Source: Heptranchias perlo
Lineage: Eukaryota
Direction of reading: 5' to 3'
DNA: 64,000 nucleotides
Assembly (NCBI RefSeq): GCF_035084215.1
Contig: NC_090366.1
Coordinates: 10,416,001 to 10,480,000, forward strand
The notes below the pieces were generated by a model. It was not told the DNA's origin and ran no database searches. It worked only from the letters and a program-made list of their open reading frames with translations. This document shows positions 1 through 64,000 of this stretch, in pieces (within the stretch, counting starts at the first letter, position 1; each line of letters starts with the position of its first letter). The translations under genes and the position numbers were made by a program.

Positions 1-3000
1 GTGTCCCATGGAAGAGGAAGGGACCCATTGTAATCGATCCACCTCAGTTGCAGTTTGTCATATGGGCAGCTGTGAGTGATTGAACAGGTCAGTCCAGCTG
101 CTTTTGCAGAAGTCAGTTCCCCATAACCTGAAATCTGTGGCTTGTCTGTAAGAACAAGAGCAAACAGGCGAATTAGGATAATTTCAATCTTAAAACCGGG
201 GAGTGGCCTGTAGCATCACTTTCATCTAAATCTGACAAAGAATTAAAACAATAATTCGCATTTTGTCTTTTATGTATCGCAAGTAGATTTGTTACTCTGA
301 ATTATTCCTCGCAGTTATAAAATAGTTTAGTGCCTCATCGGATAATATATGGCCTCACTTAAATAACCATCAGTCGTGTTATCTCGTATATTATTGATAT
401 AATGCATCTAATAGCTGTAGTCAAGTGAACCAGTCTTGCACGCAAAATTTAGAATCAACGTTCGATCTATAAATATAAGCAACGAGTGTGATAGAGAATA
501 ATGCAGATTAGAAAGTTCCCAGATTCTGTTGCAAAGGAACTTCAGTACAGAAAGATGATGCTCAAGAATGGACAGGCCAGATAAACGACTCGTAACATAG
601 TCCTGTGTCGGGGAACCGCAGCAGTTTACTCTCGTGTGAAACGCATTGAGCTTTCCGTAGGAAATTCATTTTGGCGACATGACATCAGAATCAACAAATA
701 AATGACACAATGTGAAAACATTTTTAACATAACTTTAAAATTTACTTATTCATTCGGATCTAATTAAATACCATGTGCTGAGAATATGTATAGGCACGAA
801 AAAGAAATTGCATTAATTTAGCGCCTTTGACGTCCTCGCGACGTCCAGAAACGCAACACAGAACAGTAATTTGAAGTGTAATGAGGAAGTCATTGACAAC
901 GTAACACGCAGGAGATTATTGGAGAAGATATTAAGAAGTTAGCAATAAACGGTACTGCAGAAACTGAAAGAGGAACTGTTCAGAAGGGAGGAAGCAATGA
1001 ATCGAAGTCCTGTGCAGTTTCTCAGAATGCTTCACATGAGTACGGAGACCCACAAGGTTATGTTCAGGGTCTGCTTCTACTCATTGTGTACATCGATGAC
1101 TTGGATATGGTGGGAGAGGGAGTGATGTCCAAATTTCCCAATAGTAATTATAGCAGATGTAGGGGGTTATCATATGAGGAAAGGTTGGATAAGTTGGGCC
1201 TGTATACACAGGAGTTCAGAGGAATGAGATGTGATCTTATTGAAACATATCAGATCCTGAGCGGACTGGAAGGGGTAGGTGCTGAGAGGACGTTTCCCCT
1301 TGTGGGAGAGATGAAAAATTGGGGCCACAGTTTAAAAAATGGTCACCCATTTAAGACGGAGATAAGGAGATTTTTTTTCTCTGAGAGGGTCATGAGTCTG
1401 TGGAACTCCCTTCCCCAAAGAGCGGTGGAGGCAGGATTATTGAATATTTTTAAGGTTGAGTTCGACAGATTCCTGATTAACAAGGTAGTCAAAGGTTATA
1501 GTGGTTGAGGTCGCAATCAGATCAGAGATGAGCTTATCAAATGACAGAGCAGGCTCGAGGGCCCGAATGGCCTACTCGTGCTCTTAATTCGTATGTTCGG
1601 ATGTGATTTTAACATTTGAAAATGGTGCAAAACTGGCAGCATCGGATCGTTTGCCGACTATACTTCCCGCCCATTTTACTTTCAATTATAATGAGAGGCT
1701 GATCCGATTCCGCCATTTTGACAGCCATGCCAAAGTTGAACGTCCCACACAGCAAATAACTCCCGGAACTAATGCGAGTTTCAGGGGGATAACGGAGAGA
1801 TTGGAGAATGCGGAAATAAGAGGCAGATAAATTTCACTCTCAGTAAACATGAGGTGACAGATTTTAGATTGAACACTGGAACGCCGGTTGATGTGGAAGG
1901 GCAGAGGAATTCGTGGGTTCAAGTGCACAAGACAGTAAACAGCAGCTCCAGTGGAAATGGGCAAGAACCAGCTGCAGGAGTGCTGGTTTTAACGGCAACA
2001 GATGCACAACGTAAAAATCGAGATGTGATGGAGTTCCGAAAGAGAAACATAGTTAGTTCACAGTTGGAATAAGAATGAGAGTTTTGGTTTCTGCTCTCGA
2101 AGAAGGCGACAGGGCGGATTCGCGTGGATTCTGGCTGGTAACAGGAAGTACAAATGCGAGGAACGCCTTCAAAAATTGGGGCAGAACTCAATGGGGCCAA
2201 ACAGATTTTGGAATGCTTTGACAGAAGTGTTTAAACCTATGAAGCAAATGGACAGAGGAGATAGAAACAGACTGAATCTGAACTTGCCGCCGGGGTCAAA
2301 ACTGACGGTCCAGATCAGGCGCCCATTCCAGCAACCGCCCGATTTACATTTCCTTTTATTTCAATGAACATGAAGATATGTTGGTTTCTGTATTAGGTGG
2401 ACGACCCGCACCGCCAGTTTTACGTTTCGGTCAACAAGTTGAAAAGTTATCATCATGTGAAAACTTAACAATAAGTTAGATAGGTGGCTAAAGGGAATGA
2501 CAATAAAGGGATATGGGAACAGGCCAGGCACAGGCGATTAGGAGCGTTGGTCATGTGGAGAATAAACAGCCACACGGACTGGTTGGGCTGTACGACCTGT
2601 TTTACTGCTGTCGTTTCCATATATTTCTATCTTTAGGATATGAACCATTGCATTGTTTAGCCGTATCTCCGCACCAGTGTTGCAACTACCCTTTGAGTTC
2701 GGCCGGGGACATCACAAAATCTGTCCATTTTACACGTTGGTTGAGTCACACTTAAGCACTGGAATAAAATGTGGAAAAGGAACAAAGGAAAAACTCACCT
2801 GAAACAGAAAGGAAGACTTCAGAACGTCCAGTGGCAGGTGTATAAATATACCAGCCCGAGTAGACTTGCACGCTGAAGTAATATGTACCCTCATCACGCT
2901 TCTTGATATTCTTTATCAAAAGGGAGCATTGTCCTTTTGCAAGGTTGCCCTTCAACTCCACTCTCCCACCATAGTTATAAGGCTGCCCATGTGGATTTTC

Positions 3001-3814
3001 CCAATCATAGATAAGGGTGTCCCCGATACCACGAGGATCACGGCCCATCTTGAACCACTTCCCCTTTGGAATGGGGGCAGAGACTGAATGATGAAACGTA
3101 CACGGGATCTGTGCACATGAACCCGAGACTGCCGACACACTATCTGGCATCACCACAGTGCATTCATCACAACAAACAACTGAAAGAAAAACATTAGCCC
3201 TCTTTTAAGTATCCATTCAAAACCCATTGTAATATCTAAAATATCTATTAAAGTATTTGTTAGTTGCCAAATAATCGTCCATCACCATAGCAATTCAAAT
3301 ATGTCAAATGTCCTTTAAATTCAAGCAAAATATACTGATCAAAACACTGATTTAAATGTCCATAATTATACCTGTTTGATAGCAGTTATATGAGACACTA
3401 ATATACAAATGTAATAGTGATATTAACACCGAATAGATATACGCAAAACAGAAAGTGAATGCATAATAAGATTGTTATAAATATATATTTAATATGAACG
3501 AAACTATACATTACACATCCATTGACCATTTGAGAGCTTATTAAGTATAAATTAAAATAATATTAAACGTGGATTAAAATAGACATTAATAATAATTTGA
3601 ATAACAATTAAAATGCAATAAAGCATCTATAAAGCATGCGCTAAACACCCATTGAAATAGTTTCACTGGATTTAAAATGAACAGCCACGTAACATTGGCA
3701 GAAAGAATTATCCTGTACTCTTCGCACAACGTATAATACTTTTTTTGCAGAAATTATTAAAAATTATTTACCGTCTGTCAATGTCATGAGAGAGAGAAAT
3801 ACGCAACTCCTCAT
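1..3814 (-). CDS. Siglec/MAG/CD22-like Ig receptor, copy A (5' part only; continues beyond the left edge)
   Basis: Exons: signal 3772-3814 (ccagccATG; MRSCVFLSLMTLTD), V-set 2799-3179 (GSCAQIPCTF...GQCSLLIKNI...DEGTYYFSVQ), first C2 exon <1-145 (DKPQISGYGELTSAKAAGLTCSITHSCPYDKLQLRW). GT-AG sites, phase-1 introns, open frames. Siglec-type cysteine pattern (B- and E-strand Cys plus extra inter-domain Cys in V and C2). Confidence 0.85.
1060..1600 (+). mobile_element. CR1 LINE 3' end in Siglec-A intron
   Basis: GLSYEERLDKLGLY...DLIETY...LWNSLPQRAVEA...FKVEFDRFL plus 3' tail; shared with copy B. Confidence 0.85.
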
Positions 3815-6082
3815 GGCTGGAACCTGTTCCAGGGTTTCACTGTCAACATGGAAAACCTATTTCACAACAAAGGCCAGTCAGATTTATGCATTATTCTTCC
3901 CAGTCATTTGTTAGAATTCTTTACTAATCCCATCTGACCTCCGCGGAGGTGAGGTGTTCCCACCAATTTATAGGAAGAGCGCTTTCTCACTCAAATTGTG
4001 AAACTCCACCAAATACTGGTGATGCAGGCTGCTAGCACGTCTTCGGCATGCACTGCCTGTGACCGACTATTACGGAATATGCTCTCATCGTATGTCTAAC
4101 ATTTGCGAAAGAGCCCTTAACACAGAAACAGAGTCACCCTCTCTCTCTGTCAAACACACAAACACACCAAATGTAGTTATTTATGAACATAATGTATTGG
4201 AACCAGCTACAAGAGAGCTCTGTCCCCAGCTTGCGGACGCATCTGACTCACATTTCACACATATTATCTTTTGGCAGCTCAGACGAGATGTATGTTGGAG
4301 ACGTGTAACTGCCGTTAGTTTTGTTGCTGCACTTTGTAGACGTGAGGTTTCCTCACCTTCGTTAAATAGTGGTGCAATAGGAGATGTTTGTTCGTAAGTC
4401 GCTTGGCCCTGTGTTTCACAACCATTCTTCCAAATAACTTAACTATTTATATTGAGACTCCAGTTCTGCAAAATTGCTGAAATTAATAAATACTGTGCTC
4501 AATTTGCTGCATTGCATTTTTCTCATTTTGCGTTTAGGTCTGGAACGTCTAAAATGAATTTGAGGATTTTATCGAAAATCCAAACGCCTTTGGAAACTAT
4601 GTAGGTATAATCCATTGAGTGAACAAGGATGCATGGGAAGGATGCTTACTCTCACAGCTTGTGCACCACAACAAGTCTTCATGACGACGACTGCTCGCAT
4701 ATTTACATCTGCAATGTGAAACCAAGCTTTGCTTAAGATGATGCTGTGATATAGCCAATAGTTTCTATAGAATCCTAAACAAAAAAACAGCATCACTCTC
4801 TCTGACAAACACACAGTTTGTTTCTCAAACATAATACTCTGGAGTCTGTGACCAGAGGTCGCTGCCCACGCTTGCAGACGCCTCTGACGCAATTTTCACA
4901 CACATTTAGCTCTTTTGCAAGAAATTAACGTTGGTGTCGTCTAACTGCAATTAGTTTTGTTGCTATATCCTGTAGACTTGTGGATTACCTGCTATCTCCA
5001 AGTACATTCAGTAAACAGTTTTACAGCGCGGCAACATCCATACTTCTAAGTGACTGAACGATCCACACACGCTTCCCAGCTGTATAAATTTGCTCAAATT
5101 CATGAGCAGTTTATCACATTTGCTGCAGTTTATTTTTATCATTTTTTTGCTAGGTCTGGGACATGTGAAATCGACCTCAGAGCGTGAAATTGATCTTCAG
5201 CCTTGACACAAAATAGGCGGTAGCGAATCGAACTCCGTGTTACCTCCCGCCATATTCCCATTTTCCAAAAGTTCAACCGGTAAATAATTGGGCGTGTTGC
5301 AAAACGGGCTGCTGATTCGCTATCGTGAGTTTTGCATCACCGGCAATGTCTAAGTTTTAGGGTTAAATGCTAATGACAAATGTATGGCTGATATTAATTG
5401 AATATACAAGTTCTGCCAAATTGATCAGTGTGACGAAATCCTGACTATCTGGTGCATCTCAAGCATTCCCGACCACCTTCAACTGGGAGCACCTGGAATT
5501 AGACTGATGGGGGAACAGAACCAACCTTTTTTTTGCATCAAATTACATAGAATGTACAGCACAGAAACAGGCCACACAAGCCTCCTCCCACCCTACTTCA
5601 TCTCATCCTTTCAGCATATTCTTCTATTCCTTTCTCCCTCATGTACCTGTCTAGCTTTCCCTTAAATACATCTATACTATTCCCCTCAACCACTCCATGT
5701 CATAGCAAGTACCCTCTGGGTAAAGAAGTTTCTCCTTAATTCCTTATTACAGTGACTTTTGCCAGTAAGCGCATGTGCATGGATGATGGTGTAGCATTAA
5801 ATCAGGCTTGTCTGTGATGCTTGTCGTGAACGAGTAGCAACAGGAGACAATTGACAGAAGGAAATAATTTTCCATTAATTCAACCCAACTTTTTTCTTAA
5901 GTTACAAACAAAATATTTCAATTACTTTCCCTGGACTTCCCACATCCACTGCTTCAGTTTACCTCCTCAAATAATTCCAGTAGGTTCATGAGTCATGACC
6001 TACTGCTTTTGAATCCATGAGACCATCCATTCTGCTTTTCAGATGAATATTGATGGCCTCTCTGATTCGTGTCTCGCTGCTT

Positions 6083-6398
6083 CGAACATACAAACTGACG
6101 AATTAAGAGCAGGAGTCGGCCATTCGGCTCCTCGAGCCTGCTCTGCCATTTGATCAGTACATGGCTAATCTGATTGTGACCTCTACCCTACTTTCCCGTC
6201 TACCTACTATAACCTTTGACTCCCTTGTTAATCAGGAATCTCCCTCACTCAGCCATAAACAATATTCAACGACCTGCTGCCACCCCTCTGTGGGGAACGG
6301 AGTTCCACAGACTCACGACCCTCTGAGAGAAAAAAACTTCTCCGCATCTCCGTCTTAAATGGGAGACCCCTTATTTTTAAACTGTGACCCCAAGTTCC
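6083..6398 (-). mobile_element. CR1 LINE 3' end
   Basis: Reverse complement of the CR1 3' UTR (GAATTAAGAGCAGGAGTCGGCCATTCGG...); paralog of 19447-19760. Confidence 0.75.
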
Positions 6399-6399
6399 A

Positions 6400-6840
6400 G
6401 GGCTCGATTTTAGGAGGGAGTCGGGTTGGCAGCGGGGGACAGCGCAACCGCATCATAGGCTGTCTGCTGGAGGTGCCCTATTTAAAGTGGCAGTCCTCCA
6501 CTGACTGATGCTGCAGGAAGGAGCCAAAATTACAGCATGGAGCAGCCCACGGGGAAGGCTGCTGCCAGGTTTAATGATGCCTCACTCCAGGTCTTACTGG
6601 ATGGGGTGAGGAGGAGGAGGACGACAGAGATCTTCTCCCCGGTGGACGGGAGGAAGTGGCCTGCCTCTGCCACCAAGAAGGCCTGGCTCGAGGTGGCAGA
6701 GGGGGTCACCAGCACCACCAACATATATCACGCACCTGTGTACAGTACAGGAGGCGCTTCAATGACCTAAGCCGGTCAGCCGAAGTGAGTACACTTACTC
6801 ATTCCGCTGCGCTCCGGATGTTCGATTGCTGCCCACGCAC
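6400..6840 (+). mobile_element. PIF/Harbinger-type DNA transposon fragment encoding a Myb/SANT-like domain (frameshifted)
   Basis: MEQPTGKAAARFNDASLQVLLDGVRRRR...KKAWLEVAEGVTS then, after a frameshift, SRTCVQYRRRFNDL; resembles the Myb_DNA-bind_5 protein of Harbingers. GC-rich, and absent from the paralogous flanks. Confidence 0.65.
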
Positions 6841-9800
6841 GTGAGTCGAAAACACTGATTGTTGCCCCACAAAACCAGAGTTAATTGGATGATTACACAA
6901 ACAAGAACTAGAGTAGTCACTGTCCCGATCAGGCAAACATAGCAACCCGTGCAAATAGCAATATCTAAGGGGCACAGTTCTTCTCTACCGTGTGTATAAA
7001 TAAAATACATTGCTCAACGTGCTCAGGCCGAATCGATTTCTGTTTATGGTGTGATCACATCGCAATTGAATATACGACTTTGCTACACAAGCGAACAGCG
7101 TTCATGGCCCATAAAATAGACCATTACAGTTATCAAGAAGAGGAACTTCCTCTTGCTTTTTTCACCCTGCTTTCAGAAGGGCATTATTGCTTTTGATGGC
7201 AACATTCATGTTGCGTCGATATTGGGGTTGCATGCACTGTCAGCCGCACTTACCCCACCGGTCTGCAGGTATATCAGTCAATTGGGATATAATCGCGACC
7301 ATTTCTGGTCGATATCCACTGCCGTCTACATTACACTGGTCGCCTCCAGTGAGCAGTGGGGCGCAGGCTCAATACAATTCTTCTTTTGACACCTGAACCT
7401 GCAATTAAACCTGAGTTGATGTTAGAATGTGCTTAGACTGCTTCCAGTTGTCTTATATAATCAAGCAGGTTAATTTTCTTATCAAAGAACGTTAAGGCAG
7501 AATTACACGGTCGTTTGGCCCATCGATTCTTTGCCTTTAAAAGGTAGCATGGACCCTGCTGAGCAGAGAGAAGAGTTTACCTGTGGTCGATCTTGGCTTA
7601 TGTCATGTGTACAACAGCAGCACCATCATCCCCCCAACAAACACACACCTCGGAGGTAACCTTCGCCATGAATGTTACCAAGTCTCACCTAGGCCTAGGT
7701 AACTCAGGTGTGTTATTGCGAGGGATGGTGTGAACTCCGTGAGAGGCAATTGTAAATTGTATAATGTACATTTGCCAGTAATTTTATTTGGAAGTTCTTA
7801 ATTTGATAACGTTGCAATGTTCTGGCAGGACAGCACAATTGTTTCATTAACTGCCATTCCTGAAACCCCATCAGGTTCTTTACCTGGAATTCAAGAGAAA
7901 CCCACTGAACAGAAAGGAAACATACCAGAGTGAATAACATGGCCGTCGGCGTGAATGGAACAGGCAAGATTAGGGTTCAGTTTGTCTAATTTCTCATAAA
8001 AGAGAAAGTGAATTGTATCCCAAGGCTTTAAGCCCGTGCTTAAATGAAAGGAATTCATCTAAATTACACAAGTTGCCAATAACATGACTCATTCGTTCAT
8101 CATAACAACGCCCGGCTTCCTCTCCAACTCTGACCAAAGATATCACTGGGACCACGTGGTTTAGCGTAGTGCTCGCTGAAACTATCACTATCCAATGCAT
8201 TCAAGATTTTAACTGAAATGTAAATATCACACTGGTTCAATAGGCTTTGGTCTTATGAGGCTGCGACGCAGATGCTGTGTGTGACAAAGCAAGAGATTTT
8301 AAAGAAATGTTTTTTTTCATCCATTTATTTCAAAATTTTCAGACAAAAATACAAATTCTTTATCTTACCAGGTTGATTTCCCTCATCATATTTAAAGCTA
8401 TTATCTTTTTCAATTGGGGTTTTTGAAAACTATACGTACATACTTTCTGTAGGGAGATTTCAGTATCTCTATCCTGTTCATTGGCACTGAGTCCAGCCTT
8501 TTACAAACTGCCTCGATGTTGCTGATCAGCTCACGCTATAAATTATGCCAGGCAGATATTCTTTCCTTCTTAAATTTGCAGGACTAAGGCTGCAACCTTC
8601 CAACAGTATTTACGCAAAGATGTTTACTTGAAACAATGTCTTAAATATTTTGGAAAACTTTATTTAACTGATGTTATGTTTTTTGCGTATTTCACGAACC
8701 AACATACTGAAACGGTTAATCCATTCTCAGTCACCTCGGCCTTTGATGATCTCTATATGGCACTGTTGGTCGCTGCATATTTGATCTGTTCAGGAGATAC
8801 AATTGCTTCTCTTGATTTCTTCCTGAAAAAAAATAATATATTTAATAAATCCCAATAATTAATGAGAACAGAGAAAATGATGTGTTCATAACGTTTTTGT
8901 GTCGATTCATTTTGCAATCTTAATGAGCACATTTCAAGAGAGGAATTCACCTCCAAATTGCTTTTGATTGAAGGTATTCGGATGTCTATGAAGGACTTGT
9001 GCCCACTTTATCAACAACAGTTCCCTACTAAGCCTGGGACAATTGCTTTGCATTTCGCTCCCTTCCCGCCTACATTTCAAAAGTTCGCTTTATTTTTGTC
9101 TCAAAAAGCGGAATCTTGGGATTGTGCTTCTCGCGATGCGAGTTCGGACACATTCGAAAACAAATGTTTTTTTTCAATTTTGACTTGTGGTAACATTTTA
9201 CGCTGAATCCCCGTGTATTCTCGAGGGTACGTTTACCTGTACGTGGACCTATAATTCATTAACTAGCATAAGAGCCAAATTTATCAATATGTCAACAACT
9301 TGTAATTATATAGCGCCGTTAACATAGTAAAACGTCGCAAGGCCCCCTCCCGTCATCCAAAATTAAACATGCGTCAATATGAAAGCCGAGTTTCCGTGCG
9401 GCAGCATTTAGCTCCGAGCTCACCTTCTCCTTTACACCTCCCAGCTGAGACGCAACGTTCCCTGCTCTGAGGGGATGATTAATGTTCATCAAGATTCTTA
9501 TTTTGCAGGATGCCCCGATGTCTTGCTTCATTTTGAATTTGATTCAACCAAACTACAGGTTTATGTAATTATAAAACAACACTTACATCTGTATCTCCTC
9601 AGCAATGAAGGCTGCGGTCAGAATGATATAAATGAGAGCTGTTGATCCTGTCAGGGCGACATGTATCCAGGACAATTTACCTAAAAAAGCAGAAAAGACA
9701 TTGCTCCATATTAGGACATTTATATTTAAATACTGCGCATGACAGACAGAAATGATGACTATGTATTAAATAAAAGCAGTTCTGTAAAAAGATAACAGCT

Positions 9801-10199
9801 GGCTGAAAGATATTTGTCCAGGAGAATATTCCTAAAATGCTGGGAAATGCATTGATACACCTTAGTGTGTTGGGGTTGAAATGCCAATCTTTGACACACA
9901 TTTATGAATCAGAAGGGAAAGTTTCCTCCAAGTTCAGATGATAAAGCTAATGTAAAATTATGGATTACATTCGTCCCATCGTGCTGATCCTTGCGTAGAA
10001 ACAATTTATTACTGCGTTGCGTCCTGGTACAAATTTGCAATCAATAATTTCAGGTTGACTCCTTATTTGTAGTGTACAAATCACATCTGAATAATTGAGT
10101 GCACATGACAATCTCCTGAGTATGTTCCAATCTTGAAAAAAACCAATGGGCATAATGGAATCAGAATACAAGCCGGACAATATCACCAGATGCAGCTAA

Positions 10200-10682
10200 A
10201 TGATCTATATATTTTTTTAATTCGTTCATGGGATGTGGGCGTCGCTGGCGAGGCCGGTATTTATTGCGCATCACTAATTGCCCTTGAGAAGGTGGTGGTG
10301 AGCCGCCTTCTTGAACCGCTGCAGTCCGTGTGGTGAAGGTTCTCCCACAGTGCTGCTAGGAAGGGAGTTCCAGGATTTTGACCCAGTGACGATGAAGGAA
10401 CGGCGATATATTTCCAAGTCGGGATGGTGTGTGACTTGGAGGGGAACGTGCAGGTGGTGTTGTTCCCATGTGCCTGCTGCCCTTGTCCTTCCAGGTGGTG
10501 GAGGTCACGGGTTTGGGAGGTGCTGTCGAAGAAGCCTTTGCGAGCAGCTGCAGTGCATCCTGTAGATGGTACACACTGCAGCCACTGTGCGCCGGTGGTG
10601 AAGGGAGTGAATGTTTAGGGTGGTGGATGGGGTGCCAATCAAGCCGGCTGCTTCGTCCTGGATGGTGTCGAGCTTCTTGAGT
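10200..10682 (-). mobile_element. Non-LTR (CR1-superfamily) element 3' end, second family
   Basis: Near-identical to 24185-24705 and 51820-52470 (GGATGTGGGCGTCGCTGGCGAGGCC...CCCTTGAGAAGGTGGTGGTGAGCCG). Confidence 0.8.
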
Positions 10683-13101
10683 GTTTATCTATGCAGATGA
10701 TTCAATTTCGCGTAGATTGTTAAATACTGGCGTTATATATTCAGATGCGTCTGAACAAGACAGAAACGAACTTGTATACACAAAAGGGTCGATCGCAGTT
10801 TGCTATCCTATGGGGAGAAGAAACCATATTTTCCAAAGGTTATATCTTAATTCAGAAGAAGTGTTTTTTGAATCAAATCGCCGGCTGTTCAGATAACTTA
10901 ATTTTATCTTGACAAATATAAACGAAGCAAATTTCGGAAGACTGATATTTAAAATGTATAATGCCAAACTCAGCCTTCAGTTGGTGATTGTCTACTGATG
11001 AAAAAACCTCCTTAAACTAATTGAACATAGACTCAATATTAAGCTGCTGAATGGACCAGGTATTTGCCGACCCTGAAAACCTTCAGTTAGTGACTGACCA
11101 GTGATGCACCAACTCACTTACAGTATTCAAATGACAGAAAGATTGAACATTTACCCTTAGAGTGGAGCTGGTACTTGCTGATACAATCACCGTGTACGTT
11201 TGCTGCAACACATGAGATTTGAATTCCACTTCCAGTTGGGTGAGTCAGTGTCAGGGAGCTCTCCACCAGGTAACTATTCACCGCCCAGGAGAAGACTTTC
11301 ACATCTGACCTGTTCTCAGTTATGATTGTCCCACTGAGGCCCCATGTAATATTTGCAGGTGGATTGGCTCTGACACTGCAGCTGCAATCAATCCAATTCT
11401 CAGAGCTGGTGCAGTTCGGGCCTGATACTATTGTGGGTTTATCTAAAGAAAAACAGAGACTTCAGTATGAAATGATTATGTCAAACAGTTGCAATGTCCA
11501 AATACCTCTGCTTTAAACATCTTCCGCTGTGCTGGACTGACGTGATCCTTCTAGAGATGTCCAGCTAATAGGGCAACATTTCAAAGAACCTTTTCTCTGA
11601 ATATTGCATTGCTAACTTAATATTAATACAGTTAACAGAGCTTTACTTCCCACCACGTTTGTTGGATATGGTTTGGCGAATTCCTGCTCAGCAAAATGAG
11701 GGATTTCAGTGTAAGAAATAGAGGATTTTTTTTATTTTAGACTGCCAGTATTAGTTAAAAACTGTTACATTTAGAATAAAGCTCCCAGTAAATGTACTCC
11801 TGTCCCAGTCGGAAAGATACCGTCTGCTGCATTTATGTCACATTGTGCACATTCTACTCCTGTCACCCTCAGCGAGTTGGCCAGGTTAGTTTCCATTATT
11901 CGAAATATCGAGGTTGTTTTGCATTATGTCCACAAGGAAAGGAAGACATAACCCAAGCTCATTTCACATTGGCGCTTTACAGCGTGGGTTTTAATCGAGA
12001 GTTTGTGAACTGCAACGCTACTATCTAATTGAGTAATGCATGCACACTTATATTGTGCAGAAATCCGTGTGGTGCTGTTTGCGGTGCCCAGGTTATTTTC
12101 AGCCACACACCAATATTCACCGTCATCTTCTGAACTAATGTTGTGGAATGTCCGCTTTAATTCACTGGTGGAAGATGTGCTGATCTCTTCACCATTTTTC
12201 AACCACCTTAAACTGACCGCTGGTTTTCCCCATGCCCTGCAGCATAATATTAATTAGCTGCCTTCCACCGCTGCTTTAGAGGAATTCACGGTTGTGTTTT
12301 CCAGTCCATCTGTAACAGGCAGTAATGCAAAACGTGAAGCATGATTTAGCTCATAATTAAATCATTATGTTGGGTAAGAGGCCGTGCCGAAATTGCAAAC
12401 TTCTTATTTTACTGCCCCAGAATTTAATGTTATAACAAAAATGATAATCTTCGAGAATTTACCTCTCTCTTCGAATTATGTCTCCTTTGTGGCTTACGTG
12501 CTTTGACACTGGTACATCATTTCGGTCAATTCTGAAGCCCAACCGGAGCTCATATCTGGTATGATAGCTGAAACTAGCTTCAAATCATAACTCGCCTTGG
12601 CATGTTTTGTATCCCTTTATGACTGACTAAACTCAGAAAGACACTACTAGATCTCAGAATAGGAATTAATAATGGCATAAACCAAACTCTTGGAGCCACC
12701 AACATTAATTCATAAATGTGAATCTTCCCCAAATAATCTGGCTGACAAGAATTGGCTGAGAGCCACTCCGATTCACTGATTATCCAAGTGAGCTCTCACG
12801 GTATAGAGACGGAGGTTTCGCGGTGCTTTTTTTGATGCGGTCCTAAACCTTAAATAATTTGCTTATGGTGGAAGGACAAGTGTTGAACCATTCGGCCGAC
12901 AGGTGAGGTCTACTAACTTCAGAGCAGACACTTACATTTGATCTCCAAGGTTAGAATCGGTGGAGAAGAAGTTAGGGAGCCATGAAGTAAAATTGAGCAT
13001 CCTAGACTTTTCCCGTGAAGAGCGGATGATGGAGTGAACGTGAGCACCGATGAAACTCTCCAAGAACCGGAACGTTCATTAACAATTTCTGTTCCATCTT
13101 T

Positions 13102-13338
13102 GATGTGGAGATGCCGGTGATGGACTGGGGTTGACAATTGTAAACAATTTTACAACACCAAGTTATAGTCCAGCAATTTTATTTTAAATTCACACGCTTT
13201 CGGAGATTTTCTCCTTCCTCAGGCAAATGTTTCAAGATCTCGAAACATTTACCTGAGGAAGGAGAAAATCTCCGAAAGCGTGTGAATTTAAAATAAAATT
13301 GCTGGACTATAACTTGGTGTTGTAAAATTGTTTACAAT
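13102..13338. mobile_element. Penelope-like element pLTR fragments inserted as an inverted pair (hairpin) inside Siglec-B exon 3
   Basis: 13135-13340 is a near-perfect palindrome. The right arm matches the 3' end of the Penelope copy at 57033-57127. Flanking direct repeat TGTTCCATCTTT at 13090-13101 and 13339-13350. Empty site in copy C at about 48260-48272. Confidence 0.88.
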
Positions 13339-14439
13339 TGTTCCATCTTTAGTATCCCATGGAAGAGGACGGGACCCATTGTAATCAATCCACCTCAGTT
13401 GCAGTTTGTCATTTGGGCAGCTGTGAGTGATTGAACAGGTCAGTCCAGCTGCTTTTCCAGAAGTCAGTTCCCGATAACCAGAAATCTGTGGCTTGTCTGT
13501 AAGAACAGGAGCAAACGGGCGTATTAGGGTCGTTTCAATCTTAAAACCGGGGAGTGGCCTGAAACAGCACTTCCATCTAAATCTGACAAAGAGTTAAAAC
13601 AATAAATCGCATTTTGTCTTTCATGTATCGCAAGTAGATTCGTTACTCTGAAATACTCCTCGCAGTTATAAAATAGTTTAGTGCCTCATCGGATAACATA
13701 TGGCCCCACTTAAATAACCATCAGTCGTTTTATCTCGTATATTATTCATATAATGGATCTAATAGCTGTAGTCCAGTGAAGCAGCCTTGCACGCAGAATT
13801 TAGAATCAACGTGAGATCTTTAAATATAAGCAACGAGTGTGATAGTGACTAATGCAGATCAGAAAGTTCCCAGATTCTGTTGCAAAGGAACTTCAGCACA
13901 GAAAGATGATGCTCAAGAATGGACAGGCCAGATAAACGACTCGTAACATAGTCCTGTGTCGGAGAACCGCAGCAGTTTCCTCTCGTGTGAAACGCATTGA
14001 GCTTTCCGTAGGAATTTCATTTTGGCGACATGACATCAGAATCAACAAATAAATGACACAATGTGAACACATTTTTTAACATAACTTTAAAATTTACTTA
14101 TTCTTTCGGATCTAGTTAAATACCATGTGCTGAGAATATGTATACGCACGAAAAAGAAATTGCATTAATTTAGCGCCTTTGACGTCCTCGCCAAGTCCAG
14201 AAACGCATCACAGAACAGTAATTTGAAGTGTAATGAGGAAGCCATTGACAACGTAACACGCAGGAGATTATTGGAGAAGATATTAAGGAGTTAGCAATAA
14301 ACGGTACTGCAGAAACTGAAAGAGGAACTGTTCAGAAGGGAGGAAGCAATGAATCTAAGTCCTGTGCAGTTTCTCAGAATGCTTCACATGAGTACGGAGA
14401 CCCACAAGGTTATGTTCAGGGTCTGCTTCTACTCATTGT

Positions 14440-14958
14440 GTACATCGATGATTTGGATATGGTGGGAGAGGGAGTGATGTACAAATTTCCCAATAGTAAT
14501 TACTAGCAGATGTCGGGGGTGAGGGGGTTATCATATGAGGAAAGGTTGGACAAGTTGGGCCTGTATACACAGGAGTTTAGAGGAATGAGATGTGATCTTA
14601 TTGAAACATATAAGATCCTGAGCGGACTAGAAGTGATAGACGCTGAGAGGATGTTTCCCCTTGTGGGAGCGACTCGAACTAGGAGACACAGTTTACAAAA
14701 TGGTCTTCCATTTAAGACGGAGAGGGTCATGCGTCTGTGGAACTCCCTTCCCCAGAGAGAGGTGGAGGCAGGGTCATTGAATATTTTTAAAGTTGAGTTC
14801 GATACATTCCTGATTTTAAAAGGGAGTCAACGGTTATCGAAGGAAGACGGGGAAGTAGGATTGAGGTCGCATTCAGATCAGCCATGATCTTATCAAATGG
14901 CAATGTCGCCTCGAGGGGCCGAAGGGCCTACTCGTACTCTTAATTCGTATGTTCGTAT
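14440..14958 (+). mobile_element. CR1 LINE 3' end in Siglec-B intron (paralog of 1060-1600)
   Basis: ORF 14510-14887 with the same CR1 C-terminal motifs; only the terminal ~100 bp remain in copy C (48770-48880). Confidence 0.85.
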
Positions 14959-17900
14959 CTGAATTTAACATTTGAAAATGGTGCAAAACTGGCAGCAAAG
15001 GGTCGTTTGCCGACTATACTTCCCGCCCATTTTACTTTCAATTATAATGAGAGGCTGATCCGATTCCGCCATTTTGACAGCCATGCAAAATTTAACGTCC
15101 CACACAGCAAATAACTCCGGGAACTAAATGGTGTTGCAAGGGGATAATGGAGAGATTGGAGAATGCGGAAATAAGAGGTAGATAAAATTCACTTTCAGGG
15201 AACATGAGGTGGCAGATTATAGTTTGAACACTGGGCCGCTGGTTGATAAACAGCAGAGGAATTCGTGGGTTCGGATTCACGAGGCAGCAAACCGCAGCTC
15301 CAGTGGAAAAGGGCAAGAACCAGCGACAGGGGTCCTGGTTTTAACAGCAACAGATGTACAATATAAAAATCGAGATGTGATGGAGTTCCGAAAGAGAACC
15401 ATAGTAAGTTCACAGTTGGAATAAGAATGCGAGTTTTGGTTTCTGCTCGAGAGGAAGGCGACAGGGCGGATTGGCGTGGATTCTGGCTGGTAACAGAAAG
15501 TACAAATGCGAGGAACGCCTTCAAAAATTGGGGCAGAATTCAATGGGGCCAAACAGATTTTGGAATGCTTTGACAGAAGTGTTTAAACCTACGAAGCAAA
15601 TGGACAGAGGAGAGAGAAACAGACTGAATCTGAACTTACCGCCGGGGTCAAAGCTGGCGGTCCAGATCAAGCGCCCATTCCAGCAACCGCCCGATTTATA
15701 TTTCCTTTTATTTCAATGAACATGAAGATCTGTTGGTTTCTGTATTAGGCGGACGACCCGCACAGCCAGTTTTACGTTTCGGTCAACAAGTTGAAAAGTT
15801 ATCATCATGTGAACACTTAACAATAAGTTAGAAAGGTGGTTGAAGGGAATGGCAACAAAGGGATATGGGAACAGGCCAGGCACAGGCGATTAGGAGTGTT
15901 GGTCATGTGGAGAATGAACAGCAACACGGACTGGTTGGGCTGTACGTCCTCTTTTACTGATGTCATTTCCATATATTTCTGTCTTTAAGATATGAACCAT
16001 TGCATTGCTTATCCGTATCGCCGCACCCTGTGTTGCAACTGACCTTTGAGTTCGGCCGGGGACATCACAAAATGTGTCCACTTTACACGTTGGTTGATTC
16101 ACACTTAAGCACTGGAATAAAATGTAGAAAAGGAACAAAGGAAAAACTCACCTGAAACAGAAAGGAAGACTTCAGAACGGCCAGTGGCAGGTGTATAAAC
16201 ATACCAGCCCGAGTGGATTTGCACGCTGAAGTAATATGTACCCTCATCACGCTTCCTGATATTCTTTATCAAAAGGGAGCATTGTCCTTTCTCAACGTTG
16301 CCCTTCAACTCCACTCTCCCACCAAAGTTATAAGGCTGCCCATGTGGATTTTCCCAATCATAGATAAGGGTGTCCCCGATACCACGAGGATCACGGCCCT
16401 TCTTCAACCACTTCCCCTTTGGAATGGGGGCAGAGACTGAATGATGAAACGTACACGGGATCTGTGCACATGAACCCGACACTGCCGACACACTATCTGG
16501 CATCACCACAGTGCATTCATCACAACAAACAACTGAAAGAAAAAAAACATTAGCCCTCTTTTAAATATCCATTCAAAACCCATTGTAATATCTAAAATAT
16601 CTATTAAAGTATTTGTTAGTTGACAAATAATCGCCCATCACCATATCAATTCAAAAATATCAAATGCCCTTTAAAAATCAAGTGAAATATACTGATCTGA
16701 ACACTGATTTAAATGTCCACAATTATACCTATTTGATAGCAGTGCTATGAAACACAAATATACAAATGCAATACTCATATTAACATCGAATATATATGCG
16801 CAAAACAGAAAGTGAATGTTCTTTAAGATTGTTATAAATATATATTTAATATGAACGATAGTATACATTACACATCCATTGACCATTAAAGTACTGATTA
16901 AGTATAAATTAAAATAAAATTAAAAGTGGATTAAAATAGACAGTAAAAATAATTTGAATAGCAATTAGAACGCATCTGTAAAGCATGCGCTAAACAACCA
17001 TTGAAATTGTTTCACTGGATTTAAAATGAACAGCCACGTCACATTGGCAAAAAGAATTGTCCTGTACTCTTCCCACAACATATAAAAATTTTTGCAGAAA
17101 TTATTATTAAAAATTATTTACCGTCTGTCAATGTCATGAGAGAGAGAAACACGCAACTCCTCATGGCTGGAAAGTGTTCCCGGTTTCACTGTCAACATGG
17201 AAAACCTATTTCACAACAAAGACAAATCAGATTTAAGCATTATTCTTCCCCGTCATTTGTTAGAATTCTTCACTATCCCATCGGACGATCGCGGAGGTGA
17301 GGTATTCCCATCCAATCTATAGGAAGAGCGCTTACTCACTCAACTTGTGAAGCTCCACCAAATACTGGTGAGGCAGGCTGCTAGCACGTCTTCGGCATGC
17401 ACTGCCTGTGACCGACTGATACGGAATATGCTCTGATGGTATATCTAACATCTGCTAAAGAAACCTTAACATAGAAACAGAGTCACCCTCTCTCTGTGTC
17501 TAACATACACACACGCCAAATGTGCAGTTATTTAAGAACATAATGTATTGGAACCTGCTACAAGAGAGCTCTGCCCCGCTTGCAGACGCCTCTGACTCAC
17601 ATTTCACACATATTATCTTTTGGCAGCTCAGACGAGATGCATGTTGGAGACGTGTAACTGCCGTTAGTTTTGTTGCTGCACTTTGCAGACGTGTGGTTTC
17701 CTCACCTTCGTTAAATAGTGGTGCAATAGGAGATGTTTGTTCGTAAGTCGCTTGGCCCTGTGGTTCACAGCCATTCTTCCAAATAACGAAACTATTTATA
17801 TTCAGACTCCAGTTCTGCAAAATTGCTGAAATTAATAAATACGGTGCTCAATTTGCTGCATTGCATTTTTCCCATTTTGCGCTTAGGCCTGGAAAGTCTA

Positions 17901-18519
17901 AAATGGATTTGAGGATTTTATCGAAAATGCAAACGCCTTTGTAGGTATAATCCATTGAGTGAACAAGGATGCATGGGAAGGATGCTTACTCTCACAGCTT
18001 GTGCACCACAACAAGTCTTCATGACGACAACTGCTCGCATATTTACATCTGCAATGTGAAACCAAGCTTTGCTTAATATGATGCTATGATATAGCCAATA
18101 GTTTCTATAGAATCCTTAACATAAAAACAGCATCACTCTCTCTGACAAACACACAGTTTGTTTCTCAAACACAACACACTGGAGTCTGTGACCAGAGGAC
18201 GCTGCCCACGCTTGCAGTCGCCTCCGACGCAATTTTCACACACATTTAGCTCTTTTGCAGGAAATTAACGTTGGTGTCGTCTAACTGCAATTAGTTTTGT
18301 TGCTACATTCTGTAGACTTCTTCATTACCTGCTATCTCCAAGTACATTCAGTAAACAGTTTTACAGCGCGGCAACATACATTCTTCTCAGTGACTGAACG
18401 AGATGCACACGCTTCCCAGCTGTATAAATTTGCTCAAATTCATGAACATTTTATCACATTTGCTGCAGTTTATTTTTCTCATTTTGGTGCTAGGTCTGGG
18501 ACGTGTGAAATCGACTTCA

Positions 18520-18705
18520 GACCGTGAAATTGATCTTCAGCCTTGGCACAAAATAGGCGATAGCGAATCGAACTCCGTGTTATCTCCCGCCATATTCCCA
18601 TTTTCCAAACGTTCATGCGGAAAATATTGGGCGTGTTGCAAAACGGGCTGCAGATTCGCTATCGCCCGTTTTGCATTTCCGGCAAAGTCTAAGTTTTCGG
18701 GTTAA
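18520..18705. mobile_element. MITE-like element with internal inverted repeats (copies at about 5180-5365, 53065-53225; related copy at about 32790-32920)
   Basis: AAAATAGGCGATAGCGAATC ... GATTCGCTATCGCCCGTTTT (18/20 complementary); a reverse-oriented relative occurs outside the duplicated blocks. Confidence 0.5.
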
Positions 18706-19446
18706 ATGCTAATGAAAAATGTATGGAAAATATTAATTGAATATACAAGTTCTGCCAAATTGATCAGTGTGACGCAATCCTTGCTACCTGGTGCATCTCA
18801 AGCATTCCCGACCACCTTCAACTGGGACCATCTGGAATTAGACTGATGGGGGAACAGAAGCAAACTATTTTTTTACATCAAATTACGTAGAATTTACAGC
18901 ACAGAAACAGGTCATTCAGCCGGTGTTTATGCTCCACACGAGCCTCCTCCCACTCTACTTCATCTCATCCTATCAGCATATTTTTCTATTCCTTTCTCCC
19001 TCATGTACCAATCGAGGTTTCCCTTAAATACATCTGTGCTATTCCACTCACCCACTCAATATCATAGAAAGTACCCTTTACGTAAAGAAGTTTCGCCTGA
19101 ATTCCTTATTCCAGTGACTTTTGCCAGTGATTGCATGTGCATGGATGTTGGTGTCGCACTAAATCAGGCTTGTCTGTGATGCTTGTCGTGATTGAAAAGC
19201 AACAGCAGACAATTGATAGAAGGCAATAATTTGCCATTAATTCAACACAACTTTTTTTTTGAAGTCACACACAAAATTTATCAATTACTTTCCCTGGACT
19301 TCCCACATCCACTGCTTCAGTTTACCTCCTCAAATAATTCCAGTAGGTTCATGAGTCATGACCTACTGCTTTTGAATCCATGAGACTATCCTTCTGCTTT
19401 TCAGATGAATATTGATGGCCTCTCTGATTCGTGCCTCACTGCTTTG

Positions 19447-21060
19447 AACATACGTACGAACATACGAACTTACGAATTAAGAGCAAGAATAGGCCATTCG
19501 GCCCTTCGAGCCTGCTCTGCCATTTAATAAGTTCATGGCTGATCTGATTGTGACCTCTACCCTACTTTCCCGTCGACCTACTATTACCTTTGACTCCCTT
19601 GTTAATCAGGAATCTATCACTCAGCCATAAAAATATTCAATGACCTATCCTCACCGGGGAAGGGAGTTCCACAGACTCACGAGCCTCTGAGAGAAAACAA
19701 AATCTCCTCATTTCATTCTTAAGTGGGAGAACCCTTATTTTTAAACTGTGGCCACTAGTTCGTGTCTCTCCCACAAATGAATTGTCCCTCAGCACCTACC
19801 CCTTCTAGTCCCCTCAGGATCGTATATATTTCAATAATATCACCTCTCATTCTTCTAAACTCCCGAGGGAAGGTTGAACAAGTTGGGCCTGTATACACGG
19901 GAGTTTATTTGCAGACTCCTTATTTCCTCTTCACAACTTACTTTCCTACCTATCATTGTGTCACCAGCAAATTAGCAACCATACATTCGGTCCCTTCAGC
20001 CAAGTCATTGATATAGATTGTAAATAGTTGATGACCAAGCAATGATCCCTGTGGCACTCCACTCGTTACATCTTGCCAGCCTTAAAATAACCCATTTATG
20101 CCGAGTCTCTGTTTCCTGTTAGCTAACCAATCCTTTTTCCATGCTAATATGTTGCCCCCTATAACATGAGTTCTTATTTTTTGCAGTAGCCTTTGATGTG
20201 GCACCTTGTCAAAAGCCTTCTGGAAATCCAAGTACACCACATCCACAGAATCCGCTGTATCAAAGTTGCTTGTTACTTCCTCAAAGAACGCTAATGAATT
20301 AGTCAAACACGATTTCCCTTTCACAAAGCCGTGTTGACTGCTTGATTGCATTGAGATTTTCTAAGTGCCCTGCTATAACCTCCTTAATACGAGATTCTAG
20401 CCTTTTCCTTTGACAGATGTTAAGCTACTGGCGTGTAGTTTACTGCTTTCTTTAAACCTCCTTGCTTGAATAGAGGAGTTACATTCGCTATTTTCCAATC
20501 TGATGGGACCCTTCCAAAATCTAGGGAATTTTGGAAAATTAATTCCATTGTATCTGCAATCTCTGCAGCCACTTCTTTTAAGAACCTAGGGTGAAGTCCA
20601 TCAGAACCTGGGGACTTTTCTACTTTTAGTTCTAATATGTTTTCAAGGCCCTTTCCCTGGTGATTGGAAGTGTTTTAAGCTCCTCCCTCCCTTTCACCTC
20701 ATGATTCACAATTATTTCTGGCACGTTATTTGTGTCACCTACAGTGAAGACGGACGCAAAACGTCTGTTCAATTCATCCACCATTTCAATATTCTCCATT
20801 ACTAATTTCCCAGACTCACTCTCTAGAGGACCCACGCTCACTTTACTTACTCTTTTCCTTTTTAAATACCTGTAGAATCTCTTACTATGTGTTTTTATAT
20901 TTCTAGCTAGCTTTCTCTCCTACTCTAATTTCTCCCTCCTTTTTAGTCTTTTAGTTATTCTGTGCTGTTTTTATATTCTGACCGATCTTCTGACCTGCCA
21001 CTAATCTTTGCGGAATTGTATGCTTTTTCTTTCATTTTGATACTATCTTTAACTTCTTGA
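19447..21060 (-). mobile_element. CR1-type LINE, internally deleted (RT fragments + 3' end)
   Basis: ORFs 20082-20351 (SQHGFVKGKSCLTN...YLDFQKAFDKVPH) and 20632-20841; short-repeat 3' tail at about 19447-19480. Confidence 0.88.
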
Positions 21061-21764
21061 ATATTCACTGTTTTCCATTTATCAGCTCGCTAGAGCTCGG
21101 GGATTTATGGAGTCCTTAGGAATATTGCCCAGAGCCTTGACCATTTCCTCTAAGGTTCAATGTCCAGGTGATCTGTAAACATTTGTTTTTACGTTTTCTT
21201 TCCAATCTTCTCCTCGCCTTCTTCTTTTCATGAGGATTTTGACTCTTGGTGGGAAGCAAATTTACTGATGCAAGCTGCCCTGAGGTATATTGCCCAGTTG
21301 GCCTTCCTTCTTAAGGAACCCATAAATAATTACTTTTGGAAAGCCAGTCGACTCAGAGTGGCATTACAGTTGAAGCCAAATTAACGCCCACACACTAGCA
21401 TCAGTGTCAGTCAGGAGTAGGTATGCTGACTGATATTTCTCCTCCCTAACCCAAGGGTGCTGGTTCTAAGTGTAACATGACTAGTGCCTTCCTGGCTTGA
21501 GATCAGTTAACTCAACGCAAAAGGCCTGTACTTTGAATTCCACAGGCGAACAAACACACCAAGCGAACTGTTGGGGAAACATCACGTAACTTCACTTTAA
21601 CTGGGCACTATCCAGAGGGAAATGTGTTGGCCAAGCCTATTTTTGGTTGGGAGGGATAAGAGCCCCGGATTTTTGGATCACAACGATTTCACACACAAGT
21701 AATCTGCCGGTGATGACATCATGTAGGTCACGACGATGTCACACACAAGTAATCTGTCGCTGAT

Positions 21765-22150
21765 GTCTCATTGAAACATGTAAGATATTTCGGGGGCTTG
21801 ACAGGGTGGATGATGTGAGATTGTTTCCCCTGGCTAGAGAATCTAGAACGAGGGTGCAGAGTCGCAGGACAAGGGGTCGGCCATTCAAGACTGAGAGAAG
21901 GTGGAATTTCTTCACGCAGACTGTTGTGAACCTTTGGAATCCTCTACCCCAAAGGGCTGTGGATGCTCAGTCGTTGAATACATTCAAGGTTGAGTTGGAT
22001 AGATGTTTGGATTCTAGGGGAATCCAGGGATATGGGGATCGGGCGGGAAAGTGGAGGTGAGGTCGCAGATCAGTCATGATCTCATTGAAAGTTGGAGCAG
22101 GCTCGAGGGGTGGTATGGCCTCCTTCTGCTCCTATTTCGCATTTTCTTAT
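21765..22150 (+). mobile_element. CR1 LINE 3' end
   Basis: FFTQTVVNLWNPLPQRAVDAQSLNTFKVELDRCL plus 3' UTR. Confidence 0.8.
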
Positions 22151-23164
22151 CACATCATGTAGGTCGCAATTATTTCACACACAATTAATCTGTCGCTATT
22201 TTATCAAGTTGGGGATAAGAGGTCCCCATCTTTCCAAACAAAGCAGCCAGAGTCATTGGGCAGTTGAACTCCACTTTTTTCCTGCCTAGCTCATTGTTTT
22301 TTGCGGCTTGACTGCACCCAGAATGAAGCTTTCCAGTCACCTTTTAGCCTGGTTTTTCCAGGGGGTTGGACACAATTTGTGAAGTGTTTTTTTTCATGGC
22401 CCCTCAGAATCAGAAATTGTTTCTCCGAACTAACCTGCAGGAGTTTCAGTTCATTGCATATTATGAATGGTGTACTTGATCTCTTCCATTGCAAAGGCGT
22501 TCTTCTCTCTCTACCTCAAAGCCTCTCTCTTCTCCGCTAATATTTCTCATAATTTAACATCTGTACTCAAGACTTCTGAGCTTTAGCAGCGACTGAACTC
22601 AAACATTCACATCGGTAAGACTAGCCAGGATTTTGCAAAACTTGATATGACGGAAGTAAGTCATTCTATTAAAATTTTCTTGCGTTCCTTGGACCCATGT
22701 TAAGATACTGACCCCTACCGTGCAACTGTCACACTGATACAACTGACCATCCAAAGCACGCCTGCAACTCAAGTCCGTTAATTTCTATTTACAAACGACT
22801 GTAACTCACATCGCTAACATGGTTACCTTACTGGATCACGCGAAGCTTCGATGAACTCTATGTAATTGTGGAAGCCGTTCTCACCATCACCAACAGGCAA
22901 CGCTCTTTTTCACGGTAAGTTCATGCACCAGCAACTGGTCAGGTCGATGCTATTTACTGCTCTGTTCTTGCTGCATTCCGTATTCCGATTAAGTCATTGC
23001 AATCGCTGTTGCAACCTGCTCTGCAAACCCTTCAGGCTGCTCATTTGTCGGTGTTTCTGGGCATCATGAGGTTTTTGTTTTTACTTTCTTTTCAATTTCA
23101 ACAGTTAGGGAGCTGACAAGGAGCCCGTGATAGCTATTTAACTAAATGTGATGCGATGTGATAA

Positions 23165-24080
23165 ATCACTGGCGAGGCCTCAGCTGGAGAATTGTGTCTA
23201 ATTCTGGGCACCACACATTAGGAAGGGCTTCAAGGCCTTGGAGAGGGTGCAACGCAGATTTACTAGAATGGTATCACGGGTAAGGCACTTCGGTTATGTC
23301 GGGAGACTAGAGAAGCTGGTCTTTTTCTCCTTCGAGCAGAAGTGGTTAAGGGGAGATTTAATAGAGGTGTCCACAATTATGAGGGGTTCTCATCGAGTCA
23401 ATAAGGAGAAACTCTTTCTACTGGCAGTTGGTTCGGAAATCAGAGAACACATAAGTAACGCAACTAGCAAAAGAGCCAGAGATGGGATGATGAGATTTAT
23501 TTTTACTGCAGCGAGTTGTTATGATCTGGAATGCACTGCCTGAAAGAGGAGTGGAGGAAGATTCAATAGTGCCTTTCAAAAGGGAATTGGATAAATAATT
23601 GAAGGAGGGTAAATTGAAGGGCTACGGGGAAAGATGGGGGAATGCGACTAACTGGATAGCACTTTCAAAGAACCGCCACCGGCTCGATCGGCCGAATGGC
23701 CTCCTACGTACGTAGGAACATACGGACATACGAATTAAGAGCAGGAGTAGGCCTTTCGGCCCCTCGAGCCTGCTCTGCCATTTGATAAGATAATGAGTGA
23801 TCTGATTGTGACATCAACCCTACTTTCCCGTCTACCTACTATAACCTTTGACTCCTTTGTTAATCAGGAATCGATCTAACTCAGCCTTAAAAAATAGTCA
23901 ATGATCCTGTCTCCACCGCTCTCTGGGGAAGGGAGTTCCACAGTCTCACGATCCTCTGAGACAAAAAAATTCTCCTTATCTCCGTGTTAAGTGGGAGACC
24001 CCCTTTTTAAATTGTGGCCCCGAGTTCGAGTCTCTCCCACAAGGGGAAACATCCATTCAGCATCTACTCCCTCTAGTCCC
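23165..24080. mobile_element. Two CR1 LINE 3' ends arranged tail-to-tail (+ 23165-23705, - 23715-24080)
   Basis: LERVQRRFTRMV...RLEKL...RGDLIEV on the plus strand; reverse-complement CR1 3' UTR from 23715. Confidence 0.78.
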
Positions 24081-24184
24081 GTCCCCAAGATATGCATATA
24101 TCTTCTAGACCTATTGCGCTGTAAGGTTCTTTGATACTATCATTCGATAATTCGATGTGATAATGTAATGTGATTTTTAAAAAA

Positions 24185-24705
24185 TTCTTTCATGGGATGT
24201 GGGCGTCGCTGGCGAGGCCAGTATTTATTGCCCATCCCTAATTGCCCTTGAGAAGGTGGTGGTGAGCCGCCTTCTTGAGCCGCTGCAGTCCGTGTGGTGA
24301 CGGTTCTCCCACAGTGCTGTTAGGAAGGGAGTTCCAAGATTTTGACCCAGCGACAATGAAGTAAGGGCGAAATATTTCCAAGTCGGGATGGTGTGTGACT
24401 TGGAGGGGAAAGTGCAGGTGGTGTTGTTCCCATGTGCTTGCTGACCTTGACCTTTTCGGTGGTAGAGGTCGCGGGTTTGGGAGGTGCTGTCCAAGAAGCC
24501 TTGGCGAGTTGCTGCAGTGCATCCTGTGGATGGTTTACACCGCAGCCACGGTGCGCCAGTGGTGAAGGGAGTGAATGTTTAGGGTGGTGGAAGGGGTGCC
24601 AATCAAGCGGGCTGCTTTGTCCTGGATGGTGTCGAGCTTCTTGAGTGTTGTTGGAGCTGCACTCATCCGGGCAAGTGGAGAGTACTCCGTTACACTCTTG
24701 ACTTG
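24185..24705 (-). mobile_element. Non-LTR (CR1-superfamily) element 3' end, second family
   Basis: Same family as 10200-10682; GSKSWNSLPNSTVGEPSPHGLQRLKKAAHHHLL. Confidence 0.8.
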
Positions 24706-26086
24706 TGATAAGTCGTGATGTGATAAGTCGTGAAAAGTTGTGATGTGAAATGACCAACTACGTGCAAACTATTGGTTTAGTGGATTGGTTTCGACATCTC
24801 CAAGTCTCACGAAATCCGGATGATGAGCAAAAGAACATTAATCTATTGGCTGCACTTCGGAATGTGAAATCAATGATCAAAATGCACTGAAGAATGGGTA
24901 CTTCTCATGGTCAGACAGGCTCACAACTGACATGACATAGAGGGATGTTAGAATGGCTCCAGAGTGTCCTTGAGCAGAGACAACCATTCATGAACAAAGG
25001 TTAACTATGGAAATGTGTGAACCTGCCTTTATATTTAGAGCAGTCTTTGGGTCAGTGGAGATCCATCACAACAAATGCATTTTCTAAGTCAGGCAATGCA
25101 CACTTGATATGTGCAGTATTGCAAATGAATTCTGTTGAATTAATCTCCTATGTGAGCGTGTTCATTTCTGGTATCCATATTTGCTGATTACACAAACAAA
25201 AGCTAGAGTAGTCACTATCGCTATAAGACAAGCATAGCAACCCATGCAAATCGCAATATGTAAGCGATGCAGTTCTCCTATACCGTGTGTATAAATAAAA
25301 TATATTGCTCAACGTGCTCATGCCGGATCGGATTCTGATTAAGGTGTGATCGCATCGCAATTGAATATACGATTTTGCAACACAAACGAACAGCGTTCAT
25401 GCCCCATAAAATAGACCATTACAGTTATCAAGCAGAGGAACTTCATCTCACTCCGGTCACTTTGCTTTCAGAAGGACAATGTTGCTTTTGATTGCAACAT
25501 TCGTGTTGCGACGATATTGGGGTTGCATGTACTGGCCGCCGCACTGACCTCACCGGTCTGCAGGTATTTCAGTCAATTGGGATATAATCGAGACCTTTTC
25601 TGGTCGACATCTACTACCATATAAACTACACTGGTCGCCTACAGTGAACAACGGGGAGCAGATTTAATACAATTCTTCTTTTGGCACGTGAATGTGTAAT
25701 TAAAGCAGAGGTGAAGTTAGAATGTGCCTAGACTGCTTCCAGTTTTCTTATATAATCAAGCAGGTGAGTTTTCATATCACAGAACTTTAAGGCAGAAATA
25801 CCCGGTCATTTGGCCAATTGTGTCCGTGCGTTAAATGGTGGCATGATCCCAGCTGGACAAAGAGAAGAGTTTACCTGTGGTCGATCTTGGTTTATGTCAT
25901 GTGCATAACAGCAACACCATCCCAGCCCCCACCCCCGCCAAAAACACACACCTTGGAGTCAAACTTAGCCTTGAATTTTACCAAGTCTCAACTAAGCCTA
26001 GTTAACTCAGGTGTGTTGGTGCGAGGGACAGTGTGAACTCCGTGTCAGACAACTGTAAACTGTATAATAATACATTTTTCAGTAAT

Positions 26087-26092
26087 TTTATT
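26087..26092 (-). terminator. Putative poly(A) signal AATAAA for GPCR-1 (paralogs at 57476-57481 and 7783-7788)
   Basis: AATAAA about 290 nt 3' of the stop codon, retained in all three copies of the spacer block. Confidence 0.5.
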
Positions 26093-26382
26093 TGGAAATG
26101 TTGATGCTTTATCATTATGGACGTATTATCATGAAGACTACTTGGAACTGTATCCTCTTCAGCCTTCTATGAATAAGCCAATAATTAAGTCTGTTTGGCT
26201 GTTTTCTGTAATCGATCTTCAACTTGGTCTTTTTATTGAAGTCCACATACATTGAAATGCAAAGAGCCATTTGAATAATCACACATAAAACGTTTGAAGA
26301 TGGGCTAAATATTATTATTTCTGCAAGACGATATCTGGTATATGAACAGTTAAATAATAATACCAGCAAGCCCATATTTGCT

Positions 26383-29300
26383 CTATTTATCTAAAAACTT
26401 AACTATTTGATTCACCGGATATATCATCATTTTCTTCAACTCCTCTCTGAATTTAGTCTGAGTCACTGCATAAATAAAAGTGTTTGTGCAGCAGCTTAAA
26501 AGCAGGAGCATAAATCCAGTTTCTTGAAGTATATAAACTGGATCGTTATAACCTGTGTAAGAATATTTATTAGTAATTCGATAATACAAGTAATGGACTG
26601 TGTACGTCAGCCATAACAGTATAAAATTACCGGATATACTGAAGAGTAAAATTATGGATTTTCTCCTGTTCTCCATCTCAGCATCAGGTTTCCTTTCAGA
26701 GCTGGTGTTGCCCCGCAACGCCCTGCGGACTCTACTGGCCACTATTACATATCTCACGGTCAGAGCATTGAGTAGCAAAATAACAAAAAATGGGAGAAAA
26801 GGGGTCGCTATGCAGCCGAAATAAGAAAATGCTAACCATAGGCGTGAAGAATAAAAGCTTGATCTTATCCGGCAATACCACGGCAATTTGTTAATTGTAT
26901 ACAGAGGCTCATATACAAAGTACCAGGGGATGTTTTTTAAACAGCTCAGAGCAATCACCGTGCCTACAACCGCAACTGCTGTTTCCTTCGTACAATATTT
27001 GGTTTTCAGCTTCGGGCAACAAATGGCTGTAAAGCGATCAAAGGTGAAAGCGACTGTTAACCAGACAGAAAAGTCTCTGGTTGCATAAACTAGGGCGGTT
27101 TTGGTCCTACATATCGGAGTAAGCAACAGAAAATTTCCGGGAAAGTAAATGTCAATGATGCGATTGAGTATAACGCCAGTGACGACAACCAATAGATCCG
27201 CCGCTGCCATGCCCACCAGGTAGTGAGTGATACATTTGGAGAGACCGCACTTTCCTCGAGAGAGGATCACAATCGCCACGATGTTGACTGTAGGGGAGGG
27301 AAAGAAAGCAAGATAATTAATTCTTGGCAGACTTTAAGAGAAAGTATCAGTTTGCAACCATCACGTGTTCAACACAGCATTTTGATATTCCATTCCGCAT
27401 GGAAACAAAAAGCCAACGTTTCCTTGTAAATGTAGGTTGCAAATTGAAACAGTGTCTGCTGAAGCTCACTTTGTAGCACTCTCGCCTCTGAGTCAGAAAC
27501 TTGTGGTTTCATGTCCCGCTGCAAAGATGTGAGCCAACAATCTCAGTTAACACTTCAGTGCAGTACTGACGGAGGCGCCGTCTTTCAGACGAGACGTTAA
27601 ACCGACGCCTCCTCTGCCCTATCGGGTGAACGGAAACGATCCCATGGCAGTATTTCGAAGGGGCAGGTGAGTTCTCCCGGTGCCCTCGCCAATGTTTAGC
27701 CCACAACCAATATCGCTAACATCGATTATCTGGTCATTTATCACGGTGCTGTTCCTGGCACCTTGCTGTACGCGAATTGGCTGCAGAGCTTCCTACATTA
27801 CAACAGTGACTACATTACAAAAGTACTTCATTGGCTGTAAAATGTTTTTGGACACCATGAGTTCGTGATAGGCGCCATATTCTTTCCTTTCTTCTTAAAA
27901 TATATATTTAAAAAATATAGATGGGGTGGATTAATATAACATGACACTTAGAATTCGTAATAAGCAAGAGTGATCCGGAAATGAAATCTGGCACTGCAAA
28001 TGGACTGGACGTAAGTTTTAAAATCAATGTTAAAATGAATAATGATATGCCGAATTGAGTGCCATAAAATAAATTTGAATAAATCACTTTCAGATACATA
28101 ATAAAAAAACAACAATGAATCGGATTGAATGAAATATACATCTCGATCGTAAGCGAGTTTGGGATTAACAGGACTACCAATGAATAATAAATCGAGAAAA
28201 CCCCAATAATAACTGCAAACTTAATGAAGTACTGGCACCTAGAACCGCCGCTAACGCAGGCGATCCGACGTTTGGACGCTGGCGGATGGACTCAACAGAC
28301 TGAATTTGGTTCGTGGCTGGAGACGCGACGAGAAGGTTTTGGGATGACGGAAGCGCCGCTGACTGAGCAGCGGTGGTCCACATATTTCAGACATCATTGA
28401 TTATTCCAAGTGGAAAATCTGTTGGTCGTTCTCATTTTCGAACCATTTTTTTTATATGGGGGAGGGTGAGTTGGCGGGGGTGAACTTCGAATCATGTGAT
28501 GGCACCATCGATAACAACATGCACATTGCAAAAATAATAATTGGCGCTTGCAATTACACAAGTCGCCCAAATAGATCAAAGAATTCACCCAGTAAATTAC
28601 AGTTTGGACTGTAACGATTGTTACTTGTGCCGCAGCCAATTTGCGCATCTGAAATAGCGATCAGATGAAGGAGCAGGTCGCCTGCTCTGTCCGTGCAGTT
28701 GATTGAACAAAGTGATAGCAGGACTGACTCGGCGCTTGCCCGCGGCAACTAAATACTTTCCTCGCGTTTGTGATGAAATATTGTTACATTTAAAACAGTT
28801 TTTTTTTTCTCATTTCACTTCGCATTGCAATATATTTCAAATAATGCGGGGTCCATAGCAAGAATGGGAAATAGAAAGAGAGAGAGATAGAAATAAACAA
28901 CGAGGGACAGAGAAAGAAAGGGAGGCGTGAAATCGGAAGAGACGTGAAGAGAGGGGGGAAAGAAATCTATGGTAGGTGTCGGCAAATTAATGAGTATTCT
29001 ATACTTTTTAAAAATAATTATTAGAAATAATGATTGACATAGAAGCTAAAACAAGAACACATTTTACTTCAGATCTGCGGCAAATACAAATTTTCATGTT
29101 TTAATTATTCTCATTATTTTAGTAATTTACACCAATGACATGGGGGACGATTGAAAGCTCGCCAACCATTCACCTGGTTGGAGTTGAATCGTTAGCCTAC
29201 ATGGTGGAACAGTTCAAAGTTCCATATTCCTCACCCCCTACAATTGGACCGTGTATACGGATCTGTATCCAATGAAAAAAGCAAAGCTCAGTAATCTATC

Positions 29301-29647
29301 AACACATCTCGTGCCACCCCTCATTCTGGATACGAGGTAGTAAGTCGTTTCAAGAAAAATGTTTTAGAAATGCGGTATGTGTTGGAACGGAAATCATTAT
29401 AATTTGAAGAAAATATTATATGAATACGTAATATAAAGTTAGGATAGTTTAGCTATTGAGCGATTATTACAAAATGTGTTTAGCAAGCACACCCAGACCA
29501 TTAAGTTACCTGACGCGCAGCAAGAACAACGAAACAGGTTAACATAAGCTTTTACAACCGGCAATATTACCACTTACCTGGGACACCAACAGCAGCAAGA
29601 ATTGGATAGTAAATTGCATACACCTGACCAGTTACTGGCTCATGCAT
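26383..29647 (-). CDS. Rhodopsin-class orphan GPCR, GPR139-like family (GPCR-1, 324 aa, 2 exons)
   Basis: Exon 1 29578-29647 (MHEPVTGQVYAIYYPILAAVGVP, donor G|GTAAGT) + exon 2 26383-27287 (acceptor cctacag). Seven hydrophobic segments; MAAADLL (TM2), TVAFTFDRF (TM3), ENRRKSIILL, CCTNTFIY (TM7), KFREEL (helix 8). Confidence 0.9.
27460..27890 (+). mobile_element. tRNA-derived SINE (DeuSINE/SacSINE1-like) in GPCR-1 intron
   Basis: GCACTCTCGCCTCTGAGTCAGAA...GTGCAGTACTGA...GTCTTTCAGACGAGACGTTAAACCGA; 3' TACTTCATTGGCTGTAAA. Family assignment is from recall. An internally deleted copy occupies the same position in the GPCR-3 intron (about 58980-59300); another copy lies at about 43400-43740 (-). 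Confidence 0.65.
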
Positions 29648-29699
29648 TTTTTTGACAGAAGCAATTACATCTCAACTGCCTCAACACATCGCTTGCGGT

Positions 29700-29790
29700 A
29701 TAGTCAATATATAGATCATGGAAGCCTCCAGTGACACAATTAGGTAACATAATTACTGATGTTAGTTCCCCTCGTTTGCACAAACAAACG
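29700..29790 (-). promoter_or_regulatory. Putative GPCR-1 proximal promoter (TATATA 29708-29713; conserved 26-mer 29739-29764)
   Basis: Near-invariant relative to 61560-61650 upstream of GPCR-3, after which homology stops. GPCR-2 has TATAAA at 36069-36074 and a degenerate motif at about 36119-36145. Confidence 0.55.
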
Positions 29791-30494
29791 GAATCAGGTG
29801 CTTGATAGGATAATATCGAACAGATTAATTTCCAGGGTAATGTTTTCAAGTTCTAAATGTGATGACCGTCCTCTGTCAATTCAACAACTGAATTCCAAGA
29901 ATTTCATTTAGCTTTTCGCACTTGAGCAATCGCATGTAACTCAAATGTTTTAAATGTGGTTGAGTTTCTCTCTTGGAATAAGGAATTTGATTGTGGGTGG
30001 ATTTAATTTCCATTTGGCGTTTAATCGTTTAATCGCCCTTTCTAGTTCGGTGCACAAAACAGTGATAAGAATCAAGAACCCCCCTTAACTGTTTCTCTTC
30101 CTGGTCAGCAAGCTCTAATAATATCAGATCAGTAAAGAGACATAGGCTGTAATTGATGCCATCCATACATAGCTTTATTTCGGAACAGTGCAATCTGTGT
30201 TAGGTGCACATGGAATATTGAATTAGATATTTCGGAGTATGAGGCAATACTATTGAGGAACATTCTCAATCTACCTGGAGTACAGTGACAGCAATAGAGC
30301 TTTGATTAAAAATGATAGAATGACGATCCTGTTCAGCACAATGAGGAGCCACTCGGCCCGCCCTGGCTTTGCTGGCTCTCTGAAAGACTCAAACCCATTG
30401 ACTTGCCATTTCCCCTTGGTTTATTCCGTTCATCCTCAAGTACGGAAACGCTTCCTTATTAAAATCTAATAGGGATTCTGCTTCCCCCAATGTT

Positions 30495-31230
30495 CTCATC
30501 CACAGATGCATCTGCAATAGGTAGATTAGTGAGAAAGAGATCAAGTAGGTTATTATCTCATGTTGGTTCCGCACCACCTGTTGCAAGCCCAATCTGGCAG
30601 CAACGTCCATGGACTCGTCCATCTCGGTCAGCGGTTCAACTGCCGAGCGATCTTGGTGATGGGCATTGAATTCTCCCACTAGAGTACGTTTGTGCCCTTT
30701 CTACCCTCAGTACCTCCAGCAAGATTTGTTCAACATGGAAGAGCACTGATTCATCAGCTGAGGGAGAGTAATCAGCAGGAGGTTTCCTTGCCCATGTTTG
30801 AGCTGAAGCGATGAGTCTTTGTGGGTTCCAGAGGCAATGTTGAGGACAACCAGGGCCACACCCAAGCGGCCGTATATTACTGTGCCTCCGTTTCTGATGG
30901 GTCTGTAGTGTCAATGGGACAGGAAATGCCCAGGGATAGCGATAGGGATTTTGGGAGATTGGCTGATAGATGTGATTCTATGAGTATGATGATGTCTGGC
31001 GGTTGCTTGACAAGTCTATGAAACAGCTCCCCCAGCTTTGGCACTAAGCCCCACATGTTAGGAAGGAAGATTTTGCAAGACAACAAGTCTCGGTATGCCT
31101 GCATCGTGTTCTGATTCATTGCCTAGGTTAGAGTGGAGTGGTCCACCCGGTTTTATTCTTCTTATTCTTTGTAGAGGTTCGGTACAACTGAGTGGCTTTC
31201 TAGGCCACTTCATAGGGTGGTGAAGATTCA
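30495..31230 (-). mobile_element. Degenerate non-LTR element, AP-endonuclease region
   Basis: NMWGLVPKLGELFHRLVKQPPDIIILIESHL and GEFNAHH in broken frames. Confidence 0.65.
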
Positions 31231-33009
31231 ACCATGTAGGGGATATGTGGCATGTTTATCCTTCTCAAATGTTATCAAAGTGATTTGAGATCTCCAAATG
31301 GTTTTTGATAACAACATTAAAAAACGCCTCGTGTATGCACAAATCGTCCTATGTAATTATCTTGGAGGGTTTGATGACCAAATAAGTTGTTGACTTCCAT
31401 GGTATCCTGTCAAAGTGCAGCTTTATTTCCAAAGCTGTTCCCTTCTATGCGATGCTTAAAGCATTAATTATTGTTGGGCCATGATTCCATAACCACTATG
31501 TAAAGTTTAAGTTCCAACTAAGACGAAGTGTGACAATTTGGAGGGACTTTTCATTGAGATGTCTAATTGTGCTGCCAAACAACATATACAAACAAATACA
31601 CGCAACCACGCAATTTGCTGCAGATCGCAATGAATACAAATCAACAGCAAGAAGTCTGGCTGAATCTCTGCTCCTCTTTTGTGGGAATCCTGGGCAATAA
31701 TAATAACCCCTCAACCACCCTCGCGGAGATGAGGAAAGCAGGATAGACGAGGAAACGATTCTGGGAATTCCCTAACCTGTGATATAATTTATCTTTATTC
31801 CGTTGTAAAGAAAAGCAACCCAGCATAAACTAATGTCTCAATCTGTTTGTTCAAGTGACTGGAGGCAATTAACGATATGAAGTTAATGGAAAGAAAAATT
31901 GGGAAAGGGGTATGACGGGCACCGGATCCGATAACTTTCGTTTTACACTATCGCCAAAAGTTAAACTTTTCCCCATGCTTGGTGTAACAGTCAAATGATC
32001 CCTGACATACACTTGAAGGTAGTCTCAAGTGAGATCATTAGGTAACATAATTACTGATGTTATTTAGTGACTTGTTAAAATTGGAACAGATGTTTTCATT
32101 CATCTTATTTTCAATTCAAGTAGATACATTTCAATGATTAAAGACACAATCAAAGTTTATTAAAGCATTGTTCATGGGCTCGTCAGAGCGGGAAAGGTCA
32201 TGGTTTAATTCCATCTTGTACTGAGATCGTTGATCTCGGCCAGTTGCGCTTATATGTTAGCAGAGCAATATGGTGGAATGCTCCTTGTACTTTGGTCGAC
32301 ATTCCTCCAGCAACTAATACCAAGTAAATAAAGGAGCACATTGTTCAACAGATTATTTCATTGCAACTTAGATACTTTAACCTGCCATGGTTGCCTGATT
32401 TCCACAGTTATTACTAGTTAAGGCATGTGCTAGTCGAGAAATAAGCATCATTCCGGGACTGCCCGGATTAACTATCTTTTTGCCAACGGAAATCCTATTG
32501 AATCAGTTCATCCCCCAGAATGAGAAGGTCATTTCAATTATCGTTAACAAGAAGGAAGTGACGAGAATAAAACCACCATTTGCAAAGATGGAAGCTACGG
32601 TGATTACTTTCAAAGCAAATGTATGGTCCATTCGATCTAACGATGAAAGGTAGTTGTTTCATTCATTTAAAGAAGCAGACAAAATCACAGATTTTTAAGA
32701 AACAATATGACAAGCCCCTTTTTAAATGGGGGCGGGTGAAACTGGTCTTCCAGGACAGCGCAAAGGGGCAACAGCCAATCGGCAGGGCACCTTACTGCAC
32801 GCCCAATTTTATTTTCCATTGAAGTCAAATCAAATGAAAAGAAGCGATGGATCGCAATGTAAAACTGCCTAACGATTCGCAGTCTTCCGTTTTGCGCCTT
32901 TGCGGAAGATCAATTTCGGCGTCAGTACACTGAGTGAGGCAAGAGTTAAATAACGGCCTGTTCATGTCAAAAGTATGAGAATCATATACATAGCTGAGGA
33001 ACAAAAACA

Positions 33010-33545
33010 ACGACAATTTGAATTTACATAGCGCCTAAGGCGCTTCACAGAAGCGTTTATCAAACAAAATTTGACACCAAGCCAAATATGTAGATATTAG
33101 GACAGGTGACCAACAAGATGGTCAAAGTAGCAGGTTTTAAGGCACGTCTCGGAGAAGAATACAGAGGTGGAGAGGCGGAGAGGTTTAGGCGGGTAATTCC
33201 AGACCTTAGCTCCTGGACGGCTGAAGGCATGGCCGGCAATAGTGAGGGGATGAAAATCGGGGATGTGCAAGAGACTAGTATTGGTGGAACGCACAGTTAT
33301 TTGAGGTTTGACGGGATGGAGGAGGTTACAGAGATGGGGAGGGGCGAGGCCAGGGAGGGATTTGAATACGCGGATGAGACTTTTTCAATCCAGGCATTGC
33401 TGCACTGGGACCCAGTTTAATCGCACCGGGGTGATGAGTGAAATGGACTTGGTGCGAGTTAGGACACGGGTAGCAGAGCTTTGGATGAGCTCCAGATTAC
33501 GGAGGATGCAAGATAGGAGGCCGGCCAGGAGAACACTGGAATAGT
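33010..33545 (-). mobile_element. L2-clade LINE 3' fragment
   Basis: DYSSVLLAGL...LELIQSSATRVLTRTK...ITPV..L.W.PV and AFSRPGAKVWN.PP in minus frames. Confidence 0.75.
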
Positions 33546-33927
33546 CATAAAACATGTTTTTATTTGAATTGAGCTGCCAAACTTTGCCCTTAAACCAACT
33601 ACCTTCCAACAAACAACATGGAGTTGCAACATTTGTGGTAAGTTAAACTGGGACGTGAATTGAGAGAATGAACCTGATGTCAAACCTTATTTGTCAGGTG
33701 CGCAAGGTATTGTAATTAGCAGTAAAGATATTTCTATCATTATCCCATATAGATAATCAACCAAATATTCAATAGTAATCTATGCTAATAAGGAACGTTT
33801 TGCAGACGTGAAAAAGGGACAACGCAATGGACGGATGAAACAAAAGAGTGAGAACGAATAACTAATTGTCAGCCCGTTTTACACGCTGCCTGATTCTCTT
33901 CTTCATTCACTTCAATGCCGTTATTTT

Positions 33928-35988
33928 TCAGGGTTTAAATAGTTTAACAATTCGTGTGAACGGATATATAAGGATGTTTTTCATCTCCTCTCTGAATTTG
34001 GCCTGGATGACTGCGTAAATACAAGTATTGGTGGAACAACTCAAAAGGAGAAGCATATATCCGGCTTCTTGAAAGATAAAAATAGGGTTGGATGATGTGT
34101 AAAAATAAGTGTTCGTAATTCGAGCAAAGATAAAATGTGCGACGAATGTCAACCACAAGAGGATTAGATTGCCGGATATAGCAAGAAGTAAAATGATGGA
34201 TTGTCTTCTGTTTTCTATTTCAGGATCATTGCCATCTTCAGAACTTTTCTTGCCTCGGAGTGCCCTTCGGATTCTATTGGAGATCAAAATATGTCTTACA
34301 GTAAATACATTGAAGAGTAAAATCAAAAATATTGGAATAAAAGGGGTACCGATAAGGTTAACCAAAGCAAATGCTATCCATGGGGGTGACGTATAGAAGT
34401 TAGATTTGAAGTTGCAGTACCAGGGAACATTGTTAACAAGATAGGCAGGTTCAAGGGAAAAGTACCAGGGGATGTTTCGCAAAATGCTCACGATAAATAC
34501 CAATCCTATAACCACAGCTGCCGTTCTCTCGGTGCAATATTTGGTTTTCAGCTTTTGACAACAAATGGCGACAGAGCGATCAAAGGTGAAAGCCACCGTT
34601 AACCAAACAGAACTGTCTTTGGCGGCATAAAGTAGGACAGTCTTGAGACTGCACACCGGAGTGATGGACAGGAAGCTGGCAGGAAAATAAACGGCAATGA
34701 TCCGATTCAATATCACACTAGTGAGAACGACCAACAGATCCGCTACAGCCATGGCCACCAGGTAGTAAGTGATGCATTTGGAGAGACCGCACTTGCCCCG
34801 GCACAGGATTACAATCGCCACTGCATTCGCTGAAAAGAGAGAAAGTATCGAGAAATTAATGGGCAGACATGCCAATGGAAATGATTCCAAACGTTATCAT
34901 CAGTTTTGCACGATCGTACAAAGTCAAAATTACTCCCATTACCTCTTGACTTTGTGCGATAGTGGAAGACGGGTGATGGTGAGTGGGCAGCAGGTTTTAC
35001 ATCACGTTTTATGCGTTTTATTCTATCGCACAAAGTCACGATCTACCCCATTGAAACACTGAAACGACTGTAAAGTAACATGTTCTTATTTTAAGGGGAA
35101 AAACATGCTTATCCAGTATTTAAAGTTTCAAAAGATATTGATCATGAAAACCCGTTCTGTTTAATAATTAAGGTCAGAAAGAATTACACATATTACTATA
35201 AACAGAATCAGTTATTGAGTTATTTTGCTATTGGCAGAAACCGCAGACGCTCGGTCAGGAAGCACAAATCTTCCTACCTATGAAAAGTAAATACTTCATT
35301 AAATTTTATTGGGAAGCAATGAACAAAAATAAATGCGTCTCGAGAAAACAAAAAATATCTGATTTGCAACACACAAAAGAAAATTCTTATTCTGTTTGCT
35401 AAGCTAGTGTTCTGATAATATGATTTCTAGTCTTTTGTTCATCGACAAGGGTCAGGTAATATGTTCTCTATTGGACCGACGAGCAATGTCAATAGAATAA
35501 TATATTGGCGACAAATTTAAAGTTAGGATAATTATCGCATGAACGGCTTCTATTGATGAGGTGACTCTGCAGGAAAGATATCAACTCACTGGTGTTGCAT
35601 TCATGAAGAAAAATTAAACACCATAGGAATATCGGGACAGAAGTAGGCTATTCTGCCCCTTGAGCATGTTCCACCATTTTATTAGCTCATGGCTGACCGA
35701 CGTGTTAATTCCATCTACCCGCCATGGTTCCGTAGCCCTTAAAACACCTTGACTAACAAAAATCAATCAATCTCAGTTTTGAAAATTTCATTTGCTGTCG
35801 CCATTTGAGGGAAAGAGTTCAGATTTCCACCATCCGTTGTCGTGAAGAAGTGTTTCGTGACTTCATCCCTTCCTGACCAGTTTCGGTAAGGAAAACAATG
35901 AGAACATTAATGACTTACCCGGAACACCAACAGCACCAAGAATTAGATAGTAGATCGTATACACTTGGCCACTTACTGGCTCATGCAT
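33928..35988 (-). CDS. Rhodopsin-class orphan GPCR, GPR139-like family (GPCR-2, 323 aa, 2 exons)
   Basis: Exon 1 35919-35988 (MHEPVSGQVYTIYYLILGAVGVP) + exon 2 33928-34829 (acceptor cttttcag|CG AAT GCA). The ORF-track N-terminus MESFPL... is intronic. Motifs MAVADLL, TFDRSVAICC, STNTCIY, KFREEM. Confidence 0.9.
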
Positions 35989-37549
35989 TTTCTGCCAGAA
36001 GCGAGAATATCTGTTCGTGCTGAAGACAAGGACTCCGGCACATGCAATGTGATAGAGTCAGGGGATCCTTTATATGATCTGCAGAGAATCCTCCCCCCTC
36101 CCTCCCCCCAGTACAACTATTGGGTAACTGCATTGCTTGTTAGTTACAGTCATTTGAACAAACACCTGAGGCAGGTGGGTTCGTTCCAATTACTTGAAAT
36201 TACTTTGAAATTAATGAATTAATTTAAATACCTGTTGAAAGTTTGTAAATCCATGGTCTATGAGCTATGCAGACCAAGGTCTCAGGTTTGATTCCCGCTT
36301 GATGTTGAATTATCTGATACCAACCGTGTTGGTGGCAGGACACTCTAGCTCACTTAGGTAAGAAAAACAGAACAATCAAGTAGGATTCTGGTCCCTGACA
36401 GTTATTCAGGAAGAGGATTGGGAGAAGAGGGTGAAAGAGAACGTGATAACTGGAAAAGGGGGCGACCAGGAGGGGGCAATCAGTAGGTGGTCGGGTTGAT
36501 CAGGATGGATGTCGAAGTACAGATCGGAATGGGGTTTGAGGCAGCTGTCGGAAGGGGGCCCGTGCTTTTAGTGTGGAACTGGGAGGTGCACTCCTGCCCC
36601 GACCAGTTTCATTTTCAGATAATAATTTTTAAAAGCCTCGCTTTTTGGTGGCTGCATGAAGCAGTCCTTTAAGTACTGCTGGTTAGGCTGCATGTACACC
36701 GAGTTCTCCTGAGAGGGCAGTGCAGGGGGCAAAACCAATTTAGAAAAGTATCCATCAAACAGGCCCCTTATTTGCAAATGCAAAGCGCCCAATGCCTCCC
36801 AGATGACTGTTTTGATGTCGATTCTAATATCGTGGTCTGTGCTCAGAACGTGTGTGCGCACGCTGCCCGCCATATTGAAAACCTTTGATAACACTTCTAC
36901 GCTTGTGAAGCATGCGAGAGGCCATCGAATTTCGAGCCAACACTGTTCACTACCCAAAGGCGTGCGTGAGCACATCAGCCAAGTAACTAACTCTGAAGAG
37001 CAGGCCCCGGTTTTAACGTAAGAATTGAAATGGTGCGGCAAAACTGAAAGCGGAATGGCAAATTAGGAAAAGCCATAAGAAGGTGTCAGTGAAATGGAGG
37101 TTGAAAAATAAAGTGGATGGAAGAAAAAGGTGCGGAAAGAAATGCGCTTGAATTTAGGAGCATCAAGCACCGGCATGAGAAAGATCTAGGGTTTAAAATG
37201 AGTCAAATAGATTGCCGTTCTTAGCCAAAACGCATGTTTGTGCAGTATGAATTGATTCATTGCTTGCTTTACATTAGCATGTGCAGCAGTGGGCAAAAGG
37301 GGTAAAGCAAACTGAGCCATGACTCGGATTCAAACCGCGATCACTTCCACCACATCTCAAAGTATGAACCCCTATCAGATTAAAGTGCCACACATCGGTC
37401 GTGCCTGTCCCACTAAAGAAAATCCTGTAGAAAATGTTGCTCCTCCCCCCCGCTGACGCGCCCCTCCCACTAAGGACTTGCCCCTCGTCCCCACACGGAC
37501 ACGCCCATCGACCGACTCCACACTGCAAATGAGCCGACCATTCTCCCCA

Positions 37550-39800
37550 TCGATATGGAGGGACAGTAGCAGAGGGAGCGGGAAGGATAGATGGAGAGAG
37601 AATAACAGAGAGACCGAGATATCGATAGAGAGAGAGAGAGAGATGAAGAACTTGTGATAGATAGAGATGGAGGGAAAGTTTTAGAGAGGGAGGTAGGGAT
37701 AGATGGATTGAGTATAACAGAAAGAATGGGAGATTGAAATGGAGAGAGACTGATAGAGATAGAGGGAGACAGAGATGCAGATAGAATATCAGAGAAAGAG
37801 GGAGAACGATATGGAGAGAGAGTAACAAAGAGAGAGAGAGATATAGATGGAGAGAGAGAGAGTAACATAGAGAGGAAGATAGAGCTGGAGAGAGATTAAC
37901 ACACGGGGAGCCAGAGATGGCGAGAAACTAATAGAAGGGAGGGAGAATTAAATGGAGAGAGCATAACAGAGGAAGGCGGTGATAGAGGTGGAGAGAGTAA
38001 CAGAAAGAGAGGGAGGTATAGATGGAGAGAGGGCAACTGAGACGGTGATAGAAACGTAAAAGAGCAACTGAGAGACGGAGATAGAGTTGGAGAGAGTGAA
38101 ATAGAAAGGCATTGACAGTAAAACAGACAAGAGAGATATAAAAAAGGAGCGAGATTAAAAGAGAGTGAGGTTGAGATGGTGACAGTAATAGATTGTGAGC
38201 AAGGGAGATGTGGTGAAAGAGAGACTGAGAGAGATAGAGTAATAGATGGAGCAAGTAACAAATGTAGCTTAAGATAGAGGGAGAATACCAGAGGGGAAGA
38301 TAAAGAGGGAGGGAATAATAGAGAGAGGGTGAGAGATAGAAATGCAGGGTGCATAACAGAGAGGGGGATAGATGGAGAGGGAGTAACAGAGGGAGATAGA
38401 TAGAGAGAGAATAACGGAGGGAGAAAAAGATAGAGAGATAATAACAGAGAGTGAGGGATTGATAGAGATGGACAGAGAGTAACAGAGAGAGCGGGATTTA
38501 AATAGAGCGGAAGAGTAATGCATCGAAAGTTAGAGATAGAGTTGAACAGATTAATGGAGAGAGTTAGAGACAGAGATGGAGAGAGGTGGCGACATGGAAA
38601 AGGAGAGCAAGTAACAGATCAAAATATAAAGATACAGAGAGTAACAGAGAGGAAGTGAGAGAACGAGATGAACAGAAATTAACACAGAGAGAAGGAGATA
38701 GAGAAGGAAATAAAAGTACCAGAGTGAGAGAGAGAGATAGAGATAGACGGAGAGATTGTAACAGAGAGAAAGAGGGAAATAGAGATGGAGATAAGAGTAA
38801 CAGAGAGAGTAGGAGATGGAGACAGAGAAAGTAGCAAATAGAGTGGGAGGGATAGATGGAGCGAGAGTAACAGAGACGGAGGGATTGGTAGAGATAGACG
38901 GAGAGTAACAGAGAGAGGAAGAGATAGGTGGAGAGAGAGCATCAGCGAGAGAAGGAGATGGTGGTGGTGATAAGAGTAACAGAGAGTGGGAGAGAAAAAG
39001 AGAGAGGAAGAGTAATGCACGGAAAGGGAGAGATAGAGTTGGACAGATTAATGGAGAGAGAGGGAGTGATAGAGATAAAGATGGAGAGAGAGCGTAATTG
39101 AGCGAAAGGGAGAGATAAGATTGGAGAGAGGGGGAGACAAGGAGAAGGAGAGCAAGTTACAGACGAAAATGTAGAGATAGAGAGAGTAACAGAGAGTAAA
39201 GGATAGAAAGAGATGGAGAGAGCGTAACAGAGAAAGATGGAGATAGAGATGGAGACAGATTAACAGAGAGGGCGGAAACAGATGGGCAGCAACTAACAGA
39301 GAGAGGGAGATAGAGATGGAGATATTAACAGAGAGAGAGGGGGTGCATATCGGGAGAAAGTAACAGAGAAAGGGAGACATCGATAGTGAGAGAGTAACAG
39401 ATAGGGAGATATGGGTGGAGAGAGACTAACAGAGAGAGAATGAGGGATAGATGGAGAGAGAGTACCAGAGAGGGAGATAGAAATGGAGGTGGTGTGACAG
39501 AGAGGGATAAAGTTGGAGAGAAAGTAACAAAAGATATGAAGATAAACCTGGAATGATAGGAAAAGGGCAACAGATGCAGAGTCTAACAGGAAATTAAAAG
39601 TTCCAGAACTTACACAGAGGGAGCAGGGTCTAAAATAGAACCAAAACTTGCCATCAATTAGACACATATACTGAATGAAAATCCGAAATTGCAGGAAAAA
39701 CACAACAGATACAGAGTATACAGAGAGTGCGTGTAAAATAGCTAATAGTCCAAGACACAGGGTACACAGAGAGAATGAGAGAGCGAAACACTCGGTGTAT
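37550..39800. repeat. Degenerate purine-rich (GA) satellite, unit like AGTAACAGAGAGAGGGAGATAGAGATGGAGAG
   Basis: Recurring GTAACAGAGAG and GATAGAGATGGAGAG motifs; source of the spurious Leu/Ser-rich minus-strand ORFs. Confidence 0.9.
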
Positions 39801-39849
39801 ACAACACTGGGTAAGGTCATCTACCTGAGCATTGAGCCGGGATGACACC

Positions 39850-40810
39850 TGAGCCTTTTCTGTTCTATGTGGAGCTCACTGCCATAATGGGTAAGATCAG
39901 CTCCCTCAGCACAGGTCTGGAGTGAAGCCTGGGCCCTTCTTGCTTTGTGTTTGTGGATCAGTACCTCACCGGGTGAGATCAGATCCGTCAGCACAGGCCG
40001 AGGATGGAGCCTGGGCCCTTTCTACTCTGTGTGGGCCTGAATAACACAGTCGCTGAGATCAGCTAAGTCAGCACAGGCCGAGAATGGATCCTCTGCCCGT
40101 CCTGCTCTGTGTGTGCGGCTCAGAACAAGAAGGCTGAGATCTGCCAACGTTAATGCAGCCTGATCCCTTCCTGCTCTTTGTGGGGCTCAGTAACACCCGG
40201 ACTGAGATCAGCTAAGAACAGGCAGGGGATGGATCTCGGGTCCTTGAACTCTGTGTGGAGCTCAGTTCCATAGTGAGTGAGATCAGCGAACTCAGTACAG
40301 GCCGGTGATGGAATCCAAGCTCTTTCCGCTCTGTGTGGTGCTCACTACCACACTGACTGGATCAACTAACACAACATAGGACGGGGTTGGAACCGAAGGC
40401 CTTCCAGCTGTACGTGGTGTTCCCGACCACGCCGGGTGAGGCGGGCTAACAGCATAGGCCAGAGATGGAGCCTGGGCACTTCCTTCTCTGTGCGATGTTC
40501 TTTGCCACACCGGGACAGCTTCATGATCTCAGCACAGACTGGGGATGGAACCAGGATTCTCCCAGCTCCGTCTGGGGACTCAATACAACGCCGGTTGAGG
40601 TGAGGTAACAGCAGAGGCCGGGGTTGGATCCTGCCGACTTCCTCGTCTGTGAGGGGCTCAGGATCACACTGTGTCAGTGCAGCAAACTCAGCAAAGGGGT
40701 GGCACGGGAGCCTAGGCCTCCCAGCTCTGTGTGGGTCGCAGTACCATGGTCGGTGAGATGAGCTCTCAGCACAGGCCAGGGGCCTTGGAACTTCCTGCCA
40801 AGTGCGGCTC
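39850..40810. repeat. About 80-bp minisatellite, about 12 diverged units
   Basis: CAGCACAGG-type anchors at about 39907, 39989, 40068, 40215, 40293, 40370, 40449, 40529, 40608, 40688, 40767. Confidence 0.85.
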
Positions 40811-41019
40811 AATAATTTAACAATAATGGAAGTGCCAGGTACCCACAGTGCATTGCGGAAAAGCAAGGACCCTATCTGCAATAAGGGCCGCGCTACTTGT
40901 GCTTTCCTTGCTTCCCCTTCACCAACTGACCGTGGAAGGGCTCCAACTTTTGGGGGCAGGATAAGTTAGAAAGAGATGGCGCGATGTCACTCCCTGAAGA
41001 CCCTCAGAAAATTACCTCT

Positions 41020-41650
41020 CCACCACACAACTAATCTCCCGTCCCCCAAACGGATCCGCCGTCCCCCTCACTGAGCCGCTCCTCCCCACACACGGACACC
41101 CGCCCCTCCCCGACAGGGAAACGCCACTTCCCTCCCCCAACACACGGACACTCGCGCCCCACCACACCTAGACCCACCTCGCCCCGCAAGGACCAGTCCA
41201 CCTTCACGGGCAAGCACCACCTCCCTCACAGTCGGGTCCCTCCGACCCCTCCACACGTGCCCGCGACTCCCACCACCACCCATCCCCCACAAGAAGCCCT
41301 CCTTCCCCCGACACGCAATCGCCCCTCCACCCCTACGAACCGCCCCTTCTCCCACACAGATCCTTCCCTGCCCAACACACGGACCCGACCCTCCCATCAC
41401 ATCGAAACGCCCCACCACCTCACACGCACCCCTGCCATTCGCCCCCTCCCCCATACACACACACAGACCCTCCCCTCCCCTGCACGTGGAAAGGCGCCTC
41501 CTCACAAACGGACCCTCCCCTCCCGCCACATGTACCCTCCCTTCCCACACACGGAGACGCCTCTCCCCCACCACCAAAACACCCTCCCTCATAAACAACT
41601 TCCACACTCGCCCCACACAGACTCGCCCCCACCCGCACCCCCCACAGGGC
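41020..41650. repeat. C-rich low-complexity repeat (CCTCCCCACACACGGACACC-like)
   Basis: Strong C/A skew; similar short stretch at 37440-37550. Confidence 0.8.
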
Positions 41651-42370
41651 GATGGGATTTATCATTTACCGTGGAAGTTGTTATGATCCCGAATGCATTG
41701 CCTGAAACGGTTGAGGAATCAGATTAAATATTAAATTGGAAAAGCGAATTGTCTATATACGTGAAAAGGAAACATTTGCAGGGTTATCTTGGAAGTGCAG
41801 GGGTTTGGACCAATTGGATAGCAGTTTCAAAGAGCCAGCACAGACACGTTGGGCCAAATCGCCTCCGGAGGTGTCCGATTCTATGATTCTCAGAGATGGG
41901 ATTAAATTTTGGAGCATGACGCACATGTATGAGAGGGTGCAAGGATCTTAATCGAGAAAATAGGTTTTCTCCATTAACATAAATTGAAGCTTTCAGGCCT
42001 GGCAGCAAAAAAAAAGTCACTTTATAGAGTGTTTTGCAATTTGTTTTGCAACCCAGTCCCCGACCGTGAGGCTTCATACTGTCGGCCAATTCTTTTCAGC
42101 ACATCAACAGACAATGAGGATATTGGAATTGGTTTGGAAAACAGTTTTCAACACAGAATAGAGAAAAAATGTTGAAAAGTTACATTGACGAACATATCAC
42201 ACGTATTGTCTTTCAACTAATTCCTGATTGTATATCAAATTATTCCAACAAAGAGCAGTGGTCACATTTCCACATAGTTTCTGGAAGATGTCCATTTTTA
42301 CAGGCCTTAACATCAGGTGTGTTAAAGTATTGCCGGTCTCCACAACATCTGCCTGACAGTGTATCTCCTG

Positions 42371-45300
42371 TTAATTATGTTTTATTGTTGCGTATTCGCA
42401 GGTCTCCTCATTTTGGATATATCGTTCTTGTTTGCGGAATTTTGAGATATCGATAGATGCGTACAGAACCTCTTCCTTATGAGCTGGTTTGGTCGATATC
42501 AAAGCCTCAAGGCCAGCCTCGGGATACTGAACGTCGCTCTGTAACGAAAGGCATTTGTGTTAGATTTGGCGCTACTGCGCATATGAACTGAACACAATGG
42601 GAGTGTGCTGTCCTTTCCAGAGCAAATCACGTTATAGTGTCTCTGGTAGTTTTCTATTGGCCCTGACGAATGAGTTGAGCGTTTTGAAGTGCTCATGCAA
42701 GAAAGAAAGAACTTGCAATTATATATCAGGACAAGTTGATAAGGATGCTAAAAACATATGAGATTCTGGGCTTAATAAATAGAGGCATAGAATATCAAAG
42801 TAAGGAAATCACTTGTTAGGCCCCTGGCGGAGTACTATGCCCAATTCTGTCACCACAATTTAGGAAGGATGTCAAGGCCTTGCAAAGGGTGAAGAGGAGA
42901 TCTACCAGAGTTCTAGCAGGGATGAGGCTCTTCAGTTATGCGGAGAGACTAGAGAAGCTCGAATTATTCTCCATAATGCCAGGAAAGTTATGGGAAGATT
43001 TGAAAGAGGTGTTCGAAATTATGAAGGGGTTAGATAGAGTAAATAAGAAGAAACTGTTTCAACTGGCAGGGTGGTCGGTAACCAGAGGACACAGAATTAC
43101 GATAATTCGTAAAAAGAACTAAAGTGGAGTGAAGGAGATTTTTTTAAGCAGCGAATTGTTATGATCTGGGATACACTGCATGAAAGCATGGGAGAAGCAC
43201 ATTCAATTGAAAATTTCAAATGGGAATTGTTTAAATACTTCAAAAGGAGAAAAGTTGCAGGGCTATGGGAAGAGCAGCAGGGATGTGAAACTATTTGGGT
43301 TGGTCTTTCAAATGTCCGGCACCAGCGCAATTATCTGAATGGCCTCCTTCTGTGCTGTATGATTATATGATTAATAAGACGTATGCGCTGCCATGAAATG
43401 AATAAATTTGAAGTGTAGTCACTGTGTAGAATAATGCAGCCACAGTAATTCAGACAAATGGCGAATTAATCTGTTTCAGATGCTGTCCATTGAGGGAAAC
43501 ATGTTTGCATGGGCACTGGGAGTGCCCTCTTCCGTTCCTACAATAGTACCATGAGATCGTTTACCTACACATGCAGCACCAAACCGGGCCTTGGTATAAA
43601 GTCTCATCCAAAAAACTGAACCACTGATATTGTAACACTGCCTTAGTACTGCACTGAAGTTTCAACCGAGGTTATATATTCGAGTGCTGGAACAAAGCAC
43701 AACATTCTGACTCAAAGGTGAGGCACAACTGAGCCACATTGACACCAAGATGCAGTTGGGAAATTGCAAATAATGCTGTGTATCTGCAATGTATTATCCC
43801 TTCTGCGGATCCTGACACCTGTGAATATTGATGAACGCCTGTGACCTTGTGGAAAATCTAACCCATGAGACCTAATGTCAAAGGGATGGTGATAAAGTAT
43901 CTTCTGGCCTCTGTGTGTGAGATAGGAAACTCAATCTGTTCAATGAGTTTGGTTTGATCAGAAATGCCAACGTGAGAAACACTCCCTAATCCCATTCACT
44001 AGGTCACTGCGTACAGAGTCTGAAGAAATGTTTCACTCTTAGCGGCGTGAGGAGAGTGCAGCTCCCTCAAAAACACCGGCCACCAAGTTTCTGAAACATC
44101 CATTTATCTGTTGGGTTTTGCTTGCTTTGTCTCACTTGCTGGCTGAAAACACAATTAAACTCCTACAAATGTCACTCCAGCGTGGCTTCACTTACCTGAG
44201 CGTTTCGTGCGTTCTGTACCACAGCGTAGATCACCGAATTATCAGGCGTTTCCGAGGCACGCACAGCTTCACTTTGTTTCTTCCTGAATAATAATAAATA
44301 CAAATGTTGCAATTCGCATAATTAATTGGAATAAATTGACGTAAACTATGCTGTGCCTGTACGATGAAGGAACTCAATGGGTCAGGAGAGGCTTGTTTCG
44401 TTTAGGTTTCCTGATCAGCACAGATCAGGTCTCAAATCATTTCATGTAACTATCCACCTGAGCACATTTCAAAAGAGAACTTTTGTTTATGGATGAAGGT
44501 CATTAATGACGTTGTGCTGTCTGCACTGGATGAAGATTGATTGTGCTAAATAAGATACAGAGGAGGCATATTCACCTATTCAGCACCTTGTTAAATAGAA
44601 GGTAGAGTTTCAATCTGCAAACACATTCCTCGCCATTATCATGTAGATGGTTTCAAACCATCGGAGTTTGAAACAGGGTATCAATCAATATTTCTCATCA
44701 ATTGTTCTGAGATCCTTCTATATTATCTCTGAAAGATGCACTTTTGTATTATTTAGGACGTAATTGGCTTTTTTATTATGTCATGGTACACGAGGGGTTA
44801 AAAGCTAGAACAATTCACACAATCTCATTTTGCAATGATTGTTGCCGATCATTGGCTGTTGTCGGGCTCCACCTATCGGAGGAGCCATTTCATTCATTTT
44901 CAAAAGAAACATTCTGTCTGATTTGTGGAAGGGTAACTTTGATTGGCAGCTCGTGGTAAACCGAACACATAGTTATTCGAATTCAATTGGAGCCGGACAC
45001 CTATGAAGATAATTATCAGCCCGACGATTTAAAAGCAGGGAGCTTGTGTGGAGCTTTCAAAGAGAGCGAGACAGGCAAAATAGCATAAGTAACTGATAAG
45101 AATAGGATAATCACCGCTACATAATGAATTTCTGATATAATTTAGCACATCAGTCGCACCCCATTATGAATATAATTTTCTACTCCTGCAGCCAAACAAA
45201 TTTAACAACTACTGTAAAAATGTTTCACGTTACTTATACTATTTGTTTGTTTTTTAACTGACTCATGAAATTGCATGATCAGTGAAGCCGAAGTAAAATT

Positions 45301-48300
45301 CTCGTGTGATTTTATGGTGAGATCTTCCCATGACAAGGAGGCTCGCGCGGGGCTGCCCAATATTAGCAACGCCTGAAGGAAACTGACCGCGATTCTATGT
45401 CCATTGCTTGGGCATGCAACAAACTTTACCCAGATATTCGAGGCGGGGAAAACACTCCCTGGGACATAGGGCTCGAGCGATCAGCCACGAGAGCAGACCG
45501 AGAGACTGAAGTCCAAAAATGACCAGGTTAAACATAACGAAACAAAGCACCCATCATGTAACAGGACGAATGTACAGGAAGCCGGAATCAAGCAGCCACT
45601 AATATTACTCTGTGGTTGATGCTGGGAGACGAGTGGCTGTTCAGGAAACGATTGCCCCTCCTACTTTCCCCACACTGCTCCAATTCAGACAGATGATCAC
45701 TGTCCTCAGTGAGTGATGATTCAAACGAGTTTCTGATCCATAGTCTTTCTGATTCAGGGTCCCCTTTAAAGTTGTCTAATTTATTCTCCCGCCTATGCAG
45801 TTAAGAAACATACATACCTTTGTACCTTTACCATGACAACGACTGCAATTACAATAATTAGGCCGCAGGCTCCTCCTCCTATTTTGAATATTTCTGTCCA
45901 GGAGAATAAGAATATTCCTAAAATGACGGAAAAGACATTAATTTTCATTAGTGTATTGGGGCTAATACATCAATCTGGGAAACACATTTGTGAGCATGAG
46001 GAAGAAACTTCCTTCATGTTCGGATCATAAAGCTAATCAAAAATTAGGGATTATATTCGCTACATCCTGCTGGCCCAACGAGTGAATGACGGGCTAGTGA
46101 TGACCAGTATAGATTTTTGGTCTCTAGGGGAATCAAGGGATCTGGGGATCGGGCTGGAAAATGGAGTTGAGGTCGAAGATCAGCTATGATCTTATTGAAT
46201 GGGGGAGCAGGCTCGAGGGGCCGAATGGCTTAATCCTGCTCCTATTTCTTATGTTCTTATGTTCTTATGATGGACCAACTCTCTAACTGTATTCAAATTA
46301 CAGATAAATTCAACACGTACCCATAGAGTGCAGCTGGTATTTGCTGACACAATCACCGTGCACGTTTGCTGCAACGCATGAGATTTGAATTCCAGTTCCA
46401 GTTCCAGTTCCAGTTGGGTGTGTCAGTGTCAGGGAGCTCTGCACCAGGTAACTATTCACCGCCCAGGAGATGACTTTCATATCTGACCTGTTCCCAGTGA
46501 TGATACTCCCATTGAGGCCCCATGTAATGTTTGCTGGTGGATTGGCTGTGACACTGCAGTTACAACCAGTCCACTTCTCAGAGCTGTTGCAGGTCGGGCC
46601 TGATACTATTGTGGGTTTATCTAAAAAAATAGAGACTTCAGTATGAAATAATTATGTCAAACATTTGCAGTGCCTAAATACTGCATTAAACATCTTCCTT
46701 TGTGCTGGACTGACGTGACCCTTCTATAGATGTCCAGCTAACAGGGCAACAGTTTAAAGGACGGTGTCTCTGAATGTTACATTGTTAACTGAACAATAAT
46801 ACAAGTAACGGAGCTTGAGATAACACCACATTTATTCGGTATTTATTGGCGAATTCCTGCTCAGCAAAATGAGGGATGTCAGTTCTAAGAAATGGAGTTT
46901 GTTTATTTCAGACTGCCAGTATTAGTTAAAAACTGTTAGATTTTGAGTAAAGCTCCCAGTAAATGTACTTCTGTCCCAATCAGGAGGGTACTGCCTGCTG
47001 CATTTATTTCACATTGTGCACATTCTACAACTGTCACCCTCAGCGAGTTGGCCAGCATAGTTTCCATTATTGGAAATATCGAGGTTGTTTTGTACTATAT
47101 CCATAAGGAAGGGATGACGCAATCCCAAGCTCATTTCACATTGGTGCTTTACAGCAAGCAGGAAAGAGAAACGTGGGTTTTGATCGAGAGTTTGTGAACT
47201 GAAAGGCTGCTACCTAATTGAGAAATGCATGCACACTTACATTGTACAGAAATCCGTGTGGAGCTGTTTGCGGTGCCCAGGTCATTTTCAGCCACACACC
47301 AATATTCACCGTCATCTTCTAAACTAATGTTGTGGAATGTCCGCTTTAGTTCATTGGTGGAAGATGTGCTGATCTCGTCACCATTTTTCACCCATCTTAA
47401 ACTGACCGCTGGTTTTCCCCATGCCGTGCAGTATAATAATAATGAGCTGCCTTCCACCGCTACCATAGAGGAATTGACGGTTGGGTTTTCCAGTCCATCT
47501 GAAACAGGCAATAATGCAAAACGTGAAGCATGATTCAGATCATCAATAAATCATCATGTTGGGTAAGAGGCCGCGTCTAAATTGCAAACTCCATATTTTA
47601 CTGCCCCAGAATTTAATGTTACAACAAAAATGTGTATCTTCTAGAATTTACCTCTCTCTTCGAATTATGTCTCCTTGTGGCGTACGTACTTTAACAATGA
47701 TGCATCATTCAGGTCAATTCTGAAGCCCAACCAGAGCTGATATCTGGTGTCATAGCTGAGACCAGCTTTAGACCCGAACTCGCCTTGGCATTTTTTGTAT
47801 CCCTTTATGACTGACTAAACTCAGAACGTCACCGGTAGATCTCAGAATAGGAATTAACAATGACATAAACCAAACATTAATTCATAGATGTGAATCTTCC
47901 CAAAATAATCTGACTGACAAGAATTGACTGAGAGCCACTCCGATTCACTGATTATACAAGTGAGCTCTCACGGCATAGAGACGGGGGTTTCTCGGTGCAT
48001 TCATTGATGCGGTACTAAACCTGTAATAAATTGCTTCTGGTGGAAGGACAAGTGTTCAACCAGTCGGCCGACAGGTGAGGTCTATTAAACTCAGCAGACA
48101 CTTACATTTGATCTCCAAGGTAAGAATTTGTGGAGAAGAAGTTGGGGAGCCATGAAGTAAAATTGAGCATCCTAGACTTTTCCCGTGAATAGCGGATGAT
48201 GGAGTGAACGTGAGCACCGATGAAACTCTCCAAGAACCGGAACGTTCATCAACAATTTCTGGTCCATCTTTAGTGTCCCATGGAAGAGGAAGGGACCCAT

Positions 48301-51061
48301 TGTAATCAATCCACCTCAGTTGCAGTCTGTCATATGGGCAGCTGTGAGTGATTGAACAGGTCAGTCCAGCTGCTTTTCCAGAAGTCAGTTCCCCATGACC
48401 TGAAATCCGTGGCTTGTCTGTAAGAACAGTAGCAAACGGACGTATTAGGTAATTTCAATCTTAAGACCGGGGAGTCGCCTGAAGCAGCACTTCCACTTTC
48501 ACGTCCTTGACACGTCTAGAAAGGCATTACAGAATTTGAAGCGTTATGGGGATGCAATTGACAACCTAACACGCAGGAGAATATTGGAGAAGATGTTAAA
48601 AAGTTAGAAATAAAGGGCACAGCAGAAACTGCAATTCGAACTGTTTAGAAGGGAGGAAGCGGTGAGTCGCAGTTATGTGCAGTTTCTCAGAATGCTTGAC
48701 ATGAGTACGGAGTCCCACAAGGTTATGTTCAGGGTCTGCTTTTACTCACTGTGTACATCGATGATTGTATATAGTGGTAGGGTTGAGATCGCAATCAGAT
48801 CAGCCATTATATTATCAAATGGCAGAGCAGACTCGAGGGGCCGAATGGCCTACTCGTGCTCTTAATTCGTATGTTCGGATGTGATTTTAACATTTGAAAA
48901 TGGTGCAAAACTGGCAGCATCGGATCGTTTGCCGACTATACGTCCCGCCCATTTTACTTTCAATTATCATGAAAGGCTGATCCGATTCCGCCATTTTGAC
49001 AGCCATGCCAAAGTTAAATGTTCCTCGCATCAAATAACTACGGGAAATAAAGGGAGTTGCAAGTGGATAATGGAGAGATTGGAGAATGCGGAAATAAGAG
49101 GTAGATAAAATTCACTGTCAGTAAACATGAGTTGGCAGATTTTTGTTTGGACACTGGGACGCTGGTTGATGTGAATGGGCAGAGGAATTGGTGGGTTCAA
49201 GTTCACGAGGCAGTGAACCGCAGCTCCAGTGGAAAAGGGCAAGAACCAGCTACATGAGTCCTGATTTTAACGACAACAGGTGTACAATATGAAAATCGAG
49301 ATGTGACGGAGTTCCGAAAGAGAACCATAGTTAGTTCACAGTTGGAATAAGAAAGCGAGTTTTGGTTTCTGCTCGAGAGGAAGGCGACAGGGCGGATTCG
49401 CGTGGATTCTGGCTGGTAACAGGAAGTATGAGGAAGTACAAATATGTGGAACACCTTCAAAAATTGGGCAGAACTCATTTGGGCAAAACAGATTTTGACA
49501 GGAGTGTTTATCCTGTGCAGAAAATGGACAGAGGAGATAGAAACGGACTGAATCTGAACTTGCCGCCGGGGTCAAAGCTGGCGGTCCAGATCAGGCGCCC
49601 ATTCCAGCAACCGCCCGATTTACATTTCCTTTTATTTCAATGAACATGAAGATCTGTTGGTTTCTGTATTAGGCGGACGACCCGCACAGCCAGTTTTACG
49701 TTTCGGTCAACAAGTTGAAAAGTTATCATCATGTGAAAACTTAACAATAAGTTAGATAGGTCGCTAAAGGGAAATGGCAATAAAGGGATATGGGAACAGG
49801 CCAGGCACAGGCAATTAGGAGTGTTGCTCATGTGGAGAATAAACAGCAACACGGACTGGTTGGGCTGTACGGCCTGTTTTACTGCTGTCATTTCCATATA
49901 TTTCTGTCTTTAAGATATGAACCATTGCATTGCTTATCCGTATCGCCGCACCCTGTGTTGCAACTGACCTTTGAGTTCGGCCGGGGACATCACAAAATGT
50001 GTCCACTTTACACGTTGGTTGATTCACACTGAAGCATTGGAATAAAATGTAGAAAAGCAACAAAGGAAAATCTCACCAGAAACAGAAAGGAAGACTTCAG
50101 AACGGACAGTTTTATATGTAGTAATAATCCAGCCCCAGTGGCCTTGCACGCTGAAGTAATATGTACCCTGATCACGCTTCCGGATATTCTTTAACAAAAG
50201 GGAGCATTGTCCTTTCGCAAGGTTGCCCTTCAACTCCGCTCTCCCACCATAGTTATAACGCTGTCCATATGGATATGTCGAATCATAGATAATGGTGTCC
50301 CTGGTGTTACGGCCCCTCTTTATCCACTTCCCCCTTGGCTTGGGGGTAAAGGCTGAATGATGAAACGTACACGGGATCTGCGCACATGAACCCGGCACTG
50401 CCGACACAATAGCTGGCATCACCACAGTGTATTGAGCACAACAAACAACTGAAAAAAAAACATTAGCCCTCTTTTAATTATCCATTCAAAACCCATTGTA
50501 ATATCATAAATATCTATTAAAGTATCTGTTAATTGACAAATAATCGCCCATCACCATAGCAATACAAACGTCCTTTAAAAATCAAGTAAAATACGAATTA
50601 AATATCAATCAAAATATTGATTTAAATGTCCACAGTTATACCTTTTTGATAGCAGTTTTAAGAAACACTAATATGCAAATTGAATAGTCATAATAACACT
50701 GAATACAAATGCTCAAAACAGAAAGTGAATGTCCAATAAGATTGTCATAAATACTGATCGTTAAAATCTTATTAAATATAAGTTAACCTAATATTAAAGA
50801 TGGATTAAAATGCTCATTAAAAATAATTCGTAATGTCCAATAAATACCATTTGAATAGGAATTAAAACACCTATAAAGTATGCATTTAATACCCATGTAA
50901 TTGTTTCGCAAGATTGAAAGTCAATAGTCACGTATCATTTGCAGGAGGAATTCTCCTCTACTCTTCCCACAACATATCAGTCATTTTTTGCAGAAATTAT
51001 TCGTAAAAAATTATTTACCGTCTGCCAGTGTCATGAGGGAGAGAAACACGCAACTCCTCAT
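42371..51061 (-). CDS. Siglec/MAG-like inhibitory Ig receptor, copy C (complete, about 546 aa; V + 3 C2 + TM + ITIM tail)
   Basis: complement(join(42371-42538,44196-44283,45818-45917,46321-46620,47241-47498,48106-48417,50077-50448,51019-51061)) = 1641 nt. All GT-AG, phases consistent, no internal stops seen. TM IGGGACGLIIVIAVVVMV. Tail motifs VIYAVV, VLYASI and terminal TCEYATIKHN*. Confidence 0.88.
42730..43370 (+). mobile_element. CR1 LINE 3' fragment in the last intron of Siglec C
   Basis: LQRVKRRSTRVLAGMRLFSYAERLEKLELFS...; 3' UTR ending GAATGGCCTCCTTCTGTGCTGTATGATT. Confidence 0.8.
46105..46270 (+). mobile_element. Short CR1 3' end with TTCTTATG tail repeats
   Basis: GGAGCAGGCTCGAGGGGCCGAATGGC...TTCTTATGTTCTTATGTTCTTATG. 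Confidence 0.75.
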
Positions 51062-51819
51062 GGCTGGAATCTGTTCCAGGGTTTCACTGTCAACAATGGA
51101 AATCCTGTTTCACAACAAAGACCATTCAGGTTTCTGCGTTATTCTTCCCAGTCATTGGTTAGAATTCTTCAAGAATTCCATCGGACGAGCTGGAGGTGAG
51201 GTATTCCCACCAATCTGTAGGAAGAGCGCTTACTCACTCAACTTGTGAAATTCCACCAAATACTGGTGAGGCAGGCTGCTAGCACATCCTAGCCATGCAT
51301 TGCGTGTGACCGACTGATACGGAATATGCTCTCATGGTACATCTAGTATTTGCTAAAGAGTCCTTAACACAGAAACAGATTCGCCCTCTCTCTCTGTCAA
51401 AAACACACACACCAAATGTGCTGTTATTTATGAACATAATGTATTGGAAACTGCTAACAGAGAGCTCTGCCCCCGCTTGCAGACGCCTCTGACTCACATT
51501 TCACACATTTAGCTTTTGGCAGCTCAGACGAGATGTATGTTGGAGAACTGCGGTTAGTTTTGTTGCTGCAGCCTGTACCCGTGTGGTTTCCTCACCTTCG
51601 GTCAATAGTGATGCAATTGGAGACGTTTGTTAGTAAGTCGTTTGACATTGTTGTTCATAGCCTTTCTTCCAAATAATTTAACTAGTTACATTCAGACTCC
51701 AGTTCTGTAAATTTGCCGAAATTAATAAATACTGTGCTCAATTTGCTGCATTGCATTTTTCTCATTTTCGTCCTAGGTCTGGAACGTCTAAAATGGATTT
51801 GAGGTTTTTGCCGATTTTT

Positions 51820-52470
51820 TTTTTATTCGTCGTTGGCGAGGCCAGCATTTATTGCCCATCCCTAATTGCCCCTTGAGAAGGTGGTGGTGAGCCGCCTTCT
51901 TGAACCGCTGCAGTCCATGTGGTGAAGGTTCTCCCACAGTGCTGTTAGGAAGGGAGTTCCAGGATTTTGACCCAGCGACGATGCAGGAACGGCGATATAT
52001 TTCCAAGTCGGGATGGTGTGTGACTTGGAGGGGAACGTGCAGGTGGTGTTGTTCCCATGTGCCTGCTGCTCTTGTCCTTCTAGGTGGTAGAGGTCGCGGG
52101 TTTGGGAGGTGCCGTCAAAGAAGCCTTGGCGAGTTGCTGCAGTACATCCTGTGGATGGTACACACTGCAGCCACGGTGCACCGGTGGTGAAGGGAGTGAA
52201 TGTTTCGGGTGGTGGATGAAGTGCCGATCAAGCGGGCTGCTTTGTCCTGGGTGGTGTCGAGCTTCTTGAGTGTTGTTGGAGCTGCACTCATCCAGACAAG
52301 TGGAGAGTATTCCATCACACTCCTAACTTGTGCCTTGTAGATGGTGGAAAAACTTTGTGGAGTCAGGAGGTGAGTCACTCGGTACAGAATACCCAGCCTC
52401 TGACCTGCTCTTGTAGCCACAGTATTTATATGGCTGGTCCAGTTAAGTTTCTGGTCAGTGGTGACCCCAT
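51820..52470 (-). mobile_element. Non-LTR (CR1-superfamily) element 3' end, second family
   Basis: ORF 52115-52525 KLNWTSHIN...IYKAQVRSVMEYSPLVW...LKKLDTTQDKAARLI (RT C-terminal region). Inserted about 0.8 kb upstream of Siglec C; empty site in A (about 4565-4610) and B. Confidence 0.82.
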
Positions 52471-54109
52471 TGGAAAATGCAAACACCATTGGAAAATACA
52501 TCGATATAACCCATTGATTGGACAAGGGTGTATGGGAAGGATGCTTAATCCCTCAGCTTGGGTACCCCACCAAATTTTCGTGACGACGACTGCTCGCATA
52601 TTTACATATGCACACTGAAACCGACTGTTGCTTAATATGATGCTATGATATAGCTAATATTTTCTATAGAATCCTTAACACAGAAACAGCATCTCTCTCT
52701 CTCTGACAAACATAATACTTTAGAGTCTGTGACAACAGGACTCTGCCCACGCTTACAAATGCCTCTGACACAATTTTCACACATACTTAGCTTTTTGGCA
52801 TGAAACACTCATCTCATGTTGTTGCGTAACTGCAGTTAGTGTTGTTGCTACATTCTGTTGACGTGTGGATTCCGTGCTGTCTCTAAGTAGATCAAGTAAA
52901 CTGTTTTACTCTATGGTAACATCAATTCTTCTAACTTAATTAACTATTTACACTCCCTTCCCAGCTGTATAAATTTGCTCAAATTCATCAACATTTCATC
53001 CCATTTGCTGCGGTTACTTTTTCTTATTTCGGTATTAGGTGTGGGACGTGAGAAATCGACTTCAAGGGGTCAAATTGATTTTCAGCGTTGATGCAAAATA
53101 GGCAACAGCGTATTACATCCCACCATATTGTCTTTCCAAAACTTCAATGGGACGTGTTGCAAAACGGGCTGCCGGTTCGCTATCGCCCGTTTTGCGTTAC
53201 TGGCAAAGTCTATGTTTTAGGCGCAAATGCGGATGCAAAATGTATGGATAATATTAATTGAATGAACAATTGCTGCCAAATTGATTAGTGTGACGGAATC
53301 CTGGCTAACTGGTGCATCTCAAGCATTCCTGACGACCTTCAACTGGGAGCACCTGGAATTAGACTGATGGGGGAACAGGCCCAAACGATTTCTTCGCGTT
53401 GGGGATAAGAGGCCCGGATCTTTCCAAACAAAGTAGCAGGAGCCATTGGTCAGTTTCACCCCAACTTTTTCCCACCGAACTCGCTCTTTTTTGCGGGTTG
53501 ACCGCCTCCAGGTTGGAGTTTTCCAGTCATCGCTTAGCTTGGTTTTTCCAGCGGGTTGGATGGAATTTCTGAAGTGTTTTATTTCACGCCCCTTAAGGAT
53601 CAGGAATTATTTCTAGTAATTTACCTGCAGAAGTTTCAATTTATCCGATATACGAATGGTATGCTTGATCTCTTCCATTGCAACGGCGCTCTTCTCTCAC
53701 TACTCAAAGCCTCTTTTTTCCTCCGATAATATTTCTCATATTTGTACTCAAGGTTCCCGAGCTGTAGCAGCGACTGGACCCAAACATTCACTGGCCACGT
53801 AAGACTAGCCACGATTTTGCAAAACTTGCTCTGACAGAAGTAAGTCATTCTATAAAATGTACCTGCGTTCCATGCACCCATGTTGTGGCATCGATCTCTA
53901 CCGTGCAACTGTGACGTGTATACAACTATCCTTCCAAAGCAAGCCTGCAATGCAAATCTATTAGCTTGCATTAATTTCCATTAACAGGCCGCTGTCACTC
54001 ACATCGCTAACATGGTGACTTCACTGCAGCACTGGAAACTCCCATTAACTATATATACAAATCCGTTCGCTACATCAGAGAGTACGTGTGAAGCCGCTTT
54101 TTTCCTGTT

Positions 54110-54757
54110 TAATGATTTTTTTTTTCATAGTGTTTTAGGCCCCCCTTTTATAAGAAGGGGGGTTAGGGTGTGCTCATGTGCAGCAAACCAAAAAACCCCA
54201 AAAAGAAGTATCAAATTATAATTTTATTATCTCGGTCCAGGATGCACTCCAGCCCCTGCGGTGCCCACCGGTCGCGGAAAGCTTCAAACGTACCGGTAGA
54301 CACCGCGTGCTCCCTCTCCAGGGCCACCCGGGCGTGAAGAATTCCTTGGAAGAGAGGCTGACAGTCAGAGCGACCACCCCCACAGCCCGCGTCTGACCTG
54401 GACCTGTGGATAGCCACCTTGGACAAGCCCAGGACGAAGATGTCCACCCACCTGCCCGCCCCCGCCTCCCTCACCGGGCGGCCAAAGATCAGGAGCGTGG
54501 GACTGAAGTGCAGCCAGAACTTGAGGAGCAGCTCCCTTAAATAGTGGAACCGGGGCTGCAGCCTCCCACACCCTGTGAACAAATGAAACACGGACTCATC
54601 CAGGCCGCAGAAATTGCAGGCGGCCTGGTAGTCCGTGAAATGGTGTAAACGCCTGTTGGTCGGGACTGCTCCGTGTAACACTCTCCACCCCAGATCCCCA
54701 ATGGCACACCGGAGGATCCCCGGATAGAGAGTCCTCCAGTGGGGACCCCCGCCTCCG
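54110..54757 (-). mobile_element. Tx1/L1-clade LINE 3' fragment (zf-RVT region + poly-A)
   Basis: ORF 54211-54681 LHGAVPTN...CNFCGLDESVFHLFTGC (CCHC zinc finger typical of L1/Tx1 ORF2); T-run at about 54116-54125; absent from the paralogous region at about 22880-22897. Confidence 0.75.
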
Positions 54758-56463
54758 CAACGTTATTTCTCACGGAAAATGCATGCACCAGCAATTGATC
54801 GGGTTTGTGCTGTTTACTTTCCTGGTCTTACTGCAGTCGGTATTCTGAATAATTTATTGCAACAGCTGTTGCAATCTGCAATGCAGACCCTTCCAGCTGC
54901 TCCTATGTAGGTGTTTCTGGGTATTATGGGTTATTTTAATTTCCTTTTAATTCCAATAATTAGAGAGCTGAAAGGAGCGCACGATAGCTATCTAATTAAA
55001 ATGTGATGTGATGTGATCACTCACTGGTTGGGCCTCAGCTGGAGTATTATGTCCGATTCTGGGCTCTGCATTTTAATAAGACTGTCAAAGCCTTTGAGAC
55101 GGTGCCAATGAGATTGACCAGAATGGCTCTGTCCGGACGATGTCTAAACATCTGTTAGAACATCAACAGATAGCAATGGTGGTAAATCACGTTGAGAGCG
55201 CTGGTCGCCTACTATTCCTGTTTGCCGCCGTTCCTGGAACACGAGGTCAACGGGATTTGAGGCCTGGGGGTGGGGGGTGGTCGTTGGTGGGGGGCCGGGG
55301 GGTGGCGGCGGTACTGGGGACTATAATCAAGTGAGCTTTTGATAGCTAGGCAAGTAAACTGTTGTCGTGTTATTTACGCTTGCCCGATATGGAGGCCCCT
55401 AAACATTCGAACTAAAAGTGATTCTTAATACTGAAGTCATCAACCTTTAGAATTGCCATGTTTATGTGAGCTGAGCCATCTAATTCTGGATATGCCTTAA
55501 TTGTGCAGGCACCGATGTTCTTAATAGGGGTGCATCACTGGAAACGAATTGTTAATTGTGTACAGATAAGCTGTGAAACGGCTCTTCCGTATGGGGAATT
55601 TGTAGTTTAATCGAGATAAGGACGAAATGCGTGTAAACAGATGATGTTTCTTGAAGGATAAGCAGCTAAATTGGAACTGACTTGACATTGCCGAGGAATG
55701 CAGGGGTGGCTGTCGGGTGTCCTTGAGCAGAGACGACAATTCATGAATAAAAATTAGCTATAAAAATGGCTGAGCCTGCCACTGGATTTAGAACAGGCTT
55801 TGATTAAGAGGAGTTCCGCCACAACACATATACTCCCTTCGTCAGACAATGCACACTTGATCTGCACATTACTGCAAATAAATGCTTTGAATTAATCTTC
55901 TATGTCAGCGTATTTATTTCTGGTGTCCGAAGTCACTGATTGCACAAGCAAAAACTAGAGTAGTCATTATCACTATAAGGCAAACATAGCAACCCATGCA
56001 AATAGCAGTATCTAACGGGTACAGTCCTATAAATGTGTGTATAAATGAAATAGATTGCTCAATGTACTCAGGCCAAATTGATCTCCATGGATGTTGTGAT
56101 AAAATCGCAATTGAAGATACGATTTTGCTACACAAACGAACAGAGCCCATGCCTCACAAAATAGATCATTAAAGATATCCAGCAGAGGAATTTCATCTCA
56201 CTCCTGTCACTCTACTGTCAGAGGGACATCCTTTCTTTTGATTTTAATGTTCGTGTTTCGACGATACCGGAGTTGCATGCACTGGCAGGTACACTGACCC
56301 ACCAGTTCACAGCTATTTCCGTCTATCGGGAAGTAATCGAGTCCTTTTGTGGTGGAAAGCATTACCATATAAATTGCACTGCTCGCCTACAGCGTGCAGT
56401 AAATTTTTTTCCTTTAGCATCCAAATCAGTAATTAAAGCAGAGGTGATGTCAGAAGGTGCATA

Positions 56464-57127
56464 TGATGTGGAACATTGGCGAGACCATGGTACATTGGCG
56501 AGACCATGCAGACGCTGCGACAACGGATGAACGGACACCGCGCAACAATCGCCAAACAGGAGGGTTCCCTCCCAGTCGGGGAACACTTCAGCAGTCATGG
56601 ACATTCATCCACCGACCTTCGGGTAAGCGTACTCCAAGGCGGCCTTCGAGACACACGACAACGCAAAATCGTCGAGCAGAAATTGATAGCCAAGTTCCGC
56701 ACCCATGAGGACGGCCTCAACCGGGATCTTGGGTTCATGTCACGCTACACGTTACCCCACCAGCGAACAAATGTTATCTGTTTTTAATATAATGGGTCAT
56801 TTGCTGGCTCTCTCTGCCTTCCGGATGTTTCTGCCTCTCTCTGTGTTTTTTTTTTCTCTGTTTTTTTTCCCTGTTTGTTTTTTTGTTGAATGTGTATTCG
56901 GAGGTTCTGCAGGTAACACCTCTCTGTCTGAACACGGTGATTGCCTTGGCAACGGGCAGTTGCAGGGGCAGTCTGTAAACACCATGTATTATTGTTCAAT
57001 ATGTATAAATGCGTAGGCTTCAAGGAGATCTTGAAACATTTGCCTGAGGAAGGAGAAAATCTCCGAAAGCTTGTGAATTTAAAATAAAATTGCTGGACTA
57101 TAACTTGGTGTTGTAAAATTGTTTACA
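56464..57127 (+). mobile_element. 5'-truncated Penelope-like retroelement (GIY-YIG endonuclease C-terminus + pLTR)
   Basis: ORF 56476-56787 WYIGETMQTLRQRMNGHR...VGEHF...EQKLIAKFRTHEDGLNRD is GIY-YIG-like. 12-bp TSD AGAAGGTGCATA at 56452-56463 and 57128-57139. Empty sites in paralogous blocks near 7425 and 25720. Confidence 0.88.
57038..57078 (+). ncRNA. Minimal type I hammerhead ribozyme in the Penelope pLTR
   Basis: Stem I ATTTGC(57038-43)/GTGAAT(57073-78); core CTGAGGA (57044-50) plus one extra A; stem II GGAG-aaaat-CTCC; GAAA (57065-68); palindromic AAGCTT in place of stem III. Matches the architecture known for Penelope hammerheads. Confidence 0.7.
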
Positions 57128-57906
57128 AGAAGGTGCATAGACTGCTTCCAGTTGGCTTACATAATCAAGCTAGTTAATTTTCTTATCATAGAAGGTTAAG
57201 GCAGAAATACCCCGTCGTTTGGCCCATTGAACCTGTGCCGTTAAAGGGCAGCGTGGTCCCAGCTAAATAAAGAGCAGAGAGTTTACCTGTGGTCGATTTG
57301 GTTTCTACGATTTGTTCACCAGCAACAACTCCCCTCACACCTTGGAGGGAACCTCAGCCTTGAATCTTTCCAAGTCTCACCTAAGCGTAAGTAACTGAGG
57401 TGTGTTAGTGCGAGGGATAGTGTGAACTCCATGACAGGCAATTTTAAACTCTATGAGTACAAATTTGTCAGTAATTTTATTAAGAAATGTTTCAGCATGG
57501 TGATGGGTATACACATATGTTGGCATCAGGCGAACCAAGACATGTCTTGTTAAACAGAGCGAAAGTTATGTTACTATTATCGCAAAATAACTTTTATCCT
57601 TCTTGTGTTCTTGATCATTGCGTTGACATCGTATTATCCTTAATATCGTGGACTTATTATAATAAGGAGTACGTGGAACTGTATCATGTTCAGCCTTGGA
57701 ATCTCTGAGCAAGCCAAGAGCTAAGTCTGTTTAGTTATTTCCTGAAAACGACCATTGAACCTTAGTCGATATAGAGGGAAATGAAAAGAGCCACTTGAGA
57801 ATCAAACATAAAACCTCTGAAAAGAGGCCAACATACTGTTATTTCTACAAGAGGCTGCCTGCTATATGAAAAGTTAAATTATAACACCAGCTAGTCCATA
57901 GTTTTT

Positions 57907-60900
57907 CTAATTATCTAAAAACTTAACAATTTGATTCATTGGATATTTCACCATTTTCTTTAACTCCTCTCTGAATTTAGTTTGTGTCACTGCATAAATA
58001 AACGTGTTTGTGCAGCAGCTCAAAAGTAGAAGCATATATCCGGTTTCTTGAAGGATATAAATCGGGTCATTGTAACCAGTGTAAGAATAAGTATTAGTAA
58101 TTCGACAGTACAAGTAATGGATCGTGTACGTCAGCCATAACAGTATAAAATTGCCGGATATACTGAAGAGTAAAATTATGGATTTTCTCCTGTTCTCCAT
58201 CTCAGCATCAGGTTTGCTTTCAGAGCTGGTGTTGCCCCGCAATGCCCTGCGGACTCTACTGGCCACTACTATATATCTCACGGTCACAGCATTGAGTAGC
58301 AAAATAACAAAAAATGGGAGAAAAGGGGTCGCTATGCAGTCGAAATAAGAAAATGCTAACCATAGGCGTGAAGTATAAAAGCTTGATCTTATCCGGCAAT
58401 ACCACGGCAATTTGTTAATTATATACAGAGGTTCATATATAAAGTAGCAGGGGATGTTTTTCATGCAGCTCAGGGCAAGCACCGTGCCTACAACCGCAAC
58501 TGCTGTTTCCTTGGTGCAATATTTATTTGTCAAGTTCGGGCAACAAATGGCTATAAAGCGATCAAAGGTGAAAGCGACTGTTAACCAAACAGAAAAGTCC
58601 CTGGTTGCATAAACTAGGGCGGTTTTGGTCCTACATATCGGAGTAAGCAACAGAAAATTTCCGGGAAAGTAAATGTCAATGATCCGATTGAGTATAACGC
58701 CAGTGACGACAACCAATAGATCCGCCGCTGCCATACCCACCAGATATTGAGTGATGCATTTGGAGAGACCGCACTTTCCTCGGGACAGGATCACAATCGC
58801 TATTATGTTAACTGTAGGGAAAGCAAAGAAAGCAAGATAATTAATTCTTGGCAGACTTTAATAGACAGTATCAGTTCACAATCAGGATGTGTTCAATTCA
58901 AAAGTTTATAACTACACTCCGCATAGAAACATATAGCCAGCATTTCCGAGTAAATGTAGGTTGCTAATTGCAACCGTGTCAGCCGAGGCTCAGTGGGCAG
59001 CACTTCTCGCCTCTGAGTCAGACGGTTGTGGGTTCAAGTCCTACTCCAGCGGCTTGCGCATATACTCTCGCTTGACACTTCTATGCAGTACTAAGAGAGT
59101 GCTGCAGTGCCCTGGCCAATATTTTTCACTCAACCGAATTAACTGGTTGTTGCCTCATTGCTGTTTGTGGGACCTTGCTGTGCGTAATTGGCTGCCGCAT
59201 TTCCCTATATTGTAACAGTGATGACAATTCACAATACTCCATTGGCTGCAAAGCGCTTCAGGACGCCCTTAGCTCGTGAAAAGCGCTATATTTATTCTTC
59301 CCTCTCTTTTTAAAATCAAGATGGGGTGGGTTAATTTAATATGATATTTGGAAGTCATGAGAAAAAGAAAGATTGAACAGGAAATCAAATTTGGTACTAG
59401 AATTGGACTAGAAAAGGTTTTAAAATAAATTTAAAATTGAGTTATGATATGCCGAATTGAAGGCAATAAGATTAATTTGAATCAATGATTTTCAAACAAA
59501 CAATAAAATAAACAACAATGAATCTGAAATAAGTTAATTGAATGAAATAAAATGCAATGGGAAGCGAGTTTGTGATTAACAATACAACTAATGAAGGTGG
59601 AAAAACCCAATAAAATCAGGAAACGTAATGAATGACAGACACCGGGGCCAGGCGAACAGAAATTTGGAGAGTGGCAGGTGGACTGAAATGAGTGAATTCG
59701 GATTGTGGCTGCAGATCAGGCAGGAATATTTTGGAATGAGGAAAGCGCCGCTGACTGACCACCCTTGGTCTCCAGATCTGAGGGCATTTGGCACATCACT
59801 GATTAGCAAACCGATTGCTCGATCTCATTTTCAAACTATTTTTTGATGGGGGTCGAGAGTGGGGGAGGCGACATAGAACTGATATAAAACTTTACATGCG
59901 CTGAGCTACTCTTTACAATTAACGAGCAGAATTTACATGTTGCAATATGTCCTCCAGTAAAATTATATTGTAAATAAGCTTAATACTCCTGAGCTTTATT
60001 GATGGGTCAGTGGGCAAGTATCATGCCTTCTGCAGATAGCACAGCCGGACTCAGAGATGCCGGCGGTGGAAGGGACATCAGTCAACGTTCTTACTTGTAA
60101 CCAGCACGAGTGAAAAGCGCCTGAGTGTGATAGACTGGCGAGGACATGATGTAGCTAATCAATAAAATGGCCTCTATGATCAAGAGATTGATAAACCTCC
60201 CTATTGAAGGTGGGGGTGCGGAAGAGGGCGCATCAATAACAGGACAGGCATCTGAAGGCTGACAGAGCCTGTGGGTCCTGATAACGGAGCAACAGGAGGA
60301 AGCTGAAAATAATTGCTTATTATCTCTGACTAAATCTTTGAATCATGTGTCAATGTCATCAATATTAAATGCGACAATAACATGCAAATTGTAAAAATAA
60401 TAACTGGCGTTTGAAATTACACACGACGCCCAAACAGCTCAAAGACTTCGACCAGTAAAGTACAGTTTGGACTGTGATGATGGTTAACTTGTTCTGCAGC
60501 AAATTTGCGCCTCTGAAATAGCGATCAGGTAAAGCTGTCGAACGCCTGCTTTGTCCGTGGCGTTGGTTGAACAAGGTTGCTGCAGGACTGACTTGGTGCT
60601 TATCCGCCGCAACCAAAGAGTTAACTCGCGTTTGGGATGAAATGATATATATTAAAAACAGGTTTTAAGTAGCACACTTCGCATTGTCATCCAGTTAAAA
60701 TAAGAACGGATCCTTTGCAAGGAAGAGAAAAATAAAAAGGAACAACGAAGGACAGAGAAAGAAAGGGAGACGAGAAATCGAAAGAGAGAGAGGGCAAGAG
60801 AGGGAGGGGGGAGATAGCTATGGTAGCCGTAGTCAAATGAATGTATTTTCTATATTATTTCAAAATAATTACTAGAAATAATGATTGACATAACAACTGA

Positions 60901-61508
60901 AACTTGAATACATTTTACTTCAGATATATAGTTAATACAATAAGATTCTTGTTTTAATTATTGGAATAGTTTATATCATTGACAGGGGAGACGATGGAAA
61001 GCGCCCCACCCATGCACCTGGTTGGAGTTGAATCGTTAACCTACATGGTGAAACAGTTCAATATTCCTCAACCCCTACATTTGCACACTGTACATCGATC
61101 TACACCCAATGGAAGTTTAAAGCAAAACTCAGCATCTATCAACACATATTTAAAAGTCGCTGCCACGTTTCATTCTGGACACGAGGTAGCAAGTCGTTTG
61201 AAGAAGACTGTTTGAGAAATGCTGTCTATGTTGGAGCGGAAATAACTATGATTTCAGTAAAAGGTTACATTAAATACATAATGTAAAGTTAGGATAGCTT
61301 AGCCATTGAGCGATTACCCCAGAATATATGACTATTCAGCAAACACACTCACCCAGACAGATTCATTTATCATATCCGCATCAAGAACAATGAAACAGTT
61401 TAACGCAAGTTCGCACTCCTGGTAAGATTACGACTTACCTGGGATACCAACAGCCGAAAGAATTGGATAGTAAATTGCATACACCTGACCAGTTACTGGC
61501 TCATGCAT
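57907..61508 (-). CDS. Rhodopsin-class orphan GPCR, GPR139-like family (GPCR-3, 324 aa, 2 exons; close paralog of GPCR-1)
   Basis: Exon 1 61439-61508 (MHEPVTGQVYAIYYPILSAVGIP) + exon 2 57907-58811. Roughly 90% aa identity to GPCR-1 by eye; intron and flanks are also homologous. Confidence 0.9.
58980..59300 (+). mobile_element. tRNA-derived SINE (DeuSINE-like), internally deleted, in GPCR-3 intron
   Basis: A-box-like GGCTCAGTGG, B-box GGTTCAAGTCC; paralogous to 27460-27890. Confidence 0.65.
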
Positions 61509-61559
61509 TCTCTCTCACAAGCGATTACGTCTCAACTGCCTCAACACATGGTTTGCGGT

Positions 61560-61650
61560 AGAACCAATATATAGGTCACGGGAGCCTCCAGTGACACAAT
61601 TAGGTAACATAATTACTGATGTTAGTTCCCCTCGTTTGCACAAACAAACT
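61560..61650 (-). promoter_or_regulatory. Putative GPCR-3 proximal promoter (TATATA 61568-61573; 26-mer 61599-61624)
   Basis: Conserved with the GPCR-1 upstream region. Confidence 0.55.
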
Positions 61651-61949
61651 GAGCGAGTTGTTTTCATTCTAATGATGTAATACAATTGAATGTGTTTAAA
61701 GTTTATTAAACTTTTTTTAAGGGAAACACCTAAAAGTGTTATTTTGGTAACATTCCTTCCAAAATCAATATTGAAAGGTGTATCCAGCAATGTCCTTCAA
61801 TGGATCTCAAGGCCAGGTTTGATCTTTGGTGTGTGCTAAGTTGGCTGAACTGTCTGTAGAGTGACGGTGAGGCTGATCAAATTGACTGGAAAGGCAAACA
61901 GTTGACAGATTGCATAGACTAGGTTTGAATTCCCTTAAGATTTATTCCA

Positions 61950-64000
61950 TTAACATGGAGAGTGAAGTAGTTGAATCCAAAACTAGGGTCTGGAATCTAA
62001 ACAAAGGAAATTACGAAAGTATGAGATGCGAGTTGGCAAGGATGGATTGAGGAACTTTACTAAAAGGGATGACGGTGGATAGGCAATGGCTAATATTTAA
62101 AGAACGTGTGCAGGAATTACAACAATTATTCATTCCTGTCTGGTGCAAAAATAAAACAGGAAAGGTGGCTCAACCGTGCTTACAAAAGAAATTAGGGATA
62201 GTATTAGATCCAAAGAGGAGACATATAAAATTGCCAGAAAAAGCGGCAAGCCTGAGGATTGGGAACAGTTTAGAATTCAGCAAAGGAGAACAAAGAGATT
62301 GATTAAGGGGGAGAAAATAGAGTATGATAGTAAATTAGTATAGAAACTGAGTGTAAATGCTTCTATAAATATGTCAAGAGAAAAAGATTCGTGAAGATTA
62401 GGTCCCTTGCAATCAGAAATGGGGGAAATTATAATGGGGAACAAAGAAATGGCAGAACAATTAAACACCTACTGTGTTCTGTCTTCACAAAGGAGGACAC
62501 AAATAACCTGCCAGAAATGGTAGGGAACCAAGGGTCTAATGAGAGGGAGGAACTGAAGGAAATCAGTATTAGTAAAAAAATAGTGCTCGGGAAATTAACG
62601 GGGCTAAAGGCTGGCAAATCCCCAGGGCCTGATAATCTACATCCCAGAGTACTAAAGGAGGTGGCCCTGAAAATAGTGGATGCATTGGTGATCATCGTTC
62701 AAAATTCTATAGACTCTGAAACTGTTCCTACAGATTGGAGGGTGGCAAATGTAACCCCACTATTTAAAAAAGGAGGGAGAGAAAAAACAGGGAATTAAAG
62801 ACCAGTTAGCCTAACATCAGTAGTGGGGAAAATGCTCGAGTCTATTATAAAGGATGTTATAACAAAACACTTGGAAGGCATTAACGGGATTGGACAAAGT
62901 CAGCATGGGCTTATGAAAGGGAAATCATGCTTAACAAATCCACTGGAGTTTTTTGAGGAGGTAACTAGTAAAATAGATAGGGGAGAACCAGTGAATGTGG
63001 TGTACTTGGACTTTCAGAAGGCTTTTGATAAGGGCCCACACAAGAGGTTAGTGTGCAAAATTAAAGCACATGGGATTGGGGAAATATGCTGGCATGGATT
63101 GAGAATTGGTTGACAGACAGGAAATGGAGAGTAGGAATAAACGGGTCTTTTCCAGGTGGCAGGCAGTGATTAGTGGGGTACTGCAGGGGTCAGTGCTTGG
63201 GCCCCAGCTATTCACAACATATATCAATGATTTGGATAAGGGAACTGAATGTAACATTTCCAAGTTTGCAGATGACACAAAGCTGGGGTGGAACGTGAGC
63301 TGTGAGGAGGATGCAAAGAGGCTCCAATGTGATTTAGACAAGTTGGGTGAGTGGGCAAGAACATGGCAGATGCAGTATAACGTGGATAAATGTGAGGTTA
63401 TCCACTTTGGTTGTAAAAACAGAAGGACAGATTATTATCTGAATGGTAATAGATTGGGAAAAGGGGAGGTGCAACGAGACCTGGGTGTCCTTGTACACCA
63501 GTCGCTGAAAGCGAGCATTCAGGTGCAGCAAGCAGTTAGGAAGGCGAATGGTATGTTGGCGTTCATTGCAAGAGGATTTGAGTACAGGAGCAGGGATGTC
63601 TTACTGCAGTTATACAGGGCCTTGGTGAGACCACATCTGAAGTATTGTGTGCAGTTTTGGTCTCCTTATCTGAGGAAGGATGTCCTTGCCATGGAGGGAG
63701 TCCAGGACTGACGTATGAGGAGAGATTGGGTCGACTAAGCCTATATTCTCTAGAGTTTAGAAGAATGAGAGGTGATCTCATTGAAACATATAAAATTCTA
63801 ACAGGACTAGACAGACTAGATGCAGGGATGATGTTCCCGATGGATGGGAATACATAACCAGGGGTCACAGTCTCAGGATACGGGTTATGCCATTTAGAAC
63901 TGAGATGAGGAGAAATTTCTTCACTCAGAGGGTGGTAAACCTGTGGAATTCTCTACCACAGAAGGCAGTGGAGGCCAAGTCATTAGATGTATTCAAGATG
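61950..64000 (+). mobile_element. CR1-type LINE ORF2 (RT), degenerate, runs off the right edge
   Basis: KSPGPDNLHPRVLKE, SQHGLMKGKSCLTN, VVYLDFQKAFDK, QGSVLGPQLF, SKFADDTKL, LVRPHLKYCVQFWSPY in frameshifted ORFs. Confidence 0.92.

Follow-up and report, generated by a model that had tools for sequence, protein, structure and literature searches.

Two receptor families, orphan G protein-coupled receptors (GPCRs) and Siglec-like immunoglobulin (Ig) receptors, interleave along a 64,000-nucleotide stretch of the Heptranchias perlo genome, hereafter the window, carried by a contig that we call C45. The genes studied lie on the minus strand and, read in that direction, run GPCR-3 > spacer > Siglec C > GPCR-2 > GPCR-1 > spacer > Siglec B > spacer > Siglec A. 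A sequence-only reading of the window had proposed this order, and exon models together with Pfam domains place all genes accordingly. It had also put a ~0.9-kb spacer in three places, and comparison of the window with itself recovers all three. The features, in window coordinates, are:

1..3814, minus strand: 5' portion of Siglec-like A (exon 1 at 3814-3772, V exon at 3179-2799, beginning of exon 3)
6884..7793, no strand given: spacer copy A, no GPCR attached, truncated at its GPCR-side end
8750..17164, minus strand: Siglec-like B (V exon 16532-16152)
22922..22990, plus strand: remnant of a GPCR exon 1, orphan, on the opposite strand
25179..26097, no strand given: spacer copy B, flanking GPCR-1 on its 3' side
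26383..29647, minus strand: GPCR-1, type-1 GPR139-like, intact open reading frame (exon 1 29647-29579, exon 2 27287-26383)
33928..35988, minus strand: GPCR-2, type-2 GPR139-like, intact (Pfam 7tm_1)
42371..51061, minus strand: Siglec-like C, 8 exons, 546 aa, intact and spliced (gene model, Pfam, RNA joints)
54779..54844, plus strand: remnant of a GPCR exon 1, orphan, on the opposite strand, exon 2 not found
55675..57491, no strand given: spacer copy C, flanking GPCR-3 on its 3' side and interrupted by a repeat insertion
57907..61508, minus strand: GPCR-3, type-1 GPR139-like class A receptor, intact, 324 aa (Pfam 7tm_1)

The GPR139-like receptors

All three window GPCRs score above the Pfam cut-off for 7tm_1. 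GPCR-3 (exon 1 61508-61440, exon 2 58811-57907) agrees with database protein P0001 when compared by eye. GPCR-2 is 70-71% identical in nucleotides to the type-1 receptors GPCR-1 and GPCR-3 and has no spacer. The 3' half of Siglec C/A was duplicated together with it, and a 98% copy lies at C45:10400895.

In mammals, FPR GPCRs adjoin the CD33-related Siglecs and FFAR GPCRs adjoin CD22/MAG. The shark locus likewise sets a GPCR array next to Siglec genes, but the GPCR family is a different one, as the sequence-only reading had held. FPR and FFAR structures are present in the PDB, and the 60 PDB matches listed at E<=0.1 include neither family. Human GPR139 (PDB 7vug, 9m42) is among the top matches of a window GPCR, at weak similarity (phmmer E 4.9e-8), although the prolactin-releasing peptide receptor (PrRPR) stands slightly above it in the phmmer ranking (E 1.6e-8). 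Sequence databases label the shark homologs "probable GPR139". In the alignment the NPxxY Pro is missing from both GPR139 and the shark GPCR, and the shark genes have an intron within TM1, as does the GPR139 gene. A DRY-like F[DE]R[FYSC] motif occurs in 111 of the 120 listed homologs and an NPxxY-like N[TP]xIY motif in 117. A literature search on FPR or FFAR genes beside Siglecs found nothing, and we know of no co-duplication of the FPR-Siglec or FFAR-CD22/MAG pairs.

GPR139 is single-copy in mammals, whereas this GPR139-like family of chondrichthyans yields at least 1,523 exact matches (737+786) to a 30-nt exon-2 motif across this one shark genome, with 0 and 0 matches for reversed-pattern controls. 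Of the more than 1,500 copies, nearly all are located elsewhere: 116 of the 126 best-scoring sit on contigs other than C45, and 209 kb of control sequence from C2 and C38 contains 5 GPCR loci and 0 Siglec-like matches. Purifying selection acts on the GPCRs, with dN/dS of 0.14-0.33 in 21 of 21 pairs. Duplications at least about 10 kb long and 98% identical carry the dispersed copies. We rejected the family as cargo of one mobile element: over 10 kb, dispersed subfamilies share the GPCR exon and common repeats only. Single subfamilies may still be such cargo, since the ends of the units were not reached.

Siglec-like receptors and the sialic-acid arginine

Siglec C (database protein P0121) comprises a signal peptide, a V-set domain, three further Ig domains, a transmembrane (TM) segment and a cytoplasmic tail with two ITIM-type motifs, VIYAVV and VLYASI, and a terminal EYATI motif (CEYATI). 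All of its introns (7/7) are present as CT..AC joints in RNA contigs. We predict from its sequence an inhibitory (ITIM/SHP-type) leukocyte receptor. In Siglec B, exon 3 is broken by a 237-bp palindromic insertion (about 13102-13338), the TM exon differs (about 9680-9587), and the annotated short tail (P0122) has no ITIM. The gene may be a pseudogene or, as annotated (P0122), an exon-4-skipping three-Ig form. Siglec A leaves the window at the left edge and extends to C45:10409166. With a V exon 96.9% identical to B and 86.3% to C, and exons 3-8 94-98% identical to C, it is a mosaic whose 5' part is B-type and whose 3' part is C-type. A and B each carry one exon-4 stop and a dead exon-4 donor (GT>AT). 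Among the three, only C is clearly intact, ITIM-bearing and spliced.

V-set and Ig_CD22 exceed the Pfam cut-off in all three V exons, and further Ig domains follow. Siglecs form intra-sheet and inter-domain disulfides using two cysteines of the B-strand region and one of the E strand. This pattern is present here, CAQIPC and GQCSLL aligning with CVSIPC and RNCTLL of MAG. That the receptors lack the essential arginine, as had been claimed, proved correct: at the F-strand Arg column, A, B and C carry Ser, and three MAG sequences and one frog protein carry Arg. The arginine is retained in same-cluster paralogs (for example at C45:10242778, 10261207, 10307890 and 3626796) and absent from 14 of the 18 shark V domains aligned, across several shark orders. 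Siglec C is unlikely to bind sialic acid via the canonical Arg site.

The V exon of the Siglec-like genes changes fast, with dN/dS of 0.84-2.43 across 15 pairs, where counts are small and some copies are broken. V-exon matches number 33 among 68 candidates, every one on C45. A word-limited protein-homolog search with the V exon gave 2 proteins among 97 candidates. The best non-shark matches of the Siglec-like proteins are MAG, at 23-27% identity, and the 38 matches include no ray or skate Siglec-like protein, a weak negative. PMC6288428 describes mammalian CD33-related Siglecs as a 19q13.4 cluster of V-set plus C2 receptors with ITIMs, in which the N-terminal domain changes fastest, gene conversion and null alleles occur, and human Siglec-XII and great-ape Siglec-5 are Arg-mutant members. 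Measured against that account, the shark genes are likewise clustered V-set plus Ig receptors with ITIMs whose N-terminal domain changes fastest, but in the shark set Arg loss is the majority state.

Co-duplicated segments with shifting endpoints

The spacer is the 3' flank of the type-1 GPCR, carried along. Copies A and B (6884-7793 vs 25179-26097) are 84.2% identical, and B and C (24925-26102 vs 55675-57491) ~76% identical in two pieces. The insertion in C, a repeat of ~660 bp (about 56464-57127), has a weak GIY-YIG match below the Pfam cut-off. Because the spacer has seven copies in a 3.25-Gb genome, all on C45, the duplication is far beyond chance. The type-1 GPCR is kept at three of the seven, one of which has a stop; one deletion common to three copies removes it, and copy A was cut separately. 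As to what else the spacer might be, a transposon is ruled out, with all seven copies adjoining these genes and the open reading frames in or beside them lacking a Pfam match. A conserved enhancer is unsupported, since the 76% identity of B and C is no higher than that of other flanks (77%).

Homology had been proposed to run from the GPCR promoter through the Siglec gene. Collinear blocks (11102-29792 vs 46268-61652, 70-87% identity) bear out much of this span, but the strong B/C homology ends after Siglec exon 5, beyond which it amounts to 165 bp at 75%. GPCR dS of this cassette pair is 0.21. The pairing extends past a single duplication, as C45:3.467-3.487 Mb carries a third GPCR>Siglec copy. 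The left flank of that 3.4-Mb cluster holds five mostly broken GPCR loci of another subfamily and one fragment; the right flank searched at 10.58-10.78 Mb has no GPCR match and no Siglec match.

A functional cassette should have constant boundaries and one-to-one pairing. Instead, a GPCR is the next same-strand gene upstream at 5 of 22 Siglec V loci, as surveyed over 604 kb in the two nearest clusters (the third V-exon cluster is at 13.1-14.0 Mb), and Siglec A is a mosaic. Three separate events removed or broke the type-1 GPCR, and breakpoints shift between duplication events and fall inside Siglec genes. The open-frame Siglec relatives E and B5 have a next upstream gene that is not a GPCR. 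Because of these losses and varying breakpoints, the unpaired E and B5, and the location of most GPCRs elsewhere, the pairing is no fixed unit. Gene groupings are congruent in part: in the three complete cassettes GPCR and V exon both group (B,B3), but exons 4-5 group B3 with C, and a fourth type-1 GPCR disagrees with the Siglec grouping (pairwise identities, very few taxa). At C45:10355313 a type-1 GPCR, 92-93% identical in nucleotides to GPCR-1/3, stands before a Siglec whose V identity to C is only 29%; this GPCR and its paralog have the upstream neighbour in common, not the downstream one.

Two gene arrays at a probable common border

Spliced forms of Siglec C and GPCR-3 (joint 58811/61439) both occur in run X1, which is one bulk sample from one study, strand unknown. 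So far, then, this single sample gives no sign that the two families are expressed in unrelated tissues. We take X1 as RNA because it has canonical splice joints, and some of it may be DNA. The GPCR-3 joint was not seen in runs X2-X4, and the GPCR-3 intron bins have little or no cover; such absence of cover is no evidence. One X4 contig has variants matching paralogs E/B5 at 13 of 14 sites, yet differs far less than E/B5 do.

The neighbourhood appears to be old, since Siglec-like and GPCR homologs share contigs in Heterodontus (44.1 Mb and 0.996 Mb), Carcharodon and Cetorhinus, that is, at contig level in three of the seven other shark species with contig data. To that extent the association is present in other chondrichthyans.

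Co-duplicated segments, shifting endpoints, mosaic or broken Siglecs and repeated GPCR loss are what the locus displays. The explanation we consider probable is that two arrays meet here and that duplications straddling their border copied neighbours together, likely as hitch-hiking, without a functional link. A GPR139-like orphan GPCR array would adjoin a Siglec-like Ig-receptor array, both evolving by birth and death. Duplications across the border, most likely by unequal crossing-over, would copy neighbouring genes of both jointly, with selection for the GPCR-Siglec pairing presumably absent. The sequence-only reading had left a co-regulated module and passive hitch-hiking as equals; given the co-duplication, the latter fits best and the former has the weaker case. 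Some observations run against hitch-hiking. The clearly intact Siglec of the spacer set, C, keeps an intact GPCR, and every copy with a lost or broken type-1 GPCR (A, D, B1, B3 and a 3.50-Mb remnant) has a damaged Siglec, a pattern expected under co-retention that rests on about four independent lineages. The shared splicing in X1 and the old neighbourhood in three other sharks point the same way.

That splicing could also reflect position, in the form of a shared leukocyte-active chromatin domain or GPCR transcription running toward the Siglec promoter, with no functional coupling. About 7 kb separates GPCR-3 from Siglec C, both being on one strand, and some of this interval is covered by X1 contigs (54680-55245 and 55318-55866, 0-1 differences). 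We regard this as unlikely: the 15 of 22 joints listed include no GPCR-to-Siglec joint, C has its own signal-peptide exon with contigs reaching just upstream of it (51040-51487 in X1), and the intergenic DNA is not specially conserved. It is less likely still that selection has held together, in sharks, a GPR139-like sensor and an Arg-less ITIM Siglec-like receptor as an anciently linked pair co-transcribed in one leukocyte type. Much the same low standing, if marginally lower, belongs to a selected module in which a leukocyte GPCR senses a ligand and the Arg-less ITIM receptor dampens that pathway, the two being kept and copied as a unit. The three GPCR>Siglec cassettes, the tendency of intact to go with intact and broken with broken, the old linkage, the joint presence in one RNA run and the interleaving of type-1 GPCRs with Arg-less Siglecs only would all suit such a module. 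Against it, the partner of the intact GPCR-1, Siglec B, is broken or has no ITIM; a GPCR directly upstream is missing from 17 of 22 V loci and from the open-frame E and B5; one other shark has 17 listed GPCR clusters and 3 listed Siglec clusters on one contig; and breakpoints cut through the Siglec gene. Uncollapsed haplotypes or misjoined repeats, suggested by the many near-identical (98%) duplications elsewhere in the genome, are effectively refuted by divergence: cassette copies differ by 8-25% and have copy-specific insertions, and RNA contigs agree with C exon by exon.

In the openly available portions of the literature searched, subscription papers being outside its scope, we found no account of the GPCR expansion, a shark Siglec cluster or GPCR-Siglec pairing; the tandem-cluster tables of bioRxiv 10.1101/2025.06.08.657570 may include the GPCR family. 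PMC8455134 reports a "relative paucity" of GPCRs in cartilaginous fishes, with which a GPR139-like family of at least 1,523 copies does not fit easily. If the ancient co-transcribed pair were real, this huge orphan family would amount to a repertoire for immune sensing whose inhibitory partner comes built in. Leukocyte co-expression, if it held, would be a first clue to where the family acts. If hitch-hiking is correct, the locus is an ordinary but well-traced interleaving of two birth-and-death arrays, its border cassettes followed copy by copy. It is then useful as a handle on two neglected families, the GPR139-like GPCRs and an old clade of shark Siglec-like receptors that bear ITIMs and mostly lack the sialic-acid arginine.

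Layout of the window and its two receptor families

Self-alignment of the window, together with its three 7tm_1 open reading frames and its three V-set/Ig_CD22 exons, bears out the gene order proposed by the sequence-only reading: along the minus strand, GPCR-3, spacer, Siglec C, GPCR-2, GPCR-1, spacer, Siglec B, spacer and Siglec A. All three copies of the ~0.9-kb spacer lie where that reading had placed them. Positions 11102-29792 form collinear blocks with 46268-61652 (70-87% identity), and 1-6397 aligns with 13352-19761 at 90.9%. The first exon of every window GPCR spans 23 codons. Database proteins that equal those encoded here, or nearly so, bear Heptranchias perlo labels. Between Siglec C and GPCR-2, 37300-41700 holds CT-rich and GC-rich low-complexity tandem repeats, and 40366-40965 resembles a retroelement fragment.

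The GPCRs belong to a very large family. FPR and FFAR genes neighbour Siglecs in mammals; neither appears among the 60 PDB matches listed, which are headed by PrRPR (E 1.6e-8) and GPR139 (E 4.9e-8). Of 5,366 database candidates, 2,536 proteins pass E<=1e-10. Among the 120 homologs listed, 119 are labelled as coming from sharks, rays or skates and one has no name; most are called "probable GPR139". Across the 3.25-Gb genome, a 30-nt motif from exon 2 is matched exactly at 1,523 sites, against none for controls; the first 100 listed cluster in two places, the initial 7 Mb of contig C2 and 4.4 Mb of C3 at 138-142 Mb. The GPR139-like family, with at least that many motif matches, occurs throughout the genome and is dense in megabase-scale blocks, such as C2:0.1-7.0 Mb, C3:137.8-142.2 Mb and C38:9-17.5 Mb. 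Copies on C38 and C1317 sit in duplicated segments that are at least about 10 kb long, 98-99% identical and found in both orientations. On C45, which carries the window at 10,416,001-10,480,000, LTR-retroelement-like ORF pieces occur at 3.27-3.38 Mb amid mostly broken GPCRs of another subfamily.

Two GPCR protein searches of the genome yielded 4,504 and 4,548 candidates at first look; scoring covered 126 and 131 of them, with 10 on C45 in each case. For the Siglec-like V exon, 33 of 68 candidates matched, every one of them on C45, and 209 kb of control stretches held five GPCR loci and no Siglec-like match. With nearly all GPCRs off C45, the vast majority therefore lack a Siglec neighbour.

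Segments that duplicate with shifting borders

The analysis also covered the surroundings of the window (C45 10.226-10.78 Mb), a paralogous cluster on the same contig (3.21-3.66 Mb), and controls on three other contigs. The 604 kb over the two nearest clusters contain 10 full-length GPCR loci and 22 V loci (23 rows, two being one locus), and the next same-strand gene upstream is a GPCR for five of the 22. Because some 290 bp separate the GPCR-1 stop from the start of the spacer downstream of it, the spacer is GPCR 3' flank. Only three of its seven copies keep a type-1 GPCR: those of B and C, and the copy at C45:3.467 Mb, whose GPCR has a stop. A single deletion, equivalent to window 26349-31332, took this GPCR from three copies, one of which (paralog D) now follows a type-2 GPCR; the spacer of A was cut by a separate event. 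The fourth type-1 GPCR, at C45:10355313, has no spacer and was copied along with its upstream neighbour; the Siglec after it shares 29% V identity with C.

Breakpoints also fall inside genes. Judged by exon identities, Siglec A is a mosaic: its V exon is 96.9% identical to B and 86.3% to C, while exons 3-8 are 94-98% identical to C. Since its 3' flank also holds a 98% copy of GPCR-2, the latest duplication joined the Siglec 3' half to the other GPCR, breaking within the gene. By pairwise identities among the three full cassettes, GPCR and V exon both pair B with B3 (the C45:3.467 Mb cassette), but exons 4-5 pair B3 with C.

The same segments that copied the GPCR and Siglec genes also copied dead, opposite-strand GPCR exon-1 remnants, as passive cargo would be. 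These face away from the Siglec promoter and are relics of a lost opposite-strand GPCR.

Orphan GPCR exon-1 remnants
22922-22990, plus strand, window
54779-54844, plus strand, window
C45:10353990, outside the window
C45:10395660, outside the window
C45:3471700, outside the window

Spacer identity (76%) matches that of other flanks (77%), giving no extra conservation. GPCR dN/dS is 0.14-0.33 in 21 of 21 pairs; that of the V exon is 0.84-2.43 across 15 pairs, with small counts and broken copies included.

Loss of the essential Arg and decay of the Siglec genes

The Siglecs are Arg-less, as the sequence-only reading held: in the column of the MAG F-strand Arg, B and C align Ser, and A carries the same motif. 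The alignment covers 18 shark V domains (three V-less shark matches were omitted): the Arg is missing from 14 and present in four. It is kept in all four non-shark sequences, namely one frog and three MAG-type sequences taken from 16 mammalian matches. The losses span several orders, and most of the proteins have ITIM-type tails (database proteins P0121-P0141). Arg-mutant Siglecs are known in primates (PMC6288428). The Siglec-like clusters at C45:10.24-10.47 Mb and 3.43-3.65 Mb are inverted paralogs that share about 90% identity over several kb. Both contain Arg-bearing as well as Arg-less members, and a third V-exon cluster, at C45:13.1-14.0 Mb, is more distant.

Siglec C is an intact gene of eight exons and 546 aa whose splice sites are canonical; it encodes four Ig domains, a TM segment and motifs of ITIM type. 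RNA-type contigs show its introns as CT..AC joints, seven of seven in runs X1, X2 and X3 and six of seven in X4, all from one sample of one study. A short Thr-Gly repeat in exon 5 (46385-46410) differs in length among copies (exon 288-300 nt). In X4, a spliced, otherwise C-like contig over 46518-48420 agrees with paralogs E/B5 at 13 of 14 variant sites and may be a converted allele or a chimeric contig.

Siglecs A and B are damaged. Both have an exon-4 stop, not the same one in each, and the same GT>AT donor change. Exon 3 of B also carries a palindromic 237-bp insertion (13102-13338), flanked by a short duplication. This insertion corresponds to the end of a highly abundant repeat at 57025-57128, which has a weak, Penelope-like GIY-YIG match.

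Exon 4 with the GT>AT donor
12052-12309, window, Siglec B
C45:10414951-10415208, Siglec A

Because A, B and D share the donor change, their stops differ and exon 4 is symmetrical (258 nt), exon skipping could yield in-frame 3-Ig proteins, a way in which 4-Ig receptors may turn into 3-Ig ones. The database model for B (P0122) omits exon 4, and its tail is short and lacks an ITIM; certain paralogs, such as C45:3645594-3649401, have no match to this exon.

Origin of the GPCR-Siglec neighbourhood

The sequence-only reading left open a co-regulated, co-expanding module or passive hitch-hiking. Co-duplication of GPCR and Siglec segments stands; the module is weakened by how few V loci and spacers keep a GPCR and by the shifting breakpoints. 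No paper listed in literature searches describes either the pairing or the expansion of the GPCRs. PMC8455134 reports that GPCRs are relatively scarce in cartilaginous fishes, bioRxiv 10.1101/2025.06.08.657570 names SUCNR1 and V2R among tandem clusters, and neither "gpr" nor "siglec" occurs in PMC11979771.

Three sets of results, from RNA, from copy retention and from other sharks, weigh against hitch-hiking. Positional co-expression of the two genes would fit X1, which holds the GPCR-3 intron joint together with all Siglec C joints and has contigs over 54680-55245 and 55318-55866, between GPCR-3 and C. DNA carry-over is a conceivable source of that coverage, the contigs carry neither strand nor transcript-continuity information, and none of the 15 joints shown, of 22, links GPCR to Siglec. 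We consider positional co-expression unlikely. A selected module of sensor and brake would agree with the spacer-bearing set, where the sole Siglec that is clearly intact has retained an intact GPCR and every copy lacking an intact type-1 GPCR shows damage, a pattern resting on about four independent lineages. Given the loose pairing, we regard such selection as very improbable.

The neighbourhood itself is old, since Siglec-like and GPCR homologs share same-sized contigs in Heterodontus (44,089,062 and 995,541), Carcharodon (16,521,807) and Cetorhinus (13,667,426). These are three of the seven further species for which contigs are given; in the remaining four, none of the 120 listed GPCRs matches, a result that carries no information. 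In Heterodontus the GPCR that matches best (85%) is on another contig, and a shared chromosome is not gene-level pairing. We think it probable that the pairing arose at the border of two arrays, where unequal crossing-over between paralogous segments would have copied together whatever neighbours fell between the breakpoints, with deletion, insertion and decay then following.
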